The notes under the pieces are model-generated. The model was not told where the DNA came from. It searched no databases and was given only the letters and a program-made list of their open reading frames with translations. This document shows positions 1-64,000 of a stretch of 64,000 bases of DNA, piece after piece. Source of the stretch: an uncultured Chloroflexia bacterium (GTDB taxonomy: Bacteria; Chloroflexota; Anaerolineae; Anaerolineales; UBA4823); contig CAVYQO010000010.1 of assembly GCA_963770655.1 (NCBI GenBank), forward strand, positions 58,651-122,650, read 5' to 3'. Every line of letters starts with the position of its first letter. Positions within the stretch are counted from its first letter, which is position 1. The position numbers were made by a program, and so were the translations under genes.

Positions 1-440
1 AGCGCTAGCCAGGTCTGGCGGGCGCTGTCCGCTTGCTTACGGGCGCGTTCGATTACAAAATCAGGGCTGTCAAACTGGCCGCGGACGCTCGCCTGGGTAA
101 AATCGAGGAAGTGCTGGGGATCGTATTGGATTTTGCAGTCTTTTAAAGTTGGGCCAAGCCAGGGATGCACCCGCAGCATGCGTGTATTGCGGTAATCCCG
201 GTGCATATGGTGGGCAATGTCCAGGTGAACGTCATCGCTGAGATGGACAATCTCCCGTGGGGTAGGGATGGCATCGCTGTGGATAAAGAACAGGTCGATA
301 TCGGTAGCCCCGCCTAAGAGAAACTCATCGTCAAGCAGCGAGCCATGCAGATAGATTGCCAGCAGGGCGCGATCGGCGCGAGTACGCTGGCTGACCGTGT
401 CACGCACGATTTTGAGCAAGATTTCTCGGGTGATCCGCAT
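1..440 (-). CDS. nucleotidyltransferase-domain protein, N-terminal part only (gene continues past the left edge)
   Basis: Absent from the ORF track because it runs off the window. Manual minus-strand translation from ATG (complement of 438-440), 8 nt after GGAGGAG: MRITREILLKIVRDTVSQRTRADRALLAIYLHGSLLDDEFLLGGATDIDLFFIH... The LHGS ... DIDLFF pattern fits the minimal Pol-beta-type nucleotidyltransferase signature. Confidence 0.6.
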   Translation of the reverse strand, partial: MRITREILLKIVRDTVSQRTRADRALLAIYLHGSLLDDEFLLGGATDIDLFFIHSDAIPTPREIVHLSDDVHLDIAHHMHRDYRNTRMLRVHPWLGPTLKDCKIQYDPQHFLDFTQASVRGQFDSPDFVIERARKQADSARQTWLA

Positions 441-559
441 GGGCAGCGCTCCTCCTCTGCTAATGATACCCTAAAAATGAGGCGGGCAGCAATTGAATCT
501 GAGCGGGGAATGATCGGAACGAATGATGACGTTAGCGCGTCATGCAGCAGAGTCCGGGC

Positions 560-1207
560 TCAGTCCGTTATTTCCAAAGGCAGCTCGGGCTGGAATGAAC
601 CGAGCTTCAGCGCCTGGCGGATGCGATTTTCCGTCCAGCGTAAATCGGCGCTGTTGTGAACGTAATCCAGACGACCGGTGTCGATCACCAGGACAGGCGA
701 ACGCCGGCTCTGGTGATCGGTAAAGAAAGCGTCATAAGCCTGGTTCAACTGCTCGATATACGCCCCATCCATATTGCGCTCATATGGACGATCGCGGAAG
801 GCAATCCGCTGCATCAGCACTTCGGTATCGGCGCGTAAGTAAACCACCAGATCCGGCGCGACCACCTTCTCTGCTAGAGCCTCGTGAACTTTGTAATACA
901 TTTCTAGTTCGTCGCCGCTCAGGTTGATTCCAGCAAACAGGGCATCTTTTTCAAAGGTATAATCGGCGATCAGATTCGCTTCCTGGGTAAGCACCTCGGT
1001 AACGACCCTGCGCTGTTGGTGATAGCGGCTGAGTAGAAAAAATATCTGAGTTTGGAATGCATAGCGTTCCCGATCAGAATAAAAACCTGATAGGAAAGGA
1101 TTCTCTTCGAAAACTTCCAGGAGCAGGAGAGATTCAAAACTGGGTTGGAGCAGGCGCGCCAGGGTGGTTTTACCCACCCCAATAACGCCTTCGATTGCAA
1201 GATACAT
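560..1207 (-). CDS. deoxynucleoside kinase (dCK/dGK family)
   Basis: 215-aa ORF. It has an N-terminal P-loop (EGVIGVGKTT), ERYAFQTQIFFLLSR, and an arginine-rich lid (RIAFRDRPYE), as in deoxyadenosine/deoxyguanosine kinases. Confidence 0.85.
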   Translation of the reverse strand: MYLAIEGVIGVGKTTLARLLQPSFESLLLLEVFEENPFLSGFYSDRERYAFQTQIFFLLSRYHQQRRVVTEVLTQEANLIADYTFEKDALFAGINLSGDELEMYYKVHEALAEKVVAPDLVVYLRADTEVLMQRIAFRDRPYERNMDGAYIEQLNQAYDAFFTDHQSRRSPVLVIDTGRLDYVHNSADLRWTENRIRQALKLGSFQPELPLEITD

Positions 1208-1301
1208 AGCGCCTCAAGTAGGGTTTCGCTTTTAGCTTGTTAGCAATTCGCTTTTAGAAACTTAAGTTGTCTAGACAAATATATTGCTGATTTTCTGTCC
1301 C

Positions 1302-1336
1302 GAGTTACGAGTTACCAGTTACCAGTTACCAATCAC
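1302..1336. repeat. five tandem heptamers GAGTTAC GAGTTAC CAGTTAC CAGTTAC CAATCAC
   Basis: Read directly in the divergent intergenic region between the kinase gene (-) and ssb (+). Confidence 0.8.
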
Positions 1337-1474
1337 TCATAACTCACTTCTCCACCCAACTTTACCAGCGATTCTCTCAGAATGCAACCCAAATCTGATG
1401 ACATTCGCTGCGCCAGATACTTGACAGCCACCCAGCCTGCGCTAAACTTAAATAAAGAACAAAAGGAGCGCAAC

Positions 1475-1852
1475 ATGCCATCTCTTAATCGTCTTCAACT
1501 CATCGGCCGCCTGGGCGCAGACCCAGAGACTCACTTCACCCCCAATGGCTCTAAAGTAACCCGATTTTCAGTGGCTGTCGACCGCCGCCGGCGCACTCCA
1601 GACGGGGAAATCCTGCACGAAACCGATTGGTTCAACGTAGAAGCCTGGGCCAAGCTTGGCGAAGTATGCCAGGCTTACTTAAAAAAAGGCCGCCTGGTTT
1701 TCGTGGAAGGGCGCGTACAGAACGATCGCTACGAAAAAGGCGGCGAAATTCACTATTTCTCCAAGCTAGTCCTGCGCAACATTGAGCTGCTCGACCGCAA
1801 GCCAGAAGAGGAAGCAGAAGAAGTTGCCGAGGAAGATGTTAATATCGAGTGA
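1475..1852 (+). CDS. ssb: single-stranded DNA-binding protein
   Basis: The internal ATG at 1475 follows AAGGAG. The N-terminus MPSLNRLQLIGRLGADPE..TRFSVAV is OB-fold SSB-like, and the C-terminal tail is acidic (EEEAEEVAEEDVNIE). The track ORF starts at 1382, which is probably too far upstream. Confidence 0.9.
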   Translation: MPSLNRLQLIGRLGADPETHFTPNGSKVTRFSVAVDRRRRTPDGEILHETDWFNVEAWAKLGEVCQAYLKKGRLVFVEGRVQNDRYEKGGEIHYFSKLVLRNIELLDRKPEEEAEEVAEEDVNIE

Positions 1853-1895
1853 GAACGGCTGACGTCATTGCTGCGCAATTCAACGACTGACGTCG

Positions 1896-2543
1896 TCACT
1901 GCGATGACGAGAGGGCAAGAAGCAGGGTGAGGATCGCGCGTTTGCCAGATTCATAGCGATGGGGAACCTTACCCAGTGGGCTGACCGAGGCAGCGGCATC
2001 GGCGATGACTTCGATGCGGGTTGAGTTTCGGCTCTTTGCTTGCAGGTAAGCCACTCCCAAATCGAACATATACCCGAGATCGAAGAAATTGGTGTTTTTT
2101 TCGGCGCCGCTCTCGGCCCCCTGCCAGCCGGCCAGGGCAGCGACCAGAGCTTTGAGCACATCTTTCGAACGAGCAGGTTCATTCGCACCCTGATCCTGGT
2201 CCTCTTTGAGGGCTTTGCGCAGGTAGAGTACCAGGTCTTCAAAGGTCAGACCAAATTTGCGAAACTGGATGGCAAACTGGGCCAGGCCGTGGGCGTAGAC
2301 CTGGGCGGAATCGTTGCCCTCCAACCCCTGAAGGAGCTGGCCTGCATAGTCCATTGCCTCGGCCAGTCCTTCCGCTTGCTTTTCGACTGCGGCCTGGACG
2401 GCGATAGCAAAGACTGCAACCATATGATCGCCATGGTTCCCGTTGTAAGGGTCCGCCTGGTTGTAAGCCAGGCGGTTTTCTTCCATGACATCCTGGACCG
2501 CCTGAAAAACGGGCGCTAAGACGAAACCGGGCTGTGGGTCCAT
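1896..2543 (-). CDS. conserved hypothetical helical protein, possibly a degenerate DAK2/DhaL-like domain
   Basis: The internal ATG (complement of 2541-2543) overlaps the pepF stop by 1 nt (TAATG), giving 215 aa. DPYNGNHGDHM faintly resembles the DhaL GDGDxG motif. The upstream part of the 310-aa track ORF overlaps pepF and is rejected. Confidence 0.5.
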   Translation of the reverse strand: MDPQPGFVLAPVFQAVQDVMEENRLAYNQADPYNGNHGDHMVAVFAIAVQAAVEKQAEGLAEAMDYAGQLLQGLEGNDSAQVYAHGLAQFAIQFRKFGLTFEDLVLYLRKALKEDQDQGANEPARSKDVLKALVAALAGWQGAESGAEKNTNFFDLGYMFDLGVAYLQAKSRNSTRIEVIADAAASVSPLGKVPHRYESGKRAILTLLLALSSSQ

Positions 2544-4322
2544 TATGGAGCTACGGGTATCCCTTCCAGGCGGGAGATCATTTGGTCGATCACATTGAAA
2601 CCTCCCTGCCAAAAATCGGCGCTGAAAATATTGATCCCCGCCTCGGCCAAGACGCTGGCCGGCGCTTGCGAGCCGCCAGCCGCCAGGATTTTGAGATAGC
2701 GCGGTTTGAAAGCCTCTCCTTCGACCAGGTACTGCTGGTAAAGAGCCAATACGAGCAGTTGGCCAAAGGCATAGGCATACACGTAGAACGGAACGTGGTA
2801 GATGTGCGGAATCGAGATCCATTCCCAACGGAATTCTTCACTCAACTCCACGGCATCGCCAAATTGGCGCTGCAAGTTTTCCAGGTAGGCGGCGGCCAAT
2901 TCATCCACAGACGCACCGGCATTCACCATTTCATGCGCCTGGCGCTCGAACAGAGCAAAGAACACCTGGCGCATAATCGTTGCATACGTATCATCAACCT
3001 GGCGGAAGAGCAGATCACGCTGTACTCCGGCATCGCTCTCGAGGCCGAGCAGGCGATCGACCAGGATCATCTCCCCAAAGGTGGAAGCGGTCTCGGCCAG
3101 GGGCAGGCTGGCATGCTGGGTGAAGGCATTGTGGCCAGCGGCAAGCATGGAATGGACGGCATGCCCGAGTTCGTGGGCCAGGGTGGCGACGTCTTCAGGA
3201 CGGCCCTGGTAGTTGACCAGTACCCAGGGGTCGAGGTCGGGGGTGAGCGTAGCGCAGAAGGCGCCGCTGCGCTTGCCGCGGCGCACCTCGCTATCCAGGT
3301 GGTCCTGGTCGAAGACCTTTTGAGCCAGGTTAGCAACCTGAGGATCGAAACGGGTAAACGAGTTCGAGCACCAGCTCAACCGCGGCGTTAAATTCGTAAG
3401 TTTTGTCGGATTGGGCAACCGGGGCGTAAATATCATAGCGGCGCAGGCGTTCGAGACCAAGCCAGCGTGCTTTGAGACGAAAATAGCGCTGGAAGACATC
3501 AGCATTGCGCTCGGCAACGGTGAGCAAAGTGTCGATGACCGCATCGGGGATGTCATTGGCCAGGTTGCGCGCCGAGATGGGGGAGGCAAAATGGCGCAGG
3601 TCAAGCTGCTCGTTAGCCCAGTCACGGGCCAGGGTCTGGTAAATCTGGCCGAGAATCGGCGCATCCTGGGCATACACCCGGTAGAGTTCCTGGTAAGCCG
3701 CCTGGCGCAGCGCCGGGTCATGGCTGCGGGCGTAGATCATCAGCTCGCCGCGGGTGAGTTCAAGCTGCTCGCCATCCACCGTTAGCTTGAACACATAGCG
3801 GTTCGTAATGGTGTCGTACAAAACGGCCAGAGCGCTCGAACCGGTCACATTTTTAATATTGACAATTTTCTCTTCCACTTCACTCAAAGTGTGCGGTTTG
3901 AACTGGCGCATGGTTTCAAGCCAATAGCGAAAATCGCCGCTGCCAGCGAGCAGACGGGTGACATCCGCCTCATCCAACTCTTTCCACCAGATCTCGAAGA
4001 AGAGGGTGTGGTTCTGGATCCCAGCCAGGAACTGGTCGACGCGGGCAATAAAAGCCTGGACAGCTTGATCCTGGGTATTTCCGCTGAACGAAAGCGAGGC
4101 GAAACCGCCCACCCGTCCGGCCAACCTGGTGAGGCGCTCTAAGTCCTGGATGAACTCCTGGAAGACAGCCTCTGGAATCGCGGGTGAAAGGAGCGGGCGT
4201 TTCTGTTCGATGGCGGCAGCCTGCGCTTCCAAAGCCGCGAAAGCAGACAGCATTTCGGCGCTATCGATAGCCGGGAAAAGATCGGAAAGGCTCCAAGGTG
4301 ATAAAGTGTAAGTTGTTTCCAT
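2543..4322 (-). CDS. pepF: oligoendopeptidase F (M3B), interrupted by one frameshift near 3359-3366
   Basis: Two overlapping track ORFs (3330..4322 and 2543..3721) form the N- and C-terminal halves of one roughly 593-aa PepF. It has the HELGH zinc motif (LAHELGHAVHSML). The junction reads ...AVELVLE | SFTRFDPQVANLAQKVF and needs a 1-nt correction. Confidence 0.85.
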
Positions 4323-4325
4323 AGG

Positions 4326-5456
4326 TTACTCCTTAGTTGTATTTTGGGCCAGCGCCTGGCGGAGACGCTCGCGCAGTTGGTTGATCGGCTGGCGTGTAGC
4401 GCTTTGCGGATCATCATAATACCATTGCTCCCAGCCATTGCAGGGAGAGTTTGGGAGCCGTCTGGCCAGGCGAGCGATCTGGTGAATCGAACCGCGCTGC
4501 CCTTCCCATTCGATAGAACCGTCGGCAAAGATCCGCGCAGTCGCCTCGCTCTTCCCGAGCAGATACAATATTCCTCCAGGTTCGAGCAATTGATATTCGA
4601 GGAGCATGCCAAAGGGAATGCGCCGCTCCTTGCGCGGGTTGGGGGTGGCATAGATAGGCAGGTTAGCCGAACCGGGTGGGGTTTGGTCAATTCGCTGGCG
4701 GGCCAGCTCAACATATTCAGGCTGGCGTTCGATCCCGATCCAGCGCCGCTGCAATCTTTTGGCGACCACCCCAGTGGCGCCGACGCCAAAGAAGGGATCG
4801 AGGACGATATCGCCAGGATTTGTGCTGGCCAGGAGCAACCGGTAAAGCAGAGCCTCGGGCTTTTGGGTGGGATGAGCTTTCTCGCCGTTCAGGCGCAGGC
4901 GTTCGGGGCCGGTGCAGATCGGCAGATACCAATCGCTGCGCATCTGCAGTTCTTCGTTTAAGGATTTGGCGGCCTGATGATTGAAGGTGTATGGAGCGCG
5001 GCGCTCCTTCTGGGCCCAGATCAGCATTTCATGGGCATTGGTGAAACGGACGCCGCGAAAATTGGGCATGGGGTTGTCCTTAATCCAGACGATGTCGTTA
5101 AGGATCCAGAAACCAAGATCTTGGAGCTGGCTGCCCACCCGAAAAATATTATGATATGACCCGATCACCCAGATCGTGCCTGTCCGCTTAAGCACCCGCC
5201 GGCAGGCTGAAAGCCATTCCTGGGTAAAACGATCATAGGCCTGGAAATCGTCAAAACGATCCCAGGGCTCGTCGACAGCATCGACCAGGGTGTTATTCGG
5301 ACGCCAGAGTTCCTTCTGAAGCTGCAAATTGTACGGGGGGTCGGCAAAAATTAGATCGACTGACTCGCCAGGCAGGGCAGCGAGGATATCGATGCAATCC
5401 CCCAGGAGAATCTGTTCCAGGGGCAAAGACACAGCAGGATCAGGGGATGGGCTCAA
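4326..5456 (-). CDS. beta-class N6-adenine (or N4-cytosine) DNA methyltransferase, CcrM-like
   Basis: LIFADPPYN (motif IV) precedes VLDPFFGVGATG (motif I). The N-terminus LGDCIDIL and a C-terminal extension of about 90 aa are as in CcrM-type enzymes. No restriction gene is adjacent. Confidence 0.85.
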   Translation of the reverse strand: MSPSPDPAVSLPLEQILLGDCIDILAALPGESVDLIFADPPYNLQLQKELWRPNNTLVDAVDEPWDRFDDFQAYDRFTQEWLSACRRVLKRTGTIWVIGSYHNIFRVGSQLQDLGFWILNDIVWIKDNPMPNFRGVRFTNAHEMLIWAQKERRAPYTFNHQAAKSLNEELQMRSDWYLPICTGPERLRLNGEKAHPTQKPEALLYRLLLASTNPGDIVLDPFFGVGATGVVAKRLQRRWIGIERQPEYVELARQRIDQTPPGSANLPIYATPNPRKERRIPFGMLLEYQLLEPGGILYLLGKSEATARIFADGSIEWEGQRGSIHQIARLARRLPNSPCNGWEQWYYDDPQSATRQPINQLRERLRQALAQNTTKE

Positions 5457-5465
5457 GGCAGATTG

Positions 5466-6536
5466 TCATAAATTGAAGCGAATATGGACGATCTCGCCAT
5501 CTTGGACGATATATTCTTTGCCTTCCAGGCGCAGCTTGCCTTTCTGGCGGGCTTCCGCCAGTCCGCCCAGGCCGACCAGATCCTGATAAGAAACCACCTC
5601 GGCGCGGATGAAACCTTTTTGCAAGTCGGAATGGATAGCGCCGGCGGCTTCGACCGCCGGGGCGCCGCGGTGGATTGTCCAGGCGCGGACTTCATCCTCG
5701 CCAACTGTAAAAAAGGACTGCAGCCCCAACAAATCATAAGACAGGCCGATCACCCGGCTTAGACCGAGCTCCTGGATGCCGTATTCCGCCATGAAAAGCT
5801 CGGCCTCGTCGGCAGGAAGTTGGGCCAGCTCCATTTCAAGCTTTCCCTGTAGAGCAGAAACCAGGCTGCGAGAGTGAGCATAGCTGAGGGCTGGGGCATC
5901 CTGGCCTTCAGACAGGTTCAATAGAACCAGGAGCGGTTTTCGGGTTAAGAAACCAAAACCCGAAAGCATCTTTTCCTCTTCGGGATCCATTTCAATATCC
6001 CGTAAGGGGATCTCGGCAGCCAAGGCGGTATGCATCTTTTCAAACAGGGTGATTTCTCGTTCGATCAAGCCGCGGTCGCGCCCGGCGCCTTTTTTACGCT
6101 CTTCGACCAGGCGCTCCTGTTTGCGCTCAACCGAGATCAGGTCGTTCAGGAGCAGCTCGCCATCCATGCTGGCCAGATCGCGCTCAGGGTCGACGCTCCC
6201 CGCAGGATGGGGGGCGTTGGGGTTCTCGAAGCAGCGCACTACCTGGACAAAGCCATCCATCTGGGCCAGCTGGTTGAGCAGAGCTCCGGAAATGCCGGAT
6301 TTGTCGGCGGCGCCCTCCAGCCCGGCGATATCGGCATAGGTTACCTTGGCATAGATGGTCTTCTGTGGATGAAACATAGCCGACAAGCGATCGACGCGCT
6401 CATCGGGGACATCGACCACGCCGGTGTGAACTTCAAAACGACCACCGCTCATCGTGGTGGGCTGATCGCCGCGGGTTAAGGCGTTGAATATTGTTGTCTT
6501 GCCAGATTGAGGCAAACCGATAATACCTAAGCGCAT
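5466..6536 (-). CDS. ychF: redox-regulated ATPase YchF (Obg-like)
   Basis: MRLGIIGLPQSGKTTIFNALT (G1), DIAGL (G3), and a C-terminal TGS-like end (IHSDLQKGFIRAEV...IVHIRFNL). Confidence 0.9.
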   Translation of the reverse strand: MRLGIIGLPQSGKTTIFNALTRGDQPTTMSGGRFEVHTGVVDVPDERVDRLSAMFHPQKTIYAKVTYADIAGLEGAADKSGISGALLNQLAQMDGFVQVVRCFENPNAPHPAGSVDPERDLASMDGELLLNDLISVERKQERLVEERKKGAGRDRGLIEREITLFEKMHTALAAEIPLRDIEMDPEEEKMLSGFGFLTRKPLLVLLNLSEGQDAPALSYAHSRSLVSALQGKLEMELAQLPADEAELFMAEYGIQELGLSRVIGLSYDLLGLQSFFTVGEDEVRAWTIHRGAPAVEAAGAIHSDLQKGFIRAEVVSYQDLVGLGGLAEARQKGKLRLEGKEYIVQDGEIVHIRFNL

Positions 6537-6570
6537 GAAAAGACTCCTTATCCTTGGTGTTCAATTATAC

Positions 6571-6599
6571 TTGACCTGTAAAGCAACCTTCGATATACT
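6571..6599 (+). promoter_or_regulatory. sigma70-type promoter candidate for tRNA-Leu (and possibly glgC)
   Basis: TTGACC (6571-6576), a 17-nt spacer, then TATACT (6594-6599). The tRNA 5' end lies 15 nt downstream. Confidence 0.55.
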
Positions 6600-6613
6600 T
6601 GCACTTGGAAATG

Positions 6614-6695
<82 letters not shown>

Positions 6696-6782
6696 CTTGC
6701 GCAACTCAGCGTATTTACAGCGCCAATGCTGCAAATACGCTTTTTGTTCATAGTTACAACTCAATTCCTGGAGGGTCTTACC

Positions 6783-8045
6783 ATGCCATCGACTGATCAA
6801 ATCCTGGCCGTCATCCTGGGAGGAGGCGTCGGCAAGCGCCTCTATCCACTCACCCGCCAGCGAGCCAAACCTGCCGTGCCCATCGCCGGAAAATATCGCC
6901 TGATCGACGTGCCGATCAGCAACTGCATCAACTCCGGGATCACGCGCATTGCCTTGCTCACCCAATTTAACTCGGTCTCGCTGCACCGCCATATCACCCT
7001 GACTTATAATTTTGACCGTTTCCACCAGGGCTGGGTGCAAATCCTGGCCGCCGAGCAAACCCCGCGCAGCACCGGCTGGTACCAGGGAACAGCCGATGCA
7101 TTTCGCAAGCAGCTGTTCGAGATTAGGGCGACCCGCGCTCCGTATGTGCTGGTGCTGGCCGGCGACCACCTGTACCGCATGGAATATGAAAAAATGGCCC
7201 AATTCCATTGGGATAATAACGCCGATATCACCGTCGCGGTCCAGCCGGTGGCCGTGGGAGAAGCATCCCGCTTTGGCTTGCTCAAACGCGAAGACGATAA
7301 CCGCATCTCGGCCTTTGTTGAAAAGCCCAAGGACCCGCAGGTGCTGGCAGAATTTGTCAGCCGCCCGGACCCCGAGCAGCCTTTTCTGGGCTCAATGGGG
7401 ATTTACCTGTTCAACACAGAAGTATTGATCGATTTGCTTGAGACCTCGAGCGCCGATGATTTTGGCGGCGAGGTGATTCCCAACAGCCTGGGAACCCACC
7501 GCGTTTTTGGCTACGGTTTCGAGGGCTACTGGGAAGATATCGGAACGATCCGCTCGTTTTATGAGACAAATCTACGCCTGGCCCATTCCGACTCGCCCTT
7601 TAAATTCTACGATCCGGAAAGACCGATCTACACCCATCCTCGCTCGCTGCCCGGCTCCATTATCGATGGCGCCAAAATGAACGACGTGCTCCTTGCCGAA
7701 GGCTGCCGCATTGGCAAGGCCGAGATCAGCAACTGCGTGGTTGGCCTGCGCAGCATCATTAATGACGGCGTAAAAATGAAAAATACTGTCATGATGGGGG
7801 CGGATTATTACGACCAACCTGGATCGAGACGGGTGGCCGGCGGGGTGCCTTATGGAATAGGTAAAGACTGCCACATCGATGGGGCGATCCTGGATAAAAA
7901 CGTCCGCATTGGCGAGGGTGTAGTGATCAAGCCCTTCCCGCGCGGCACGGAGATGGACGAGGGCAGTTGGGTGGTACAAGATGGGATCGTGGTCATCCCC
8001 AAAGATGCGATCTTACATCCCGGCACCCATATCGGACCGGAATAA
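6783..8045 (+). CDS. glgC: glucose-1-phosphate adenylyltransferase
   Basis: The ATG at 6783 follows GGAGGG. Motifs include AVILGGGVGKRLYPLT, KPAVPIAGKYRLIDVPISNC, and a C-terminal left-handed beta-helix region. The track ORF begins inside the tRNA and is trimmed. Confidence 0.9.
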   Translation: MPSTDQILAVILGGGVGKRLYPLTRQRAKPAVPIAGKYRLIDVPISNCINSGITRIALLTQFNSVSLHRHITLTYNFDRFHQGWVQILAAEQTPRSTGWYQGTADAFRKQLFEIRATRAPYVLVLAGDHLYRMEYEKMAQFHWDNNADITVAVQPVAVGEASRFGLLKREDDNRISAFVEKPKDPQVLAEFVSRPDPEQPFLGSMGIYLFNTEVLIDLLETSSADDFGGEVIPNSLGTHRVFGYGFEGYWEDIGTIRSFYETNLRLAHSDSPFKFYDPERPIYTHPRSLPGSIIDGAKMNDVLLAEGCRIGKAEISNCVVGLRSIINDGVKMKNTVMMGADYYDQPGSRRVAGGVPYGIGKDCHIDGAILDKNVRIGEGVVIKPFPRGTEMDEGSWVVQDGIVVIPKDAILHPGTHIGPE

Positions 8046-8059
8046 ATATTTACCCATAT

Positions 8060-8090
8060 AAAAACATCCGCCCTGAGAGCGGATGTTTTT
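8060..8090. terminator. bidirectional intrinsic terminator between convergent glgC and osmC-like genes
   Basis: AAAAACATCCGC - CCTGAGA - GCGGATGTTTTT: a perfect 12-bp stem with A/T runs on both sides. Confidence 0.6.
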
Positions 8091-8095
8091 ATATT

Positions 8096-8503
8096 CTAGA
8101 GAGCAGGTTCAACGGTGCGGGTAAAAATCTCGAACTTAGGCGGGTGCTCCATGTGCTTCTTGACCGCGCAGAGCTCAGCCGAGCGCACCAGTGAGGGAAG
8201 GTATTTCTCGGGGAAAGTCGGCGGCGCCTGGATTTCCAGCTCGATCTTTGCGACCATACCACTGGCCGGGTCATTGTGAACACGCTGGATGATGCGGATG
8301 CCTTCGGTGGGCAGGCCGCGCTGGTTGCAGAAGCCGAGGACGTAAATACCGGCGCAGGTTCCCATGGATGCCAGGAAGAGGGCAAAGGGGGTGGGGGCAG
8401 CGCCAGTCCCGCCGCCCATCGGCGGTTGGTCGGTGTTGACCGTAAATGGCCCAAAATGCGCATCTACTCGGACGCCGCCAGGAAAGTCGATAATCATTTC
8501 CAT
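8096..8503 (-). CDS. OsmC/Ohr-family peroxiredoxin-like protein
   Basis: 135 aa with the two conserved Cys contexts (MGTCAGIY and AELCAVKKH). Size and pattern are typical of the OsmC family. Confidence 0.8.
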   Translation of the reverse strand: MEMIIDFPGGVRVDAHFGPFTVNTDQPPMGGGTGAAPTPFALFLASMGTCAGIYVLGFCNQRGLPTEGIRIIQRVHNDPASGMVAKIELEIQAPPTFPEKYLPSLVRSAELCAVKKHMEHPPKFEIFTRTVEPAL

Positions 8504-8663
8504 TCGTTTTTTTCTCCATTTTTTATTTGAATAATTTCACATTCAGATCCTTTGATGCATATACCTACCAAAAGGTTGCATCATTTATTGAAAAAACCTG
8601 CAATTAATCTGCCACATATGGGGGGTGCTCTGCAAGGAGATTATCTTGTTTTTGCATGCCTCC

Positions 8664-8960
8664 TGTGGATAACTGCCAGAAAACTGTGGATAAACTATCC
8701 GAACTGGGGAAAACATCGCTTCCTGGCCAATCCGTTCATTAAAGTCAACCCCCATATATGGGGGCACAATCAGCAGCTTACCCATATACCTTTTTCGTGG
8801 TTGAGCGCCAGGAAAAGTACCGACTTTACCTCGATTCATCCCCAGGCTGGAAGTGGATAAATATAGTGGGGCGAAGCGCTATATCTGGCGGTCAACCCCC
8901 CAACGATCCCCGTCTATCGGGTTAAAATGCCGGTAAAAAAGTGTTATCCACATATCCACA
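8664..8960. promoter_or_regulatory. cluster of DnaA-box 9-mers (candidate oriC or DnaA-titration/regulatory region)
   Basis: Perfect TTATCCACA boxes lie at 8664-8672 (-), 8685-8693 (-) and 8944-8952 (+). One-mismatch boxes lie at 8852-8860 (-) and 8952-8960 (+). An AT-rich stretch at 8505-8610 is adjacent. The whole 485-bp gap lacks a credible CDS. Confidence 0.45.
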
Positions 8961-8988
8961 GTCTCTACTAAGACTACGATAACTATAT

Positions 8989-10509
8989 CTATTGATATTG
9001 ATAAAAATACTTTTTAAATAAAGGGGCTAGATCCGTTTGAGTGAATTGTTTTAGGATATCTACGAAAGCGTTTATTGTGCTGATCTGGTAGGTGGTTTCT
9101 TTTGGATACGCTTTTAAAAATTCAAAGAAAGCCAGGTCGCCAATGGTTTGACGCAGCTCTTCCAGGAAGACAGCGCCGTTCAAATAAACGGCATCGCGGT
9201 AGGCCCGGTAGGGTTCACTATCCCCATGAGGATTATAAATCGAGGTATCCACCCAGCCCCGCGGCTGGTAATAATTCACACGGTAGTCCCACCACCAATC
9301 TAGGGCTTCGGGATGGATGTTTTCGTAAAATAAGCGTTCGCTGTACGTGGATAAGGCTTCATCCAGCCAGGGCTCCAGTGCCTGGTCATTGCCTACCAGG
9401 GCGTACCACCACTGGTGAGCTGTCTCGTGGGCTGCAATAGCCACTAAATATTCGCCCGTCGTGCCCTGATACAGGTTGTAGAAGCCTTTCGATAGAAAAT
9501 ACATCCCATCGTATTCCATCCCATCCAGGAAATCGGCCTCCACGACCGAGAGCTCTGTCCGTGGATAGGCTCCAAATAAGCGTGAATATAATTCGACGGC
9601 TGCGACGGTGGCATCCAGGACAGCCTGGTTGGCTTGCTCCTGACCGCCAAAGGCGTAGCTGGTCACCGTGACATCGCCAGTCTTGGCGCTGAGCGTCTGG
9701 TAATATGGACTGACCGAAAAAGAAAAATTGCGAGCGTCGTTATGCTGGAAGCGATACCAATCGCCATCGCGAACCGGTGCAGCGCTGGCGGCCAGGATCA
9801 GCTCGGGGCGGTTCTGGGCCAGGCGGATATTAACCTCGAAATCGGCGCTTTCGTAAACCAGGTGCTCCCCATAGTAACTTGCCGGGTGGTTCAGCCAGCC
9901 TTTGCCGGATATATACGGTGGGATGAAGGGATACCAATCGACCAGGTTGGTCTGGTTCGCGGTATAGCCGAAGGGGATTGGGCGGATGGCGGAATTGGGG
10001 GTTGGCGAGGGCAAGTTTAGCGAGTAGGCTATGTCCAGGGCAATCTCCCCGCCGGGCGAGAGCGGTTGAGATAAGGGCAAACGCAGCCAGCCGCTCTCGG
10101 TTTCGACCCCTTCGACCGCTTTGCCGTCGCCCCAGGCCAGGCTTTCAAGCTGGAAGGTTCCCTGAAAATACAGCGGATCGACCATTAGAATGATCTCTTC
10201 GAGCGGGTCGTTCGACCGGTTGGTGTATCGAATCTGCTGGCTAACCTGCAGGAGGTGGGCATCATAATCGAGCACCGCCTCGATGGCGTAATGGGTTTTA
10301 GCCGGCGGCAGCGGCGTCGGGGTGGCAGTACTTGCGCTCTGCGTTGGGGTATTTTCGATTGGGGTCGACTGGATGCTGACGGCTGATGGCTGAATGCTCA
10401 TGGCTGATGGCTGAACGCTGACCGCCGTCGGCTGATTGCTGCAGGCGGCGAGGGTCAGGGCTACAAATACAGCTATAAGGGTGGGGATGATCCGGCGAAT
10501 GTGAGGCAT
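8989..10509 (-). CDS. M1-family (gluzincin) metallopeptidase, lipoprotein
   Basis: Lipobox LTLAAC after a signal peptide. HETAHQWWY followed by E 19 residues on (HEXXH-X18-E). The N-terminal linker has QPSAMSIQ/QPSAVSIQ repeats. Confidence 0.8.
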   Translation of the reverse strand: MPHIRRIIPTLIAVFVALTLAACSNQPTAVSVQPSAMSIQPSAVSIQSTPIENTPTQSASTATPTPLPPAKTHYAIEAVLDYDAHLLQVSQQIRYTNRSNDPLEEIILMVDPLYFQGTFQLESLAWGDGKAVEGVETESGWLRLPLSQPLSPGGEIALDIAYSLNLPSPTPNSAIRPIPFGYTANQTNLVDWYPFIPPYISGKGWLNHPASYYGEHLVYESADFEVNIRLAQNRPELILAASAAPVRDGDWYRFQHNDARNFSFSVSPYYQTLSAKTGDVTVTSYAFGGQEQANQAVLDATVAAVELYSRLFGAYPRTELSVVEADFLDGMEYDGMYFLSKGFYNLYQGTTGEYLVAIAAHETAHQWWYALVGNDQALEPWLDEALSTYSERLFYENIHPEALDWWWDYRVNYYQPRGWVDTSIYNPHGDSEPYRAYRDAVYLNGAVFLEELRQTIGDLAFFEFLKAYPKETTYQISTINAFVDILKQFTQTDLAPLFKKYFYQYQ

Positions 10510-10572
10510 CGTGGCGATTCTACCAGGAATTGGTCAGCGAAAATTATCCCCAAGGGTTATAACCTGCAACCT

Positions 10573-11724
10573 TTAACCTTTAAACTTGAAATTTAGCAGC
10601 CTCTTCCCGGCCTCCACCAGTGTCTCATCTTTCTTGGCAAAGTTCATTCGCACGTAATCGTGCACGGCTTCGTGGAAGAAATACGAGCCGGGCGTTGCAG
10701 CAATCCCGATGGTTTCGATCATCCAGCGGCAGAAATCATAATCGTTAGCAAATCCAAATTGGGAAATATCGACGAGCACGTAATAAGCCCCTTGCGGCTC
10801 GATGTAGCTTAGCCCGGCCTGGCGCAGCAAGTCTAGAAAAAGGTCTCGCTTGCGAGTGTATTCGCTTTGCATATTCCGGTAATAGCTTGGGGGAAATTCA
10901 AGGGCGGTCACGCAGGCTTCCTGCAGGGGGGTGGGGGCGCATACGGCCAGGAAATCGTGCACCTTGCGCAGCCCGGCGCTGATCGCCGCTGGGGCGATGG
11001 CCCAGCCTACCCGCCAGCCGGTGACGGCGTAGGTCTTAGAGACCGAGCTGCACGAGACGGTGCGTTCGAACATGCCCGGCAGGTTAGCAATATAGGTGTG
11101 CTGGTAAGGGGCGTAGACGATGTGCTCGTAGATCTCATCGGCCAGCACGTAAGCGTCGTACTCCACGGCCAATTCGGCGATGACTTGTAATTCAGCGGGT
11201 GAGAAGACCTTGCCGGTTGGGTTGGAAGGGTTGCACAGTACCAGGACTCGCCCACCGGCCTGGAAAGCGCGGCGCAGCTCATCTGGGTCGAAACGCAGCT
11301 CTGGAGGGTGCAGGGGGATGTGGATCGGTTCGACTGCTAACAAATGCGAATCGACAATGTAGGCTTCGTAATGAGGTGAGAATACGATGACCTTATCTCC
11401 CGGGTCGGTCAGGGCAGTGAGGGCTGCTAGCAGGGCTTCGGTGCCGCCGATGGTGACGGTGACGTGTGCATCTGGGTCGATTTCCAGCCCGCTGAAGGCG
11501 CTGTGCTTGGCGGCAATTGCGCGGCGTAGGCGCGGTGAGCCCCAGGTGGAGGAATATTGGTTGTGGCCGGCGGTGATGGCCTGGTGGGCGGCGGCAAGCA
11601 GCTCGGCGGGTGGATCGAAGTCAGGGACGCCCTGCACCAGGCTGAGCGCTCCGTGCTGCTCGGCCAGGCGCGCCATCATGCTGATCGCTGAGTTCGGGAA
11701 GAAGTTTAAGCGGGAGGTGGTCAT
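10573..11724 (-). CDS. class I/II pyridoxal-phosphate aminotransferase
   Basis: LCNPSNPTGKVF and the PLP-lysine motif SVSKTYAVTGWRVGW. 383 aa. Confidence 0.85.
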   Translation of the reverse strand: MTTSRLNFFPNSAISMMARLAEQHGALSLVQGVPDFDPPAELLAAAHQAITAGHNQYSSTWGSPRLRRAIAAKHSAFSGLEIDPDAHVTVTIGGTEALLAALTALTDPGDKVIVFSPHYEAYIVDSHLLAVEPIHIPLHPPELRFDPDELRRAFQAGGRVLVLCNPSNPTGKVFSPAELQVIAELAVEYDAYVLADEIYEHIVYAPYQHTYIANLPGMFERTVSCSSVSKTYAVTGWRVGWAIAPAAISAGLRKVHDFLAVCAPTPLQEACVTALEFPPSYYRNMQSEYTRKRDLFLDLLRQAGLSYIEPQGAYYVLVDISQFGFANDYDFCRWMIETIGIAATPGSYFFHEAVHDYVRMNFAKKDETLVEAGKRLLNFKFKG

Positions 11725-11783
11725 TGCGGGCTCCGAATGGATCCCTTACGCTCTACATCAACGGGTAGAGCATAAGGGAAGGG

Positions 11784-12746
11784 TTATTTTTTGACGACGG
11801 CCATTTCATCGCGGACTGCCTGGTACAGGGTCTCGGCTTTGAGCTCGCTGAGCGTGTAGCACGGGGCTTCGAGGTGCTCGGCCAGGCTCTGCGCCAGGCC
11901 CTGGTCGAAAGCGGCATGCTCCATATTAATCACCACACTGTGGATGTCCTGGTCAGCGATCTGCTCGGCCAGGCGGTTGGCTTCCTCCTGCGGCGGAATT
12001 TGGGTCAAGGAGACGTTGCCGGCGCCATCGGTAAGCAGGATCATCAGCGGGTTGACATCGGGGTGGAGCAGGCGCTCCCGTTGGATGACTTCGAAAGCCA
12101 TGAACAGCCCGGCCGAGAGCGGCGTTTTACCGCCGACGGGGATGTCGGCCAGGGCTTGCTGGGCAAGCTGGATTGAATTCGTTGGAGGCAGGATCAGGGT
12201 GGCGCGGTTTTTTTGGAAGACAACCAGCCCAACCCGGTCGCGGCGTTGGTAAGCATCGGTGAGCAAGGAAAGGATGGCGCCTTTCGTCGCGGCCATGCGC
12301 TCGGCGACTGCCATCGACCAGGACGCGTCCACAACGAACAGGATCAGGTTCGAAGCCTTCTTGACGCGGATCTTGCGTTGGAAATCGCTGGAACGAATGG
12401 CAAAAGCAACCCGCTTGCGCAGCTCGTTGCGCTCTTTTTGGTAAGGGGCAGCCGCACGCAGGGTGGCGTCAAAAGCCAGGTCATCGGTGCGCCCGTTGGC
12501 CGGGCGAGCTCGAATGTAGCGGCCGCGTTTACGCTCAGTGTGCGTTCGTGAACGGCGCCCGCCAAGGCGGCGAGAGATGCGGTCAAGTGGGTTTTCGATT
12601 TTGCGCGGTGAAAAAGGCGCCCCAATTTTTACCTTATCGCCGCCCTCCCACCAGTTGGTGCTGACCTGGTCAAATACCTCCTGGCGAGCGGGCTCCGAAG
12701 GGGCCTTTTCAGTTTCCTCGGTTTGGGCTTCGCTGCTCAGGGTCGC
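11784..12746 (-). CDS. vWA-domain reading frame (ChlD/BchD-like linker plus C-terminal half) without its own start codon
   Basis: MIDAS motif DASWSM ... TDGAGN. The frame is open from 12824 but has no ATG/GTG/TTG before the GTG at 12332, which lies inside the first vWA strand (LILFVVDASWSM). The frame is -1 relative to the upstream ChlI ORF. The junction is an A10 run. Confidence 0.7.
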   Translation of the reverse strand, partial: ATLSSEAQTEETEKAPSEPARQEVFDQVSTNWWEGGDKVKIGAPFSPRKIENPLDRISRRLGGRRSRTHTERKRGRYIRARPANGRTDDLAFDATLRAAAPYQKERNELRKRVAFAIRSSDFQRKIRVKKASNLILFVVDASWSMAVAERMAATKGAILSLLTDAYQRRDRVGLVVFQKNRATLILPPTNSIQLAQQALADIPVGGKTPLSAGLFMAFEVIQRERLLHPDVNPLMILLTDGAGNVSLTQIPPQEEANRLAEQIADQDIHSVVINMEHAAFDQGLAQSLAEHLEAPCYTLSELKAETLYQAVRDEMAVVKK

Positions 12747-13837
12747 TTTTTTTTTTCGTCTGCCATTTCGTCGCTGGGCAGTGGTTCGGGCTCGCCAGCG
12801 CTGGAGGCAGCGCCCTGGAGCTGCTCAATGCGCTCCTGGAGATCTTCCATGCTGATCTCTGCCTGGTGGAAGGGACCGCGTTTGATGCGGTGGGGCAAGG
12901 CCAGCTCAGCCGCCAGGGCGATATCCCGGTCGGTGATGGCGGAGCGCCCTTCGAATGCGGCGTGCGCCCGGGCTGTCTTTAAGATCACCAGGTCCGAGCG
13001 GTGGCCATCGACATTCAAAGAAGAAGTCAGAGCGGCGATAGAAAGCAGATCGCGGCTGGTGTGGGTGACCCTATCGACAATGGCGCGACCAGCTTCGATC
13101 TGGTGCGAAAGTTCCTGCTCTTTGATTTCCCATTGATCGCGGAAATCTTCCGGCCCGGATTCGAAAGCCAGGTTGCGCTGCATGATCAAAACCCGTTCGC
13201 GGGCATCCCGAATGCCGCGGATTTCGACCGAGAGGGCAAAGCGATCGAGAAGCTGGGGGCGCAGATCGCCTTCTTCGGGGTTCATCGTCCCCACCAGGAT
13301 AAAGCGCGAGGGGTGGGCAAAGGAGATGCCTTCGCGCTCGACGATATTCACGCCCATTGCGGCTGAATTGAGCAGGAGGTCGACGACATGATCGTCTAAC
13401 AAGTTGACTTCGTCGATATAGAGCAGACCGCGGTTCGCCGCGGCAAGCACGCCCGGCTCAAAGTGGCGCTCGCCGCGCTGGATAGCCTTTTCGATATCCA
13501 GGGTGCCTACGACGCGGTCCTCGGTGGCGCTCACTGGCAGGTTTACAAAACGAATGCGGTGCTTGCTGATCACCAGCTCTTTACCGCTGTTCATCTGCTC
13601 CTTCACCCAGTCGGACCAGGTGTTTGGGGCACGCGGGTCATCATTGAAGGGCGAGTCGACAAAAACCTCAATTTCAGGAAGCAAAGCGGCCATGGCTCGG
13701 GCGGCAGTGGACTTGGCAGTGCCGCGCTCGCCGCGGATCAAAACCCCGCCAATGCGCGGATCGACTGCATTTAGCACAAGCGCACGCTTCATGCGCTCCT
13801 GACCGACAATGGCCGTAAATGGATAAATCGGCGGCAT
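12737..13837 (-). CDS. ChlI/BchI-type AAA+ chelatase ATPase subunit
   Basis: MPPIYPFTAIVGQERMKRAL, Walker A GERGTAKST, Walker B LLYIDEVNLL, MNPEEGDLRPQLLDRF. It ends ...DEKKKRP two codons after an A_AAA_AAG heptamer. Confidence 0.9.
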   Translation of the reverse strand: MPPIYPFTAIVGQERMKRALVLNAVDPRIGGVLIRGERGTAKSTAARAMAALLPEIEVFVDSPFNDDPRAPNTWSDWVKEQMNSGKELVISKHRIRFVNLPVSATEDRVVGTLDIEKAIQRGERHFEPGVLAAANRGLLYIDEVNLLDDHVVDLLLNSAAMGVNIVEREGISFAHPSRFILVGTMNPEEGDLRPQLLDRFALSVEIRGIRDARERVLIMQRNLAFESGPEDFRDQWEIKEQELSHQIEAGRAIVDRVTHTSRDLLSIAALTSSLNVDGHRSDLVILKTARAHAAFEGRSAITDRDIALAAELALPHRIKRGPFHQAEISMEDLQERIEQLQGAASSAGEPEPLPSDEMADEKKKRP

Positions 13838-13888
13838 GATTACCTCAAAAGTATGATTTTAACCGAGTTAATAATATTATCACAAAGG

Positions 13889-13917
13889 TTGTCAACTTGA
13901 CTTTTCACCTTTATAAT
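13889..13917 (+). promoter_or_regulatory. promoter candidate for rpsA
   Basis: TTGTCA (13889-13894), a 17-nt spacer, then TATAAT (13912-13917). Confidence 0.4.
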
Positions 13918-13959
13918 ATCATCCTCATCTTATCCAACCTGGAGTTAGAAGTATTTATT

Positions 13960-15309
13960 ATGGAAAACAACAACGCCCTGATCGGGCATGGGCCTGAGGC
14001 CGATAACGAACAAATGACAGAAAACCCGCCTGAGTTGGGGGGGCAGGAGATGACCTCGATGGAGTCTCTCCTGGAAGAGCAGGGTCTCAGCCTGGAATTT
14101 CCAAACCAGGGCGAAATTCGCCAGGGTTTCATAGCTACCATTCGTGACAACGAAATATTGGTCAGCATCGGTACAAAATCGGAAGGTGTTATTTCAGCCC
14201 GAGAGCTGGAACAGATTCCATCCGAAGAGCGCGCCGCCTTTACAATCGGCCAAGAGATCCCCGTTTTTGTTGTGGCTCCTGAAGACGCCAACGGCAACGT
14301 TGTGCTTTCTTATGTGCGAGCCCGTGAAGAGAAAGACTGGGAAATCGTGGAAAGTCTGCTGAGCACAGGTGATTCTTACCCAAGTAAAATCATCGGCTTC
14401 AATAAAGGCGGCTTGATTGTTCCGATCGGCGGGCTGCGTGGTTTTGTTCCTGCCTCGCAGATCAGCCTGACTCGGCGCAGCGCGGGCGACGAATCCCCCG
14501 AGCAGCGTTGGGGGCGGATGGTCGGCGAAGAAATGAACGTGCGCGTGATCGAGGTCGACCGCGAACGGCGCCGCTTGATCCTTTCCGAGCGCATGGCTCT
14601 GCAGGAAACTCGCGAAACTTTGAAAGATCGCCTGCTGGACGAGCTTCAGGAAGGCAGCATTCGCACGGGTCGGGTTACCAGCCTGGCAGATTTTGGCGCA
14701 TTCGTCAACATCGAAGGCGCGGATGGGTTGGTGCACCTTTCCGAAATTTCGTGGGAGCGCATTCAGCACCCTAACGAAGTACTGAAGGTCGGTCAGGAAG
14801 TAAAAGTCAAGGTGATCAGCATCGACCGCGATCGCAAGCGCATCGGTCTTTCCATGCGTCAGCTCCAGGAAGACCCCTGGGTGCAGAAAGTCGGTCACCT
14901 CAAAGAGGGCATGCTGGTCGAAGGTACGATCACCCACCTGACCAAGTTCGGGGCGTTTGCCCGCCTGGACGAAGATCTGGAAGGTCTGATCCATGTCTCG
15001 GAGTTGAGCGAACAGCGCGTCGCCCACCCGAAGGAAGTGCTGCGTGAAGGTGAAGTGGTCACCTTGCGGGTGATTAAGATCGACCCCGAACGGCGCCGCA
15101 TCGGGCTGAGCCTGCGAAAAGTAGACTCACCGGCGTATGCCGATCTGGACTGGAAGATGGCCCTGTCCGATGAAGTGGGCAAGGTTCACGATGCCGGGGC
15201 CGTGGTTGAATCCGAACCCGAACCCGAACCCGAAGCGAACTCGAGACTCGAAGCAGAAGTGGACGAGCAGCTCGAAGCAGAAGTGGACGAGCAGCCCGAA
15301 GCAGAATAG
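13960..15309 (+). CDS. rpsA: 30S ribosomal protein S1
   Basis: ATG at 13960, 15 nt after GGAG. It has repeated S1 motifs (GRVTSLADFGAFVNIEGADGLVHLSEIS; EGTITHLTKFGAFARLDEDLEGLIHVSELS; and others) and an acidic repetitive tail. The TTG start at 13897 from the track is rejected. Confidence 0.85.
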   Translation: MENNNALIGHGPEADNEQMTENPPELGGQEMTSMESLLEEQGLSLEFPNQGEIRQGFIATIRDNEILVSIGTKSEGVISARELEQIPSEERAAFTIGQEIPVFVVAPEDANGNVVLSYVRAREEKDWEIVESLLSTGDSYPSKIIGFNKGGLIVPIGGLRGFVPASQISLTRRSAGDESPEQRWGRMVGEEMNVRVIEVDRERRRLILSERMALQETRETLKDRLLDELQEGSIRTGRVTSLADFGAFVNIEGADGLVHLSEISWERIQHPNEVLKVGQEVKVKVISIDRDRKRIGLSMRQLQEDPWVQKVGHLKEGMLVEGTITHLTKFGAFARLDEDLEGLIHVSELSEQRVAHPKEVLREGEVVTLRVIKIDPERRRIGLSLRKVDSPAYADLDWKMALSDEVGKVHDAGAVVESEPEPEPEANSRLEAEVDEQLEAEVDEQPEAE

Positions 15310-15370
15310 ACGGTGTAATCCTGTAGGGCAATCCGTGGTGATTGCCCCTGGTAAATATTTTTATGAGAGC

Positions 15371-15415
15371 ACGCCCTGGGTTAATCTATCTGATTAACTC
15401 AGGGCGTTTATATTT
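15371..15415 (+). terminator. intrinsic terminator after rpsA
   Basis: ACGCCCTGGGTTAATC - TATCT - GATTAACTCAGGGCGT: a 16-bp stem with one G-T pair, followed by TTTATATTTATT. Confidence 0.65.
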
Positions 15416-17200
15416 ATTCCTGGCTGCTTTCGCTGGTCTGCCAAAGCTGCCGCATCTCAAGACTGGTGTTCAGCAAATCTTCCAGTTTGCCCTCAGCCGC
15501 AATCCGCCCATCTTTCATCACAATGATATGATCCGCCCGGCGCAGCAGCGTGCGCCGGTGGCTGACCACCAGGCATGCACCAAAATCCGCCTGCGCAAAG
15601 ATGCGTTCCCATAGCAATCGTTCGGTATCCACATCCAGAGCACTGGATAGGTCATCGAAGACCAGCAGCTCCGGACGGCGAGCCAGCATCCGCGCCGCAG
15701 CGGTGCGCTGGGCCTGCCCGCCAGATAGACGGACGCCGCGTGGCCCAACTTTTGTGTCCAGGCCTGCCTCTAATACCTCCAGATCCTGCTCCATGACCGC
15801 CAGCCGCAGCGCTTCCAACACCGCAGTATCGGGTGCGTCCATCCCGAGCAGGATATTTTCGCGCAGCGTATCGCTGAACAGGCGCGGCGTCTGGGCTGTA
15901 TACGCACAGCGCGGCGGTGTGAAGAATGTCCCAGGCTCGCTCACTTTTTCACCATTCCAAAAGACCTCACCGTTCTTACTCGGCAGCAACCCGAGCAAGA
16001 CGCGCAGAAAAGTGGTTTTCCCTGAACCAACCCGGCCAGTGACCACCGTCAGCGAACCGCGCTCAGGCTCAGGCTGATTTCGTCGATGCCGTTCTCGCTT
16101 TCCGGGTAACGGTAGCCTAACTTACGAGCTTCCAATTCGATCAGACTGTCAGCCGGGCGCCTTTCGGGATAGATCACCGCGGGCAGTGGACCCGCCAGGT
16201 TGATCGGACTGGGCTTGACCAGCGCTTTGTTCGCTGCGCCGCCCATCAAATGCTGCATCCGCCCGACCGAAACATTCAACTGCTTGTAGCGGGCCACCAA
16301 TTCTCCGAAAAAGGCGGTCATGTTGCCCACGCTCTGCAGTAGATAAACAAATAACGAAAAATCGCCAACTGAAAACGTAGTGCTTCCGATCGACCCGCCC
16401 ACCAAAATCAGGGTGATGCCGGTACTGAGGTTGCCGCTGTTGATATAGATTGCATCCAGCACGGCATTGAAGACTTTCTCCCGCACCGTAACCGTCTTGC
16501 GCTCGTCATTTAATTGTTCGAAATGCCGGATCACGTTTTCTTCAGCGGTGGCTACCTTAACCGCCTGGACAGCGCCAAAAAACTCGCCAATAAACCCGGT
16601 GACCTGGCTGGTTGCCTGGCGGCTGGCTATCCGGTATTTTTCAATCCGGCTGGCAGCCGTGCCTGCCACAAGGGCGACGATAATAATTGGGATTAAGGCC
16701 AGCAGGGTGATAGGGACGTTAATTCGCAGCATTAGGAAGACCGAGATGACCACGATCAGAGTGCCAATCAGGAAATCGTTAACCCAGATGACGAACAGGG
16801 GGATTTCCATGACATCCTCCCGAAAGCGGCTGATCGCCTCCCCAGGAGATTCGCGTAAGGGTAAGGCGCCAGGCTGGTGTAGGATATTAACCAACATATT
16901 TTTGCGCAGCAGGGTAGAGATGTCTGCAAAGAGGGGGACGTCGGCGTAATAGAATCCGAGGCTGCCCAAAGTGCGCAGCAAGAAAGTCGCCGCCAGGATC
17001 GCAATCACCGTCCATAAATTGATGCCTGCCTGGGTTTCACCTGTCAGCAGGTCAAAAAACACTTTGAGGGCAATCCCTGGCAATATCTGCCAGGCCAGAC
17101 GAAAAAGCAGCACGCTGATCATGTCGATCAGCCAATACCAGAAGCGGAAGCGCACCATTTCAAGGATAACTTGCCAGGCAAGCAGCGGAGGCGCAGTCAT
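15414..17200 (-). CDS. ABC exporter, fused permease-ATPase, interrupted by one frameshift near 16052-16075
   Basis: The track ORF 16049..17200 is the 6-TM domain, ending ...[13 protein letters not shown]. The track ORF 15414..16046 is the NBD, starting [12 protein letters not shown] (Walker A), with LSGGQAQR and LLVFDD. The break falls a few codons before Walker A, within a CCTGAGCCTGAGC direct repeat. Confidence 0.8.
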
Positions 17201-18945
17201 ACCAACACCTCTTCCAATCCGCTTTGCAAAAGGCGATAGAAAAGCGAGCCGGGATCGCTGGCAAGCTTGGAGCGCTGGCCAAATTCGCTCTGCCGGCCAG
17301 CTTCCAGGATCATGATCTGGTCGACGCGGGAGACTGTTGCGAGGCGGTGGGCGATGATGATTGCCGTTCGTCCCTGGAGCAGGCGATTAATGGCGCGCTC
17401 GATGCGCTGTTCGGTTGCTGGATCCAGGCGCGAGGAGGCCTCATCCAGAATGACAAGCCCTGGGTCGCGCAGGAAAATTCGGGTAAAAGCCAAAAGCTGG
17501 GCTTCGCCAGCAGAGAGGCTGTGGCTGCCGGATTCAAGCAGGGTATCCAGCCCGGCAGGCAAGGCGCTGTACCAGTCGCCCAATTCCAAGGCTTGAATAG
17601 CCTGCTGGATCTGCTCGTCGGTAATGCTGCGATCGAAAAAAGTCAGGTTATCGCGCACGCTGGCACGGAAAAGCTGAACTTCCTGGGTGACCATACCCAC
17701 CCGCCGGCGCAGATTGGCCAACTGAGATGACTTCAGATCTGTTCCATCGAGTAAGATGGCGCCTTGCTGAGGATCATATAATCGAAAAATCAGTCTTGCC
17801 AGGGTGGTTTTGCCGCTGCCAGTGCGCCCCAATAAGCCCAGTCGGGCTCCAGGTTTTAGCGAAAACGTTAACCCCTTAAGAACGGATTCCTGATCCCCGT
17901 AGGCAAAAGTAATCCCTTCAAAGCTCAGTTCGATAGCGCCAGCCGGAATTGCATCCGCATGGCCATCGTGGATATCCCTTTCGAGTTTGCGTAATTCGGT
18001 CAGGCGTTCGACGCAGGCGCCGATGGTTTGGAAGCTCTGGATTTCGTGGGTTAGGGCCCAGATAGGCGCTTCCAGCATATTGATATAATAAACTGTCAGG
18101 TAGATCGTACCGACTGTGATCAACCCGCCCAGGAAGAGATAATAGCCGCTCAGCACTGCCAGCAGCATCCCCAAGGTGAGCAAGCCGCCTACAGCCAGCT
18201 CGATCTGCCAGCGCTTGAATTGCGTGCGGCGGTTATGCACTAGCATAGAGGCCTGGCGCCGAAAAAGCTCCCGAACCGCATATCCATCCGCTCCGCTGGA
18301 ACGGATATCCTCTTTACCGGCAAGCTGTTCTTCGATTAAACCGAACAGCTCGGCGTCTGCCTGGCGATAATCTTTTTGATCTGGCACGGCGATATCGCGC
18401 ATTCGATTCAAGACAAAGAGTGAAACGCCGGTGAAGCCAGTGAAGATCACTCCGAGGCGCCAATCTTCGAAATAAAGCACAACCAGGATCCCGGCCATCA
18501 ACAGGATGTTGCCGAGCAAAATGATGAAAAATTGAGAGAAGAAGTTGGCCAACTCGGCCACGTCGCCATCGAGGCGTTCGATCAGCTCGCCGGGGGTGTG
18601 GGAATTGTGAAAGCCCATATCCAGGCTCAGGCAGTGACGGGCCAGGTCCGTGCGCAGGCCATTGGTCGCTGTCCAGGCGACGTTTTCGCCCAGGTAGCGA
18701 ACAGCTACCATGACGATCTGTTGGAGCAATGCAATTCCGAGGAAAGCAATCCCGGCCCCGGCTAATTGGCGCGCCGGCGCGCCGGCCAGGGCTGCGTCAA
18801 TGAAGCCCCCGATGATTTTCGGGTTTATAAGCTGCAGTCCAATCGAACCAAGCAACAGAAAAGACAGCAGAAAGAAGCGTCCTTTCTGCGGGCGAATATA
18901 TTGGGCCAGCAGGTCCCAATAGGCTCGTAAAGGTAATTTTTGCAT
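17197..18945 (-). CDS. ABC exporter, fused permease-ATPase (partner of the downstream gene)
   Basis: 582 aa with a 6-TM domain, GRTGSGKTT, LSAGEAQLLAFTRIF and LVILDEASS. Its stop overlaps the next start (ATGA). Confidence 0.9.
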   Translation of the reverse strand: MQKLPLRAYWDLLAQYIRPQKGRFFLLSFLLLGSIGLQLINPKIIGGFIDAALAGAPARQLAGAGIAFLGIALLQQIVMVAVRYLGENVAWTATNGLRTDLARHCLSLDMGFHNSHTPGELIERLDGDVAELANFFSQFFIILLGNILLMAGILVVLYFEDWRLGVIFTGFTGVSLFVLNRMRDIAVPDQKDYRQADAELFGLIEEQLAGKEDIRSSGADGYAVRELFRRQASMLVHNRRTQFKRWQIELAVGGLLTLGMLLAVLSGYYLFLGGLITVGTIYLTVYYINMLEAPIWALTHEIQSFQTIGACVERLTELRKLERDIHDGHADAIPAGAIELSFEGITFAYGDQESVLKGLTFSLKPGARLGLLGRTGSGKTTLARLIFRLYDPQQGAILLDGTDLKSSQLANLRRRVGMVTQEVQLFRASVRDNLTFFDRSITDEQIQQAIQALELGDWYSALPAGLDTLLESGSHSLSAGEAQLLAFTRIFLRDPGLVILDEASSRLDPATEQRIERAINRLLQGRTAIIIAHRLATVSRVDQIMILEAGRQSEFGQRSKLASDPGSLFYRLLQSGLEEVLV

Positions 18946-19009
18946 TTTAGAATGAGATGGAACCGCCTACCTGGGTGTGGTTGGCGAAATTCTGGGCTCT
19001 CACCTCCAG

Positions 19010-19384
19010 CTACCTTCTCATGGAAGCAACGAAACCATTTAGATAAGGGATTAACCAGATAATCCATACCACAATGCTGAATTTGTGGAAATTAACGATA
19101 GCTTTCTCGTCTTTACGAGCTAAAACCAGCGAAGCCCAAACTGCATGGATGAACATCAAAACAATCGCAAGCACGCCGGTCAGCCCGTGAACGTTGAAAA
19201 GATCGGCATCAGACATCTCCATCATGATGCCAGTACCGATGGTATCACAAACAAAGCCTGCCCAGAAAAAGGCCAGGTGCCAACCCTTCAACCGGCCAGC
19301 CAGGCGCTCGCTCCAAACGCCAATGGTGTAAAACACCAGCGCCAGTGTAATCAAAATCACAGAAGACAGCATTTGGGTGGTCAT
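19010..19384 (-). CDS. small 4-TM membrane protein (HsmA-like, low-confidence family call)
   Basis: The internal ATG follows AAGGGAG, giving 124 aa (MTTQMLSSVILITLALVFYTIGVW...) with four hydrophobic helices. Confidence 0.6.
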   Translation of the reverse strand: MTTQMLSSVILITLALVFYTIGVWSERLAGRLKGWHLAFFWAGFVCDTIGTGIMMEMSDADLFNVHGLTGVLAIVLMFIHAVWASLVLARKDEKAIVNFHKFSIVVWIIWLIPYLNGFVASMRR

Positions 19385-19607
19385 CAGGTCTCCCTTCATT
19401 TTTACCATGCGAACAATTTTTGGCAGGAAAATCGTCTGGATTGATAGCCTGGATGCCATTATAGTACATGAGCGCCATCATCTACAGGTCACCGATTTTT
19501 TCCAGATCCCTTTTAACCGGTCACGCTTTAATAGGTTGACTTTCCTAGGCGAATCTGCAATAATCAATTCAGGCAAGGTTACAATTGCAGCCGAGGAGGA
19601 GGGAATC

Positions 19608-21982
19608 ATGGATCTTCATGAGCGTGAAATTATCCTGAGAGAAATCAGACGCTGGCAGGCGGAAGGTGTGCTGTCGGCGGACACCTGCCAGGTACTATTG
19701 GATCATTACGCCGAGCCGCCCGCGACCGCTGCCCCACCGGAAACCGATGAGGATCTGGAGCGCCAAAGGCCCCTGGCAAACGATGTTCCCAATGCTCGCC
19801 GCACTTCCTTCAGCCAGATTCTGCTCAGCGAGACTGCGGTGAACACCGCCCTGTATCTGGGTGGATTTTTTATCATCGTGGCCGCCTTCATCATCGCCGC
19901 GTTGGTAGCCAGCGCCCGCCTGCCCATACTGATCGCAGCAACACTGATCTTTCTGGGTGGCTCGCTCTTTACCCTGCGCCGGCTGCCCAGGTCAGCCTGG
20001 TATTGTTCCTGATCGGATCGGTGCTGATCCCCATCGATGCTCAGGTCATCTCCGGGATGCTCGATTTCAGCGGCCAGGCGATTTATGGTTATTGGGCAAT
20101 TGTCAGCCTCCTGGCTGCGTTAATCTGGGCGGGTGGGTTTGGCTTATTTCGTAACTGGATTTTTAGCTCCTTAGCATTTTTAGCGGCGGTTGCGGCAGTC
20201 TATCTTACCCTCCGTTGGTTCGATCCAGGTGAAGGATGGACCATATTGGCTCTTAGCCTGACGATGCTAGGCGCGGTCCTGCTCGCAGCCCGGCTGGGAG
20301 CGCACCTGGGAAAATCTCTGACCCTGCCCTTGCTGATCTTGTCGCAAATCGGGGAGGCCTTCATCATTGGTTGGCTGTTATTTAGTTTAATTCTGGGTCG
20401 AAATTCACCCACCGATTGGATTTTGGAGGCAGCCGCCTGGCTGCTCGCCGCCCTTTATTATGCCCTTAGCGACTGGGTGGTTCGCCGCAGGTATGTCTGG
20501 TCGCCATTCCCTCTTGCCGCGGCTGTTTGTCTGGGCGTGTTCCCCCTGTTTCTATTAGGCGCATCATTTCCTGATCCTGACCAGGTTGCCTGGTTGGCTT
20601 TCGGCTGGGGAATACTCCTTTCCCTGGCGGCCGAAATGTTTTACCGGCGCGAAGATGGCATGGAGAAATTCTACGGCTATGCCTTCTTTATAACCGGAGG
20701 GCTTCTGTTCGCCGGCGCGGTCGTCACCCAGGTCATCCTCGAGGACTTCTTACCAGGGGAGGTATTCCTGTTGGGGTTTGGGCTGCTCTACCTGCTGCTG
20801 CACCTGCGCCAGGTTCGCTGGTGGCTGTGGACCCCGGCGCTGCTGGCTTTCAGCCTGGCCTATTTCAACCTGTTCCTCAGTGGTCCTTTTGCTAATACAG
20901 CCATCTCGCCAGGGGCCATATTTTTGTTCCCGGCACTGTTCTTTTTGAGTCTCGACGTCCTGATTTACAAAGGCGTGCTCTTCCCCAGCAAGAAATCCGA
21001 CAGCCTCCCAATCCCGGCAAGCTGAATTTTGGGTACCGGTGTTATTGTTTGCCGGCCTGGCGTATCTGATCGATCTGCTAATCTTGCTCTCCAATAAGGG
21101 TGAAGCCTGGCCAGCCCAAATATTCCTGGTCTACGCCGTTTTCTTTGCTGTCTATGCCATACTCAGGTCCCAGCCGGTTGTGGGCTTGCTTTCCACGGGC
21201 AGCCTGGCGCTGGCTTTAGTCTATTCGCTGCTGTATATGAAGTCTGAGAACTCCTAGCGCCTTTGCTGCTCCTCGCAGTGATTTACTACCTGGTCGGCTT
21301 GGGGATGGCATTCCTGAGCCGCACGCACCGGTGGAGCGAGGTGGTCTTATGGAGCGGTCTTGGTCTCGGGGCGCTGGCGGCCTGCTTTGCTCCATTCGAG
21401 GAGGACTCATTCGCCATCCTGGGTGCGGCGTTGATTGCCCTTTTCTACGCAGTCGAAGGCTGGCGGCGGCGCTCGGTCTGGTATGGGCTGCCGGCCTGTC
21501 TGATCTTTTACCTGGCCTATCTAACAGCCCTGCGGCTGCTCGGTGTCAGCCAGCCGCAGTATTACTCCATCGGAGCGGCTGTACTGGGCGTCCTGATGCA
21601 CAATATCTTTCTGCGCAGCAAGAATCCAATCGCCGCAGTTATAACCGGGATCCTCACTATCCTGATCCTGCTATCGACCACCTTCACCCAGATGGTGCAA
21701 ACCGAGGAGTTGCGCTACTTCCTGCTGCTTTTCATTGAGGCCTTGGTTCTATTGGGCTATGGCCTGGTAATGCGCTCGCGTAGCTTATTCTTCCTGCCGA
21801 TCGTCTACCTGGTGCTGGCAACCATCGTGGTAATGACGACGGTGTTATCCGGTGTACCCACCGCCATGATTATCGGCTGCACCGGGCTGCTGCTGCTCTG
21901 CCTGGGCATCCTGGCCTTGGTGATCCGCGACCGCCTGGTCAAAGTTTCTGAACGGGTCGGCGAGCGCTTCAATATCTGGTAG
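19608..21982 (+). CDS. large polytopic membrane protein (DUF2157-like soluble N-terminus), fragmented by at least 3 frame disruptions
   Basis: ATG at 19608 follows GAGGAGGAGGG, giving MDLHEREIILREIRRWQAEGVLSADTCQVLLDHY. Four consecutive track ORFs (19377..20012, 20003..21025, 21039..21257, 21263..21982) are all helix-rich. They join smoothly if single-nt corrections are made near 19975-20000, 21000-21040 and 21248-21262. Confidence 0.5.
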
Positions 21983-22005
21983 ACTGTCGTTAAGGATAAT
22001 CCAAC

Positions 22006-22263
22006 ATGTCCAAATTAATCCCCGCCGCCGAGCGCATCACCCGCGCCCGCGCCTTGATCCAAACAGCCCGCGATTTACCGGTTCCCGCTGATGGCGGCAA
22101 ATATAATTTTTCCTATATTGCCAAGGTTAAAGACTATTTGCAGCAGGCGCGCGACCTGGTCAAGTTCATCCCGATGACCCCCAGCGCCACGCCGGAGATG
22201 AAAGCAGACGTCAAGCAGATTTTTGCCGAGGCCGACCAGGCCAACCAGGAAATATTGCACTGA
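22006..22263 (+). CDS. hypothetical small protein (85 aa)
   Basis: ORF with ordinary amino-acid composition, directly after the membrane protein gene. No recognisable motif. Confidence 0.45.
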   Translation: MSKLIPAAERITRARALIQTARDLPVPADGGKYNFSYIAKVKDYLQQARDLVKFIPMTPSATPEMKADVKQIFAEADQANQEILH

Positions 22264-22360
22264 TCATTCTAAAGGGTAATAACGCGGACAAAGGATTTTA
22301 AACACAGAATACGCGGATTGCTAGGATCGGATTGAGGCAAACGAACACGCCGGATCGCTC

Positions 22361-22969
22361 CTAAAATTTTCGATATGTCACCCAACTTTGGAACATGTCT
22401 GATCCGACCAGGCATTTTTGGGTTTTCAAAAGTGAGAAGGAGTGTCCTGTCAAAATTCTTTCGAGATATTCGCTCGAATGGGAGAAGATCTCGAACTCCC
22501 CGCTGATTTCCTGCAGGTATTTTTGCTCCGGGGCGAGCGGGATAGGTGGGACCCTGGTGGTGAAAGCGAAGAGACCGCCTGCGCGTAGAACTCGTTCGGC
22601 CTCGCCGAAAACGCCCTCCAGATCCGGGATAAAATGCAGCACGCCGCAGCAAACCACATGGTCGAAACTTTCCAGCGGGTACGGCCAGGGAATCTTTTGA
22701 ATGTCATGATTTTTCAGCCCGGCAGCGAAACCTTTTGCGGCGCAGATTTCAAGCATTGCCGTGGAAAAATCGAATCCATAAATCACAAGCCCTGCTTTCG
22801 CAAAGAGTGCAGCCGAAAGACCGCTGCCGATCCCGGGGTCCAGCACAGTCTGGCCGGGCTGGACTGCAGTGTAGCACAGTCCGAACAGCACCTCAGCGAT
22901 GTAGCAGCGGTACTCGCTCACCTGGCGATCGTAATCCCTGGCGTAGGCGTCATGCAGGGCAGAGTTCAT
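22361..22969 (-). CDS. class I SAM-dependent methyltransferase
   Basis: The internal ATG follows GAGGGAGG. Motif I is VLDPGIGSGLSA, followed by DFS and CCGVLHF. 202 aa. The upstream part of the 311-aa track ORF is rejected. Confidence 0.8.
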   Translation of the reverse strand: MNSALHDAYARDYDRQVSEYRCYIAEVLFGLCYTAVQPGQTVLDPGIGSGLSAALFAKAGLVIYGFDFSTAMLEICAAKGFAAGLKNHDIQKIPWPYPLESFDHVVCCGVLHFIPDLEGVFGEAERVLRAGGLFAFTTRVPPIPLAPEQKYLQEISGEFEIFSHSSEYLERILTGHSFSLLKTQKCLVGSDMFQSWVTYRKF

Positions 22970-22989
22970 CGGTTTACCTCCCTCAGAGA

Positions 22990-23337
22990 TTACCAGATCG
23001 TTCCCGATGCTTTGCCGGTTTTTCCGTCGAAATAGCTGCCGCCGTAAAAATACCAGCTCAGAGCTTCCATCGCAGCCCTGGCGTTTTGGGCCGTCAGGCT
23101 CGGAACCTGCTCCGGGTTGATCGCTCCCAGGTACCACCTTCCCGAGGCGGTGAAAGCCTCGTCCTCCTGGTGCAGCCGGAGCCAGGGCCGCCCGCAGATG
23201 GGGCAGGCCAGGATGGCGACCTCGCGGTAGGCTGCGTCCATACCCAGATCCACCGTGACGGGCTTGTTCGGGTTCGGAGAAGCCATGCAGGTGCACGGCG
23301 TGGGCTGCTCGGGGGATCGTAGATCGAAATCAGACAT
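22990..23337 (-). CDS. hypothetical protein (115 aa, CPICG zinc-ribbon-like motif)
   Basis: The ORF ends 20 nt before the methyltransferase start and has plausible composition. Confidence 0.45.
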   Translation of the reverse strand: MSDFDLRSPEQPTPCTCMASPNPNKPVTVDLGMDAAYREVAILACPICGRPWLRLHQEDEAFTASGRWYLGAINPEQVPSLTAQNARAAMEALSWYFYGGSYFDGKTGKASGTIW

Positions 23338-23400
23338 AGCGATGACCGGTGTTCGTATTCTAACCCCAACCAGGGAAAAGCGCTCGCCAAATAGTTTTCA

Positions 23401-23520
23401 ATCCGCTCCCTGGCCGAATGGCTGTTGGAAAATTGAGCGGAGGATCGCCTCGAGTTCACACATCCGCAGGTAAATCTTGCAGTTCATCGACTAAACTTCG
23501 GAAAGCGCTGACCCCGTCGC
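23401..23520. repeat. direct repeat copy A (about 120 bp)
   Basis: Aligns by eye with 25428-25546 at roughly 85-90 percent identity. It covers the last 20 or so codons of a small minus-strand gene (...DGVSAFRSLVDELQDLPADV stop) plus about 55 nt of 3' flank. Confidence 0.8.
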
Positions 23521-23727
23521 CACCTTTGCCGTGCAGCTCCAGATAGCGCCGCTCCAGGCGATCATCTGCCTTTCCCGATTGCTCCAGCAGCTTACACTTC
23601 GCCTGGCGCAGCAGGAGGATCTCCTGCCGGGCTGTCCCGCTGTCCGGGATCGTCGCCGGCTGGGGTAGGAGGCGCAGTTTTGCGTCACGGCCTCCGCGTT
23701 AGAATCCGGAAAAGCTGCTGTCTCCAA
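23456..23727 (-). CDS. small hypothetical protein (about 90 aa) needing a 1-nt correction in an A4 run (23678-23681)
   Basis: The track ORF 23491..23727 gives METAAFPDSNAEAVTQ. With one extra A the frame continues KLRLLPQPATIPDSGTARQEILLLRQAKCKLLEQSGKADDRLERRYLELHGKGGDGVSAFRSLVDELQDLPADV, with a stop at 23456-23458. Confidence 0.4.
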
Positions 23728-23859
23728 ATAGGATATACTCTATACTTGCTGTCGTCAGACCAGGGGCGGATACTGCCGGAAAGGATGCACGGTGTCTGCA
23801 CCCTGACCGCCGTCCAAGCCTGGCGTGACCCACTACTGCTGACAAACACGGAGAACGAC

Positions 23860-24312
23860 ATGTCGACCGAAATCATCCAGTTCATTATTACTGCGCTGCT
23901 CTTCCTGCAAGGAGTTTCGCATGGTCGCGGGGCTATAGCGCTCATAAAACAGTCCATGAGCCGCTCATCTGGGGCGTGGCTGCCTCTGCGATCATGGCTG
24001 CTCCCCTCACTCGCTCCTCCTACCGCCGCAGGGCTGGCAAGTATCTTCTGGCTTCTCGCCGCAATTGGATTCATCGCATCCTCCCTGTCATTCTGGGGCT
24101 TCCTCATCCCCGGCGATCTCTGGCGGCAGCTTGCGATTGCATCCGCCATCATTTCGACCCTGGGCATCGGGCTGTTTTCCGGAACGTGGCCGGGAGCGCC
24201 ATCCCGCAGCCTGTCGACTGCCGATACCGTCATCGCCCTGGTATTAAACTTCGCCATTCTCGTGGCGCTGCTTGTGCTGCACTGGCCTCCCTACACAATG
24301 TTTGGAAAGTGA
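23860..24312 (+). CDS. membrane protein (150 aa, 4 predicted helices)
   Basis: The internal ATG at 23860 follows GGAGA, giving MSTEIIQFIITALLFLQGVSHG... Confidence 0.6.
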   Translation: MSTEIIQFIITALLFLQGVSHGRGAIALIKQSMSRSSGAWLPLRSWLLPSLAPPTAAGLASIFWLLAAIGFIASSLSFWGFLIPGDLWRQLAIASAIISTLGIGLFSGTWPGAPSRSLSTADTVIALVLNFAILVALLVLHWPPYTMFGK

Positions 24313-24381
24313 AAGAACTCCCGCCAGGCAGCACAGCCCGGGCGGCAGTCCCTTATCGACCCGGGATAAGAAAGAGAAATC

Positions 24382-24825
24382 ATGACAACCAATGAGCCCG
24401 TCTTTGACAGCCCGGTCGGGAATGTAAAGTCTCACATTCGGGAGTACGTGCAAAGCGATGGCAAGAAAGGCCACCTGTACCGCGGGTTGCCCACGCTGCT
24501 TTTGACCACGCGCGGTCGCAAATCCGGCAAGCTGCGCCGAATAGCCCTGATCTATGGCCAGGACGGGGAGAATTATGTGGTGGTGGCCTCCAACGCTGGC
24601 GCTGCCCATCATCCGTACTGGTATCTTAATCTCGTTGCTGACCCGCTGGTCGATGTGCAGGTCGGCGCGAACAAGTTCTCTGCCCGCGCGCGCATCGCCG
24701 GCGTCGCCGAAAAGGCGCTCTTATGGCCGCGAATGGTCGCGATCTTTCCCCAATACATCCGATATCAGGCCAAAACCAGGCGGGAGATTCCATTGGTGAT
24801 CCTGGAGCCGGTCCGGCGCGGTTGA
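24382..24825 (+). CDS. deazaflavin(F420)-dependent nitroreductase-family (DDN/split-barrel) protein
   Basis: LLLTTRGRKSGKLRRIALIYG, YVVVASNAGAAHHPYWYLNL, REIPLVILEP. Confidence 0.75.
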   Translation: MTTNEPVFDSPVGNVKSHIREYVQSDGKKGHLYRGLPTLLLTTRGRKSGKLRRIALIYGQDGENYVVVASNAGAAHHPYWYLNLVADPLVDVQVGANKFSARARIAGVAEKALLWPRMVAIFPQYIRYQAKTRREIPLVILEPVRRG

Positions 24826-24862
24826 TTTCCAGGAAGATTTTCTTTTACCTTAGGAGCAGCAC

Positions 24863-25399
24863 ATGGATAACTCATTCTTCACATCAGATTTATTCCGTTT
24901 TGGCTCAACCTTGCTGGGTATCGTTATTTCTTCCTGGGTGATCATTTCGCATCTCAAAGAGCGCACGCCTGGAAAGGTATTTGAAGTCATTGCGATGGTC
25001 ACTTTCGGAATAGGTGGTTTTGCCAGTATCATCTCGTTTGTGATGCATTTCTTCTTTTCAGACATGGTGGCAAGTTCAATCGGTTGGCCCCTGGACAGTC
25101 CCTTCCAGAAGGAAGTTGCTGGAGCAAACCTGGCGGTGGGCTTGCTCGGCTTTTTGGGTTTCTGGCGCCGCGATTTCTGGCTTCCGTATATAATTTCCAA
25201 AACTGCTTTCCTTTGGATCGCTGGGATAGCCCATGTGGTTGACCTGTTCCAGCATCAAAACCTGGCGACCGGCAACGCCGGGCTTACCCTTTACATGGAC
25301 TTCATCTGGCCGCTGATTTATATCCTTTTATTTTGGCTTACCACCCACTTTGGCAAACCGGCTCCACCCGGATTCGTGTATAGCAAGCCGCAGTTGTAA
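24863..25399 (+). CDS. membrane protein (178 aa)
   Basis: Five hydrophobic helices. No recognised motif. Confidence 0.55.
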   Translation: MDNSFFTSDLFRFGSTLLGIVISSWVIISHLKERTPGKVFEVIAMVTFGIGGFASIISFVMHFFFSDMVASSIGWPLDSPFQKEVAGANLAVGLLGFLGFWRRDFWLPYIISKTAFLWIAGIAHVVDLFQHQNLATGNAGLTLYMDFIWPLIYILLFWLTTHFGKPAPPGFVYSKPQL

Positions 25400-25427
25400 G
25401 CGCATCCCCAAACCCTTTTTAATCACG

Positions 25428-25546
25428 CTCCGCTCTCTGGCCGGATGGCTGTTGGAAAATTGAGCGGAGGCTCGCCTCGAGTCACTCATCCGCAGTAAAA
25501 TCACGCATTTCATCGGCTAAACTTCGGAAAGCGCTGATCCCGTCGC
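25428..25546. repeat. direct repeat copy B (about 120 bp)
   Basis: Matches 23401-23520. Only the last 23 or so codons of the paralogous small ORF remain ([24 protein letters not shown] stop). Confidence 0.8.
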
Positions 25547-25552
25547 TGCTTT

Positions 25553-25858
25553 CAATTTAATTTAGATAACCGCCTGGCGCAGGGGATTGCTCGCGCCGGC
25601 TACACCAATCCGACCCCCATCCAGACCGCGGCGATCCCGCCCATCCTGGCCGGCAAGGATATCATCGGCACCGCCCAAACCGGCACCGGCAAGACCGCTG
25701 CCTTTGTCCTGCCGATTTTGCATAAACTGCTCGACGGGCCGCGCGGCCATACTCGCGTCCTGATCGTCACCCCCACACGCGAGCTGGCGGAGCAGATCCA
25801 CCAGACCATCCAGGAGTTCAGCAAGGGCACCCGCCTGCGCATCCTTAATTATCTTTAA
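25553..25858 (+). pseudogene. DEAD-box RNA helicase fragment (Q motif to motif Ia only)
   Basis: Manual plus-strand translation: [100 protein letters not shown] stop. There is no start codon, and the frame opens after the TGA at 25535. Motifs II-VI are absent. Confidence 0.75.
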
Positions 25859-25884
25859 CGTCAGTACGGGAAAAAGGTGAATCT

Positions 25885-25925
25885 TGTTGCTGATTTTGGC
25901 GGTGTAGCCGCCAAAATCAGCAACA
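25885..25925 (-). terminator. strong hairpin 4 nt after the stop of the last gene of the sugar-acid cluster
   Basis: TGTTGCTGATTTTGGCGG - TGTAG - CCGCCAAAATCAGCAACA, an 18-bp perfect stem. A weak U-run lies 9 nt further on the minus transcript. Confidence 0.5.
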
Positions 25926-25929
25926 GCAA

Positions 25930-26739
25930 TTATTTATCCAGCGGGCGCAGCGTTTCAATGCAGCGCTGCGCCGCAGTTTCGGCGTCCGGTTGGGGCAAGA
26001 ATTCGCCGGAGACCCAGCCGGCATAGCCGGTCCCAAAAAGTGTATTCAGAATAGCGCTGAAATCCAGGTGGCCTGCGCCGGGGTGCCAGCGGTTGGAGTC
26101 GGCTACGTGGAAGTGAACAATGTGCCCTCGGCAGGCCCGGATGCTCGCTTCGATATTTGCTTCTTCGATGTTCATGTGAAAGGTGTCGAGCAGCAGCCCG
26201 AAGTTATCCGTCCCGACCTGTTCGATCAGCGCCAGCCCCTGGGCGGTGTTGTTAATCAGGGTTGTTTCATAGCGGTTAATCGGCTCGAGCGCCAGGCGGA
26301 TGCCGTGCGGGCGGGCGGCCCGGCTGCATTCCACCAGGGCCTCCACCAGCCAATCCATTGCCTGGTGAGGATCCACGCCAGGTTTGACGATGCCGCGAAT
26401 CAAGCCGATGATAATCACTGCTCCGAAGCGTGATGCGGCTGGGATGTGGCTTTTAATTCGCTCGATGGCTTTCCGGCGAATTTCAGGCACGGGATCGGTG
26501 AACGACAGCCCTTCTTCGCCCCAGGCCTGGCCGGTGCCGATGGCCGGGACGCGTAGCCCGTTCTGTTGGACGAGCTCCGCCAGGGAGTCCAGATCAATCA
26601 GCCGCGGGTCACGGATGGCAAGCTCGACGCCGTCATAACCTAGGGAGGCAATGCGGGCAAGGTTGGCCGCCAGGTCGCCCTTGAAGGTCGCGGCCTGGAA
26701 CTGGGCAGGTTGGGTGGAAAGAACAATGGATAGCTTCAT
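25930..26739 (-). CDS. xylose-isomerase-like TIM-barrel sugar(-acid) epimerase/isomerase (IolO-like position)
   Basis: MKLSIVLS...GYDGVELAIRD...FHVADSNRWHPGAGHLDF. Start is taken at the ATG at 26739; a GTG at 26772 is also possible. Confidence 0.75.
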   Translation of the reverse strand: MKLSIVLSTQPAQFQAATFKGDLAANLARIASLGYDGVELAIRDPRLIDLDSLAELVQQNGLRVPAIGTGQAWGEEGLSFTDPVPEIRRKAIERIKSHIPAASRFGAVIIIGLIRGIVKPGVDPHQAMDWLVEALVECSRAARPHGIRLALEPINRYETTLINNTAQGLALIEQVGTDNFGLLLDTFHMNIEEANIEASIRACRGHIVHFHVADSNRWHPGAGHLDFSAILNTLFGTGYAGWVSGEFLPQPDAETAAQRCIETLRPLDK

Positions 26740-26749
26740 AGGTTCGGTA

Positions 26750-26775
26750 GGGGTGCACACAACTGTGTGCACCCC
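26750..26775. promoter_or_regulatory. inverted repeat GGGGTGCACACA-AC-TGTGTGCACCCC
   Basis: 12-nt perfect arms in the 74-nt gap between two cluster genes. The half-site is related to the TGCACAC palindromes at 31329 and 38687. Confidence 0.4.
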
Positions 26776-26813
26776 TATGGATGACCCGATAACTCCTTAC
26801 GGATAACTAATCC

Positions 26814-28010
26814 CTACTTCGCCAGGTAAGTCACTTTGCATTCCGAGCGATCGGTCTGCAGCCGGATGACATTCTCAGGCAGTTCTTCAAGACCGATCTT
26901 CTTGGTGCTCATCGGGGTCATGTCCATGCCAGAGGCCATGCACTCGATCACCCGCGGGAAGTTGCCATGCCCGGAGTGTCCCTGGGCGCCGACGATCCGC
27001 GCTTTGCGTACCTGAAGCACTTCTCCCGTCACAGGCATCTTTGCTTCGGCGCGGGCGGTCACCACCAGGGTGCTTAACAAGGTTCGCCCTTCCCAGATGA
27101 CGCGTTCGATCCCAGGGTAAACGATTTCGGGCAGTCCGGTGGCTTCCATGAACAAATCCGCGCCCATGCCATCGGTGATTTCGAGGACGCGATCAGCGAA
27201 ATCTTCCTTGGTGGGGTCGATGTGAAAATCCGCGCCAAGTTTCAGCGCCATCGCAGCCCGTTCTTTTTGGGTCTCGGAAATGATGACCTTCGATGCCCCG
27301 GCGCGCTTCAGGATTGCGCAAGCCGCGATTCCAACCGGACCGGCGCCAAGGATCACGACCCGATCACCAGGGCGGATCCCGCCGCCGCGCTCGATGACGG
27401 CATTGTAGGCCACTGCCGTGGGTTCCACCAGGCTGCCGGCGATGAAGATGTCATCGCCGCTGTAACGCTCGCGCAGCGGCTCCAGGCTCCACAGCGTGCG
27501 CGAGGGCAAGACGATATAGCGGGTGTAGGCGCCGTTGACATTAAAACCAACTTCGTCTAATTGTTCGCAGTGATTGGGTTGGCCGTCGGCGCAGGGTTTA
27601 CACTGACCGCACCAAAGCATTTCTTCGGTGGTAACAGCCTCGCCGCCTTTGAAGGGCTTGTTTGTGCGCTTGTCACGCGCGTTCTTGCCCGCTTCGACAA
27701 CCACACCCGAGAACTCGTGTCCCAGGATGCTCGGAAAGCCGGTCAAGCCTGGGTAGAAGATATATCCGTCCCGGTCAGCCTGGGACATATGCACGTCAGA
27801 GCCGCAGATACCGCAAGCCTTGACTTCCATCAGAACTTCTTCCGGTCCCGGGGTGGGGATGTCATACTCGCGGATCTCAAAGCGCGGATGTCGCCACACC
27901 TGGCTTCCCAAATACGTCTGTCGGCCTTCGATGTCTTTTCTACCAAGCTTGAAGCCTGGCTTGGGATCCCAATCTGCGATCAGGGTTACGCCTGGCATTG
28001 TTCCATTCAT
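26814..28010 (-). CDS. zinc-dependent medium-chain dehydrogenase (IolM-like position)
   Basis: GICGSDVHM, GHEFSG, CGQCKPCADG (structural Zn), and the Rossmann motif ILGAGPVG. Confidence 0.8.
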   Translation of the reverse strand: MNGTMPGVTLIADWDPKPGFKLGRKDIEGRQTYLGSQVWRHPRFEIREYDIPTPGPEEVLMEVKACGICGSDVHMSQADRDGYIFYPGLTGFPSILGHEFSGVVVEAGKNARDKRTNKPFKGGEAVTTEEMLWCGQCKPCADGQPNHCEQLDEVGFNVNGAYTRYIVLPSRTLWSLEPLRERYSGDDIFIAGSLVEPTAVAYNAVIERGGGIRPGDRVVILGAGPVGIAACAILKRAGASKVIISETQKERAAMALKLGADFHIDPTKEDFADRVLEITDGMGADLFMEATGLPEIVYPGIERVIWEGRTLLSTLVVTARAEAKMPVTGEVLQVRKARIVGAQGHSGHGNFPRVIECMASGMDMTPMSTKKIGLEELPENVIRLQTDRSECKVTYLAK

Positions 28011-28047
28011 GATTCTCTCCTATTTTGATAATGGATTGGCTCCAAGG

Positions 28048-29169
28048 TTATACTTCCGTACCCTGGCCAATGCGCGGGATAGAATAAACTGTCTTCCAGC
28101 CCTTGCTGAGCGGTTCGCGCAGGTAGGGTTCCATTTCTGCTTCGGTGCGCAGGGTCACTTTCTCAACCGGCGGGACGCTTCCGGACGGGAAAGCATCGAG
28201 AACATCGTCATGCCACAGGGTCAGGTATTTGAGGATGGCAGCCATCGGGCGTTTGGCTTTTTGCGCTGCGCCGGATTTGGCTTTGCCGACCACGCCCTCT
28301 GGGGTGGCGGCGATTTCGATGGCAAAGTGCCCTTCGCCCTCAGACCAGCGGCTTGGGCGCCCGTATGGGTCGACTGATTTATCGAAATGTCCCTCAGGCA
28401 GGTAAGCGATACCCTCGGTATCCACGGCGTAGTCCATATCGACCATTTCGGGATGCAGCAGCAAGCTGAGCGAGGTTTCGGATTCATCGGCATGGACAAA
28501 GTTGGTGCCCATTTGCCCGCCGCGCTCGACCGGGCGGAAAAACTCGCGTACGCCGCGATGCCAGTCAATCACCCGGAAAATGCCCGGAAGCTGGTAGCGC
28601 TTCTGGAATTCCTGCACCGCCGATTCGAGCATCCATAATTGTCCGTGATTGTTGACGATGAGCTGCTTGCGGAAACCGTCATTCCACAGCCCAAGCATGA
28701 CGTCAATCATCATCTCGCGCACCACGTGCTCACGCACGATCACCGTGCCGGGCATGCCCAGGTGATGATAGGGGTGGCCGCCGTAGTTCAGCGGAGGCAG
28801 GGCCAGGTTTACCGCTGCGCCGCGCTTGGCAGTAAAGCGGCGCACACCTTCGCAAATCGCGCTGACGTAGAGCGTGTCGGCGGCGCTGGGCAGGTGCTGG
28901 CCGTGAAGTTCAGTGCAGCCAACCGGAATGAATACCACGTCGTTCTTTTTGCGATTGGCTTCCACTTTCCAGCGGGTAGTGGTCTGGATGTAAGAACCGG
29001 GCTTGCCCCATTCCACTGGCGATGGGATCCCATAGTCGGCCAGGATGGCATCGATCTGTTCGTCGCTGGCTTCCCAGACTTCCTTTTTCATCCTCCCCAC
29101 AGCATTATCTTCGAAGAAAAGATCAGCCTGGTTGGTGGGGAGAAATCCTTGCGGAACAGTTGTTAACAT
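28048..29169 (-). CDS. creatininase-family metal hydrolase (IolN-like position), with extensions at both ends
   Basis: IPVGCTELHGQHLP, NNHGQ, HADESETS. Confidence 0.75.
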   Translation of the reverse strand: MLTTVPQGFLPTNQADLFFEDNAVGRMKKEVWEASDEQIDAILADYGIPSPVEWGKPGSYIQTTTRWKVEANRKKNDVVFIPVGCTELHGQHLPSAADTLYVSAICEGVRRFTAKRGAAVNLALPPLNYGGHPYHHLGMPGTVIVREHVVREMMIDVMLGLWNDGFRKQLIVNNHGQLWMLESAVQEFQKRYQLPGIFRVIDWHRGVREFFRPVERGGQMGTNFVHADESETSLSLLLHPEMVDMDYAVDTEGIAYLPEGHFDKSVDPYGRPSRWSEGEGHFAIEIAATPEGVVGKAKSGAAQKAKRPMAAILKYLTLWHDDVLDAFPSGSVPPVEKVTLRTEAEMEPYLREPLSKGWKTVYSIPRIGQGTEV

Positions 29170-29208
29170 GTTAGTGCTCCTTTACGAATAGTTTGTGTAG
29201 TAAAAAAT

Positions 29209-30221
29209 TCATCCAATTTCGCTTACTTTCACTGGCCGGTTCTCGCGCAGCGACTTCCCAGCGGCATAACCTAAGACAACTGCCGCACGCCCATCTGCCC
29301 CGCTGATGGGCGTGGGCGTGTCATCGCGGACACATTCGACGAATTGTCGAACCTCGTCGACATAGCACGGCGCATAGCGCTGCATGAAAAAGAATGGCGG
29401 GCGCGCGAGAGAAAACCGTCTGGATTGCCCTTCTTAATCGTGCTCTCGACCTCGTTATCCGCCATGGCCGTGCCATCCGAACAAAATACCTCCAGGCGCT
29501 GGTCGTAGCCATAGACAGCCTTGCGGCTATTGTCGATCGCCCCGATCGCCCCATTGGCGAACTTGAGCGTGACGATGTTTGTATCGGTATCGCCGAACTC
29601 GTTCAATTCCGGGTTGAGCAGCACCCCGCCGATTGCAAAGACCTCGTCCACCTCGCCGATCTGGAAACGCGCCATGTCGAAATCGTGGATGGTCATATCC
29701 AGGAACATACCACCTGAAACGCGCATAAACTCCATCGCCGGGAAGTCCGGATCGCGATTGGTAATGCGCAGAATGCACGGACGGCCGATTTCACCCGAGG
29801 CAACGATCTCGTGCACCTGGCGGAAACTCTTATCGAAGCGGCGGTTAAACCCAATCTGCAGCTTGACCCCGGCTCTCTCGACTTCCGCCAGGGCATCATC
29901 GATTTCTGCCAGATCGAGCGCCAGTGGTTTTTCGCAGAAGATATGCTTGCCCGCGCGAGCCACATCTTTCATAATGAACGCATGCGTGTTCGTGCTGGTG
30001 GCAATTAATATGGCCTCGATGCTTTGGTCTTCCAGCAAATCGTGATAATCGCGCACCACACGCTGGACGCCGCACTCAGCGGCGACCGCCTGTGCTACTT
30101 CAAGGCGGATATCACAAACCGCCGCAAGATTTGCTTCGGGGATGGACCGCGCAATATTGCGCGCATGGACGCTGCCCATTCTTCCGGTTCCAATTACTGC
30201 AATATTTATTCTTCTGGTCAT
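29209..30221 (-). CDS. Gfo/Idh/MocA oxidoreductase (inositol 2-dehydrogenase-like), one frameshift near 29397-29409
   Basis: INIAVIGTGRMGSVHA, EKPLALDLAE. The track ORF's C-terminus is nonsense. The alternate frame gives PPFFFMQRYAPCYVDEVRQFVECVRDDTPTPISGADGRAAVVLGYAAGKSLRENRPVKV, with a stop at 29209-29211. Confidence 0.8.
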
Positions 30222-30257
30222 CGTTACCTCATTCCGGTCGGTGCTGACGGCGTGCGC

Positions 30258-31301
30258 CTAAAACTTCATAACGATCTTCATTGCGCTCTTGGGCTGGTGC
30301 TGCATGGTCCTGGGGTCCAACCCAAGACAGCCGAAAGCATCCAGGCCTTCTTCTAGCGGAATGACCTTTGTGAAGAATGGTTTCATATTGAGCCGGCCTT
30401 CCTGGAAGATGCGGATAGACGGGTTCATTGTATTTTGGCCGAGATACAGGCCGATAATCTTGGTGGCCCAACGGGTGACCTCGTTCGGGACGATGCTGGC
30501 GGTAATGGACGAGTCCATCCCGAAGGGCAGCACTTTTCCACCGGGGGTGACGCATTTGAGCGCCTGCTCGATGGCATTTCCGGTAGCCTCAACAACGATA
30601 TCCGCCTTGCGCCCGTAGGTAAACTCGGTGATGTTTTTCTCGATATCATCCACCTGCGGGTTCCAAACAGTCAACCCGCATTGTTTTGCGACCTCGATGC
30701 GGAACGGATCGATCTCGGTCACAGCAACTTTTGCGGCGATGTTTTTGGCAAATTGCGCAAATAAATAGCCAATCGGACCGAAGCCCAAGATCAGTACATA
30801 ATCATAGGGCAGCATCTGCAGATGGTTCATGCCATTGACAACGGTTGCCAAAGTCTCTACTTGCGAACCGAGCACATCGTCAATTTCATCGGGGAGCAAG
30901 TAGCATTGCTTTTCAGGAACAAGGCAATATTCGGCATAGCCGCCATCGCGCATCACGCCGATCGCATTCCACTTGATCTCCACACACTGGCTGGTCAAGC
31001 CCATCCGGCAGAAGGTGCAGAAACCGCAGCGGATGTTGTTATCCACTGCCACCCGGTCGCCGATCTTGAAGTGGTGAACGTGCGAACCGATCTCGACGAT
31101 CTCGCCGCAGAATTCATGCCCAAGAACGGTGTCAGGCTTGAAATGATGCTTGCCTTCCATGATCTTGACATCGGTGCCGCAAATGCCCACCCGGCTGACC
31201 TTGATCACGATATCATCTGGCTCTTTGACATGCGGAACCTCTCTTTCTTCAAGAACAAGCCGGCCGACCTCTTTGAAAACAAGAGCTTTCATTTTTTGCA
31301 T
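30258..31301 (-). CDS. zinc-dependent alcohol/polyol dehydrogenase (threonine/sorbitol DH-like)
   Basis: The ATG at 31301 follows AAGGAG. Motifs GICGTDVKI, GHEFCG, CGFCTFCRMG. Confidence 0.8.
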   Translation of the reverse strand: MQKMKALVFKEVGRLVLEEREVPHVKEPDDIVIKVSRVGICGTDVKIMEGKHHFKPDTVLGHEFCGEIVEIGSHVHHFKIGDRVAVDNNIRCGFCTFCRMGLTSQCVEIKWNAIGVMRDGGYAEYCLVPEKQCYLLPDEIDDVLGSQVETLATVVNGMNHLQMLPYDYVLILGFGPIGYLFAQFAKNIAAKVAVTEIDPFRIEVAKQCGLTVWNPQVDDIEKNITEFTYGRKADIVVEATGNAIEQALKCVTPGGKVLPFGMDSSITASIVPNEVTRWATKIIGLYLGQNTMNPSIRIFQEGRLNMKPFFTKVIPLEEGLDAFGCLGLDPRTMQHQPKSAMKIVMKF

Positions 31302-31328
31302 GATAATTCTCCTTTTATGTTTTGGACT

Positions 31329-31344
31329 ATGCACACGTGTGCAT
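31329..31344. promoter_or_regulatory. 16-nt perfect palindrome ATGCACACGTGTGCAT (candidate LacI-family operator)
   Basis: Lies 28 nt upstream of the dehydrogenase start. It has a central CG, as LacI-type operators do. The same 14-mer core occurs at 38687-38700. Confidence 0.5.
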
Positions 31345-31361
31345 AAAATTCAAAAAATATA

Positions 31362-32474
31362 TCAACGTTGAATTCTAGCCGAGCTGCCTTTGGCGAGCGC
31401 TCGCACCTGATCCAGAGTAGCCATGGTGGTGTCGCCGGGGAAGGTGGTCAGCAGCGCACCATGCGCCCAGCCCAGGTTCACAGACTCCTGCTCCGGCTCG
31501 CCGCTCAACAAGCCAAAGAAAAATCCAGCAGCAAACCCATCCCCACCGCCGACGCGATCGTACACATCCAGCTCGCAGGTGGGCGATACAAACGTCTTTC
31601 CATCGATCCAGGCCACCGCGCCCCAACTGTGGCGATTGGTGGAGTGGACCTCGCGCAGCGTGGTGGCCACAATTTTGACCTGCGGAAATTTCTTCACGAC
31701 GGTATCGATCATCCCAAAGAACGCGCTCGGATTAAGTTTTGATTTGGCGGCGACTTCGGGCTCAGTGATGCCCAGGCCCAACTGCAGGTCTTCCTCGTTG
31801 CCGACGAGCACATCCACGTTCTGCACAATCCGCTGGATGACTGCCTGGGCTCGCTCTGCCCCGCCCCATATATTCCACAGCTTGGCGCGATAATTCAGGT
31901 CGAATGAGACCACGGCGCCGGCGGCTTTGGCGGCCTGCATGCCTTCGATGATGAGCTCGCCGGTGGTTTCAGAGAGTGAGGCGAAGATGCCGCCGCTGTG
32001 GAACCAGCGCACGCCGGAAAGGATTGCCTCCCAGTCGAAATCTCCCGGTTTGAGTTGGGCAGCGGCTTCGTTGGCGCGGTTGTAAAAGACTACCGGGGCG
32101 CGCACGCCATAACCGCGATCGCTGTAGATGGTGGCCATGTTGGGCCCATTGACGCCGTTGTGCTTGAAGGTTTTATAAAAGGGGGTAATCCCCATCAGGC
32201 GCACTCGTTCAGCGATCAGCTCACCAATGGGATATTCGACCATCGCCGAGACGAGACCGGTGCGCAGCCGGAAGCAGTTGGATAGGTTAGCAGCCACATT
32301 GTACTCGCCGCCGCTGGGATGAATCTGCCACTCGATGGCTTTACTGAAGGGGAGCACGCCCGAATCGACGCGGTGGTTGAGCGCTCCTAGTGAAACGAAG
32401 TCCAGCGGGGGCGCCTGTAGGTGAAGACCTGTGGGTCTACCCTCTGCGGGTTTGATATTTAAACCGTACTGCAT
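31362..32474 (-). CDS. PfkB-family sugar(-acid) kinase (KdgK-like)
   Basis: GGEYNVAANL near the N-terminus. The C-terminal motif DRVGGGDGFAAGFFFG is the PfkB signature. Confidence 0.8.
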   Translation of the reverse strand: MQYGLNIKPAEGRPTGLHLQAPPLDFVSLGALNHRVDSGVLPFSKAIEWQIHPSGGEYNVAANLSNCFRLRTGLVSAMVEYPIGELIAERVRLMGITPFYKTFKHNGVNGPNMATIYSDRGYGVRAPVVFYNRANEAAAQLKPGDFDWEAILSGVRWFHSGGIFASLSETTGELIIEGMQAAKAAGAVVSFDLNYRAKLWNIWGGAERAQAVIQRIVQNVDVLVGNEEDLQLGLGITEPEVAAKSKLNPSAFFGMIDTVVKKFPQVKIVATTLREVHSTNRHSWGAVAWIDGKTFVSPTCELDVYDRVGGGDGFAAGFFFGLLSGEPEQESVNLGWAHGALLTTFPGDTTMATLDQVRALAKGSSARIQR

Positions 32475-32496
32475 AGCTGCTCCTTATCGTGATGTT

Positions 32497-33900
32497 TCAC
32501 TGCCAGTCCGTGTGGAAAGTGCCCGGTCCGTCGATACGGCGGTAAGTATGGGCGCCAAAATAATCGCGTTGGGCCTGGGTCAGGTTAGCAGGCAGGCGCT
32601 CGCTGCGATATGCGTCAAAATAGGCCAGCGAGGCGGAGGTTGCCAGCATCGGGATGCCCAGTCCAATCCCAAGCTGCGCCACCCTGCGCCAGGCAGGTGC
32701 GCAGTCGGTAACGGCCTGACGCAGGGCGTCGTCTAACAGCAAGCTTGGCAGCTTGGGGCTGCGCTCGAAGGCTGCCATAATTTCTCTAAGCAGGCCGGCG
32801 CGGATGATGCATCCGGCGCGCCAGATGCGGGCAATTCGCGCAAAGTTCAGGTTGTAACCATATTCCTGCGAGGCCAGCCTGAGCAGCCCAAATCCCTGAG
32901 CATAGGCAGTGATCTTACTTGCATAGAGGGCCTGCCAGGCAAGATCAGCCAGGCGCTGGCGATCGCAGGCGAACGAAGAGATTTCCCCGCCTAGCACGCG
33001 GCTGGCGGTCGTGCGCTCCGCCTTAAGGCTCGAAAGCAGGCGGCTTTCAACCGCAGCGTTGATCGTGGGGATCGGCGCGCCCAGGTCGAGGGCGTTTTGG
33101 CTGGCCCATTTGCCCGTGCCTTTCTGTGCGGCTTCGTCCAGGATCATATCTACCAGCGACTGACCAGATTGCTCGTCCTGGCGTTGGAGGATATGGGCGG
33201 TAATCTCAATCAGGTAGGATTTCAGCTCGCTGTTGTTCCATTCGGAGAACACACCGGCTAGCTCTGTATTGGAAAACCCCGCCCCGCGGTGCAGGAGATC
33301 GTAGATTTCGGCGATTAACTGCATATCTGCGTATTCAATGCCGTTATGCACCATTTTGACATAATGCCCTGCGCCGCGCGGTCCCATATAGGCGACGCAT
33401 GGCTCGCCGCTCGCCTGGGCGGCGATCTTTTCAAAAATGGGTTTGACCAATTCCCAGGCTTCCGGCTGCCCGCCGGGCATAATGGCGGGTCCACGCAGCG
33501 CGCCTTCTTCGCCGCCCGACACGCCCATACCGATGAAATGGAAACCTTCGGACTCGAGGGCCTGGCTGCGTCGTTCGGTGTCCATAAAATACGAGTTGCC
33601 GCCGTCGATCAAGATGTCGCCAGGCGCAAGGAGTGGCGTCAGCAGGGCGATTGCGCTGTCCACCGCTGCTCCTGCCGGAACCATGAGCAGCAGGCGACGC
33701 GGCTTTTCGAGTAAATTGATCAGCTCGACAGCCGAGTCAGCCCCGCTGATGTTCTTACCGGCGCCAGAGCTCTCCAGAAATAACTTGGTCTTAGCCGCAT
33801 CGAGATCGTAGCCAGCCACCGAAAAGCCATTGCGCTCCATATTCAGCGCAAGATTGTGACCCATCACCCCCAAACCGACAACCCCAATTTTATAAGCCAT
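32497..33900 (-). CDS. gnd: 6-phosphogluconate dehydrogenase (decarboxylating)
   Basis: The ATG at 33900 is 6 nt after GGAGGA. Motifs KIGVVGLGVMGHNLALN, GMGVSGGEEGA, HNGIEYADMQLI, and a C-terminal RDYFGAHTY. Confidence 0.9.
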   Translation of the reverse strand: MAYKIGVVGLGVMGHNLALNMERNGFSVAGYDLDAAKTKLFLESSGAGKNISGADSAVELINLLEKPRRLLLMVPAGAAVDSAIALLTPLLAPGDILIDGGNSYFMDTERRSQALESEGFHFIGMGVSGGEEGALRGPAIMPGGQPEAWELVKPIFEKIAAQASGEPCVAYMGPRGAGHYVKMVHNGIEYADMQLIAEIYDLLHRGAGFSNTELAGVFSEWNNSELKSYLIEITAHILQRQDEQSGQSLVDMILDEAAQKGTGKWASQNALDLGAPIPTINAAVESRLLSSLKAERTTASRVLGGEISSFACDRQRLADLAWQALYASKITAYAQGFGLLRLASQEYGYNLNFARIARIWRAGCIIRAGLLREIMAAFERSPKLPSLLLDDALRQAVTDCAPAWRRVAQLGIGLGIPMLATSASLAYFDAYRSERLPANLTQAQRDYFGAHTYRRIDGPGTFHTDWQ

Positions 33901-35239
33901 CCTGTCCTCCTGGGCGATCACGGTGGGGCGGACCTATTTGTCCTCCCTCCATCTGGATACGATACAACATTTCGCCGGCGCGCGGTACAAAGAGAATATT
34001 TTCGCTTTCTCTGTTTTTCCATTGGTCGATATTGATTTCCGCAGGATCGAGATAACCGAGGTTAAGCGCGGCGCAATCCTCAGCACAAATTTTGCTGGCC
34101 AGAGTCACTTTCACATTTGGCTTCTCGATCCCGTTTTCCATGACGCCTGAGCCGCGCAGATGGGTACTATGGGCAAGCACTCCGAGCGGAATGTGCTTGA
34201 AGCGCTCCCAGTTGTCCAAAAAATAGGGCAGGATGTGATAACCAATCTCATAGATATATTTACCGTGGACGCGGCTGACGATATCCAGGTGAGGTGCATA
34301 AATAATGACCTCGCCTCCTATGGCGACCGCGGGCTCGAGTTTATACATGGCTTTGGCGGCCGTCCACAGTTCGGTATACATCGGCGGCGCACAGGAAAGG
34401 ACACGCTGATAAGGTTCCTGACACCACTGGATGTGGCATTGTGCGGAGAGGTCAGCCGCCGTGCTCCAGGAAGAGTGAATATCGCCGATGAACAAACCGC
34501 AGATATCATCGTCGACCACCGTCATTGCAACCAGGGTGATCGGGGTGGAGAGGAGTTTTGCTGCAGCGTGGATCATCGCCCGCACCGGTGTTGTCTTGAT
34601 CCCAATCGTTTGGGCAGCGCCCGTCAAGGCTCCCAACCAATGGGTGGCATGGATCATTTCCGGGCCGGAGATGCCAGGAAAGAGATATTTTGCCCCGCCT
34701 GAGAATCCAGCTACCTCATGCGGGAATGTCGGCGCCAGGATCACGATCGCATCGTAGGCAAGGGCGGCTTTGTTAATCCGCACCGGAATGCTGTTCGGTA
34801 AGGAAGGATGCCAAAAATCTCCGGCAATTGCTCGGATTTCATCCTGCTCGATGCACCCAAGCGTCGCCAGGGCTGCAGGATTATCCCATTCATGTTCGAA
34901 GAGTCCGATATTTTTATAGGTCGACTGCCGTTCATCTACACGGATGCCAACCAACTGATTGAGGCCTTCTTCACCCAACGCTGGGTGCGTTCCCAGAGCG
35001 ACCATGAAATCAATTTGTCGGGGCACAAACCCAGGTTTGCCCTCGGTGAGGATCTCCACAAGCGTCCGAAATAAGAACGGGAGCGGTAAGGAACGCGTGT
35101 GGTCAGGAATGAGCACCAGGATTCTTTCCCCGGAAAAATTACCCGCGAGACCATTTTCGAGAGTCTCGCGAAGTACCTCATTGGTGAGTGGGGGCGGAAC
35201 TGCGTGTCTGCTCATCCTGGCGATGGTCTCGGTGTTCAT
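33890..35239 (-). CDS. LarA-family (nickel-pincer cofactor dependent) 2-hydroxyacid racemase/epimerase homolog
   Basis: PDHTR, ALGTHP, PHEVAGFSGGAKYLFPG (cofactor-tethering Lys context) and IHATHW are the hallmark LarA residues as I remember them. Start is taken at the ATG at 35239 after AAGGGA. Confidence 0.75.
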   Translation of the reverse strand: MNTETIARMSRHAVPPPLTNEVLRETLENGLAGNFSGERILVLIPDHTRSLPLPFLFRTLVEILTEGKPGFVPRQIDFMVALGTHPALGEEGLNQLVGIRVDERQSTYKNIGLFEHEWDNPAALATLGCIEQDEIRAIAGDFWHPSLPNSIPVRINKAALAYDAIVILAPTFPHEVAGFSGGAKYLFPGISGPEMIHATHWLGALTGAAQTIGIKTTPVRAMIHAAAKLLSTPITLVAMTVVDDDICGLFIGDIHSSWSTAADLSAQCHIQWCQEPYQRVLSCAPPMYTELWTAAKAMYKLEPAVAIGGEVIIYAPHLDIVSRVHGKYIYEIGYHILPYFLDNWERFKHIPLGVLAHSTHLRGSGVMENGIEKPNVKVTLASKICAEDCAALNLGYLDPAEINIDQWKNRESENILFVPRAGEMLYRIQMEGGQIGPPHRDRPGGQDGL

Positions 35240-35247
35240 AGAATCCC

Positions 35248-36079
35248 TTATACTCCGCTGAAAGCCGAGAAACCGCCATCGACAGGGACAACAATGCCGG
35301 TGACAAAACCCGCCGCAGGCGATACCAGCCAAAGCATTGCCCCAAGCAGGTCATCCGGAACCCCAAAGCGCGCCATCGGGGTGTGAGAAAGGATCGAATT
35401 CTCCGCGCGGGGTGAGCGAGCCGTCCTCATTCAGAAGCAGTTTTTGATTTTGCTCGCCGACGAAAAACCCAGGCGCAATGGCATTGACCCGGATCTCCGC
35501 CGAATACGTTTGGGCCAGGTGGACGGCCAGCCAGGCGGTGAAATTGCTGACTCCTGCTTTTGCTGCGGAGTATGCCGGAATTCGGGTCAGCGGCCGGAGG
35601 GCATTCATCGATGAAATATTAAGGATGACGCCGTGCTTTTGCTGGGCCATAATTTTCCCAAAAACCTGTGACGGTAAAATCGTTCCCATCAAGTTCAGGT
35701 CAAAGACCCAGCGTAAGGCTTCGGCTGGCAGGTCAAAGAAACTCTGCTCGGGGTTGGTGGTGGCTTGCGCTTTGTTTCCACCAGCACCGTTGATGAGAAT
35801 ATCTACGCTCCCAAATTTTGCCAATACTTCTTGTGCAGCGTTTTCGATGCTCGAAATATCGAGGACATCGCAGCGCACGCTGACAGCCTCCCCTCCGCTG
35901 GAGCGGATAGCCCCGGCGAGCTGTTCGGCGGCTGTGGGATTGATATCGAGAATAGCAACTTTTGCGCCGGCATCCGCCAGGGCGCAGCACATCGCCGCAC
36001 ACAACACACCTGCCCCGCCGGTAACAACAGCGGTCTTGCCGGAAATGGCGAAGTTTGGTTGGAGGGAGGTGTTTGTCAT
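35248..36079 (-). CDS. SDR oxidoreductase (UxuB/mannonate-fructuronate reductase-like), one frameshift near 35403-35412
   Basis: [17 protein letters not shown]. The true C-terminus ([51 protein letters not shown]) lies in the other frame (track ORF 35248..35430). Confidence 0.8.
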
Positions 36080-36136
36080 TTTTGCTTTCCAGGTCGCTGC
36101 GATGCGATATCGATCTTTCGGCGGTATTTGCTCGCT

Positions 36137-37517
36137 CTACTCAACAAATGGTTTTAAATGACGGATAAAATGGCTGGCGAGGTTCTCGGCATAGGCTTCG
36201 GAGTTGGCGCGCAGGATGGCAATGAAGCGATCGTAGAAACGAAACCGCCCGTCGTTAGTCTTATCGGTCAGCACCGAGCCAAAGGCAACGTGCAGGATTT
36301 CGCGGGCGTGGAAATCATTCAGCAACAGTGGCAGGTCTTGATCCTTGGGCAAACCATCTTTTCCGATGGAGAGACCGGCTCCAACCTTGTCGATTTCTGC
36401 CGAGACGTGATAACTGGCTTTGTCGACGGCGTAGCGCTGGAGAGAATAAAGATAAATCTGGCGGAAGAGTTCAACATCAACAGCGGCGATGGTGCGCAGG
36501 GCCTCGAGGTAGCTGGTGCCGGCGGTCTTGAGATGCGCCTTTTTTCGAGAAAGCCGGGCCGCGATTGGATAAATGCTGAATTTGTCCGAGCCGGAGTGCA
36601 GGCTAAGCTTATATCCGCCGAAGCGGCGGGCGATCGCCGCGTGACCGGCGAAATCAGATTCGAATTCTTCAAGGCTGCCGATATAATCGACGCCTTTTTC
36701 GAAACGCCCAACATAGCGCGGCGCAAGGCTGACCCAAATCCACGCCGAGCCGCTCCAGCTCGCTGGCGATGTAGATATGCTCGGCGTGCGAAGTAGGCTG
36801 CTCGGTTTCATCGACGGAGACTTCAAGTTCAAAAGGACGATCTCCGGCAATCTCTGCCAGGTGATGATACATTAAGGCGACCTGGGCAATTGCTCTGCCA
36901 TATTTGACAGCGGTCCTGGTCAGGGTGATCTCGTCGAAATGGATTTTCAACCCTTCGATATCAAAATTTTTACCGGATAATCCACTGGCGCTCGGGCGAA
37001 TTGTTCCAGGCAGCGCCTGGGCAAGCTCACGGAGCTCGCCAGGACTGGCGGTTTGGGCGCGGAGATCCACCTGTGCACCCGGGTCGATGGTAAAGAAGGT
37101 AAACCCGGCGGCCAGGCAGAGATCGATATCAGCAGGCGTCTTGAGATGATCGGCATCCGCACCGACGCCTTCACGCCAGCCTTCCTGGAAAATGCCCCAA
37201 GTAGCGTCATCCATCACCTGTTGGGGTGTGCGTTCGGTGCGCGCCATCTCGCGCATGGACTGCTGGGCAAAGATGGGGGCGATGCCGCCCACAGCCCTGA
37301 CTGCGCGAACATGCCCGGGTGTGGCAAGACCGATCCGATCGCCCATACCGGCTGAGGCGCGTTTCTCCAACAATCGCGGGCGGAGCCAATCTAATTGGGT
37401 GCGTAACCCGGCAGCATTTTTAGGGCTGAGCGGGCCGACCAGCAGCGTCCTACCTTCAAATTCGGAGCATTTCCCCTCGAAAGTGTTGAGTGTCGATGAT
37501 TGTGAAGCTGCTAACAC
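36137..37517 (-). CDS. tagaturonate/fructuronate epimerase (UxaE-like), one frameshift at the CCC run 36733-36735
   Basis: Two overlapping track ORFs (36669..37517 and 36137..36850). Motifs GDRIGLATPGH, GADADHLK, LSLHSGSDKFSIYP. The junction is ...ELERLGVD | VSLAPRYVGRFEKGVDYIG. Confidence 0.7.
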
Positions 37518-37650
37518 GGCCAGCCTCGGTCCAGAGGGCGTATTTGCTAGCCCATATTCGACCTCATCAAGGCTGAGCAGTGAGTGCGGATGAAAAGTGA
37601 GGTTTGAATTGAGCAGAGGTCATTGGCTGGTTACTCATCCTTTATACCCA

Positions 37651-38676
37651 TTAATCCAGGCGTGGGGACGCAGTTGATTCGCGCACCAACAAACGGCCCT
37701 TCAAAGTTTGGCTCTTGCGCACCGGCGCTTGATTCTCCGGGTTGCTTTTCAACAAATCCAGGACCAACCGTGCTGCTTCTGCGCCGATATAGTTTTTAGG
37801 CTGGTCAAATGTGGTTAACGGAGGATTGGTGTATGCAGAAAAAACGATGTTGTCAAATCCGGTCACCGAGCATTCTTCCGGAACCTGGATACCCGCCAGT
37901 TGAAGACCCTTGAGCGCGCCGATCGCCATCATATCGTTGAAACACACCAAGGCTGTTGGGCGGTGGGCCAGGCCGAGAAAATAATCCAGACCGGCCTGAC
38001 CATTCTCTGGGCCGCCACCTGGGATTTGGTGGATGTTTTCGGCTGGGACTGGTAATCCGGCTGCCTGCATTTCCGCCTGGAAACCGAATAAGCGATCCAG
38101 CGTCGTCCGTCCGGAGAGGGAATTGCCCAGGTAAGCAATCCGCTGGTGACCCAGATCGATTAAATGCCGCGTGATTTGCCGGCAGCCGTCCTCGTCATCG
38201 TGGTAGATCGAGTAGCGATATTCTTCAGCGGCCTGGTTGTTAATCACCACGATGGGAGCGCCATGATCCAGGAGCTGCTGGCTTTGACTGGAACTGAATG
38301 AAGTCGAACAGATAATGACCCCGTCGACGCGATGTTCGCGCATCGCCTCGACGACCGAGCGATCACGCTCGCTATCATCCTGCGACGAAGAAATAAATAT
38401 GCTGTAGCCCTCGTGCTGAGCCACATCTTCAATCCCCTGCAGGATTTCACTGAAGAAGGGGTCATCGATGTTGCGGACAACAACGCCAAGCGCTTTGGTT
38501 TGATGGGTTTTAAGGCTGCGTGCGGCAGCGCTGGGGTGATAGCCCATTTCCCGGGCAACCTGACGCACGCGCGCAGAGGTCTCATCCGAGATCAGCGGGT
38601 TGCCTCGCAGCGCCCGGGAGACAGTGGAGTGAGAAACCTCAGCTCGTTTGGCAACATCTTTGATGGTAGTCGGCAT
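37651..38676 (-). CDS. LacI-family transcriptional regulator
   Basis: N-terminal helix-turn-helix (TIKDVAKRAEVSHSTVSRALRG) plus a periplasmic-binding-protein-like core. Confidence 0.9.
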   Translation of the reverse strand: MPTTIKDVAKRAEVSHSTVSRALRGNPLISDETSARVRQVAREMGYHPSAAARSLKTHQTKALGVVVRNIDDPFFSEILQGIEDVAQHEGYSIFISSSQDDSERDRSVVEAMREHRVDGVIICSTSFSSSQSQQLLDHGAPIVVINNQAAEEYRYSIYHDDEDGCRQITRHLIDLGHQRIAYLGNSLSGRTTLDRLFGFQAEMQAAGLPVPAENIHQIPGGGPENGQAGLDYFLGLAHRPTALVCFNDMMAIGALKGLQLAGIQVPEECSVTGFDNIVFSAYTNPPLTTFDQPKNYIGAEAARLVLDLLKSNPENQAPVRKSQTLKGRLLVRESTASPRLD

Positions 38677-38686
38677 AAATCACCTG

Positions 38687-38700
38687 TGCACACGTGTGCA
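38687..38700. promoter_or_regulatory. 14-nt perfect palindrome TGCACACGTGTGCA (candidate LacI autoregulatory operator)
   Basis: Lies 10 nt upstream of the lacI-family start codon region, in the divergent gap toward the plus-strand cluster. Confidence 0.5.
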
Positions 38701-38761
38701 TTTAGATAGACTGAGTTTACTCGGTGTCTCTCCAAGAGTCAATACTTTTCTGAAAGAATGC

Positions 38762-38790
38762 TTGCATTAAATAGAAAATTGTTGTAAGAT
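38762..38790 (+). promoter_or_regulatory. promoter candidate P1 (HAD-iPGM-kinase operon)
   Basis: TTGCAT, a 17-nt spacer, then TAAGAT. It is flanked by GAAAGAATGC upstream and ACAAATGAAAGTAAACTTTCA downstream. It aligns without gaps to 43904-43957. Confidence 0.55.
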
Positions 38791-38848
38791 ATACAAATGA
38801 AAGTAAACTTTCAAATTTTATTATTTTGTTGACCTGGTAGGAGGCTTG

Positions 38849-39601
38849 ATGAGTAGCACTACGAATATTTCTGATATCCAAGCCATTTTTTTAGATGTTG
38901 GCAACACGCTGCGGATCGTCGTCAGAGATGAAGGCTTTATGGCCAATTCAAAACGGCAGATGGTGAAGCTGACCGGGGCGCAGATGCCCCCCGAAGATTT
39001 TTTTGATTTTCTCGAAGCCCGCTACCAGGTTCTGCGCAAGCGGGCCAAACAGCAGTTGATCGAGGCTTCCGAGTTGGAGATGTGGACCCAGTGGATGCTT
39101 CCGGATTTTCCCGTTGATAAAGTCGCCCCATTCTCTGGAAAGCTGACCCGCCTGTGGCGTGATTGCGATGGCCGCCGGGTGCCGCGACCCGATGTTTGCA
39201 AAGTGGTCCTTGAGCTGAGCGACCGCGGCTACCTGTTGGGGATTATCGCCAATACCATCACGGAAACCGAGATCCCTGACTGGCTGGAAGCGGATCATCT
39301 GACGGATTATTTTAAGACAGTTGTCCTTTCATCGAAACTCGGTATCAGAAAACCGAACCCGGAGATTTACTGGGAATCGGCACGCCGGATTGGCGTGGAT
39401 CCGACAAAATGCGTTTACGTTGGCGATAACCTGGTCCGCGATGTGGAGGGCACCCAGGCGGCTGGTTTTGGCATGTCGATTATTCTATTAGAACCGGATA
39501 CCCTTAAAAAGGAGCCGCCAAGGGAAGATGTAAAACCCGACCGGATCATTTATGAGCTGAGCGAGCTCCTGGACATTTTCCCGCCCCGGCCACAAGTGTG
39601 A
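38849..39601 (+). CDS. HAD-superfamily hydrolase (motif I DVGNT, no Asp at +2)
   Basis: The ATG at 38849 follows GGTAGGAGG. Motifs IFLDVGNTL, IIANT, SSKLGIRKPNPEIY, VGDNLVRDVEG. Confidence 0.8.
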   Translation: MSSTTNISDIQAIFLDVGNTLRIVVRDEGFMANSKRQMVKLTGAQMPPEDFFDFLEARYQVLRKRAKQQLIEASELEMWTQWMLPDFPVDKVAPFSGKLTRLWRDCDGRRVPRPDVCKVVLELSDRGYLLGIIANTITETEIPDWLEADHLTDYFKTVVLSSKLGIRKPNPEIYWESARRIGVDPTKCVYVGDNLVRDVEGTQAAGFGMSIILLEPDTLKKEPPREDVKPDRIIYELSELLDIFPPRPQV

Positions 39602-41218
39602 CAGTGATCTCGATCGTCAACGCTCATCGGGCGCGAACTGGTACCGCAATCGCCGAGACTGTCCGGGCGATGTACCACGAAGGGGGTACGGATTACTCGC
39701 TTGAACCCATTGTCGTTGCCTCACCCCAAGGAAAACCGATCGGCCGGATTAAAGACGGCGATGCTGTTGTTTTTTGCTGCCGGCGCGGTGAGCGTGAGAT
39801 TCAACTCACAGAGGCATTCGCCGACCCAAATTTCGAGCACTTCCCGCGGGCCGATTTTCACCAGCTTGATTTTGTCATCCTGACCCTCTACCACGACAAG
39901 TTCAAAGACCTACCGGTAGCTTTTGCGCCAGCTAAGGTCAACGACACCCTGGGCGAAATCGTTAGCCGCGCCGGTCTCCGCCAGGCGCGCATCGCCGAGT
40001 CTGAGAAGTTCGCCCATGTCACCTTCTTTTTCAACGGCGGTAACAACCAGCCCTTCCCCGGCGAGGAGGGATATAGATATCCCATCCCCCAAAGGCATTC
40101 CTTATGACCAGGTTCCTGAGCTTAGCCTGGCGCAGGTAACTGAACAGGTTCGCAATGCAATGGATAAGCACTTCGACCTGATCGTGGTTAACTTTGCTAA
40201 TGGCGACGTCATCGGGCACACCTCAAATAGGGAGGCCAAGATCAAATGCGCTGAGGCAGTGGATGAGAATCTTGGAAAGGTCGTCCAGGCTGCCCGCGCC
40301 GCTGGCTATGTCGTTCTGGTTACTGCTGACCATGGAAACCTTGAAGAATTGACCACTGCGGAAGGATCGCCGCATGTCTCCCATACGACCAATCAGGTGC
40401 CGTTCATCTTGATTGATCCGCTCCAGGGTCCTCCCTTCTCTGTGCAGAACGGCAGCCTGGCCGACATCGCTCCAACGGTGCTCGCTGCGCTGCAGCTTGA
40501 ACAGCCGCTGTCCATGATTGGCAACAATCTGGCTCCCGGTCACGATTGGGGAGATAGGCGCCGCGTCCTGCTCGTGATCCTCGATGGTTGGGGGCTCGGC
40601 CGCCAGGATGTTACGAATCCGATCTTCATCGCCCATACCCCGGTGTGGGATGATCTGCTGGCCCAGGCTCCCAACTCTCAACTGATTGCCGCAGGCGAGG
40701 CAGTAGGCTTGAAATCGGGCAAGGCTGGTAATTCCGAAGCCGGGCATATGAACATCGGCGCCGGTCGCGTTGTTCTCCAGGATGATGTGCGCCTGGATCA
40801 GGCAATGCAGGATGGTTCGTTTTATTCAAACGAGATCCTGTGCGGCGTAAGCGAAGGCGTCCGCCAGCGAAAAACAAACCTGCACCTGATTGGGCTGCTT
40901 ACCGAAAAAAGCTCCCACGGCTCGATCGAGTATCCGCTGGCGTTATTGCGCATTGCTAAGAAAGCTGGATTAAAGGATGTGTATCTACATCTGATTTTCG
41001 ATGGACGGAGCACCGAGCCGGGTAGCGCACCGCTGCTGCTGGAAACGCTGGAGGAACAGCTAGATGCAATTGGCCTGGGTCAGATTGTTTCCGGGATGGG
41101 TAGGGCGATTGCCCTCGATCGGGATGGCAATTATGCCAGGACCCGCCGCGCCTATGATGCGTTGGTATTCGGCGAGGGAAGGAAATGCGTTATAGAAGGA
41201 GTTATCCGTGATTGGTAA
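39598..41218 (+). CDS. cofactor-independent phosphoglycerate mutase homolog, circularly permuted domain order, one frameshift near 40063-40070
   Basis: First half: AESEKFAHVTFFFNGG, IPSPKGIPYD, VNFANGDVIGHTS, TADHGNLEE, SHTTNQVPFIL, LADIAPTVL. Second half: VLLVILDGWG, GKAGNSEAGHMNIGAGR, LIGLLTEKSSHGS, IFDGRSTEP, GRAIALDRDGNY..YDALVFGEG. The start GTG overlaps the upstream stop (GTGTGA). Confidence 0.75.
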
Positions 41219-41257
41219 ATGCGACATCTGGCGCCTGAACATATCGGCGTTTTGGGC

Positions 41258-41303
41258 AAAATAAATGAATCGGAGAGATCGTCATGGCAGCCAATGAGTT
41301 TGG
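41258..41303 (+). promoter_or_regulatory. conserved leader element, copy 1
   Basis: AAATAAATGAATCGGAGAGATCGTCATGGCAGCCAATGAGTTTGG. It matches 42583-42625 at about 80 percent or better, with one 2-nt gap. Confidence 0.55.
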
Positions 41304-41348
41304 TTTGGTAGGGGATGTTGCCCGGCGTTCGAGTACGAAAGGGAAACG

Positions 41349-42551
41349 ATGACGGACACAATCTTGCTGAACAACCCAGAAGCCTTTTCGGAGGCGCTGT
41401 ACGAAAAGATGAAGTCGATCACTACTGGGATCGAGGAGCTTGAGCTTTACGAATTTCGTTACGGGCTGACTGACTTGCTTCCCGACCAGGGTTGGGAAGC
41501 CATAAGACTGGATCCCCAGGTAGAAATCGAAGCGCGGGTAAATCGGCGTGAATTCTATGACGGAATTCAGCTCAAGCCGAGGCTCAATGGGAGGATCGTC
41601 TTGGATCCTGAGATTGTCCGCTTGACACAGATGCTCTTCGTTGGATTGGTCAAAGGGGAATATGCCCCAGACTGGATCAGGACGCATTTTTATTTTGATA
41701 TCCGGGGATTTTATTTCCTACACCGTACGAATTATTTTACGGAGCGAGTGCTTGCACATTTTGGCGGCGAGCCGTATTTAAGCTTTGAGCGTAAGCAAAT
41801 CGAGTTCGAGCGAGTGCAGGATCTCGGTTATAAAGCCTTCAGGGAAGCCAACCTCGCCGTGGATGTGTTTTTCATTGAGAGTGTATTGAAACTCATGGGC
41901 GGATATACAGGTACGCCCCTACTCATTGCCATCGCCGGGCCAACTGCCGCTGGAAAGACCGAGATCGTTGAGCGCTTGAGCGCTGCAATCGTTCAATCAG
42001 GCAGGAAAGTCGCCTCGATTGAGTTGGACAATTTCCTGACAGACCGGGACTACCGTGAGGAGCAGGGTATCAACTCACAGGGTAAGGCAGCCTTACATTT
42101 CGAGCTCATGAAACAGGCTCTGGAAGACATTACCTGCGGAAAGAGGATCACCATCCCACGCTACGATTTTGTTTATGCCACTTCCAGCCACGACCTGGCC
42201 GGGCATTTGAAAGCCGATGGCGTACCGATAGAAATCGAGCCTGCTGACATTGTTTTCATCGAAGGGAATTTCCCTTTCTTGCTCAAGGAGATCGTCCACC
42301 TGATCGGGATTAAGGTTGTGTATCTCACCGATGATCCCATCCGGATGAAGCGAAAATGGAAACGCGATATCGACTATCGCAAGAAATATGATCCGACGTA
42401 TTTCCGCAACCGCTATTTCAAAGACCAGTTCATCATGGCCCAAATCGCTTATCACCCCCAGATGGAAGTCTGCGATATGATCATCGATACGACCGGCGCA
42501 GCAGTCTGGTTAGTCCCCGAATTCAGGAAGTTAGTGGTGAGTGGGGAGTGA
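41349..42551 (+). CDS. Udk/PRK-family P-loop kinase with an unassigned N-terminal domain of about 190 aa (paralog 1)
   Basis: C-terminal half: LLIAIAGPTAAGKTEIVERL, IELDNF, IPRYDF, IVFIEGNFPF, and RKWKRDIDYRKKYDP, which is shared with paralog 2 and not a motif I recognise from Udk/PRK enzymes. The N-terminal half has no motif I recognise. Confidence 0.7.
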   Translation: MTDTILLNNPEAFSEALYEKMKSITTGIEELELYEFRYGLTDLLPDQGWEAIRLDPQVEIEARVNRREFYDGIQLKPRLNGRIVLDPEIVRLTQMLFVGLVKGEYAPDWIRTHFYFDIRGFYFLHRTNYFTERVLAHFGGEPYLSFERKQIEFERVQDLGYKAFREANLAVDVFFIESVLKLMGGYTGTPLLIAIAGPTAAGKTEIVERLSAAIVQSGRKVASIELDNFLTDRDYREEQGINSQGKAALHFELMKQALEDITCGKRITIPRYDFVYATSSHDLAGHLKADGVPIEIEPADIVFIEGNFPFLLKEIVHLIGIKVVYLTDDPIRMKRKWKRDIDYRKKYDPTYFRNRYFKDQFIMAQIAYHPQMEVCDMIIDTTGAAVWLVPEFRKLVVSGE

Positions 42552-42582
42552 TTTATGATTAAGGGATTAGGCGCTTAGGGCT

Positions 42583-42625
42583 AAATAGATGAATTGGAGA
42601 TATCGTCCGCAGCCAGTGAGCTTGG
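42583..42625 (+). promoter_or_regulatory. conserved leader element, copy 2
   Basis: AAATAGATGAATTGGAGATATCGTCCGCAGCCAGTGAGCTTGG, upstream of the second kinase paralog. Confidence 0.55.
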
Positions 42626-42677
42626 GGGGAGGCGGGCGTGCTAGCGCTGGCCAGACCGAACCAGAAAGGAAAAAACG

Positions 42678-43883
42678 ATGGCGAGCACAAACAGGCTGAA
42701 CACTCCAGAAGATTTTTCCAGGACGTTATTTGAGATCATGAAAGACTTGAATCCAGGGATCGCCGATCTGGATCTGATTGAATTCCGTTATGCGCTTGAA
42801 AATCTTCTTCCTGAGGAAGGTTGGGCAATCACCCAGGATTGCCCAACCGAAAGCGAGGAAAAGATCGCTGAGCTGATCCACAGCCGGGATTTCTATGAAA
42901 GTATCCAGCTAAAGCCTCGAGTGGGCGATAGGATCGTCCTGGATAACAAAATTGCCAGGCTGACCCAGGATCTTTTTGTCGGCCTGGCCAAAGGCGCCTA
43001 TACCACCGAATGGGTCAACGCGCACTTTTATTTCGATATCCGCGGGTTTATCTTTCTACCTCGGACGGTTTATTTTACAGACGAAGTGCTGGCCCACTTT
43101 GGGGGAAACACGCCAGGCGTCCCATACCTGAGTTTCGAGAAACGGCAAACGCGTTTGGAACGCTTTCAAGGCGTCGGTTACAAAGATTTCAGCGAGGCTA
43201 ATGCAGAGGTTGACCAGGCATTTATTGAGAGCGTTAAGAAAATCATCGCCTTTCGGGGAACGCCTATACTGATCACGCTCGCCGGACCGACAGCCGCGGG
43301 AAAAACCGAGATCACTGAACGCTTGTTTAACGAGTTCGAAATGTCGGGCAGGCGCATAACCACAATTGAGGTGGATAATTTTCTGCTCGATCGGGAAATT
43401 CGGGAAGACAAGGTAATGGGAAAAGAAACTACCCACTTTGATATCTTCGTACACTGCATCGAAGAGATCTTGCAGGGGAGGAAAGTTCTTATTCCACGAT
43501 ATGACTTCGTGAACGCCACCTCCAGTCACGATGTGAACAGCCGCTTAAGACCGGGATGCGTCCCCCTGGAGATCGAGCCGGCTGATATTATTTTCATGGA
43601 GGGCAATTTCCCTTTCCATATCGAAGAAATTGCCAGGCTGATCGGGATTAAAATTGTATATCTTAGCGATGACCCGATTCGACTCAAAAGGAAGTGGAAA
43701 CGCGATATCGACTACCGCAAGAAATATGACCCGGCCTACTTTCGCAACCGCTTTTTCCGGACGCAGTTTTTGAGAGCTGAGGATATTTATCGACCCCTCA
43801 TGCAGGTGTGTGAGATGGTTGTGGATACAACCAATGCCGCCTTGTGGGCGACAGCCGAGATCGTAAATATTATCGAAAAATGA
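42678..43883 (+). CDS. Udk/PRK-family P-loop kinase with an unassigned N-terminal domain (paralog 2)
   Basis: Colinear with 41349..42551, with more than half the residues identical by eye. Motifs ILITLAGPTAAGKTEITERL, IEVDNF, IPRYDF, IIFMEGNFPF, RKWKRDIDYRKKYDP. Confidence 0.7.
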   Translation: MASTNRLNTPEDFSRTLFEIMKDLNPGIADLDLIEFRYALENLLPEEGWAITQDCPTESEEKIAELIHSRDFYESIQLKPRVGDRIVLDNKIARLTQDLFVGLAKGAYTTEWVNAHFYFDIRGFIFLPRTVYFTDEVLAHFGGNTPGVPYLSFEKRQTRLERFQGVGYKDFSEANAEVDQAFIESVKKIIAFRGTPILITLAGPTAAGKTEITERLFNEFEMSGRRITTIEVDNFLLDREIREDKVMGKETTHFDIFVHCIEEILQGRKVLIPRYDFVNATSSHDVNSRLRPGCVPLEIEPADIIFMEGNFPFHIEEIARLIGIKIVYLSDDPIRLKRKWKRDIDYRKKYDPAYFRNRFFRTQFLRAEDIYRPLMQVCEMVVDTTNAALWATAEIVNIIEK

Positions 43884-43913
43884 TAATGATCTGAAATAGA
43901 AATGAAAGAATAC

Positions 43914-43942
43914 TTGCAATTATTTTTATTTTGTTGTATTAT
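43914..43942 (+). promoter_or_regulatory. promoter candidate P2 (RpiR-ABC-HAD... operon)
   Basis: TTGCAA, a 17-nt spacer, then TATTAT. It has the same flanking blocks as P1: GAAAGAATAC upstream and ACAAATGAAAGACA downstream. Confidence 0.55.
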
Positions 43943-44022
43943 AGACAAATGAAAGACATTTTTCAATAATGGTGTTTTTGAAAAGCGCAATCTAGCACTA
44001 TAGTCCCTACACAGGTAAAGCC

Positions 44023-44892
44023 ATGAATTCACAGGATTTCAATCAAATAATTAGTGAAAAGTATGGCCAATTCACCAAAGGTGAAAAGCAAATTGCGAAT
44101 TATCTACGCCGAAACCAGGACGAGGTCGCTTTCCTTTCCGTAGGTGAGTTTGCAGACAGGCTTGGGCTGAGCGAGGCAACCTTGGTCCGGTTTGCACGCA
44201 AGCTGGGTTTTGATAGCTACCCGGCGATGCGTGAGGCGCTGCAGGAGAATTTTCGCCGCCGGGTCGGCCATTCAGCCAGGCTGCGCAACCGCTTGGACGA
44301 TTTACGTGAAGGGGGGGATATCTTCGAAAAAGTAACCGTGGCGGAAATTGACTATCTGACCGAGGCCCTTCAAACCGTTGATCGGGCGGCTTTGGATCTT
44401 GCGGTAATAAAGATGATCGCTTGCGATCACATTTATGTCTTTGGTACGGGGCCATCCATTTCTTTGGTTCACCTCCTCAATCTTCGCCTTACCCGCTTCG
44501 GCAAACAGGTCATTCCCTTAACTTTAACCGGACGAGAAACCTTGGAGCCTTTGCTGTTGATGACCGAGCGAGATCTTTTGTTTGCTATCGGTTTTTTTGA
44601 TATTAACCCTGCCCTGCAAGTTGTTCTGGACTTTGCCAGGGAGGTGAACTGCCCGGCGATCTTGCTCACCGACACCCTGGGTTCAGTGGTTGGCGAGAAG
44701 GTGGATATTGTCCTGGCTGCCAAGCGTGGGCCGGTTTCGGCATTTCATTCTCTTGTGGTCCCGATGACGATTATTAATACACTGCTTCTGGAGATTGCTA
44801 ATAAAAATCAAGAAGTTGTAACGAACAATCTGGACACGCTGGATCAATTACGAGAACGACTTAAGAAAACGAATGGTTTAAGTAGGTCATAA
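44023..44892 (+). CDS. RpiR/MurR-family transcriptional regulator (HTH + SIS domain)
   Basis: FTKGEKQIANYLRRN...SVGEFADRLGLSEATLVRFARKLGF, followed by a SIS fold (IYVFGTGPS). Confidence 0.85.
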   Translation: MNSQDFNQIISEKYGQFTKGEKQIANYLRRNQDEVAFLSVGEFADRLGLSEATLVRFARKLGFDSYPAMREALQENFRRRVGHSARLRNRLDDLREGGDIFEKVTVAEIDYLTEALQTVDRAALDLAVIKMIACDHIYVFGTGPSISLVHLLNLRLTRFGKQVIPLTLTGRETLEPLLLMTERDLLFAIGFFDINPALQVVLDFAREVNCPAILLTDTLGSVVGEKVDIVLAAKRGPVSAFHSLVVPMTIINTLLLEIANKNQEVVTNNLDTLDQLRERLKKTNGLSRS

Positions 44893-44918
44893 GGTTCCCC
44901 GCAATCAGGAGTAGGTCG

Positions 44919-46766
44919 ATGGCAAATGCTCATGCTGTAGCGCCTCAAGCACAGCTTCCAAGATCACAGCGAATTCAAGCGTCATTCAGGCGTTTTTTCC
45001 GTTGGTTGAGCAACCCGCATGTTTTCCTGGGTCTGATCATGCTGGCGCTGATGGGTTACATGGTCATTGTCCCGCTTTACCGGATGCTGATGACCACGAT
45101 CACCTACTCTGAAAATGATCTGCGCTATGCCAGAGATGCAGTCGTTGGGGAATTCACGCCTTTCCACTGGCTGAGGATGCTGACCACCAAGATTGGGATG
45201 GTGATGACCCTCGAGCCGCTGCTGCATTCCATAACGATCTCGCTGGGCGCCACGTTCATGGCTTTCGTCATCGGCGGGTCGCTTGCCTGGCTGGTGATTC
45301 GCACGGATCTACCGGGCCGTAATCTGATCAATGTCCTGGCGGTGATCCCGTACATTATGCCATCCTGGACGATTGCGATGGCCTGGAAAGTGATGTTCAA
45401 TAACGGGACCACGGGGGGGATACCTGGGATGTTGATGTATTGGACGGGGACGCCGCCGCCGGATTGGCTGGCTTATGGCCCCATCCCGATTATCATCAGC
45501 AGCGGACTGCATTACTATACATTCTTTTATTTGTTTGTTTCGGCAGCTTTGATCTCGATTGACTCCAGCCTGGAAGAAGCCGGTGAATTAGCCGGGGCCA
45601 GCCGGGTGCGGATCCTGTCTAAGATCACTTTTCCGCTGGTCATTCCCGCTTTGCTGTCCGGTTTTATCATGACCTTTTCAAAGGTCATGGGCACGTATGG
45701 CGGCCCGAATGTGTTGGGTGTACCGGTGCGCTACTATACCGTCTCGACCATGATCCGCTCAAATATTGCGGTCGGCGCTTTCGGGGATGCCTTCGTGCTG
45801 GCGATCACCCTGATCCTTTTTTCGATGACTACGATTTATATCAATCAAAGGATTGTCGGCACCAGGAAAAGCTACGAGACGATCGGCGGACGCGGTTTCA
45901 TGGCTCAGAAAACGAAGCTTCGCGATATGAGATATATCATCGCTGCGTCGGTGATCACATTTCAAGTGCTGGTGGCAACCGGACCGCTGATCCTGCTGAC
46001 CTGGAGCACGTTGATGCTCAAATCCGGCGATTACAGCCTGAGCAATTTAAGCCTGGTGCATTGGATTGGGAAGAGCAATATCCGCATCAACAGCGGCGAA
46101 CCGGGCATTTTGCGTAACCCGGCGATTTATAGAGCGGCCTGGAATACGATCAAACTGGCCGTGATGACCGCGTTTTTCACGGCGCTGCTTGGAATTGTCC
46201 TTGGCTACTCGATTGTGAAAGGTCGCGGCACGCGCCTGGCGAGAATCACCGAACAACTTGCCTTCATCCCCTACGTAATCCCGGGGATTGCCTTCGGCGC
46301 CGTTTACATCACGATGTTTTCGAAACCGGTAGGGCCGATCCCGCCGCTCTACGGCACATTTGCGCTGCTGGTAGTTGTCTCGGTGGCCAAGCATATTCCT
46401 TATTCCTCTCGCAGCGGCGTCTCGGCCATGCTCCAGGTCGGGCGAGAGCTCGAGGAGGCTGCGGCGTTGGCCGGGGCGAATAGCTGGAGACGCTTCCGCA
46501 GGATCATCTTTCCACTCACCAGCGCTGGTTTTGTCTCCGGGTTCCTGCTGACCTTCATCACCACCATGCGGGAGCTATCCCTGATCATTTTGCTTGTCAC
46601 GCCAGCTACCGCGGTTCTCTCCAGCCTGACCATGCGCTACAGTGAGAATGGGAATGAACAGCAGGCGAATGCGGTCATTATCCTTCTGATTGCGCTTGTT
46701 CTGATCGGACAGCTTATTATCAGCCGCTTCAGCGGCGGCAGCTTGAAAAAAGGTCTTGGAGGTTAG
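44919..46766 (+). CDS. ABC importer permease, duplicated (12-TM) FbpB/ThiP-type
   Basis: Two EAA loops: LEEAGELAGASRVRILSKITFPL and LEEAAALAGANSWRRFRRIIFPL. 615 aa. Confidence 0.85.
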   Translation: MANAHAVAPQAQLPRSQRIQASFRRFFRWLSNPHVFLGLIMLALMGYMVIVPLYRMLMTTITYSENDLRYARDAVVGEFTPFHWLRMLTTKIGMVMTLEPLLHSITISLGATFMAFVIGGSLAWLVIRTDLPGRNLINVLAVIPYIMPSWTIAMAWKVMFNNGTTGGIPGMLMYWTGTPPPDWLAYGPIPIIISSGLHYYTFFYLFVSAALISIDSSLEEAGELAGASRVRILSKITFPLVIPALLSGFIMTFSKVMGTYGGPNVLGVPVRYYTVSTMIRSNIAVGAFGDAFVLAITLILFSMTTIYINQRIVGTRKSYETIGGRGFMAQKTKLRDMRYIIAASVITFQVLVATGPLILLTWSTLMLKSGDYSLSNLSLVHWIGKSNIRINSGEPGILRNPAIYRAAWNTIKLAVMTAFFTALLGIVLGYSIVKGRGTRLARITEQLAFIPYVIPGIAFGAVYITMFSKPVGPIPPLYGTFALLVVVSVAKHIPYSSRSGVSAMLQVGRELEEAAALAGANSWRRFRRIIFPLTSAGFVSGFLLTFITTMRELSLIILLVTPATAVLSSLTMRYSENGNEQQANAVIILLIALVLIGQLIISRFSGGSLKKGLGG

Positions 46767-46774
46767 GGAAACTT

Positions 46775-47863
46775 ATGGCGACAACGATCACCATTAAAAA
46801 TTTGACCAAGCGTTTCGGCAACGTCGTGGCGGTAAATAACATCAGCTTGACGATCGAACCGGGCTCTTTTCTAACCCTGCTGGGACCTTCGGGCTGCGGA
46901 AAGACAACTCTGCTGCGCTGCATCGCCGGGTTGGAGGATCCCGATGATGGTGAAATCTACGTCGGCGATAAGGTTGTATATTCGCGACAGCGTGGAATTT
47001 CGATCCCCTCGGGTCAGCGCGACCTTGGAATGGTGTTTCAGAATTATGCCTTGTGGCCGCACATGACCGTTCATAAAAATATCACCTTTGCACTTGAAAT
47101 CAAAAAAATGACTAAGGCGCAGATGGATGAAAGGGTTAAGGAAGCGCTGGCCGAAGTGCAGATGGATGGCTACGCGGACCGCTACCCCCGCGAAATGAGC
47201 GGTGGGCAGCAGCAGCGCGTCGCCCTGGCTCGCATGCTGGCCTATCGCCCTAAGGTGTTCTTGATGGACGAGCCGCTATCCAACCTGGATGCCCGCTTGC
47301 GCATGGACATGCGCAGTGAGCTCAAGCGCCTGCACCATATTTCTGGCGCAACGACGATTTATGTGACCCACGATCAGCTAGAAGCATTGACCATGTCTTC
47401 AAGCATCGCGGTGATGAAGTTAGGCGTCATCCAACAATTGGATGCCCCTGACCGCATCTACCACTTCCCAGCCAATTTGTTTGTTGCGGATTTCATTGGC
47501 AATCCCAAAGTAAATTTAATGAACGGCGTGGTCAAGGGCGAAAATTTGGTTGACCTCGGAAAGTTTGATATTCCGTTAACAACACACGGTGTGACTGGAG
47601 AAGTGGTCGTGGCGGTTCGCCCTGAGGATATCAGTATTTCAACCGAGCCTATTGCCGGTGCGGTTGAATTCAGCGCCTATGCCGTGCTTCCTTCCGGAGC
47701 AAACTCGACGATTATTGCCCACCGGGATAAATTGGAACTCACTATTAAAGTGATGGGCATCAGTAAAATTGCGATGGATCAAAAAATCTGGCTGAGATTT
47801 GATCCTGATTGTTTGAACATCTACAATAAAGAAAGTGGAAATCTGGTGGTGTCATGCAATTAA
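46775..47863 (+). CDS. ABC importer ATPase (PotA/FbpC/MalK-type)
   Basis: GPSGCGKTT, MSGGQQQRVALARML, FLMDEPLSNLD, and a C-terminal TOBE-like regulatory domain. Confidence 0.9.
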   Translation: MATTITIKNLTKRFGNVVAVNNISLTIEPGSFLTLLGPSGCGKTTLLRCIAGLEDPDDGEIYVGDKVVYSRQRGISIPSGQRDLGMVFQNYALWPHMTVHKNITFALEIKKMTKAQMDERVKEALAEVQMDGYADRYPREMSGGQQQRVALARMLAYRPKVFLMDEPLSNLDARLRMDMRSELKRLHHISGATTIYVTHDQLEALTMSSSIAVMKLGVIQQLDAPDRIYHFPANLFVADFIGNPKVNLMNGVVKGENLVDLGKFDIPLTTHGVTGEVVVAVRPEDISISTEPIAGAVEFSAYAVLPSGANSTIIAHRDKLELTIKVMGISKIAMDQKIWLRFDPDCLNIYNKESGNLVVSCN

Positions 47864-47983
47864 AGGATGAACAAAGCTCAGCTCAAAATTGTTATCAAGG
47901 AGGCTGCATGGGATAAACCCTTTGAGAAATGTAAAAAGTGATCGTTCATGTGATTGACTCAATCATCAAGAAGGAGAAATGAA

Positions 47984-49249
47984 ATGAAAAATTTCGGTAA
48001 GTTATTGACCCTCGTGATTTTAATCTGCTTCCTGGCCGGCTGTGCAACTCCCGCACCGACAGCCGCCCCGGTAACGCAGCCGGCAGCAGCCGAGCCGGAA
48101 AACCGGCCGACACTGCCGTTCCAGCGCCGACAGAAGTCCCCCCCACTGAAGCGCCCGCTTTGACGCCAAAGGAAGAATGGCTGAAAGCGAACCAGCTTGG
48201 CACTTATACTTCCGATACCCAGGACTGGGCTGCGATCGAAGAAGCTGCCAAGAAGGAAGGAAAAGTAATCGTTTATGCCAACTCTTCCAAGATTGCCAAT
48301 GCAGCCGAGATTTGGGCGGAGAAATACCCGGACATCGCCATAGAAGGATATGATCTGGGCGGCGACGATGTGCTTTCTAAGACTATCGGAGAGCAGGAAT
48401 CGGGCCTGGTCGTTGGCGACGTTTGGTTCAGCAGCGGCGGCGCTGAAGTCGTCGGCAATGTTCTGCCAAAAGAATATGTCTGGCGCTTCATACCGGATAG
48501 CGTATCTGTATCTCCCGAATATACGGAGCCACTATTGATGTCCCGACTTGGAACGACAATATTGGCTTATAACTCGGAGCTAAACGAAAAATGCCCGGTG
48601 ACCAACCTTTGGGAATTAACCCAACCGGAATGGAAAGGCAAGTTTGTCATCGAGGATCCGCTAAATGACGCCTCCACGCTGAGCAAACTGCTCACCATTG
48701 TTTACCACGCTGATGAAATGAAGCAAGCGTATATCGATCTCTACGGGTCCGAACCAGTACTGGATGCCGATACCCCGGACGCTGGCTGGTTGTGGCTTAA
48801 GAAGTTTGCTCAGAACGCCCCCATCCCGCAGCCAGGCGGCGATGAAGTCGAACTCAGCCTTTGCCGCCCCAGGGATGAAAGATAGTCTGCTTGCCTTTAC
48901 CTCGTACTCGAACTACCCCGATGTTCAAGATGGCAACCTGGCCTTTGAGCCATGCTGGGGCGTTACGCCGATCAGCGGTATTCAGGCGCAAAGCTACCTG
49001 GGCGTCATGAACCAGGCGCCGCACCCGAACGCGGCTAAGTTGTTTATTAAGTTCATCACGAGTGCAGACGGGCGCGATCCCTGGGCTAAATTTGGCACCT
49101 ATTTCCCCGACCCAACTTATGAAGTGCCGGAAGGCCAATTGACCCTGGATGAAGTGCAGAAATTGACCTGGTTTATTCCGGAGCAATTTGCCTACGATAA
49201 TCTCGTTCAGGCTCGCGACTTTTATTTGTTGAACTTGGGTACACCGTAA
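47984..49249 (+). CDS. ABC importer substrate-binding lipoprotein, two frameshifts (48099-48102 and about 48841-48860)
   Basis: MKNFGKLLTLVILICFLAGC lipobox, then a Pro/Ala/Thr linker. The three track ORFs 47954..48163, 48160..48885 and 48764..49249 join into one family-1 solute-binding protein. The first break is an A4 run that needs A5. Confidence 0.75.
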
Positions 49250-49285
49250 AACATATCAGTAATCAGCTTACAGCGGTCAAGGATT

Positions 49286-49403
49286 CAGCCTGGGCATAGC
49301 AGCGACCCATGTCCAGGCTGCGCCGCCGCAAGCGCGATAAATCGATCGAACCAAAACGAAACCATAGGGGCGCACGTAGTGCAAGCAGCACGTAGTGCGC
49401 CCC
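49286..49403 (+). other. two strong hairpins in a 226-nt intra-cluster spacer
   Basis: First hairpin, 49286-49320: CAGCCTGGGCAT / ATGTCCAGGCTG, 12 bp with 1 mismatch. Second hairpin, 49367-49403: GGGGCGCAC-GTA-GTGC-AAGCA-GCAC-GTA-GTGCGCCCC. Confidence 0.6.
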
Positions 49404-49475
49404 TACAGAGAGAACGCATGGACAAGGATGGTCCTCGCGTATAGTGGAGTATTCTCTCGGCAAGGAGGCAGTCGT

Positions 49476-50913
49476 ATGACCATCAGGGCGGTATTCTTTG
49501 ACATGGGAGGCACAATCCAGACCTTCAGCTATACCCGCGAGCTGCGCCTGGCTGCAACGCCGGGCCTCCGCGAACTGCTCAGGTCATCCGGGATCAACCT
49601 GTCTCTCGACGACGAAGCGCTCTTTACTTTGGTGTCGGACGGCCTGGCGCGTTATCACGAATGGAGCATCGACAGCATGCAGGAGCTGCCTCCGCAGAAA
49701 GTTTGGCGCGACTACATCCTAACCGGCCTTGTGGTTGATTCCAAAATCTTGGATTCGATCGCTGAGGATTTGATGGTTTATATCGAAACTCGATACTACT
49801 ACCGTGAGATGCGACCCGAAGCGCCCGATGTTTTGGAGGCTATCCGGAGCATGGGATTAAAGATTGGCCTGATCAGCAATGTATGCAGCCGGAGGCAGGT
49901 CCCTGACAATTTAGCGGAATATGGCATTGCTGATTTTTTCGATCCCATCGTCCTTGTCCAGTGAATATGGGCGGCGCAAACCCGACCCGGCAATTTTTCA
50001 CTATGCTGCCCGACTGGCGAACGTCCCTACCAGCGAATGTCTTTATGTGGGCGATCGCATCGCCCGGGATATCGTAGGTGCGCGCAAAGCGGGCTTCAAG
50101 CTTGCGATCCAGATCAGGAATGATTTCAAGCACGGAGAGGTCGACGAAGGCGCGACCCCGGATGCGGCAATCGAGGAGTTGACCGAGCTGCTCGATATTC
50201 TTAGGAGAGATCAACTGGCTGTCGCCGAAAGCGGGACCTCCGCGGCTGACCCCTCTAGGCGGGTCCGCGCCCTGTTGTTCGATGCCGGCGATATCCTTTA
50301 CTACAGGACAGAGCGCGGTTGTAAGTTTGCCCATTTCCTTCAGGAATTGGGTCTCGATACCTTTACCAAGCACGATGTAGAGAAGGAAAAACTGGTACAG
50401 CAGGCTTACCGGGGAGAGATCAGCCAGGATGAATACCGGGAGGCTATTCTCCGCTTGTACGGCGTCTCACAGCCGGCTGATATTGAACGCGGCAAGCGGA
50501 TCCTGGCAGAAGAAGATGATGGCGTCAGTTTTTTTGACGGCGTCCAGCAAACGCTGCTCGATCTGAAGCACAAGGGCTTCTTACTGGGGATTGTCACCGA
50601 TACCGCCAATCCGATTTATGTCAAACTAAGCTGGTTTGAGCAGGGCGGTTTTGAGCATGTTTGGGATTCGATCATATCGTCACAAGAGATCGGAGTGCGC
50701 AAGCCGGACCCCAGGATTTATGGCGCCGCGATGCAGCAATTAGGTGTTACCTCCGATCAGGTCGTGTTTATCGGGCATAAGCCCTCCGAACTGGACGGCG
50801 CTCGCGCGGTTGGAATGAAAACAATTGCCTTTAACTACGAACAAAATGCGCAGGCGGATTTTTATATCCAGCAGTTTCCCGAGCTGTTGAAACTGCCGGT
50901 CATCGCAGCGTAA
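49476..50913 (+). CDS. tandem double HAD-domain protein, one frameshift near 49950-49958
   Basis: The ATG at 49476 follows AAGGAGG. Domain 1: VFFDMGGTI ... SSEYGRRKPDPAIF ... VGDRIARDI. Domain 2: LLFDAGDIL ... SSQEIGVRKPDPRIY ... IGHKPSELDG. The track ORFs 49395..49964 and 49921..50913 join at ...ADFFDPIVL | SSEYGRRKPDP. Confidence 0.75.
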
Positions 50914-50937
50914 TTGCTATTGGGAAAAATTTACCAA

Positions 50938-52611
50938 ATGATTGATCACGTAGAAGCCATTTTATTTGATATGGGCGGCACCCTGCGCAGCACCCGGAAG
51001 CGCAGCAGGGAAGACCGGCTTGCATTTACCACCGAGATCCTAAAACTGCTGGGTTCCAGCGCTGATCCGGCAAGGTTTTCGCGCTTGCTGGCCCGCCGGG
51101 CGACTGCCTACCGGCGCTGGGCGCGTGAGACCATGATCGAACTAAATGAAATCGAGCTGTGGACACGCTGGATGCTACCGGATTGGCCACAAGAGCAGAT
51201 CCGCACCCAAGCCATCCAGCTCAATGATCTGTGGCGCAAAGCAACTGGGGAGCGGATCGTCTTCCCGGAGGCGGCCGTGGTTCTGCGAGAGCTCTTCCGC
51301 CGCGGCTACCGGCTTGGGCTGGTCAGCAACACTACCAGCAGCACCGAAGTCCCAGAGGCTTTTCGAAAGTTGGGTCTTACCGGTTATTTTGAGACGATCA
51401 TCCTTTCTGCAGTCGTTGGCAAGCGGAAACCCGATCCTGGTATCTTGCTGGAAGCGACCGGCCGCATGGAAATTGAGCCCGATAAATGCGTCTACATTGG
51501 CGATCTCCCCCACCGGGATGTGGCGGCTGCCCGAAAAGCCGGATTTTCAAAAACGATCCTGATCCGCAAGCGCTCCAGACGGGGCGCCAAACCGATTGCG
51601 GATGCCCGGCTCGAGCCCGATTATGACATCCGCAATCTGATGGAGCTGCTGGATATTTTCCCGCGGCGCACTCCCCCGCAGCCAGCGCCTATTTTTGCAG
51701 CATCTGTCTCCACAATGTGGGCGATCAAAAATTTCAACTCGCTGGGAGATTTCATGGAAGCTGGCCGGCGGATCGGGTTGGGCGCGATTGAATTAAATCA
51801 CCAGGTCGATTCGATTATGTTAGAGGGAATCCCCCTGGTCGAACATCATTTCAGCAGCATCCATGAGCCCTGCCCGGCGGATATTTCCGTGGCGGTGTTG
51901 AAAAATCGCGACTGGCTGATCTCAGCGACGGACGAAGCCTGCCGCCGCGAAGGGGTGAGGTCCATTCAGCGCAGCATCGACCTGGCGCGCCAGTTGGGAG
52001 CGGGCGCGATTGTCATCCATTCCGGGACCGTACACCCAGACCGGTCATTTGAAGATCGCCTGCGCCATCTGCTCCTTGCCGGGCAGAACCACACGCAGGA
52101 ATATCGGGATTTATACGACCTCCTCATCCAAAAACGGCGCCAATTTGCGTCTCCCGGCCTGGAGGCAGTTAAGCAAAGTCTCGTAGATCTGCTCGATTAT
52201 GCCGCCGGATCTGGGATTCGCTTAGGTCTTGAGAACCGCTATCATTATTTGGAATTCCCCAGCCCGGATGAACTGGCCGAGCTGCTCAGTATGGCAGGAC
52301 CCGACCGCCTGGGTTTTATTTACGATGTCGGCCACGCCCAGGCGCTATCTCGTTTGGGGTTTTATCCCCACGATGAATGGCTCAGGCGCTTTGGGCAGCG
52401 CATGATTGGTACGCATCTTCACGATGTGATTGGCTTACAGGATCACCTGGCGCCGGGGCAAGGCGAAGTGGATTTCGATTTAATTTCAGCTTATTTACCC
52501 AAAGAAGCATTTCGAACGATAGAGGTTCAAGGACCCTACACCCACGAGCAGATCAAAGAGAGCCTGATGTTCCTTCAACAGCACGGATGTATCGTGAAGC
52601 AGGAAATTTAA
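50938..52611 (+). CDS. HAD domain fused to a xylose-isomerase-like TIM-barrel domain
   Basis: N-terminal: ILFDMGGTL, VSNT, GKRKPDPGIL, IGDLPHRDV. C-terminal: GAIELNH, IVIHSG, GLENRYH, YDVGHA, HLHD. Start is taken at the ATG at 50938; a TTG at 50914 is possible. Confidence 0.75.
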   Translation: MIDHVEAILFDMGGTLRSTRKRSREDRLAFTTEILKLLGSSADPARFSRLLARRATAYRRWARETMIELNEIELWTRWMLPDWPQEQIRTQAIQLNDLWRKATGERIVFPEAAVVLRELFRRGYRLGLVSNTTSSTEVPEAFRKLGLTGYFETIILSAVVGKRKPDPGILLEATGRMEIEPDKCVYIGDLPHRDVAAARKAGFSKTILIRKRSRRGAKPIADARLEPDYDIRNLMELLDIFPRRTPPQPAPIFAASVSTMWAIKNFNSLGDFMEAGRRIGLGAIELNHQVDSIMLEGIPLVEHHFSSIHEPCPADISVAVLKNRDWLISATDEACRREGVRSIQRSIDLARQLGAGAIVIHSGTVHPDRSFEDRLRHLLLAGQNHTQEYRDLYDLLIQKRRQFASPGLEAVKQSLVDLLDYAAGSGIRLGLENRYHYLEFPSPDELAELLSMAGPDRLGFIYDVGHAQALSRLGFYPHDEWLRRFGQRMIGTHLHDVIGLQDHLAPGQGEVDFDLISAYLPKEAFRTIEVQGPYTHEQIKESLMFLQQHGCIVKQEI

Positions 52612-52665
52612 AGGTACACAGGTGAGGGCGCACTCGCGTGTGCGTCCCAAATAGGAGGTATTCGC

Positions 52666-53283
52666 ATGCGCAAGTTATTCAAGAAACGTCAAAACAGATT
52701 TATTTTGATGATCCGCAACCAGGCCTCGCTCACTCTGGAAGGCATGGATGCATTGAAAGCTTATATGACTGGCGATGATCCGGCGGCAAGCGTACTCACC
52801 GCCAAGGAAAAAGAAGCCGATGAAGCCCGCCGGATTCTCATCGATGAATTGAACCAAACCTTTGTGACGCCTTTCGACCGTGAGGATATTTTCAGTCTCT
52901 CCCGCACCATCGATGACGTTATCGACTATGCCTACAGCACGGTCAACGAAATGGAAATCCTGAATGTTGAACCAACTCCTTTCAGCCTGCGCATGGCGTC
53001 CCTGCTCCGAGACGCAGCTTACGAACTGCTCATGGCTGTGGACTGTCTTGAAGAGCATCCCCGGGTTACCAATGAGCATGCCCAGCGCGCCAAGGCGCTC
53101 GAAAACCGGGTGGAAGCGGTTTACCGCGAAGCGCTAGCCGATCTTTTCAGCGAGGTCGATGACATCGCCCAGGTGGTTAAGATGCTGAAAATGCGCGAGG
53201 TCTATCGCCATTTGAGCAACGCCGCTGACCGCGGCGATGAAGCAGCAAACGTATTGGCTGACATCGTGGTCAAGATCACCTGA
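52666..53283 (+). CDS. DUF47/PhoU-like phosphate-transport accessory protein
   Basis: 205-aa helical protein with FVTPFDREDI and a pairing to PiT, as is typical. Confidence 0.75.
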   Translation: MRKLFKKRQNRFILMIRNQASLTLEGMDALKAYMTGDDPAASVLTAKEKEADEARRILIDELNQTFVTPFDREDIFSLSRTIDDVIDYAYSTVNEMEILNVEPTPFSLRMASLLRDAAYELLMAVDCLEEHPRVTNEHAQRAKALENRVEAVYREALADLFSEVDDIAQVVKMLKMREVYRHLSNAADRGDEAANVLADIVVKIT

Positions 53284-53293
53284 GAAAAGGTCA

Positions 53294-54286
53294 ATGTCCA
53301 TTACCCTGTTTCTTCTTATTGTCGTAATTGTATTGGCGTTGGCGTTCGATTTTTTGAACGGCATCCACGACTCGAGCAATGTCGTTGCCACAATGATTTC
53401 ATCGCGGTCGCTGCCGCCTCGAGTTGCCCTGGGAATGACTGCTGTGGCGGAATTTCTGGGTCCCTTTATCTTTGGCGTGGCCGTGGCGGAAACGATCGGA
53501 GGCATCGTCGATGCGAATGCAATTAGCCTGCAGGTACTGATCGCGGCCTTGGGTAGTGCAATCCTGTGGAACTTGCTGACCTGGTACCTGGGTTTTCCGA
53601 GCAGCTCGTCGCATGCCCTGGTCGGTGGTTTGATCGGGGCGGTGCTGGTCGGGGCGGGTTGGCAGGCAATTAACCTCGACGAATTCGAAAAAATTGTGAT
53701 TGCCTTGTTCACCTCTCCGTTTATTGGATTCATTTTTGGCTTTATTCTGCTGAGAATTATTATGGTACTTTGCTGGAACGCCACGCCGAGAGTCAACTGG
53801 ATCTTCAAACGCGGCCAGATCTTTACAGGGCTTGCCCTGGCCCTCAGCCATGGTGCGAATGATGCCCAAAAGACGATGGGCCTAATCTCGCTTGCCCTGG
53901 TCATCGCCGGATATTCGGCTACTTTGGTGGTCCCGGAGTGGGTTATCTTCTTATGCGCCAGTATGATCGCCCTGGGGACCGCCATGGGCGGCTGGAAGCT
54001 GATCCGCACCCTGGGGGGCAAGTTCTATAAAATCCGCCCGGTGGACGGATTTTCGTCTCAATTGGCCTCTGCCACCGTCATCCTTGGCGCTTCGCTGGTC
54101 GGCGGCCCGGTGAGCACAACCCAGGTGGTCAGTTCGTCGATCATGGGGGCAGGCGCCGCCGAGCGGGTGAATAAAGTGCGTTGGGGTGTAGCTCAGGAGA
54201 TCGCCACTGCCTGGTTGTTGACCATTCCGGCTACCGCCCTGGTTGCTGCCGGGCTTTACTGGGTCATTATTCAATTTATCCCTTGA
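53294..54286 (+). CDS. PiT-family inorganic phosphate transporter
   Basis: The ATG at 53294. Motifs FDFLNGIHDSSNVVA and SHGANDAQKTMG (the two PiT signature repeats). 330 aa, polytopic. Confidence 0.85.
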   Translation: MSITLFLLIVVIVLALAFDFLNGIHDSSNVVATMISSRSLPPRVALGMTAVAEFLGPFIFGVAVAETIGGIVDANAISLQVLIAALGSAILWNLLTWYLGFPSSSSHALVGGLIGAVLVGAGWQAINLDEFEKIVIALFTSPFIGFIFGFILLRIIMVLCWNATPRVNWIFKRGQIFTGLALALSHGANDAQKTMGLISLALVIAGYSATLVVPEWVIFLCASMIALGTAMGGWKLIRTLGGKFYKIRPVDGFSSQLASATVILGASLVGGPVSTTQVVSSSIMGAGAAERVNKVRWGVAQEIATAWLLTIPATALVAAGLYWVIIQFIP

Positions 54287-54314
54287 CCCCTACTAATTTT
54301 TTTGAAAGGTTATC

Positions 54315-55217
54315 ATGACAACGAACAATATCTACGATCTGGTGTGTATTGGCAATTACACCAAGGACACAATTATTTCCCCAGCGGGGGTAAGATACGT
54401 CGATGGCGGCGCGGTCAACTATGCCGCCCATGCCGCGGCCCAGCTTGGGATCAAGACAGCCGTGGTCACCCGCCTTGCCCAGGAGGACGACCGCGTGGTG
54501 AAGAAGTTTGCAGCGGCCGGCATTGATTGCTTTGTTGTTTACACGCCGCAATCCACGTTGATGAAGCTCGAATATCCGACGGCGGATCCCGACATCCGCC
54601 GCCTATCTGTAGCCGCCACAGCCGGTTCGATCACCGGTGAGCAAGTTGAAAACCTGCAGACCAGGGCGGCTGTGATTGGTTCGAGCCTGCGCGGTGAGGT
54701 TGGGTTGGACGTGATCCAGGCTTTGAAGGCCAGGGGAGTCCTGGTGGCTGCAGATATGCAGGGGTACGTGCGCGTCCTGCGCGGCGAAGAGCTCCGCTAC
54801 GAGGCCTGGGAAGAAATGCAATCGACGCTGGCCCAGGTCGACATCGTTAAAAGCGATGCGGTGGAGGCGGAGTTCCTGACTGGCGAAACGGATTTGCGCA
54901 AAGCCGCCCAATTCTATGCTGCCATGGGACCCAGAGAGATCGTGCTCACCCACAAGGACGGCGTGCTCATCTATGCCGACGGAATTTTCACCGATGTCGG
55001 GTTCTTCCCGGCGAGGATGGACGGGCGCAGCGGCCGCGGCGATACCTGTATCGGTACGTACGTTGCGATGCGGCTTTCCAAGCCGCCGCGCCAGGCTGGC
55101 ATCTGGGCCGCGGCGGTCACCAGTTTAAAAATGGAAGATCTCGGACCTTTCAATCGCTCAATCGCTGATGTGGATGCACTGATCCATGCAAAATACAATC
55201 ACGGATCGGTTCAATAA
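54315..55217 (+). CDS. PfkB-family carbohydrate kinase
   Basis: LVCIGNYTKD, GGAVNYAA, and a C-terminal GRGDTCIGTYV. Confidence 0.8.
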   Translation: MTTNNIYDLVCIGNYTKDTIISPAGVRYVDGGAVNYAAHAAAQLGIKTAVVTRLAQEDDRVVKKFAAAGIDCFVVYTPQSTLMKLEYPTADPDIRRLSVAATAGSITGEQVENLQTRAAVIGSSLRGEVGLDVIQALKARGVLVAADMQGYVRVLRGEELRYEAWEEMQSTLAQVDIVKSDAVEAEFLTGETDLRKAAQFYAAMGPREIVLTHKDGVLIYADGIFTDVGFFPARMDGRSGRGDTCIGTYVAMRLSKPPRQAGIWAAAVTSLKMEDLGPFNRSIADVDALIHAKYNHGSVQ

Positions 55218-55285
55218 GGAGCAAGCCCGCATCGCCCAGTGCAAGGCTAGACGCAGCAGCCGGTTATCCCCAACTTTTCGCAGGT

Positions 55286-56074
55286 ATGGCTGCAGAGTGG
55301 AATTCACCCGCTTCAGCAGACTGCGCCTGGCTGATGTATGCTGCGAATTATGTTTTTCGCACAGGGGGCATCCTTTGGGCGATGGATCCCCTAACCTTGC
55401 GCTGGCGCGTCCCTGAAGCGCCTGCAGTGGACACCCGCCATGCCTTCGACCGGCTTGATTTTGTACTGCTGACCCACCGCCATGCCGACCACCTGGATTT
55501 CGATCTGCTGAGATCGCTGCGCCATCTGCCCATCCGCTGGATTGTTCCAGAGTACCTCCTCCCCGAGGTGATGGCAGAAGCGGCGCTGCCCGAGAATCAA
55601 ATCACTGTGCCGAACCTGCTCCAGCCCTTCGAAATCAAAGGGATTCACATCCTGCCCTTCGAAGGAAGGCATTGGGAAGCATCCCCGGGCGGCGACGGGA
55701 GTCTGCACGGGGTACCGGCGATGGGATACCGGATCCAGTTCAACGGCAAATCCTGGCTTTTTCCGGGCGACACCCGAAATTATCAAGGCGCACACAATCC
55801 ATCCCTGCCGGCGGTAGATGGCGTGTTCGCCCATGTATGGCTGGGACGCCGCTGCGCCTTGCTCGACGAGCCGCCCTTGCTGGACGACTTCTGCCGTTTC
55901 TGCGCCAGCCTGCAGCCGGAACGGGTGATCCTGACCCATCTGGAGGAATTTGGTCGAAAGGCGGACAATTACTGGGATGACCGCCACGCCCAGATGGTAA
56001 TCAAACGCCTGGGACAGATCGCACCGCAGATCCCCGTGCTGGCGGTTCGCATGGGAGAACGCGTTAGCCTGTAG
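55286..56074 (+). CDS. metallo-beta-lactamase-fold hydrolase
   Basis: LLTHRHADHLD (HxHxDH). Confidence 0.75.
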   Translation: MAAEWNSPASADCAWLMYAANYVFRTGGILWAMDPLTLRWRVPEAPAVDTRHAFDRLDFVLLTHRHADHLDFDLLRSLRHLPIRWIVPEYLLPEVMAEAALPENQITVPNLLQPFEIKGIHILPFEGRHWEASPGGDGSLHGVPAMGYRIQFNGKSWLFPGDTRNYQGAHNPSLPAVDGVFAHVWLGRRCALLDEPPLLDDFCRFCASLQPERVILTHLEEFGRKADNYWDDRHAQMVIKRLGQIAPQIPVLAVRMGERVSL

Positions 56075-56142
56075 GGGCGCACACTCCGGTGCGTCACTGA
56101 AATGAACTGTCTGGTTTCGACTTTCTTGAAACGATTCTGATA

Positions 56143-57060
56143 TCACTGCGCCTCCAGCTTGAATACTTCCCAATCTAGCTGCTCTTGCGTCTCGGCCACC
56201 AGCGTCCACTGCAAACTTCCTTCCCAACCCCCATCTCCGGCAGTCCAATACTTCCCGGCGCAGGTGATCCAGGCGACCCTGCCATCCCCCAGATCAAGGA
56301 CAGTAAATTTGCCGCAATCTCCCAGCACTGGCTCCTGGCGCAGCAGCCAATCGGCGCGGGTGGCGCCAGTCCTGGGGGCAGTGACGTAGCGTCCTTGACA
56401 GGTGATCAAAGCGATCCGGCCGTCAGCCTGGGGGACGAGCGTAAACCAGGTGCATGGATCGTCCTTGCGGGTAGCCTGGCGTAGAATCCAGTCGTCGGCT
56501 TCGCCCATGGCGATAACATAGCGTCCGTGAAAGGACAGCAGGGCTGCTCGAGGGAAGAGTGTCGCGGTAGGCGTTGGGGAAGCCGTCGGTGTTGGCGCGA
56601 CCGTTGGTGTCCGGGTGTAGGTTGGCATTCGCGTGCGTGTTGGCAGACGGGTAGGCGTTGGGGAGGCTGTCGAGGTTGGCGCGACCCTCGGCGTCCGGGT
56701 GTAAGTTGGCATTCGCGTGCGTGTTGGCAGGCGGGTCGATGTCGGAGAGAGTACACGCTGGTCCGCCAATACCGTGGTAGCTGTCGGCGAGGGATGAGTG
56801 GGCGTTGGTGGAGGTTCCGTAGCCGTGATGATGACCGTCTGATAAACAGGAGGTCCCTCCACAACGATGGGCGTCCCAGGCGGCTCAAATAGCCCGGCAG
56901 TACCCTGCCGCACGACAGTACCCTGCCGCATGGCAAAGATCAGCGCCAAGAGCAGTGCGCCCAAACACATCCAAACCCAGTCTGGCAGCACCCGCGCCCC
57001 GCATATGGCGCAGAAACGAGCCGTTGGGGGGACTTTGTGCATGCTTAAACAGCGAGGCAT
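56143..57060 (-). CDS. membrane-anchored protein: N-terminal zinc-ribbon, one TM helix, Pro/Thr-rich repeat linker, C-terminal beta-trefoil (fascin-like) domain
   Basis: The ATG at 57060 is 6 nt after GGAGGG. RFCAICGARV, then TM helix WVWMCLGALLLALIFAM. The C-terminal domain has three internal repeats (HGRYVIA..C, QGRYVTA..C, AGKYWTA..). Confidence 0.65.
   Translation of the reverse strand: MPRCLSMHKVPPTARFCAICGARVLPDWVWMCLGALLLALIFAMRQGTVVRQGTAGLFEPPGTPIVVEGPPVYQTVIITATEPPPTPTHPSPTATTVLADQRVLSPTSTRLPTRTRMPTYTRTPRVAPTSTASPTPTRLPTRTRMPTYTRTPTVAPTPTASPTPTATLFPRAALLSFHGRYVIAMGEADDWILRQATRKDDPCTWFTLVPQADGRIALITCQGRYVTAPRTGATRADWLLRQEPVLGDCGKFTVLDLGDGRVAWITCAGKYWTAGDGGWEGSLQWTLVAETQEQLDWEVFKLEAQ
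56568..56735. repeat. 84-bp tandem repeat x2 inside the Pro/Thr linker coding region
   Basis: Units at 56568-56651 and 56652-56735 differ at a handful of positions. They encode RLPTRTRMPTYTRTP(R/T)VAPT(S/P)TASPTPT. Confidence 0.85.
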
Positions 57061-57081
57061 TGCAACCCTCCAGCCCAAGGC

Positions 57082-58260
57082 TCATAGCTGCCGTCCGCAG
57101 GCCTCGCAGTACTTCGCTTGCGCAGCCTGAACGGTGGGCTGGCCGCAGTGCGGGCAGGCGGCCAGCGGGTGCAGGTGGGCAGCGCATTTCTTACAATAGG
57201 CGCGCGGGTCGGGGTTGACGGTTCCACACCTTGGGCAGGTTACGACAACCGGTGGAGATAGCGCGCCGCAGTGCGGGCAGCGTTCGAGGTGGGCGGCGTG
57301 TGCATGACCGCAGGGGCAGGTGTAGAGAGCTTTTTCGGCCTCTTCCAGCGCGCTTTCCCATTCAGCCGCGCTGGGGCGCCGGCGCGGGTTGGCGTGTCCT
57401 TCAATAAAACAGCGCCTCATCATATCTGCAACCGGTGGGTGCAGCCGGTCGAGCGCTAACCCTGGCGGCGGGCCAAGCGGGCCACGCGGCTCGTGGGCAT
57501 ATGGAAACCAACCCTGGAGGATCTTCTCCTCAATTGGCGGCGGGTCGCCGCGGCCTAACCAGGTCGAGCGAAAGGGGTGGCTGCCATCCATCAACAGTTG
57601 GAAGATCAACACAGCCAGCGCAAACAAGTCTTGTTCGGGTTGGCGCACCTCGTTTAGAAAATAACGGCCTTGCAGCTCGGGCGGGGTATATTCGGGCCGT
57701 CCAACCGGGCAGGGGAAAAAAGTGATCTGCCCGGCCTGCTTTTCTTTCACCTGAAAAGAATCCGCATCGATAATGGTGACCAATGCGGTAGGGGCGACCA
57801 GCACGTTGGTTTCGTTGAGGTCGCCAATCACCACCTCGCCCTCGTGCAGCGTATGGAGGGCGGCTGCCAGGTTGTGGGCGGTGCGAAGCAGGTATTTTTG
57901 GTTGAAAGCTGGCAGGGTTTGGGCCCGCAGGCGCGGGTTGAGCACGTGCAGCAGGGTCTTGGCATCGGGGACATGCGCCATCAGATAACCGATAAAACAC
58001 CCGTTGCTCTCGTAAAGCAGCATTTCGGGCCAGGCAATCGCCGGGGTGCACGTAGGACCGCACACATTGGTGCGCCCGTACATCTCGGCCATCCAGGCCA
58101 GTTTGGCTTCTTTGCCGGCGCATTTTTCGGGCTTGTAGAGCTTGGCCAGGCGGCCCTGGACAAAAGACTGAGGGTTAACTGGGTAGATCACGCCTTCGCC
58201 GCCTTCGAAGAGCGGGGCGCCAAGTTCCAACCATTGATGAGCGGCGTTATATACGATCAT
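57082..58260 (-). CDS. Ser/Thr protein kinase-like protein with a C-terminal array of zinc ribbons (TerY-triad kinase type)
   Basis: GGEGVIYPV...LAKLYK (VAIK-like), IGDLNETNVLV (catalytic loop), IIDADSF (DFG-like). The C-terminus has CPCG..CPHCG, CPRCG..CKKC, CPHCG..CEACG. Confidence 0.75.
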   Translation of the reverse strand: MIVYNAAHQWLELGAPLFEGGEGVIYPVNPQSFVQGRLAKLYKPEKCAGKEAKLAWMAEMYGRTNVCGPTCTPAIAWPEMLLYESNGCFIGYLMAHVPDAKTLLHVLNPRLRAQTLPAFNQKYLLRTAHNLAAALHTLHEGEVVIGDLNETNVLVAPTALVTIIDADSFQVKEKQAGQITFFPCPVGRPEYTPPELQGRYFLNEVRQPEQDLFALAVLIFQLLMDGSHPFRSTWLGRGDPPPIEEKILQGWFPYAHEPRGPLGPPPGLALDRLHPPVADMMRRCFIEGHANPRRRPSAAEWESALEEAEKALYTCPCGHAHAAHLERCPHCGALSPPVVVTCPRCGTVNPDPRAYCKKCAAHLHPLAACPHCGQPTVQAAQAKYCEACGRQL

Positions 58261-58280
58261 TTAGCGCACTCCGTCCTGGG

Positions 58281-59099
58281 CTAACCCCCCAGGGTTTGAG
58301 GCCCAGGGTGGACGGCCAGGAGCAGGGTTTTATCGTCGTCGGTGCGTGAACACACGCGTTCCGAGGCCAAGAAGTCCGCCAGCTCTGCCTGCGCTCGGAC
58401 CTCGTCAGCGGCTTCGCGGGCAAAGCTAAACAATGGTTGAAAGAATTTAGGCTGCGGTTCATACTCGGGCAGCTTCAGCGCCAGGCGCAGCAGGCCATCC
58501 GTGGTCAGCGCCAGCGCCTGCACCGGTTGGAGCGCGGCATATACAACCGTGTAGCGGACCACCTCGGGCAGGGTCAAAAAATAAGTTTCGTTGGCGTACT
58601 CGCTCCGCTGCGGGCGAGCGGCCAGGAACAATCTGCCGTCCAGGGTCTCGGCGACCGCCGCGCCGTCGCCGATCTGCCCAACCACCAACCATTCATCTGC
58701 TGCCAGCGCGCAGGTCAACGTTGCCGCGTAGGCGCGCAGAGGAGCGCCGGCGGCCTCGGCGAAATCGACCAGTTTTTGGTGGATTTCAGCGAACAGGCCA
58801 GTGATCGCGATTGGCCATCCAGCGGCATCATCTGGCGCGCCGCGTTGGCAAAGTGCTTCGAGGCCGGCCAATGCCCATTCCACTGCCAGGCATGCTCCCT
58901 CCTGGGAGTGTGCGGCTGTCCCGGCGCCATCGGAAACAGCCGCCAGCAGTTCTCCTCCGGGCAGCACCCGATAGGCGTACGCATCCTGCCCGCCGGTACC
59001 TATGTGGGGGCGATCATGGGTGTTCGCCCCCACATGGTTCGAGACCCCCGGCGCAGAAGCAGCAATAACCCGCCAACAGGCTGCTGCGGTTGTGTTCAT
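58281..59099 (-). CDS. PP2C-family protein phosphatase
   Basis: The internal ATG (complement of 59097-59099) overlaps the vWA stop (ATGA). GQDAY...AVSDGAGTAAHSQEGA...LTTDGL. The upstream part of the track ORF is rejected. Confidence 0.7.
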   Translation of the reverse strand: MNTTAAACWRVIAASAPGVSNHVGANTHDRPHIGTGGQDAYAYRVLPGGELLAAVSDGAGTAAHSQEGACLAVEWALAGLEALCQRGAPDDAAGWPIAITGLFAEIHQKLVDFAEAAGAPLRAYAATLTCALAADEWLVVGQIGDGAAVAETLDGRLFLAARPQRSEYANETYFLTLPEVVRYTVVYAALQPVQALALTTDGLLRLALKLPEYEPQPKFFQPLFSFAREAADEVRAQAELADFLASERVCSRTDDDKTLLLAVHPGPQTLGG

Positions 59100-59875
59100 A
59101 CCGAGGTGTCCGTCTGCCCCCAGCCCACCGCGGGCAGGGCTGCCTGCCCGCCGGGTTGCGATTTGGCCACCGCGGATAGGCTCTTGGAGAGCCACTGGAA
59201 CAGCTCGCGAAACGCCAGCCCCTGAAGCATGAGCGGCGGGCGTCCTGCCGAAAACCGGGCCAGGATTTGCATATCTGCATCCTGAACACCAATGGCGTAC
59301 ACAGAAACACCCTTGCGCTCTTCTTCTTGCCGCGCCTGCTCCGCGGCGGCCTGCCACGAATCGGTCGGCGCACCATCGGTGATCAGGAACAACCAGGGGC
59401 GGAAGTAATCCAGGCCACACTGCTTATAGGTATTTTTGCGATCGCGCAGCAAGCTCAAGGCCTGGTTAACAGCCGCACCCATAGGCGTGCTTCCCCGCGC
59501 AGCGAGGGTTGGCGGTTGAAAGGCATCCGCCGCGACAAAATCAGTCTTGGTCACTGAGCCGCCAAAGGTGACGATAGCCAGCTCTACGCGCAGCGAGGCC
59601 AGCTTATCAGCCTTCAAGGCCTTATCCAATTCTTGCAGCCCGGCATTCAATTCCGCAATCGGCTGTCCGCTCATGGAACCTGAAATATCCAGCGCCAGTA
59701 CGACTGCGCAGCGCGGTTCAGGGTTTTCGGCAAATTCGGTCTCATCAAAGCGAGTTGGTTTCATATTGGCTTCCTCCTGAATGATGGTTCTCGAAACAAC
59801 CTTCGTCTGCACGACTGTGTAGTGCGCTTCGGGGTTTTCAAAAAACTCGGTCTCATCGGCGCGTGTTGGTCTCAT
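59096..59875 (-). CDS. TerY-like vWA-domain protein (alternative start at 59764)
   Basis: MIDAS motif DISGSMSG ... ITDGAPTD. N-terminus is MKPTRFDETEFAENPEPRCAVVLALD. A 111-bp in-frame duplication creates a second upstream RBS plus ATG at 59875. Confidence 0.8.
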   Translation of the reverse strand: MRPTRADETEFFENPEAHYTVVQTKVVSRTIIQEEANMKPTRFDETEFAENPEPRCAVVLALDISGSMSGQPIAELNAGLQELDKALKADKLASLRVELAIVTFGGSVTKTDFVAADAFQPPTLAARGSTPMGAAVNQALSLLRDRKNTYKQCGLDYFRPWLFLITDGAPTDSWQAAAEQARQEEERKGVSVYAIGVQDADMQILARFSAGRPPLMLQGLAFRELFQWLSKSLSAVAKSQPGGQAALPAVGWGQTDTSV

Positions 59876-59961
59876 ATTGAAGTCCTCCTGGGATCATGAC
59901 ATTGGTTATTTCTGTGATCATAAAATAACCAGCTTACCGGAACCTTACCTTTTGGCGAGAA

Positions 59962-60006
59962 TCAAAAATTGACAAGGGTGCGTTTCACACCCTTGTCAAT
60001 TTTTGA
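59962..60006 (-). terminator. intrinsic terminator / 19-bp perfect inverted repeat
   Basis: TCAAAAATTGACAAGGGTG - CGTTTCA - CACCCTTGTCAATTTTTGA, 17 nt after the stop at 60023. U-rich tails occur in both orientations. Confidence 0.65.
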
Positions 60007-60022
60007 CCGATCGAGAGAATTA

Positions 60023-60526
60023 TTAGCGCTGCAGATCCAGGGTGAATTCCTCCCACCCCTGGATCCTGTCCGTTTCGGCAACCACAGCCCAAGCCATATC
60101 CCCCCAACCCCCATCACCAGCCGTGAGGACCTCCCCCGCACAGGTTCGAAAAGCAACCTTATCCCCCGGCCTTTCAGGATCGTCTGGTAGATCAATCAAA
60201 TCGTACAGCCCGCAATCGCCCAGGCTAGTTTCTTGCCAGAGGCGCCGCTGCGGGTCGTGTTGGGTCGATGCCGGATTTATGTTTGGCAGCCGCGGCGCAG
60301 TGACGAAGCGGCCCTTACAAGTCAACAGTGCGACCTTGTCGCCGCGCGGGATCAGGGTGAATTTCCCGCACTCATCCAATTCGGGGTTCTGGGTCAGCAC
60401 CCAATCGCTGTCCGCTCCGAGAGCGGTGACATAGCGATCGTGGGAGGATAAGAGCGCCACTTTTGGAGGCGGTCTAAAGAGAACAAAAAGCAGCACTGCC
60501 AATCCGAGCAGCCCAATGATCGCCAA
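60023..60526 (-). CDS. membrane-anchored beta-trefoil (fascin-like) protein, paralog of 56143..57060
   Basis: TTG start right after the kinase stop. TM helix IIGLLGLAVLLFVLF, then three repeats (SHDRYVTA..C, KGRFVTA..C, AGEVLTA..) ending WEEFTLDLQ. Confidence 0.6.
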   Translation of the reverse strand: MAIIGLLGLAVLLFVLFRPPPKVALLSSHDRYVTALGADSDWVLTQNPELDECGKFTLIPRGDKVALLTCKGRFVTAPRLPNINPASTQHDPQRRLWQETSLGDCGLYDLIDLPDDPERPGDKVAFRTCAGEVLTAGDGGWGDMAWAVVAETDRIQGWEEFTLDLQR

Positions 60527-60548
60527 TACCCAGCGCGAAGCGGCCCGC

Positions 60549-61472
60549 TTACGCTGAGGGGCTTCCGCTGCTGGACTCCTCGATGACCTCGCCCGGCGCA
60601 GCAGCAGGGAGGCTCAGCCTGAAAACCGAGCCTTGATTCGGGCTGCTGCTTACCAGGGTCACATCGCCACCCTGCAGGCTTGCGGCCTGCCTGGCGCAGT
60701 ACAACCCCAGCCCATTGCCCGTTTCGATCAGGCCGTCGCCGCGCACATTCAGCTCGAACAGCCCAGCCTTATCGGTCTCCTGGATGCCCTTGCCGTGATC
60801 TTTTACGGTAATGACCACTTCTTTTCCAGGCCGGGAGGTGTTTTCTTCGCTCGTCAGGCTAATCTCCACCACGCGACCGCGCTCAGAGTACTTAATTGCG
60901 TTGTGTACCAGGTTGCGAATCGCCAGCACCGTCAAATCGCGGTCCAGGATGATTGGTTCGATATCGTCCAGGCTTGGCCGCAGGGTCACTCCCTGACTTT
61001 CGGCATAGGGAAACAGCTCCAGCAAAACGCTTTCGACCAGTTGGCGGATGTTCAGCAGCTCTTTCTTTTGTTTATCCGGCTCCAGGGCAAAGACGGATAG
61101 GATGTTCATGGCGTGCTGCTTCAGCTCATGTGTCTTAGCAATGATTCCGCCCTGCTTATCGCGCAAGGCAGTTTGCTCTTTCCCCAGCCCTTCGAGCGTC
61201 TCGGTGCTCTTATTCAGAATATAATCCAGGCCCTTGCCATACTCGTGGGCGACAATGCGCTGGAAATAGCCGTGCAGTTTTTGGAAATGCGAAGACTGGC
61301 ATTCATCCAGCGCCCGTTCGAGCGCTTTTTGCTTGCGCTGCCAGCGCCTGCGCTGGCTCCAATAAACAGCAGCGGCCGCTCCGCAGACCAGGATCAACGC
61401 CAGGATACCAATCCGGGTTAAGTAATAAATTTCGAAAAGCGGGTTGTGCATCTCCCTCCCTTCTCCCGTCAC
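60549..61472 (-). CDS. sensor histidine kinase (one TM helix, no obvious extracytoplasmic sensor domain)
   Basis: H-box-like RIVAHEYGKGLDYIL. HATPase motifs HNAIKYS, DHGKGI, GNGLGLYCARQ. The GTG start overlaps the RR stop (GTGA); an ATG at 61451 after GGAGGGAG is also possible. Confidence 0.75.
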   Translation of the reverse strand: MTGEGREMHNPLFEIYYLTRIGILALILVCGAAAAVYWSQRRRWQRKQKALERALDECQSSHFQKLHGYFQRIVAHEYGKGLDYILNKSTETLEGLGKEQTALRDKQGGIIAKTHELKQHAMNILSVFALEPDKQKKELLNIRQLVESVLLELFPYAESQGVTLRPSLDDIEPIILDRDLTVLAIRNLVHNAIKYSERGRVVEISLTSEENTSRPGKEVVITVKDHGKGIQETDKAGLFELNVRGDGLIETGNGLGLYCARQAASLQGGDVTLVSSSPNQGSVFRLSLPAAAPGEVIEESSSGSPSA

Positions 61473-62206
61473 TTCACCAACTTCTCAAAAGCCGACCGGC
61501 TGAAGTGAACCGGTTTTCCATTAAACCGGTAGCCAAACCCTTTAATCGTCTCGATATACACCGGATGAGCAGGATCTGGTTCCAATTTTTCCCGAAGCCG
61601 GTGAATGCAGACTGCCAGCACATCATCGCTGACCTGTTTATCCCCCCAAACTGTAATCTTAATCGTGGTTGTGAGCACGACCAGCCCAGCGTTGACAACC
61701 AACACTTTGAGCAGCTCAAATTCCAGGGGCGGCAGGTGAACTTTTTCCCAACTTTCAGCACGCCTGACAAAGACCTGGAGACCAGCCAGATCCACGCAGA
61801 GAGTGTTATCGATGATGAGAACTTCCGGCGGCAGGTTGGCGCGGATGCGGGCGACGATCTCGCGGTTATCGCGCGGGCGGATTACGTAATCGTTTGCGCC
61901 AGCCTCAAACCCGCGCAAAACATCCTCGGTCTCAGCCCTGGGAACGGTGATGAAGATGATCGGAATCTTTGGGTCATTGCTGCGAATGGCTTCACAAATC
62001 TCGAATCCATCTATGGCCTGGTTTTTGAACTGGATATCCAACACAACCAGATCTGGCTTGGTTTCGAATACCAGGTCGTAGACCGCGACGCCATCTGGCG
62101 TGGGTACAACTTCATAACCAGCCGCCTGCAGCATCCCAGGCAGCCTGGAGATTTCATCATACTTGTCATTGATATTATCGTCGGCGACCAGGATTTTGAA
62201 GGGCAT
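61469..62206 (-). CDS. OmpR-family response regulator
   Basis: The ATG at 62206 follows GGAGG. Receiver domain (ILVADD...VVLDIQF) plus a winged-helix domain (FELLKVL...IKGFGYRF). Confidence 0.85.
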   Translation of the reverse strand: MPFKILVADDNINDKYDEISRLPGMLQAAGYEVVPTPDGVAVYDLVFETKPDLVVLDIQFKNQAIDGFEICEAIRSNDPKIPIIFITVPRAETEDVLRGFEAGANDYVIRPRDNREIVARIRANLPPEVLIIDNTLCVDLAGLQVFVRRAESWEKVHLPPLEFELLKVLVVNAGLVVLTTTIKITVWGDKQVSDDVLAVCIHRLREKLEPDPAHPVYIETIKGFGYRFNGKPVHFSRSAFEKLVK

Positions 62207-62463
62207 GGGAGCCTCCATTTGGATCAAGATTAAGTATACAACAATGTGAAGCGGATGATAGATGAAAAGGCGCGCTGCTGCGCCCCGGTCAACCTTACAG
62301 TCGGTTCAACATGAAATGGCGAATTTACAACATTTAAATGCAGGTCATTTTATTTGAAACTATAATTGATTGTGGAAATAGGCGCGCATAATTCGCACAA
62401 AGGTGCAGGCGGTTAAAGGCTGATCGCTAATTGCTGCCACCTGTGCAACCCTACTGGATGGGC

Positions 62464-64000
62464 ATGAGTTTCACCGTTCTGAATCAACCCTGGCCTTACC
62501 TGGCAATCGCTGCTTTTGCTGTCTTGATCGGCGGGTACGTTTGGACCCAGCCGCGCCGCCCAGGAACGCGCTACTTCGCCTGGTCGGTAGTCGTTTGGCT
62601 CGTGTGGGCTTTAGCTGCCGCCCTCCAACTTGCAGTCGCCTCACCCGAGCTGCGCTACGGGTTGTGGGTGCTGCAGATTTTTTGTGCTTTGCTGGAAGTT
62701 CCTCTGGAATTGATGTTCTGCCTGGAATATACCGGTAATGAGAAATGGCTCGCCCGGCGCAGCGTGTATTTGGCATTTCTGCCAGCGCTTTTCTTTCTAG
62801 CCATGGCTTTTTTAGTGCCCGGCTCAACCGCATCCGCTGGGTACCATTTTGGGATTGAGGCGTTCGTAGATCGTGATCTGCTAAAGTGGGGATTTTATTC
62901 ATATCTCGCCATTCTGATATTGGTCAATCTCGGCGTGCTCTTCACCTGCTGGCTGCGCGCCCCGGCATTCTGGGCGCCAATCCTTCTGATCAGCCTGGGG
63001 CGCATCGTCCCCATGATTGGTTTCATCTTCCTTGACTCCGCACGAATGACCGTCTTGCCGATCCAGGCGACGATTCTGTTTGCCGGAGTCTCCATGCTGG
63101 CTTATTTCGTGGCTTTGTATAATTTCGGGATGCTGCGCGTGATGCCAGTGGCGCGCGACATGGTCATCGCCCGCATGCCTTATGCTTTGCTCGTGTTGGA
63201 TGCCGAGAACCGCCTGGTCGACTTCAACCCCGCCGCCCGAGCGCTGCCCAATCTCGGTGAGCTGGCCCTGCACCAAACCGCCTGGCGTGCCTTGGGCGCT
63301 TGGTGGGACAAGATTTCCCCGCTGATTGGGTCTGAGCCTGTTTCAAAAGATGTGTCTGTTCGAAACGGCTCTACGGAGCTCATCTTCCGCGTGATGAGCC
63401 TGCCTATGCTCCAGGCTAGCGGCTGGCGGATTGGGCAAGTGTTTCTTTTCGAAGATGTAACCCAGGCCAGGCTTGCCCAGCGCCAGCAGGCGCAAGCCCT
63501 GTGGGCGCAGGCGACCCTTGAAGAGCGCGGCCAATTGGCCAACGAGCTGCACGATGGAATTTCACAAAGCCTCGCTTTTCTGAACCTTCAGTCCCAGGCT
63601 GCCCAAATCTATCTGCAGACCGGGCAGAGCCAGGCGGCTCTGGATAGCCTGCTCCGCTTGAGCGAAGCTGCGGGAGAGATCCAGGCCGAAACCCGGGAGC
63701 TAATTGGCAGCCTGCTGTCTGTCAGCCTGCCTGCGGAAAACTTTTGCAAGTCGCTCAGGCAAATTGTGGCCGATTTTGAGCAGCAAACCGGCCTGGCAGT
63801 TCACCTGGAAATAGAAATTGATCCGGCTCATGGGTATGGATATGACCCTGGAAACGTTATGCGATCCAGCCAGGCTGTCCCCACTCATAGCAGTCCAGCT
63901 TATTCGCATCACCCAGGAGGCATTGGCCAATGTGCGCAAACACGCCCAAGGTGCAAGCCAGGTCAGCATGCAGCTCAATGCCTGGGACGGGCAGCTCTGG
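62464..64000 (+). CDS. sensor histidine kinase, HisKA_3/NarL-partner type, with an N-terminal multi-TM domain and a PAS-like region; partial, with a frameshift near 63820-63850
   Basis: Absent from the ORF track because it runs off the right edge. Manual translation from the ATG at 62464: MSFTVLNQPWPYLAIAAFAVLIGGYVW..., six or seven TM helices, ...LANELHDGISQSLAFL (H-box). After a frame change it reads LIAVQLIRITQEALANVRKHAQGASQVSMQL. Confidence 0.75.
   Translation, partial: MSFTVLNQPWPYLAIAAFAVLIGGYVWTQPRRPGTRYFAWSVVVWLVWALAAALQLAVASPELRYGLWVLQIFCALLEVPLELMFCLEYTGNEKWLARRSVYLAFLPALFFLAMAFLVPGSTASAGYHFGIEAFVDRDLLKWGFYSYLAILILVNLGVLFTCWLRAPAFWAPILLISLGRIVPMIGFIFLDSARMTVLPIQATILFAGVSMLAYFVALYNFGMLRVMPVARDMVIARMPYALLVLDAENRLVDFNPAARALPNLGELALHQTAWRALGAWWDKISPLIGSEPVSKDVSVRNGSTELIFRVMSLPMLQASGWRIGQVFLFEDVTQARLAQRQQAQALWAQATLEERGQLANELHDGISQSLAFLNLQSQAAQIYLQTGQSQAALDSLLRLSEAAGEIQAETRELIGSLLSVSLPAENFCKSLRQIVADFEQQTGLAVHLEIEIDPAHGYGYDPGNVMRSSQAVPTHSSPAYSHHPGGIGQCAQTRPRCKPGQHAAQCLGRAAL

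Follow-up and report, generated by a model that had tools for sequence, protein, structure and literature searches.

A poly-A tract at the AAA+/vWA junction of a chlD-type gene as a probable recoding site in an uncultured Anaerolineales genus

Introduction

In the −1 programmed ribosomal frameshifting of E. coli dnaX, the slippery heptamer A_AAA_AAG acts together with an upstream Shine-Dalgarno (SD) sequence and a downstream stem-loop. The dnaX gene of Thermus thermophilus, by contrast, reportedly gives tau and gamma via transcriptional slippage on an A9 run. As to AAA+/vWA systems, the MoxR-type pairs RavA-ViaA, NorQ-NorD, CbbQ-CbbO and CoxD-CoxE are associated with metal-centre insertion or remodelling without a CobN/ChlH-type subunit.

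Closer to the gene considered here are the frameshifted chlD genes (fs-chlD). For the Mg-chelatase fs-genes, E. coli reporters gave 10%, 40% and 63% of shifted product for 7, 9 and 11 A, respectively (PMC3711429), and purifying selection was found on the A_AAA_AAR site (PMC5009743). The gene has been named in Anaerolineaceae, including Anaerolinea thermophila and Brevefilum fermentans (Kuznetsov et al. 2022, PMC9227772), where for the 'stage 1' genomes, having no large subunit or B12/chlorophyll pathways, it is given as 'function unknown' (PMC9227772). The fs-chlD recoding is also credited, as cited in PMC9227772, to Antonov 2020 (Mol Biol Evol 37:2268). The device is therefore already published both for the chlD gene family and for the Anaerolineaceae group, and the attribution of the concept to Antonov and co-workers in an earlier, sequence-only reading of the present DNA agrees with this literature (PMC3711429, PMC5009743, PMC9227772).

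Results

The window, i.e., the whole stretch of 64,000 nucleotides that was analysed, comes from an uncultured Anaerolineales genus that is absent from the list in PMC9227772, and all features of the locus described below lie on its minus strand. The zero-frame ORF (12737–13837) starts with the ATG at 13837, 6 nt downstream of a GAGG SD-like motif (13843–13846; ttttGAGGtaatcATG), and its translation is a 366-aa ChlI-type AAA+ ATPase that ends with ...ADEKKKRP before the stop TGA. The Walker A motif GERGTAKS (13709–13732, residues 36–43 counted from ATG 13837) is common to both predicted products of the locus. The N-terminal ChlI-type AAA+ module that is characteristic of fs-chlD is recognized here by TIGR02030 BchI-ChlI (410.7 bits, residues 5–327), by ChlI structures in the PDB (E = 1.6e-102 for 6l8d, with 6l8d, 8osf and 1g8p spanning E = 1e-93 to 1e-102) and by the Pfam domains AAA_lid_2 and Mg_chelatase.

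Across the junction the minus strand reads ...GCA GAC GAA AAA AAA AAG CGA CCC TGA. In the sequence as assembled, the A10 homopolymer, which is the putative slippage tract, occupies 12747–12756 at the AAA+/vWA junction. The heptamer A_AAA_AAG lies at 12746–12752, with the zero-frame codons AAA (12751–12749) and AAG (12748–12746), and the zero-frame stop TGA (12737–12739) follows 7 nt 3' of the end of the run. The zero frame overlaps with the open −1 frame over 88 nt (12737–12824), the only place where the shift could occur. It is noted that A/T runs of length 10 are rare, yet possible by chance, in the source genome, with 3 observed versus 2.6 expected (4.39 Mb, 53% GC), and thus the evidence beyond chance is not the rarity of the run but its position at the junction and its conservation. 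Nor is the unbroken run explained by codon usage, because AAA makes up only 58% of the lysine codons in a genome-wide count.

The vWA frame is the −1 frame and is open from 12824 to 11784. Its continuation past the tract (11784–12746) is translated as ATLSSEAQ...VVKK before the stop TAA, and consists of a charged linker and a vWA domain with the MIDAS motif D-A-S-W-S (DxSxS; 12315–12329, counted from GTG 12332; LILFVVDASWSM). This downstream part carries the Pfam domains VWA_2 and VWA and matches TIGR02442 at positions 361–640 and TIGR02031 at positions 346–606, so that, as in fs-chlD, a C-terminal vWA/MIDAS module is present in the other frame. The joined product after a −1 slip is predicted to be 684 aa long, matching positions 1–640 of the 641 in TIGR02442 'putative cobaltochelatase' with 758.4 bits, a little below the 779.45 bits of the curated equivalog cut-off, and positions 1–606 of the 608 in TIGR02031 BchD-ChlD; the slipped product would thus be collinear with full-length ChlD-type proteins. 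All the statements that the sequence-only reading had made on the sequence of this locus hold when it is re-read, namely the zero-frame ending with the A10 run at the complement of 12747–12756, the heptamer in the correct zero-frame phase, the 366-aa ChlI-type product of normal decoding, the vWA frame that a codon scan finds startless until GTG 12332, and the 684-aa ChlI-linker-vWA product.

The vWA part was searched in 61 related genomes, taking E ≤ 0.001 as a match and E ≤ 1e-80 as a clear orthologue, and was matched in 57 of them, with clear orthologues in 54; in nearly all orthologues the vWA frame is open for merely ~320–440 codons. Conservation was considered over 111 distinct Anaerolineales loci, from short-read as well as long-read assemblies. 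Every one of these loci has a run of A8–A14 at the AAA+/vWA junction (at least 9 A in 110/111), and the linker codons that flank the tract are free to vary. As in fs-chlD, an A-rich slippery site within the frame overlap is kept in the orthologues. The two halves are in the −1 arrangement at 95 loci, in the +1 arrangement at 13 and in frame at 3. The −1 class has A10 in 51 loci and A9 in 42, with GAA AAA AAA AAG in the same phase in most of its A10 loci. Among the relatives the base 3' of the run can be G, C or T, the tract occurs in all three codon phases (0, 1 and 2), and the tree shows 9 changes of frame class, at least four of them forced by well-supported branches, with the tract persisting throughout. 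On this comparative evidence the tract site is real, being retained in more than 100 related genomes, and the locus is very probably one recoded gene, with a short AAA+ product and a long ATPase-vWA product made through a slip on A10.

Could the vWA protein instead be a second gene, translated by termination-reinitiation or from a non-canonical start codon close to the end of the ChlI frame, with no slip at all? In the vWA frame a CTG (12740) does overlap the TGA stop, GTGA or TTGA stands at the stop position in some relatives, and internal initiation was found beside frameshifting in some clusters of Antonov et al. 2013 (PMC3711429). However, the first canonical start in the vWA frame is GTG 12332, which is codon 164 of the open frame and lies within FVVDASWSM, so that 138 codons past the tract contain no ATG, GTG or TTG, and many relatives have GTAA, TTAA, CTAG or ATAA at the equivalent position, giving no start codon there. 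Two separate genes would also leave unexplained both the invariant run of at least 9 A and its retention in the in-frame relatives, and would not be expected from the collinearity of the joined product with full-length ChlD-type proteins. Taken together, we regard independent initiation as very unlikely.

The sequence-only reading had named an undercall of A11 to A10 as the simplest alternative to a slip. If the true tract were A11 (or A8), the gene would be a plain 684-aa ORF broken by an assembly artefact. The assembly has indeed at least one other one-base break, where the signal peptide of a lipoprotein (47985) lies in a different frame from the ORF of the lipoprotein body (48001–48885), and in-frame versions of the gene are present in 3/111 relatives. 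Nevertheless, the out-of-frame arrangement with the A run is found in 108/111 distinct loci from many independent assemblies, whose contig names are in part of SPAdes or MEGAHIT style and in part of long-read style; the A10 run and its flanks are identical in all three same-genus genomes (context GACGAAAAAAAAAAGCGACCC), one of which, with a contig named NODE_..., reads as a short-read SPAdes assembly; and the in-frame relatives carry A9 rather than A11. The same reading had proposed to ask in an orthologue alignment whether the run and the near zero-frame stop are conserved: the run is present at 111/111 loci and the stop falls within 7 nt past it in 83/95 loci of the −1 class, which is unlike the outcome of random undercalls. 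The undercall is thus out as the general explanation, and we give it very little credence at this locus.

Returning to the recoded gene, we consider how the frame would shift. Standard decoding would stop 7 nt past the A10 run, giving the 366-aa ChlI-like AAA+ ATPase, and in a fraction of the expression events the frame would move by −1 on the tract. This could take place during transcription, with an extra A inserted by the RNA polymerase (A11 in the mRNA), or during translation, with a backward slip of the ribosome on A_AAA_AAG. Whichever the route, the result would be the same 684-aa protein, ...ADEKKK-ATLSSEAQ..., in which the same AAA+ domain is followed by the charged linker and the MIDAS-bearing vWA domain, i.e., the ChlD architecture. 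The 'I' and 'D' partners of an AAA+/vWA complex would then both come from one gene, with their ratio set by the length of the tract.

Of the elements of E. coli dnaX, the X_XXY_YYZ heptamer is present in the zero-frame phase as A_AAA_AAG, and neither of the two stimulators is found. A downstream stimulatory RNA structure was considered and rejected, since folding of the 107 nt downstream at the source locus gives z = −1.39 and the 60 nt past the run give a mean z of −0.23 (median 0.02) over the 111 loci; an Rfam scan of 12400–13000 at E ≤ 1 has no match. Nor is an internal SD conserved: SD-like 4-mers are found upstream in only 44/111 loci, in a purine-rich region where such a count carries little weight. 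These results agree with the earlier remark that no convincing hairpin or internal SD is visible. Of the earlier label 'dnaX-type heptamer', the motif and its phase stand; the conserved element is at least 9 A in any phase with no SD or hairpin, and the label is too narrow because the tract persists in the +1 and in-frame arrangements as well. A homopolymer of about 9 or more that is independent of phase and frame, as is characteristic of transcriptional slippage, is what is found (at least 9 A in 110/111). Because the run of at least 9 A is kept in any codon phase and with no conserved hairpin, slippage driven by homopolymer length, with no stimulators, fits better than a dnaX-style stimulated heptamer. 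We infer that two proteins are made from the locus, that slippage of the RNA polymerase is no less likely than a −1 slip of the ribosome, and that the shares of transcription and translation would be near even, leaning to transcription.

Discussion

Like E. coli dnaX, the present locus has A_AAA_AAG in the proper phase and is predicted to give two products from one AAA+ gene. It differs in that it has no conserved internal SD or downstream stem-loop, in that the base past the run (G/C/T) and the codon phase vary among the relatives, and in that the shift here would extend the protein, whereas the dnaX shift truncates it. With T. thermophilus dnaX it has in common an in-gene A9–A10 tract at a domain boundary, a short and a long product, predicted here, that share the N-terminal AAA+ module, and no apparent need for mRNA stimulators. 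The polarity is different, for in T. thermophilus the standard product is long and the slipped one short, while in the −1 and +1 classes here slipping is predicted to give the long one; only the three in-frame relatives match the T. thermophilus polarity.

The likeness to fs-chlD is the closest: the gene family, the AAA+/vWA split and the A_AAA_AAR within poly-A are the same, a single gene is expected in both to supply the small and the medium subunit, and large-subunit-free genomes are covered by the published 'stage 1' class. By contrast, the published sites are described as occurring 'together with' downstream stimulatory RNA secondary structures and none is detectable here over 111 loci, and the source genome has no separate chlI, while A. 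thermophila has one as reported in PMC9227772. A search for a second chlI in the source genome gave just weak MoxR-like matches (E ~1e-5).

As to the large subunit, the sequence-only reading had suggested looking for cobN or another large chelatase subunit elsewhere in the genome. CobN/ChlH (PF02514) has 0 matches in the source genome, which is 95% complete and in which the positive controls were found, and matches in 1/61 relatives; the genome thus offers no large subunit that would explain a biological need for an I:D pair. With regard to the tetrapyrrole/corrin substrate pathway, CbiC (PF02570) was not found in the source genome, and ALAD (PF00490) was found neither there nor in any of the three same-genus genomes; ALAD is present in 23/61 relatives (38/61 are without it), with no link to the presence of the chlD-type gene. 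A conserved operon partner acting as the missing 'large subunit' was also considered and rejected for low linkage, the downstream aminotransferase (10573–11745) being linked in only 14/111 loci and other downstream families in at most 12 each. The sole recurrent neighbour is a divergent rpsA-like gene upstream (at least 42/111 loci), and no client gene linked to the locus is seen among the neighbours at the 111 loci.

Because CobN/ChlH, CbiC and ALAD are missing from the genome, it is unlikely that the pair works as a tetrapyrrole chelatase, either in the cobaltochelatase role of TIGR02442 or as part of the Mg-chelatase ChlIDH. The earlier proposal of an 'I/D chelatase motor' from one gene is therefore kept for the I/D architecture, which follows by homology, and 'chelatase motor' is a label of ancestry rather than of demonstrated function. 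With neither a large chelatase subunit nor tetrapyrrole synthesis in the genome and its relatives, it is most likely that the pair acts on another client. It is possible, though speculative, that it has a MoxR/vWA-like role in metal insertion or remodelling: the MoxR-type pairs belong to the same broad AAA+ clade with a MIDAS-bearing vWA partner, and this is a possible functional analogy only, the sequence here being ChlI/ChlD-type and having no linked client gene. More broadly, and as a tentative proposal that we consider less likely than not, the Anaerolineales slippery-A chlD might be a stand-alone AAA+/vWA machine unrelated to tetrapyrrole metalation, with phase-independent and mainly transcriptional slippage that persists through repeated changes of arrangement (−1, +1 and in frame) and in every case gives a short and a long subunit.

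The loss of the classical function that these absences imply might also suggest a decaying pseudogene, in which a chlD deprived of its large subunit is on the way out and has been inactivated by the frame break, but this is most improbable, as both halves are open and 61–91% identical across the order with the Walker A and MIDAS motifs intact, the sole lesion falls on the same tract in every case, and no stop occurs inside the matched region of any clear orthologue.

Conclusions

For annotation, the two 'genes' would be one recoded gene, whose short product is ChlI-like and whose long product is ChlD-like, to be recorded neither as a pseudogene nor as an ATPase beside a vWA protein that lacks a start. 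What goes beyond the sequence-only reading is the phase-independent tract, the 4–9 switches of frame arrangement with the tract kept, and the missing CobN/ChlH, CbiC and ALAD. One more genus is added to the published recoding family, and the wider set of loci sharpens two questions that are already in the literature, namely whether it is the RNA polymerase or the ribosome that shifts the frame, and what role an I/D pair would have without the large subunit and the tetrapyrrole pathway.

Results

The recoded gene lies on the minus strand of the window. Its zero frame, a ChlI-type AAA+ ORF of 366 aa, runs from ATG 13837, with GAGG just upstream, to the TGA at 12737-12739 and ends with GAC GAA AAA AAA AAG CGA CCC TGA, where the A10 run is the complement of 12747-12756 and the zero frame reads the heptamer A_AAA_AAG (12746-12752) in the correct phase. 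By frame reading, the vWA frame is the -1 frame, an open stretch that starts at 12824 and ends with the TAA at 11784. The earliest ATG, GTG or TTG of this frame is GTG 12332 (codon 164, within FVVDASWSM), and thus about 138 codons 3' of the tract have no independent initiation. The two frames, the A10 run with its heptamer, and the lack of a start before the GTG inside the first vWA strand had been described in the sequence-only reading and are borne out here. The same holds for the domain make-up, a ChlI-type AAA+ part and a vWA part. The ATPase part has AAA_lid_2, Mg_chelatase and AAA_5 domains with Walker A (GERGTAKS) intact, the vWA part has VWA_2 and VWA domains with MIDAS (DASWS) intact, and solved ChlI/BchI structures match the 366-aa protein closely (6l8d, E=1.6e-102; 1g8p, E=2e-93). 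The -1 product is of 684 aa, with the junction ...ADEKKK-ATLSSEAQ..., and aligns with positions 1-640 of 641 of NCBIfam TIGR02442 'putative cobaltochelatase' (758 bits; curated cut-off 779) and 1-606 of 608 of TIGR02031 BchD-ChlD.

The vWA part, searched in 61 genomes that share its genus, family or order, is matched in 57 (E <= 0.001), with a clear orthologue (E <= 1e-80) in 54 of the 57, and in nearly all orthologues the open vWA frame spans just about 320-440 codons, i.e., is unjoined to the ATPase. With the addition of 80 named loci taken from the species genomes of GTDB (Anaerolineales/Anaerolineaceae MAGs), the pooled set after orienting the loci comprises 111 distinct junctions. The shift needed to join the two frames is -1 in 95 loci (A10 in 51, A9 in 42, A14 in 1, A8 in 1) and +1 in 13 (A10 in 7, A9 in 6), while 3 loci are in frame (A9 in all 3); at least nine A's are present in 110/111. 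The extremes of length are A14 in locus L092 (JBEULG010000020.1; -1 arrangement) and A8 in locus L114. Since AAA makes up just 58% of the lysine codons in the window's genome and the linker residues flanking the tract vary freely among loci, the unbroken run is held at the nucleotide level. It is also noted that a small clade (loci L023, L071-L074 and L081) has A10 in phase 0 (GAT AAA AAA AAA AGA CC...), requires +1 and has a zero-frame tail of 47 nt; its occurrence in both short- and long-read-style contigs makes an assembly artefact unlikely.

The sole conserved neighbour is a divergent upstream rpsA (ribosomal protein S1)-like gene (window 13960-15309, plus strand), which recurs in at least 42 of the 111 loci and occupies, in gene orientation, about 1-300 of the upstream flank in L054-L133. 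No downstream gene is consistently linked among the 111 loci: linkage is seen in 14 for the aminotransferase (10573-11745) and in 12 for the next most common family. Separately, of the ten A/T runs of 9 nt or longer in the genome, four fall in a 2.5-kb stretch about 50 kb left of the window on the same contig (G000:C10:6721-9217), which has 46% GC and short broken-looking ORFs; three of these four have the common context GGAAT(A)TTTTTTTTT.

Discussion

The window gene is an instance of the published frameshifted chlD recoding. A 'magnesium chelatase' gene cluster with a -1 frame transition was described by Antonov et al. (2013; PMC3711429), whose E. coli reporters gave 10%, 40% and 63% shifted product for 7, 9 and 11 A's, and the A_AAA_AAR site is under purifying selection (Atkins et al., 2016; PMC5009743). 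That the small and medium subunits arise from one chlD gene is stated by Antonov (2020) as cited by Kuznetsov, Milenkin and Antonov (2022; PMC9227772), who name Anaerolinea thermophila, Ornatilinea, Longilinea, Levilinea and Brevefilum fermentans as carriers of this gene (fs-chlD). The earlier statement that Antonov and co-workers had proposed chlD frameshifting was right (PMC3711429, PMC9227772), and the proposal that ChlI and ChlI-linker-vWA products come from one slippery gene is supported by both this literature and the 111 loci. The window holds a genuine and conserved slippage site; the recoding family to which it belongs has been described before, also in this bacterial family.

Three other explanations were weighed. 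If a vWA-only protein were made by independent initiation or reinitiation, the CTG overlapping the zero-frame stop in the window could serve; but at the equivalent spot GTAA, TTAA or CTAG stands in many relatives, and the poly-A tract would be left unexplained, so that this is very unlikely. Hardly credible is an A11-to-A10 undercall in the assembly. The caution raised earlier over other frame disruptions was reasonable, as the same assembly has at least one other one-base break: a lipoprotein-type signal peptide (ATG 47985, ...LAGC lipobox) is out of frame with its 294-codon body ORF (48001-48885), implying a one-base indel somewhere around 48060-48160. However, the tract with an out-of-frame arrangement is present in 108 of the 111 loci, in contigs with both short-read-style (NODE_, k141_, k127_) and long-read-style (contig_N) names, the style being inferred from the names; the three same-genus genomes, one with a contig whose NODE_ name reads as a short-read SPAdes assembly, have the tract and phase of the window (GAC GAA AAA AAA AAG C(G/A)A CCC T(G/A)A); and the zero-frame stop lies no more than 7 nt past the run in 83 of the 95 -1 loci. 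Judged from these sequences, an undercall does not account for the gene family, and very probably not for the window's genome either. A decaying pseudogene can practically be dismissed, since throughout an order both halves are conserved and show no other damage.

As to the mechanism of slippage, the dnaX-type heptamer pointed out before is indeed present in phase in the window, but what is invariant among the loci is the homopolymer, not any particular heptamer: the tract occurs in codon phase 0, 1 or 2, is followed by G, C or T, and is kept with the downstream frame at -1, +1 or 0. On the vWA-part tree 9 switches of frame class are counted, of which well-supported branches force at least 4, against about 15 with shuffled labels; the tract therefore persists when the arrangement changes. 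In each of the three in-frame genes the two other frames end shortly 3' of the tract (in L025, by eye, +1 after 6 codons and -1 after 12), where slippage would give a short product. No stimulator was detected in the fold of 107 nt downstream in the window (z = -1.39) or in the 60 nt past the run over the 111 loci (mean z = -0.23, median 0.02), the Rfam scan at the junction gave no match, and a consistent internal SD is absent across the 111 loci, in line with the initial impression of no convincing hairpin or SD. Tract length would then drive slippage, and the agent may be RNA polymerase, the ribosome on A_AAA_AAG/A, or both. In Thermus thermophilus dnaX, RNA polymerase slips on an A9 run, a possible parallel for the A10 here. 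We lean slightly to transcriptional rather than ribosomal slippage, given the independence of the tract from phase and frame, the lack of stimulators and the dependence of efficiency on length in the 2013 reporters. Since the protein would be the same from an A11 transcript as from a ribosomal slip of -1, cDNA sequencing alone separates the two.

The I/D chelatase motor suggested earlier holds as regards its ChlI and ChlD-like parts, but a working tetrapyrrole chelatase is unlikely: the search for cobN or another large subunit found no CobN/ChlH (PF02514) in the window's 95%-complete genome, and CobN/ChlH occurs in 1 of the 61 relatives. The labels 'chelatase' and 'cobaltochelatase' denote ancestry only. 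Nor were a second chlI, CbiC (PF02570) or ALAD/HemB (PF00490) found in this genome, the last being missing also from the three same-genus genomes; from these absences the genus looks unable to make tetrapyrroles. ALAD is present in 23/61 relatives (20/54 with the recoded gene, 3/7 without), its presence not being linked to the gene. The genome fits the 'stage 1' genotype, with fs-chlD, without the large subunit and the chlorophyll or B12 pathway, and of unknown function (PMC9227772). By analogy, it is a reasonable guess that this I/D pair, which has no large subunit, may act on a client other than a tetrapyrrole in the manner of MoxR/vWA pairs.

Follow-up and report, generated by a model that had tools for sequence, protein, structure and literature searches.

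A natural circular permutant from the cofactor-independent phosphoglycerate mutase family encoded in a conserved operon of Anaerolineae

The window analysed here is a stretch of DNA of 64,000 nucleotides. Its positions 39598–41218 (plus strand) encode one protein of ~539 amino acids, flanked by genes for HAD-family hydrolases, kinases, transcription regulators and an ABC transporter (Table 1). One surplus G at 40069 splits the open reading frame, which is therefore listed as two frames, 39598–40107 (frame 1) and 39923–41218 (frame 2); joining 39598–40068 to 40070–41218 gives 539 residues. At this place homologs read GGC GAG GAG GAT (G-E-E-D) and the window reads GGCGAGGAGGGAT, with one G more at about 40069. 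A single frameshift near 40063–40070, as proposed in an earlier note made from the sequence of this DNA, is thus confirmed. Besides the gene under study, five other frameshifted genes are found at 29–51 kb of the window, within 22 kb. The gene starts with a GTG at 39598 that overlaps the stop codon of the upstream HAD gene (TGA, 39599–39601), as read from the sequence and as the same note had stated. This operon position is conserved, since a HAD homolog lies directly upstream in 57/57 loci of at least 15 kb that were used for all context counts, rumen Clostridiales loci included.

Table 1. Positions of the parts of the permuted gene and of its neighbours in the window (residue equivalences refer to Geobacillus iPGM; locus counts refer to the 57 loci)
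Feature	Position	Strand	Remarks
LacI-family regulator, divergent	37651..38676	-	In 40/57 loci
HAD-family hydrolase, upstream	38846..39601	+	Stop overlaps the GTG of the permuted gene
GTG start and residues 1–111, second part of phosphotransferase domain (iPGM ~212–310)	39598..39930	+	Residues 20–121 match 1ejj 218–320; R63 and R66 (= Arg261, Arg264) within clade motif VFCCRRGER
Residues 112–157, hinge 2 and start of C-terminal part of phosphatase domain	39931..40068	+	Includes AESEKFAHVTFF (K137 = Lys336)
Extra G (+1 frameshift) inside a G run	40069..40069	+	Window GAGGAGGGAT versus homologs GAGGAGGAT
Residues 158–311, rest of C-terminal part of phosphatase domain (iPGM ~358–508)	40070..40531	+	Metal ligands D203, H207, D244, H245, H262 (= D403, H407, D444, H445, H462)
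Linker APGHDWGD, residues 312–319, from ancestral C-terminus to ancestral N-terminus	40532..40555	+	
Residues 320–393, N-terminal part of phosphatase domain (iPGM 3–76)	40556..40777	+	D329 (= Asp12); S379 (= Ser62, nucleophile) in GNSEAGH
Residues 394–528, first part of phosphotransferase domain (iPGM 77–211)	40778..41182	+	H440 (= His123), R470 (= Arg153), R502 (= Arg185), R508 (= Arg191); S471 in place of Asp154
Non-conserved C-terminal tail KCVIEGVIRDW and TAA stop	41183..41218	+	
Two tandem ~400-aa kinase paralogs, 57% identical	41349..43883	+	Homolog in 48/57 loci
RpiR/SIS regulator, then ABC transporter genes	44023..49249	+	In 46–49 of 57 loci
Frameshifted tandem HAD-HAD protein; HAD fused to xylose-isomerase-like TIM barrel (AP_endonuc_2)	49395..52611	+	

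The surroundings of the gene are not those of a housekeeping or glycolytic enzyme: it belongs to a LacI-controlled operon of HADs, ApgM, kinase, RpiR and ABC transporter genes. An RpiR gene is present in 48/57 loci and the ABC transporter in 46–49/57. In the window, the transporter consists of a permease with two fused domains, an ATPase and a solute-binding protein, which is frameshifted and of the Fe3+/AfuA-like class. The similarity of the latter to Fe3+-binding proteins and AfuA in the PDB is weak and not diagnostic. Each of the two kinase paralogs combines a C-terminal PRK/uridine-kinase domain of a generic kind with an uncharacterised N-terminal region of ~190 aa, which has no match in PDB or Pfam. 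The gene next downstream of the permuted iPGM encodes an ApgM-like mutase in 47/57 loci (NCBIfam equivalog score 545.6, above the cut-off of 468); no ApgM-like gene is present in the window's own locus. The window also carries IolO, IolM, IolN and IolG, all scoring over their equivalog cut-offs; UxaE and a D-mannonate oxidoreductase are encoded close by. Such inositol/hexuronate catabolic genes, which are Thermotoga-type, often adjoin the operon: Iol or hexuronate genes occur within 10 kb in 34/57 loci. The inositol link is known by gene adjacency only and may reflect inherited synteny within one bacterial class. A search for a riboswitch or other RNA hinting at the ligand returned only a distant tRNA, and scans for promoters, terminators and operators stayed at chance level.

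Cofactor-independent phosphoglycerate mutase (iPGM), a drug target in parasites and bacteria, is well known from textbooks as an enzyme of two domains. In the canonical enzyme, a phosphotransferase domain is inserted into an alkaline-phosphatase-like phosphatase domain. The window protein departs from this colinear architecture of phosphatase N-part, inserted transferase and phosphatase C-part. When compared with Geobacillus iPGM (phmmer, PDB 1ejj_A, whole-sequence E-value 4.9e–115), its residues 20–311 match positions 218–508 (i-E 7e–66) and its residues 320–528 match positions 3–211 without a gap (i-E 2.5e–46), so the two stretches are non-colinear. The same swap is found with Pfam, where positions 64–251 of the Metalloenzyme profile fall at residues 110–301 and are followed by positions 2–131 of iPGM_N at residues 400–529, both far over the gathering cut-offs (PF01676, 227.9 bits; PF06415, 165.9 bits). 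TIGR01307 also matches in two stretches of swapped order, and the score for the stricter equivalog NF003897 is 395.9 versus a cut-off of 862. In orthologs, the precomputed Pfam order is iPGM_N–Metalloenzyme–iPGM_N. The total length is that of one iPGM, not two, and the 8-residue joint APGHDWGD lies exactly between the matches to iPGM positions 508 and 3. The protein therefore combines halves that match the parent in swapped order, one-copy length and a linker bridging the old termini, which are the marks of a natural permutant. On all these points, including the non-colinear profile order suggested as a check, the reading given in the earlier note is borne out.

The permuted chain begins midway through the transferase domain, directly past the conserved GEG (Geobacillus residue ~212), runs via hinge 2 into the phosphatase domain, and leaves it via hinge 1 for the first half of the transferase domain. 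We place the domain boundary at Geobacillus residue 310. Because the linker bridges the ancestral termini, the phosphatase domain is contiguous, and it is the transferase domain that is split. The domain-insertion relationship is thereby inverted, with the three-dimensional fold predicted to be kept. The AlphaFold2 model has a pLDDT of 93.8 and a pTM of 0.87, with a pLDDT of about 92 in the linker. A Foldseek search with this model retrieved from the PDB canonical iPGMs only, over about half of the length; half-length matches are expected for a permutant because the aligner is sequential. The two-hinge bi-domain design described for iPGMs (PMC5382265) is kept in the permuted protein. Overall, the gene encodes one naturally circularly permuted member of the iPGM family and is a real, conserved operon gene.

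One proposed trace of the origin of the permutation did not hold. Both new termini had been described as carrying one and the same helix, taken as the footprint of a tandem duplication followed by truncation. However, homologs end in ...GDGRKCAAS, GDGRKCFA or similar, 6–7 residues before the end of the window protein, and the tail is window-specific. In the AlphaFold2 model it is not helical: residues 528–531 form a strand, and residues 532–539 are coil of low confidence. We therefore rejected the footprint.

We compared residue conservation between 28 members of the window clade and 125 canonical sequences. The binuclear metal ligands (D12, D403, H407, D444, H445 and H462, Geobacillus numbering) and the Ser62 nucleophile are all present in the window protein, and the ligand set is the same as that given for C. 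elegans iPGM (PMC5382265). All of these, together with H66, are kept in 28/28 clade members, as are H123, R185, R191, R261, R264 and K336; R153 is found in 25/28. We take the phosphoglycerate-binding residues of the Geobacillus enzyme to be H123, R153, D154, R185, R191, R261, R264 and K336. The window protein retains seven of these eight, the exception being D154. The clade is changed at several positions near-invariant in canonical iPGMs (D154, N259, F260, Y186 and V122). D154, found in 121/125 canonical sequences, has given way to Ser in the window protein, as it has in 24/28 clade members, and N259 (123/125 canonical) is Cys in 24/28. F/Y260 is replaced by Arg in 24/28, Y/F186 by Gly or Ala in 22/28, and V122 by Ser in 28/28. 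Further clade replacements are Y187I and G121S. The roles of D154, N259, F260 and Y186 are presumed here from the Geobacillus structures and from conservation.

At least 120 database proteins match the window protein colinearly (68–78% identity over 94–98% of the query, mostly ~528 aa), and all of the 120 best matches that we compared share the permuted order. The clade motifs recur in at least 596 genome stretches, of which the best 80 are all full-length and colinear (80/80), so orthologs with the same termini, which the earlier note had proposed to look for, do exist. These best 80 come nearly all from Anaerolineae, with the addition of Levilinea saccharolytica KIBI-1, a cultured isolate that carries the permuted form (contig NZ_LGCM01000037.1), and a few Bacillota/Clostridiales MAGs. 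These proteins are already in databases, auto-annotated as iPGM/gpmI or hypothetical, and no description of a permuted iPGM was found in the searched literature, in line with the earlier note. In two neighbor-joining bootstrap analyses on "un-permuted" alignments, the window clade received support of 196/200 (98%). Monophyly of all permuted lineages was recovered in 0–1/200 replicates, and splits separating them in at most 46/200 in the two analyses, so neither arrangement of the window clade and the three small permuted lineages gained support. Possibly, this permutation had more than one origin within the iPGM family. Evolutionary intermediates (C'-N-C or 1.5-copy) were not found among the long matches P0131, P0145, P0176, P0208, P0219, P0233 and P0248, which have extensions or a small internal repeat only.

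Canonical iPGM (GpmI; 1EJJ, 1O98, 2IFY, 4MY4, 5KGN; PF01676 + PF06415; TIGR01307) shares both domains with the window protein at about 42% identity over both halves, as well as the binuclear metal site, the Ser nucleophile, the arginine/lysine cluster and the total length. It differs in chain order, in lacking the cut past GEG (~residue 211) and the 8-aa linker, in the replaced residues (D154S, N259C, F260R, Y186G/A and V122S in the clade), and in context, which is non-glycolytic for the permuted gene. Three smaller permuted lineages (P0157/P0300–P0302, P0133/P0299 and P0129) have the same cut past GEG and linkers of 9–11 aa (8–11 aa across other permuted lineages overall). Unlike the window clade, they keep the canonical GVHS, DGRD and GRYYAMDRD motifs, are about 46–53% identical to Geobacillus iPGM and 38–44% to the window protein, and lie in housekeeping contexts. 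ApgM (2ZKT, 3IDD; PF10143; NF003160) is likewise a member of the alkaline-phosphatase superfamily and, as in iPGM, its mutase chemistry is metal-dependent, but its cap domain is different and it shows no permutation within its own family. ApgM models (TIGR00306/NF003160) score 40.2 bits on the window protein versus a cut-off of 320, over residues 182–274 only, and phosphopentomutase (DeoB) models score 36–38 bits versus 254–256, in the shared metal-site region only. Other natural circular permutants include concanavalin A/favin, swaposins, some DNA methyltransferases and glucanases. In these, an existing fold is formed by swapped sequence halves, with a short linker at the old termini and new termini in a surface loop. 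Unlike in these cases, the iPGM permutation crosses two domains, inverts which of them is the insert, and marks out a large clade whose operon context is its own.

We consider it probable overall that the locus holds a naturally permuted iPGM-family member acting as a metal-dependent phosphomutase, and that its frameshift is a sequencing error. The enzyme is probably a genuine permuted phosphomutase with a substrate other than, or besides, 2PG/3PG. With the binuclear-metal ligands and the serine nucleophile all intact, the mechanism is most likely retained. Acting through a phosphoserine intermediate, the enzyme would pass phosphate from one substrate hydroxyl to the serine; the substrate would then reorient in the transferase domain, and the phosphate would be returned to a neighbouring hydroxyl. 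The replacement of near-invariant residues and the non-glycolytic operon near inositol/hexuronate genes lean somewhat towards a substrate larger or more anionic than 2PG/3PG, with inositol phosphates and phosphorylated sugar acids as examples. A narrower proposal is tentative: the clade with FCCRRGER might be a new permuted phosphomutase acting on inositol phosphate or phosphorylated hexonate/hexuronate together with ApgM, HADs, PRK-like kinases and an organophosphate ABC importer, and feeding a Thermotoga-type myo-inositol pathway. The label of phosphoglycerate mutase itself is uncertain because the clade residues are remodelled, the operon is non-glycolytic and an ApgM-type PGM is usually adjacent. 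Of the identification as iPGM in the earlier note, family membership and permutation hold, but phosphoglycerate mutase activity is uncertain given the residue changes and the operon.

The permuted chain might instead serve as a housekeeping glycolytic 2PG/3PG mutase of unchanged function, which we regard as rather unlikely. All catalytic and seven of the eight substrate-binding residues are conserved, and TIGR01307 exceeds its cut-off when both stretches are summed (508.9 > 330.65). Other permuted lineages retain fully canonical motifs, and the P0157 gene overlaps that of glucose-6-phosphate isomerase (PGI), so a permuted chain does not in itself speak against a function in glycolysis. With no ApgM-like gene in the window, the permuted enzyme could also be the only PGM nearby. 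However, a LacI/RpiR-regulated operon is catabolic or transport-related rather than glycolytic, the equivalog-level ApgM next door in 47/57 loci would be redundant if both were PGMs, and the clade-specific changes hit residues near-invariant in canonical iPGMs. Instead of a mutase acting within one molecule, the enzyme might have become a phosphatase, or might transfer phosphate to another acceptor, and so add one more phosphate-removing activity to those of the HADs. In favour of this are the intact alkaline-phosphatase-type core, the phosphatase-rich operon and the concentration of changes in the substrate-reorienting transferase domain. Yet the whole transferase domain and the arginine cluster are conserved, which a simple phosphatase should not need, and we find this quite improbable.

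Two further explanations concern the reality of the gene. The frameshift could be real in the source organism and the locus a decaying pseudogene, as the split frame and the several frameshifted neighbours might indicate. On the other hand, in-frame stops are absent and every catalytic residue is kept on either side of the frameshift, which is a single base within a G run. Six frameshifts per 22 kb in unrelated, otherwise well-conserved genes are the pattern of an indel-prone long-read assembly, and the nearest relatives are long-read MAGs. A pseudogene thus has little chance of being correct, and given the five other frameshifted genes within 22 kb, a homopolymer sequencing error is the most likely cause. 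An assembly artefact is a priori conceivable, since a tandem gpmI duplicate read from mid-gene to mid-gene, collapsed or mis-joined, resembles a permutation. We rejected it as having next to no probability: hundreds of independent assemblies from various projects and technologies, among them an isolate genome and closed MAG chromosomes, contain this colinear protein of ~528 aa, begun and ended at the same positions and placed among the same neighbours, and the permuted gene directly adjoins or overlaps the genes on its two sides. Independent orthologs sharing both permutation and neighbours leave the locus neither a misassembly nor an isolated remnant, two outcomes against which the earlier note had cautioned.

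A large natural family with an inverted domain insertion would offer a clean case for how circular permutation arises. A permuted iPGM would also bear on hinge-mediated domain closure with a rewired chain, and on how permutation accompanies a change of function. Automatic labels of gpmI or hypothetical protein may lead metabolic reconstructions of Anaerolineae to mis-assign the glycolytic PGM step. Moreover, because inositol genes adjoin an operon with many phosphatases, two mutases, novel kinases and an organophosphate-type transporter, the operon could mark an uncharacterised pathway by which soils and digesters turn over organic phosphorus or inositol phosphate. If true, the inositol-phosphate reading would give Anaerolineae of soil and sludge a previously unrecognised route to environmental inositol phosphates. 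As for the loci from Clostridiales, they keep the order LacI, four HADs, permuted iPGM and PfkB kinase.

We compared the permuted iPGM protein with all PDB chains (phmmer) and found only canonical iPGMs, each matching in two non-colinear stretches. For the Geobacillus stearothermophilus enzyme (1ejj, whole-sequence E-value 4.9e-115), residues 3-211 correspond without gaps to query residues 320-528, and residues 218-508 to query residues 20-311. The Pfam Metalloenzyme profile (positions 64-251, at residues 110-301) precedes iPGM_N (positions 2-131, at residues 400-529), and the NCBIfam model TIGR01307 likewise matches in two pieces. These split PDB, Pfam and NCBIfam matches bear out the earlier note's description of one iPGM in total with its halves swapped; the profile order is non-colinear, a check that the note had proposed. 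The cut lies just past the conserved GEG, at approximately residue 211, and the old termini are joined by the linker APGHDWGD. Neither Pfam nor NCBIfam holds a dedicated model for permuted iPGMs; sequence and Foldseek searches of the PDB revealed no experimental structure, and full-text literature searches found no description.

The AlphaFold2 prediction, based on 59 family sequences, has high confidence overall (pLDDT 93.8, pTM 0.87) and at the linker block (pLDDT ∼92). Foldseek against the PDB returned canonical iPGMs only and no colinear solved structure; about 276 columns aligned with a TM-score of 0.44, i.e. half of the protein, since a sequential aligner here meets a permutant. Canonically, the transferase domain (∼77-310) interrupts the phosphatase domain as an insert. 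The permutation makes the phosphatase domain contiguous (old 311-511, linker, old 1-76) and places it inside a split transferase domain, with two hinge crossings retained. A copy of the same helix at both termini, suggested earlier, was not upheld: orthologs stop 6-7 residues sooner (GDGRKCAAS, GDGRKCFA and similar), and the window's extra C-terminal tail is modelled as low-confidence coil following a short strand.

In the window DNA the gene appears as two overlapping ORFs in different frames, and its GTG start shares bases with the TGA stop (39599-39601) of the HAD gene before it, as had been noted. Where homologous genes read GGC GAG GAG GAT GTx (G-E-E-D-V), the window has GGCGAGGAGGGATATA, with one surplus G in the G run at ∼40069. 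This accounts for the single frameshift reported before, and its removal merges the frames into one 539-aa protein. Five further genes between 29 and 51 kb are frameshifted compared with intact homologs in related genomes. The resulting density, six genes or approximately one per 3.6 kb, suggests an indel-prone long-read assembly. Since the five neighbours are also frameshifted and the permuted iPGM gene shows no other damage, sequencing error is the likeliest cause of its frameshift.

Misassembly as the source of the permutation is ruled out, because the same permuted protein recurs in full-length, colinear form across many independent projects, in closed chromosomes (CP070811.1, OY969578.1) and in a cultured isolate, Levilinea saccharolytica KIBI-1. 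Among 5.8 billion proteins, the best 120 matches share 68-78% identity with the query, and almost all have a length of 526-548 aa; each covers 94-98% of the query in one colinear alignment, and all 120 were classed as permuted (local blastp versus the two Geobacillus halves). Scanning a single genome of each GTDB species for the clade motifs [IV]FCCRRGER and ...ESEK[FY] gave at least 599 stretches, and 596 of those listed were confirmed relatives. The best 80 of the 596, almost all from Anaerolineae (Chloroflexota) MAGs of many separate projects, are colinear and full-length without exception. The ortholog check proposed in the earlier note thus came out positive for both proteins and genomes. 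A few rumen Bacillota/Clostridiales MAGs carry the protein at 58-62% identity. When the 50%-identity representatives were searched exhaustively, more full-length permuted proteins emerged at 38-62% identity (P0121, P0123, P0124, P0126-P0130, P0133, P0135, P0136, P0139, P0153, P0157, P0188), intermixed with canonical iPGMs in the score ranking. Database labels are iPGM (JGI) or hypothetical protein (an NCBI MAG). One giant predicted protein, P0221 (5027 aa), contains a complete permuted unit at residues 3852-4372 and is probably a gene-calling artefact with stop codons read through.

We put the permuted sequences back into the canonical arrangement for an alignment with 125 canonical representatives. 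D12, S62, H66, D403, H407, D444, H445 and H462, which comprise the metal ligands, the nucleophile and their neighbours, are present in all 28 members of the window's clade (1ejj numbering), as are H123, R185, R191, R261, R264 and K336; R153 is present in 25. The permuted iPGMs are a genuine, widespread family with an intact catalytic core, and they most likely retain the phosphoserine mutase mechanism. Other positions, nearly invariant in canonical enzymes, are changed in the clade: D154 (D in 121/125 versus S in 24/28), N259 (N in 123/125 versus C in 24/28), F/Y260 (F or Y in 115/125 versus R in 24/28), Y/F186 (Y or F in 111/125 versus G or A in 22/28), Y/F187 (Y or F in 115/125 versus I in 17/28), V122 (V in 111/125 versus S in 28/28), G121 (G in 96/125 versus S in 28/28) and D263 (D in 121/125 versus E in 26/28). 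The net change is the loss of an acidic residue and two aromatics and the gain of an arginine beside R261, which we read as a pocket reshaped to suit a substrate that is larger and/or more anionic. What these positions do in the structure is assumed from Geobacillus complexes.

In two NJ analyses with 200 bootstraps, the window's clade has 98% support (196/200 in both), and small canonical-like permuted lineages fall outside it. Monophyly of all permuted sequences was recovered in 0-1 of 200 replicates, and splits implying separate origins also in at most 46. All permuted lineages share the cut site, with linkers of 8-11 residues. Because three small lineages (P0157 with P0300-P0302; P0133 with P0299; P0129) keep canonical residues, the same permutation may possibly have arisen more than once. 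The P0157 lineage is tiny; beyond it, the best matches are canonical iPGMs with ∼50% identity.

From LacI (minus strand), the window gene order is HAD hydrolase, permuted iPGM, two PRK-like kinases, RpiR/SIS regulator, fused-permease ABC transporter, ATPase, solute-binding protein, HAD-HAD and HAD-AP_endonuc_2, ending with a PhoU_div/PHO4 phosphate transporter and a PfkB kinase. Counting the upstream HAD gene, the cluster has at least four HAD domains. Across 57 related loci of at least 15 kb, neighbours comprise HAD hydrolase (57), PRK-like kinase (48), RpiR (48), ABC transporter parts (46-49), an ApgM-like mutase (47) and LacI (40). The ApgM-like gene usually lies directly 3' of the permuted gene, and its product scores above the NCBIfam equivalog cut-off for archaeal-type PGM (545.6 > 468). 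Upstream of LacI, the window encodes a complete Thermotoga-type myo-inositol pathway; beyond IolG follow a second Zn-ADH, a KDG-kinase-like PfkB, Gnd, a LarA-family putative hexonate epimerase, D-mannonate oxidoreductase and UxaE. In 34 of the 57 loci, the permuted gene has Iol or hexuronate genes no more than 10 kb away.

Features of the window and of related loci
Feature	Sequence	Position	Strand	Remark
Inositol/hexuronate block	window	25930-37517	-	
IolO	window	25933-26772	-	above NCBIfam equivalog cut-off
IolM	window	26817-28010	-	above NCBIfam equivalog cut-off
IolN	window	28051-29169	-	above NCBIfam equivalog cut-off
IolG	window	29274-30221	-	above NCBIfam equivalog cut-off
Permuted iPGM	window	39598-41218	+	GTG start at 39598
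ORFs of permuted iPGM	window	39598-40107, 39923-41218		
Linker	window	40532-40555		
Kinase paralogs	window	41349-42551, 42678-43883		tandem
HAD fusions	window	49395-52611		HAD-HAD; HAD + AP_endonuc_2 (xylose-isomerase-like TIM barrel)
PhoU_div (DUF47), PHO4-family transporter	window	52666-54286		
PfkB kinase	window	54315-55217		
Frameshift, IolG	window	∼29.4 kb		
Frameshift, SDR	window	∼35.4 kb		
Frameshift, UxaE	window	∼36.74 kb		
Frameshift, permuted iPGM	window	∼40.07 kb		
Frameshift, solute-binding protein	window	∼48.8 kb		
Frameshift, HAD-HAD	window	∼49.95 kb		
P0157	L004	8001-9626		permuted iPGM, fully canonical active-site motifs
P0133	L088	4041-5585		permuted iPGM, fully canonical active-site motifs
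P0123/P0279 cluster	L006/L007	8001-15038		50%-identical clade member adjoining GDPD gene, fused-permease ABC transporter

With the substitutions and this neighbourhood taken together, we lean towards a shifted substrate in the window's clade, whose role would lie in a module that uses organophosphates or phospho-sugars (possibly inositol phosphate) and not in glycolysis. In a more distant clade member, P0279, a glycerophosphodiester phosphodiesterase (GDPD) gene and the same ABC transporter type stand alongside. The main alternative, an ordinary PGM in permuted form, is compatible with the intact core, and the P0157 gene, with its canonical motifs, overlaps a glucose-6-phosphate isomerase gene; for the window's clade, given its altered positions, we find it less likely. 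The permuted iPGM bears on enzyme evolution and on the annotation of Anaerolineae metabolism, the more so if the substrate shift is confirmed.

The gene's surroundings vary. Rumen Clostridiales loci retain the general pattern, in which LacI and four HAD genes accompany the permuted iPGM together with a PfkB kinase. In the more distant P0130 group the permuted gene stands alone. P0079 (935 aa; JGI, 20.7-kb contig) joins the permuted iPGM and the downstream ApgM-type mutase in one predicted protein, which is either genuinely fused or the result of a stop codon having been lost. ApgM is absent from the window and from L008 (CAVZGO010000007.1), its closest relative; both have two kinase paralogs instead. 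Those of the window (∼400 aa, 57% identical) each carry a C-terminal PRK/uridine-kinase domain, and their N-terminal ∼190 aa have no match in Pfam or the PDB. Divergence between the window and L008 is mosaic: identity is 86-95% for some flanking genes (IolM 94%, IolN 95%, HAD 90%, RpiR 90%, permease 87%) but only 70-74% for the permuted iPGM and both kinases, which hints that the iPGM-kinase segment was recombined or replaced.

Follow-up and report, generated by a model that had tools for sequence, protein, structure and literature searches.

A conserved gene cluster linked to inositol catabolism in Anaerolineae and its candidate role in inositol-phosphate uptake and processing

Known inositol ABC systems typically use SBPs of the sugar/polyol-binding type. 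To our knowledge, no pathway has been described in which inositol phosphates are imported, their phosphates are rearranged and removed, and the product feeds inositol breakdown. One relevant enzyme has been assayed: homolog 49 of Levilinea saccharolytica, a cultured member of the Anaerolineae, phosphorylates myo-inositol with pyrophosphate, and not with ATP or ADP (PMC5931981). Its authors suspect that the true acceptor is not free inositol (PMC5931981).

An ortholog of this kinase is encoded in a cluster of about 17 kb within the window (the whole 64-kb stretch of DNA that was analysed). The PfkB protein of the cluster matches PDB entries 1vk4, 5ysp and 7e4l over its full length (E ~1e-39) and is a full-length TM0415 homolog, in which RSGRGD fits the published pyrophosphate signature RXGRGD and the equivalents of K171 and M266 are kept. 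At the acceptor site, Leu78, Leu89 and Ser116 match Levilinea homolog 49. The Levilinea ortholog is 70% identical to PfkB, is the sole close copy in that genome, and is positioned after the PiT gene in its own cluster.

All 14 genes listed by the original prediction, which had been made from the sequence alone, are present on the plus strand with short gaps (ORF calls, Pfam and NCBIfam; Table 1), in a two-promoter layout with three kinases and four HAD domains. Its call of a permuted iPGM also held: the protein is circularly permuted, its parts matching Geobacillus iPGM (1EJJ) with residues 219-508 ahead of 3-212. Two other members come with caveats. The MBL-fold gene is a variable member, encountered after PfkB in only some relatives, and the phosphate transporter, taken to be dedicated, is the only PiT copy in the genome. 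Because of this, and because another cluster-bearing genome (G039) has no PiT, the transporter may also serve general phosphate transport. The prediction was silent on frameshifts; three of the genes are split in the assembly by four single-base indels, which are considered below.

Table 1. Features of the cluster and its surroundings (positions in the window)
Feature	Position	Strand	Basis or remark
Neighbouring divergent LacI-controlled inositol-catabolic cluster	25930..38676	-	Pfam, NCBIfam
P1 promoter	38751..38814	+	two TGAAAG-N5-TTTCA palindromes; divergent gap between LacI gene and first HAD gene
HAD-IA hydrolase (HAD1)	38846..39601	+	Pfam HAD_2/Hydrolase; motif I DVGNT
Circularly permuted iPGM-family phosphomutase	39598..41218	+	Pfam domain order; 1EJJ alignment; split in assembly
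Long kinase A (PRK/Udk-family)	41349..42551	+	Pfam PRK at residues 192-380; 400 aa
Long kinase B, paralog of A	42678..43883	+	Pfam; 400 aa
P2 promoter, upstream of RpiR gene	43903..43966	+	two-palindrome layout as in P1
RpiR/MurR-family regulator	44023..44892	+	HTH_6 + SIS (Pfam, NCBIfam)
Fused two-domain (12-TM type) ABC permease, Fbp/Thi/PhnU2/Afu class	44919..46766	+	two BPD_transp_1 stretches (Pfam)
ABC ATPase subunit	46775..47863	+	Pfam, NCBIfam
Lipoprotein SBP, ferric / metal-citrate / sugar-phosphate class	47984..49249	+	signal peptide, frames, fold; split in assembly
HAD-HAD protein	49395..50913	+	Pfam; split in assembly
HAD fused to xylose-isomerase-like TIM barrel	50914..52611	+	Pfam; HAD motif DMGGT, Arg-rich cap
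DUF47 (PhoU_div)	52666..53283	+	Pfam
PiT-family inorganic phosphate (metal-phosphate) transporter	53237..54286	+	Pfam
PfkB, TM0415-type pyrophosphate-dependent inositol kinase	54315..55217	+	Pfam; PDB homologs, signature residues
MBL-fold (Lactamase_B_2) protein	55286..56074	+	Pfam

Of 87 related loci, all from Anaerolineae and drawn from different species and genera, most have the genes in this order, which goes far beyond what chance would produce. The cluster is kept in more than 100 Anaerolineae species, while the genes downstream of it are not conserved among the related loci compared. Its composition varies: most relatives carry an ApgM-type mutase in the slot held here by long kinase B, some have two or three HAD1 copies, and the number of HAD domains per cluster ranges from four to seven. 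An extreme case is encountered in two loci (L057 and L064), where a minimal HAD-mutase-ApgM-kinase core without an importer adjoins a ribokinase gene and a nucleoside-type (Bmp/PnrA-type) ABC system.

The cluster is linked to inositol catabolism both physically and phyletically. The neighbouring divergent cluster encodes IolO, a Zn-ADH, IolN, IolG, an IolM-like protein, a PfkB, Gnd, a LarA-like hexonate epimerase, an SDR, UxaE and LacI, with IolO (349 against a cut-off of 300), IolN (307 against 245) and IolG (368 against 355) all above their NCBIfam thresholds. No transporter gene was found in it (Pfam, gene content), and across the 30-kb supercluster the one importer is the ABC system of the cluster studied here. 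A Thermotoga-type inositol module, with IolG, IolN and IolO above curated cut-offs, flanks the cluster in 30 loci including this one, and a non-homologous Bacillus-type module (IolD/IolG/IolA/IolE) does so in nine others, among them that of Levilinea saccharolytica, giving 39 flanked loci in total. Among 41 relatives, IolG scored above cut-off in all nine cluster-bearing genomes, nearly always within about 10 kb of the cluster, as against four of the 32 without it; relocated or minimal forms of the cluster were accompanied by IolG in four of five genomes. The compared genomes are related to each other, and these phyletic counts therefore overstate independence.

These results bear on what the original prediction had proposed. 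It would have failed if the genes were not co-conserved, their adjacency being random; instead, the unit is kept across many genera with an operator at two promoters. It would also have failed if the SBP and kinases belonged to characterised families with a known pathway, which is not the case for the SBP or the long kinases, nor for the HADs (NCBIfam). Of its suggestions, the most speculative one, that an inositol-phosphate-like compound is scavenged in connection with the adjoining inositol cluster, is the best supported, owing to the 39 flanked loci, the tracking of IolG across genomes, and the orthology of PfkB. The substrate itself is not shown. A nucleoside-like compound gained little support.

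The two promoters share an operator-like motif. The two palindromes of P1 are spaced 47 nt apart, and P1 matches P2 at 75% as a 64-nt direct repeat. In the window, the motif occurs at only four sites (8 strand-matches, 1.17 expected), and no such palindrome pair lies outside the two promoters. Across related loci it precedes a HAD1 gene in 47 of 65 and, at a distance of up to 250 nt, the RpiR gene in 49 of 58; 138 of the 170 matches in 1.47 Mb of loci fall in these two promoter regions. P2 also contains a promoter-like sequence, TTGCAA-17-TATTAT, at 43914-43942. The cluster is probably a two-promoter regulon controlled by RpiR, presumed to be a sensor of a phospho-metabolite. The paired palindrome is the candidate operator of RpiR.

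What the cluster does is a matter of inference. In the reading that we favour, it would serve inositol catabolism in Anaerolineae as a front end, importing inositol phosphates, rearranging and removing their phosphates, and passing inositol to breakdown; with the substrate unproven, this could as easily prove wrong as right. If it is true, unusual enzymes process inositol phosphates, such as phytate, by a novel route.

The first step would be uptake of an anionic inositol derivative by the SBP and the fused-permease ABC importer. The SBP has a lipobox (FLAGC) and a Pro/Thr/Ala linker, and belongs to no curated family (NCBIfam). The AF2 model of its L011 ortholog (pLDDT 94) matches MctA, a metal-citrate binder (Z 26.5), HitA (25.5), AfuA (24.5), the G6P-binding VcA0625 (23.5), and the PLP-binding P5PA (23.3). 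By fold, its nearest neighbours bind metal-citrate, ferric ion, hexose phosphates and PLP (PMC4546632, PMC8427247). The best NCBIfam match of the permease, PhnU2, is far below cut-off. By inference, inositol phosphates are the likeliest ligands, either phytate itself or products of its partial breakdown, and they may be taken up as metal complexes.

In the cytoplasm, phosphates would then be repositioned by the permuted phosphomutase, and in most relatives by the ApgM-type mutase as well. Orthologs of the former are intact single frames of 530-570 aa in most relatives. Alignment to 1EJJ indicates that its catalytic core is retained, with Ser62 as nucleophile, every metal ligand, and R185, R191, R261, R264, K336 and H123. 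D154 is changed to Ser and DGGVHSH to EKSSHGS, and the substrate pocket is altered. It scores 493 bits on TIGR01307 (iPGM), above the curated cut-off, and the ApgM of relatives clears the phosphoglycerate-mutase equivalog cut-off NF003160. Because of these scores, and since the mutase keeps carboxylate- and phosphate-binding arginines, phosphoglycerate-like substrates are possible. No other iPGM or ApgM was found in the genome, nor did its top-scoring His_Phos protein come near the cut-off as a GpmA-type dPGM. Among relatives, iPGM_N occurs only in those bearing the cluster.

Exchange of phosphates is attributed to the two PanK/PRK/Udk-fold kinases and the pyrophosphate-dependent inositol kinase; the substrates of the former and the direction of the reactions are likewise inferred. 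Long kinases A and B are 57% identical, and their best NCBIfam match, uridine kinase, is far below cut-off. Kinase A (AF2 model, pLDDT 93) joins an N-terminal domain of about 190 aa, specific to the lineage, to a P-loop domain of the PanK/PRK/Udk/GLYK fold. Fold matches cover only residues ~136-400 (MtPanK, Z 18.4; FrcK-like, glycerate 3-kinase, PRK and Udk, Z 13-15). The N-terminal domain was recovered in only 94 representative clusters among 1.84 billion; its full-length matches are all ~330-400 aa, the length of this kinase, and the remainder are fragments.

Phosphate removal would fall to the four HAD domains, none of which has the usual Asp+2 acid/base. HAD1 carries Gly at this position, a residue shared by 90% or more of 150 homologs, and is a member of a DxGxTLR family; its best NCBIfam match (TIGR02253) is below cut-off, and the closest PDB entries are PH0459, PH1655, HDHD3 and NANP. 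In the HAD-HAD protein, motif I reads DMGGT in domain 1 and DAGDI in domain 2, which also has a degenerate motif IV. The HAD caps seem Arg/Lys-rich, as judged by eye. Phosphatase activity is inferred only, and without Asp+2 these HADs might be poor phosphomonoesterases. The HAD-fused TIM barrel may act as an isomerase on an inosose or inositol product from which phosphate has been removed: its family also holds IolE, IolI and IolO (Pfam), it is closest to MJ1311 (3wqo), and the metal-site residues are conserved. An atlas search with the HAD-TIM protein returned only generic AP_endonuc_2 clusters. PiT and DUF47, the latter being the usual partner of PiT, would dispose of, or balance, the freed (metal-)phosphate, a role that is again inferred. 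Free inositol would enter the adjacent IolG-IolM-IolN-IolO-UxaE pathway.

Several observations, besides the caveats given above, count against this reading. Apart from the PfkB ortholog, no member of the cluster has data on ligand, activity or expression. A pathway with both kinases and phosphatases looks futile, unless the former work in reverse or make specific isomers. Finally, the minimal core of L057 and L064 lacks an importer and lies near a nucleoside-type ABC system.

Among the alternatives, inositol salvage or activation fares best, and we consider it improbable. Here, the importer would bring in free inositol or a cyclitol, and the pyrophosphate-dependent and long kinases would build specific inositol phosphates, with the mutases setting the isomer. 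The products would be the RpiR inducer, a lipid head-group precursor, or a phosphate store, and the HADs would reset the pool. In its favour, the sole activity measured in the cluster family is forward myo-inositol phosphorylation with pyrophosphate (PMC5931981), there are three kinases per cluster, and the linkage to inositol genes suits it equally well. However, the fold class of the SBP comprises binders of anions and metal chelates rather than of sugars or polyols, four to seven HAD domains and a PiT suit phosphate removal more than synthesis, and the neighbouring genes are catabolic.

A general system for taking up and using sugar phosphates or phosphoglycerates, similar to AfuABC, is also unlikely. 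The mutases would be genuine phosphoglycerate mutases, the long kinases would act on glycerate or sugar acids, and the adjacency to inositol genes would be inherited synteny only. This is supported by the scores of both mutases, by the retention in the permuted iPGM of all catalytic and most substrate residues, by pantothenate kinase and D-glycerate 3-kinase among the kinase fold neighbours, by the absence of another recognisable phosphoglycerate mutase noted above, and by the resemblance of the SBP to AfuA and VcA0625. Against it, inherited synteny does not explain why one or the other of two unrelated inositol pathways lies beside the cluster, depending on the lineage, and one of the cluster's own genes encodes a TM0415-type inositol kinase. 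Moreover, the mutase pocket is altered at D154, and the restriction of iPGM_N to cluster-bearing relatives means that this is not the housekeeping mutase of the order.

Nucleoside or nucleotide salvage, with Udk-like kinases acting on nucleosides, YjjG-like HADs as nucleotidases and a phosphopentomutase-like mutase, is very unlikely: the automatic JGI annotation of the kinases as 'uridine kinase', their NCBIfam match noted above, the weak HAD matches to YjjG-type nucleotidase models and the surroundings of L057 and L064 speak for it, but every such family match is far below curated cut-offs, the cluster has no nucleoside phosphorylase or hydrolase, the Bmp association is confined to 2 of 87 loci, the mutase is much nearer to iPGM than to DeoB, and the inositol linkage is left unexplained.

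Finally, the indels raise the question of whether the locus is functional. An extra G near 40070 lengthens a short G-run in the iPGM gene; the SBP gene lacks an A near 48096, in an A-run of the linker, and has an extra A near 48851; and the HAD-HAD gene has an extra G near 49956, the last two lying outside homopolymers. The three insertions are absent from the two nearest relatives (L011 and L012), and in nearly all relatives the orthologues of the split genes each form one uninterrupted frame. In short-read contigs from other metagenomes, the inserted bases at 40070 and 48851 are missing and the A lost at 48096 is present. Since relatives and short-read contigs do not have the indels where these are covered, and other genes are split too (UxaE, 36137-36850 / 36669-37517; the 3' end of IolG near 29400; a His_Phos gene on contig 17), long-read consensus errors are a more probable cause than pseudogenisation. 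That the cluster is decaying, with the three genes as pseudogenes, has in its favour only the four frame-breaking indels of the assembled sequence and is most improbable, given the near-identical short-read contigs, the runs at 48096 and 40070, the similar splits in unrelated genes, and the split genes themselves, which have no further stop codons or divergence and are 69-87% identical to those of L011 and L012.

A plus-strand cluster of phosphoryl-transfer, transport and regulatory genes lies beside a divergent, LacI-controlled set of inositol genes. Every gene originally predicted for it between 38846 and 56074 was recovered in ORF, Pfam and NCBIfam scans. Four single-base indels split three of these genes in the assembly, G000 (17 contigs, 4.39 Mb, 95% complete), namely those for the iPGM-family protein, the substrate-binding protein (SBP) and the HAD-HAD protein. 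The window is G000:C10:58651-122650, and named relatives assign the genome to the Anaerolineae (Chloroflexota). The three insertions are absent in both nearest relatives, and nearly every relative has the orthologues of the split genes as uninterrupted frames. In other metagenomes, near-identical short-read contigs lack the extra base in the iPGM gene and that in the SBP gene, and carry an additional A where one is missing; these contigs come from four runs, cover the stretch piecemeal and bear on the iPGM and SBP indels only. The same kind of split affects the UxaE gene, the 3' end of the IolG gene and, on another contig, a His_Phos gene. The rate of such indels in the region is seemingly about one per 4-6 kb, so split genes here should not be taken as pseudogenes. 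The four cluster indels are most probably long-read consensus errors, and it is highly improbable that the locus is decaying and the cluster non-functional in G000. With its frame restored, the SBP begins with a signal peptide of lipoprotein type (lipobox FLAGC) and also has a Pro/Thr/Ala linker.

Coordinates of the cluster, its inositol neighbour and the indels (window positions unless another contig is named)
Feature	Position	Strand	Remark
IolO, IolN, IolG, IolM-like Zn-ADH, UxaE, SDR, LarA-like hexonate epimerase, PfkB, Gnd	25930-38676	-	neighbouring inositol cluster
Other Zn-ADH	26814-28010		outside the NCBIfam scan
IolG 3' end indel	about 29400		single base
IolM-like protein	30258-31334		
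UxaE, split	36137-36850 / 36669-37517		single-base indel
Promoter region, copy 1	38751-38814		before first HAD gene
HAD hydrolase, iPGM-family protein, two 400-aa PRK/Udk-family kinases, RpiR	38846 onward	+	
iPGM indel	about 40070		extra G
Long kinases	41349-42551; 42678-43883	+	
Promoter region, copy 2	43903-43966		before RpiR gene
Fused double ABC permease, ABC ATPase, SBP, double-HAD, HAD/xylose-isomerase-like TIM barrel fusion		+	
SBP start, frame restored	47984		
SBP indel	about 48096		missing A, within an A-run
SBP indel	about 48851		extra A
HAD-HAD indel	about 49956		extra G
DUF47, PiT, PfkB kinase, MBL-fold protein	to 56074	+	
His_Phos gene, split	G000:C17:24673-25228		single-base indel

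The prediction that these genes would be conserved together held when gene neighbourhoods were compared. Full-length homologs of the long kinases, two paralogs with an N-terminal domain and a P-loop kinase domain, occur in 8 of the 40 relatives searched, every one within the same cluster. When one genome per species was scanned across 185,579 species, 134 stretches were found to encode a relative of the long kinases; 80 were kept, of which nearly all carry an Anaerolineae or Chloroflexota label and a few are probably mis-binned. The recurring order in 87 loci is HAD (one to three copies), permuted iPGM, an optional ApgM, kinase (one or two copies), RpiR, permease, ATPase, SBP, HAD-HAD, HAD-TIM, DUF47, PiT and PfkB; a single alternative order begins with the transporter. 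The ApgM-type mutase is present in 69 of these loci, while the window and its nearest relatives are without it and have the second kinase copy in that slot. The MBL gene is found in some loci only. Two loci from other species, L057 and L064 (about 6300-17300), carry a minimal core of HAD, permuted iPGM, ApgM and long kinase without RpiR, ABC or HAD-TIM genes, after which come a ribokinase and a nucleoside ABC transporter of the Bmp/PnrA type. L064, the only one of the two scanned upstream, has polysaccharide-synthesis genes before this core.

The cluster has a 64-nt promoter region in two copies, each with a pair of TGAAAG-N5-TTTCA palindromes 47 nt apart. Beyond these four sites the window has none (8 strand-matches, where 1.17 are expected). 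In 49 of 58 related loci the palindrome precedes the RpiR gene, in 47 of 65 it precedes a HAD gene, and 138 of its 170 hits in 1.47 Mb of loci fall in RpiR or HAD upstream regions. Conservation of the paired palindrome at both promoters therefore identifies the cluster as a co-regulated, two-promoter unit. Neither a riboswitch nor a known RNA leader was found in an Rfam scan of 38000-57000 (E <= 1), which gave one chance-level match only; a terminator scan returned sites no commoner than in shuffled sequence. As to expression, none of the public RNA runs was found to carry near-identical DNA.

The neighbouring cluster encodes an inositol pathway of the Thermotoga type whose lower part is unusual. 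IolG (367.6 against a cut-off of 355), IolN (306.7 against 245) and IolO (348.9 against 300) score above their NCBIfam cut-offs, whereas the IolM-like protein scores below (180.7 against 450). The upper steps (IolG, IolM-like, IolN, IolO, UxaE and SDR) are of the Thermotoga type; in the lower part, a LarA-like nickel-dependent hexonate epimerase, PfkB and 6-phosphogluconate dehydrogenase replace mannonate dehydratase and KDPG aldolase. This suggests a route from mannonate through gluconate and 6-phosphogluconate to ribulose-5-P. The neighbouring cluster contains no transporter gene, and the ABC system is the sole importer in the 30-kb supercluster.

The association with inositol genes extends well beyond this genome. 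In 30 related loci the cluster is bordered by LacI/UxaE/SDR/LarA or IolG/IolM/IolN genes, and in 9 others, including that of Levilinea, the flank is occupied by the non-homologous Bacillus-type inositol pathway (IolD fragment, 311 bits; IolG, 389 and 483 against a cut-off of 355; MMSDH/IolA, 551 against 448; IolE-like, 203). Inheritance alone hardly explains why two unrelated inositol pathways should alternate at this flank; the genes downstream of the cluster are unconserved. IolG scores above its cut-off in 13 of 41 relatives: all nine that bear the cluster, usually on the same contig and within about 10 kb, but only 4 of the 32 without it. It is also present in four of the five genomes with a relocated or minimal form of the cluster. 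These counts come from related genomes, which are not independent samples. The original suggestion of inositol-phosphate scavenging is thus supported in its physical and phyletic link to inositol genes, while the substrate remains inferred. The weaker claim, that the cluster belongs to inositol metabolism, is likely to be correct.

One of the three cluster kinases can be placed, by orthology, in a family of demonstrated inositol kinases. The window PfkB is homologous over its full length (residues 9-287; E about 1e-39) to TM0415, a pyrophosphate-dependent myo-inositol 1-kinase whose RXGRGD signature places two Arg around the GXGD catalytic motif (PMC5931981). It has RSGRGD (GRSGRGDTC), which is invariant in 14 orthologs; a K (VKSD) and an M (SLKME) align with K171 and the occluding residue M266, and the position aligned with the other occluding residue, F221, is uncertain. 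Its acceptor-site positions 78, 89 and 116 are Leu, Leu and Ser, the residues reported for homolog 49, the Levilinea saccharolytica protein shown to phosphorylate inositol with PPi (PMC5931981). The Levilinea genome has a single close PfkB copy, which shares 70% identity with the window gene and comes immediately after PiT in the Levilinea cluster. In its acceptor site the window kinase differs from TM0415 and matches the Levilinea variant, which makes no Ins(1)P (PMC5931981). The Thermotoga maritima TM0411-TM0416 operon likewise has an RXGRGD TM0415-type kinase in an inositol gene neighbourhood, IolG, IolN and IolO equivalogs, and an IolM-like Zn-ADH below the curated cut-off. In contrast to that operon, the window kinase lies in a separate RpiR cluster with HADs, mutases, P-loop kinases, an anion-class importer and PiT. 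The physiological role of the TM0415 family was left open by its discoverers (PMC5931981).

The importer has the SBP fold, the fused double permease and the one ATPase of the Afu/Fbp/Mct class. The AF2 model of the SBP (pLDDT 94) matches MctA (metal-citrate; Z 26.5), HitA (ferric; 25.5), AfuA and VcA0625 (hexose-phosphate; 23.5-24.5) and P5PA (PLP; 23.3). All solved members of the class are 11-18% identical to the SBP, with Z values that tie to within about 3; by fold likeness the SBP belongs with anion or metal-chelate binders, and anything more specific about its ligand is inferred. Members of this class formerly annotated as iron-binding have been shown to bind phosphorylated compounds (PMC4546632, PMC8427247). 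The architecture is common to AfuABC (hexose/heptose-phosphate), P5PA and MctA (PMC4546632, PMC8427247), yet SBP identity to these is merely 16-18%, no curated family matches, and the importer differs from them in sitting among phosphoryl-transfer enzymes and being linked to inositol genes.

The iPGM-family protein is circularly permuted and does not have the canonical linear domain order. In an intact ortholog, residues 34-324 correspond to 219-508 of Geobacillus iPGM (1EJJ) and residues 333-542 to 3-212. Relative to GpmI (TIGR01307; 1EJJ), new termini have thus arisen near residue 213-218, with the phosphatase and transferase domains both present. The intact ortholog scores 492.8 against the TIGR01307 cut-off of 330.65, and the larger window fragment 368.4. 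The Ser62 nucleophile and the Mn ligands (D12, S62, D403, H407, D444, H445, H462) are all kept, as are R153, R185, R191, R261, R264, K336 and H123, and with them most substrate-binding residues. However, DGRD has become DGRS (D154 is Ser) and the DGGVHSH loop has become EKSSHGS; in the 1EJJ literature, D154 in DGRD and this loop belong to the glycerate pocket. Among relatives, iPGM_N is restricted to cluster-bearing genomes, apart from one canonical copy in the relative G036. This suggests that the permuted iPGM is an accessory enzyme, and rules it out as the housekeeping glycolytic mutase of the order. In the whole of G000, no canonical iPGM, ApgM or clear GpmA was found. The best-scoring His_Phos protein, the sole one scanned, is not a GpmA-type dPGM and is closest to an MSMEG_4193-type putative phosphomutase. 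It is possible that in G000 the permuted iPGM doubles as the glycolytic mutase, or that one of about five His_Phos proteins does. No description of the permuted enzyme was found in the searchable literature.

The long kinases combine a familiar catalytic domain with an unfamiliar one. In the AF2 model (pLDDT 93), residues ~136-400 match pantothenate kinase (Z 18.4) and, at Z 13-15, FrcK-like kinase, D-glycerate 3-kinase, PRK and uridine kinase. The two proteins score 65.1 and 55.5 bits for PF00485 (cut-off 22) but stay far below every equivalog cut-off, among them those for Udk (69 against 180 bits) and PRK (66 against 236). The fold and Walker A of the C-terminal 210 residues are shared with the PRK, uridine, pantothenate and D-glycerate 3-kinases of PF00485; so is a lid motif, if RKWKRD is read as the Udk/PRK lid. 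Unlike those kinases, they have an extra N-terminal domain of ~190 aa without sequence relatives outside their own family. Only 94 representative clusters among 1.84 billion contain this domain, the full-length hits all being of this kinase type and length and the rest fragments. Foldseek and VIA-align searches with the whole model gave no match covering residues 1-135; the domain was not folded alone, and no new fold is claimed. The most distant full-length member, P0140 (10001-11179 of the related locus L106; N-domain 41% identity), is outside any such cluster, adjoins a 367-aa protein with a faint nucleotidyltransferase match, and has a Na/Pi cotransporter with PhoU on the other strand in its vicinity. 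A PRK-RuBisCO or Gnd-fed pentose-bisphosphate shunt was also considered, and was dropped because RuBisCO was not found in the 95%-complete genome.

All four HAD domains in the window have Gly two residues after the nucleophile Asp (DVGNT, DMGGT, DAGDI, DMGGT), as do at least 90% of 150 homologs, within a DxGxTLR motif; the Asp+2 general acid/base is therefore missing. HAD1, the first domain of HAD-HAD and HAD-TIM retain DxGxT, RKPxP and GDxxxRD (the nucleophile Asp, motif III Lys and motif IV acidics), and motif IV is degenerate in the second domain of HAD-HAD. Relatives with extra HAD1 copies have more such domains. The closest structures are PH0459, PH1655, HDHD3 and NANP. The best sequence matches are HAD-IA TIGR02253 (CTE7) and TIGR02252 (REG-2-like), but the cluster HADs remain below both subfamily cut-offs and, unlike those families, are fused to one another and to a TIM barrel. 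The barrel belongs to the IolE/IolI/IolO family. PDB sequence searches with the SBP, the TIM part and the MBL protein gave weak or uninformative matches only, and ESM Atlas look-ups of the TIM part and PfkB gave generic family names only.

The simplest account is that inositol phosphates are imported, rearranged and dephosphorylated and the inositol is delivered to IolG. It is as likely to be wrong as right; the ligand and the activities are inferred. The importer, as a member of an anion-binding class, would take up inositol phosphates; the phosphomutase with its remodelled pocket, the kinases and the HADs would reposition and remove the phosphates; the phosphate transporter would export or balance what is released; and the inositol would be handed to IolG. 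The link of PiT may be partly one of position, as this is its sole copy in G000 and one cluster-bearing genome has none. Kinases and phosphatases coexist in the cluster, and it is only inferred that HADs without Asp+2 act as phosphomonoesterases and that the mutases act away from phosphoglycerate.

Three alternatives are unlikely. In the first, the cluster would serve inositol activation or salvage; the PfkB orthology is compatible with this. In the second, it would serve general sugar-phosphate or phosphoglycerate use; hexose-phosphate binders do occur in the SBP class, and set against this are the altered glycerate pocket and the flanking inositol genes. The third is a bolder reading, in which fermentative Anaerolineae conserve energy from phytate beyond mere dephosphorylation. 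After import, the reactions of the PPi-dependent kinase and of both P-loop kinases would be reversed: Pi or ADP would accept phosphoryl groups from densely phosphorylated inositols, and PPi or ATP would be formed. The mutases (permuted iPGM and ApgM) would shift the leftover phosphates to positions that the kinases accept, and the acid-less HADs would remove only those that cannot be harvested. If true, the most abundant organophosphate of soils would thereby support substrate-level phosphorylation. Nucleoside salvage is very unlikely, as a Bmp/ribokinase association is seen in only 2 of the 87 loci.

Inositol phosphates are the largest organic phosphorus pool in soils, sediments and manures. 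To our knowledge, no microbial turnover is known besides that by phytases, in which phosphate is released without cytoplasmic uptake of the inositol phosphate. The searchable literature yielded no relevant paper on ABC import of phytate together with inositol catabolism, nor on phytate in connection with Anaerolineae. The PfkB family is already published, whereas no curated family or searchable paper describes the permuted iPGM, the long kinases, the DxGxTLR HADs or the whole cluster. New here are the two alternative flanking inositol pathways, the phyletic counts, the Levilinea orthology through the acceptor-site signature, the paired operator and the resolution of the frameshifts. If the import reading is true, the phosphorus and carbon cycles would gain a new route that runs through the cytoplasm and has its own importer; such a route would provide a function for the permuted iPGM, the HADs without a general acid and the novel-domain kinases, as well as a physiological role for the PPi-dependent inositol kinases. 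The idea is directly testable, since the cultured Levilinea saccharolytica carries the cluster. Anaerolineae are abundant in sediment, wetland, soil and activated sludge, and DNA near-identical to this stretch was found in all four.
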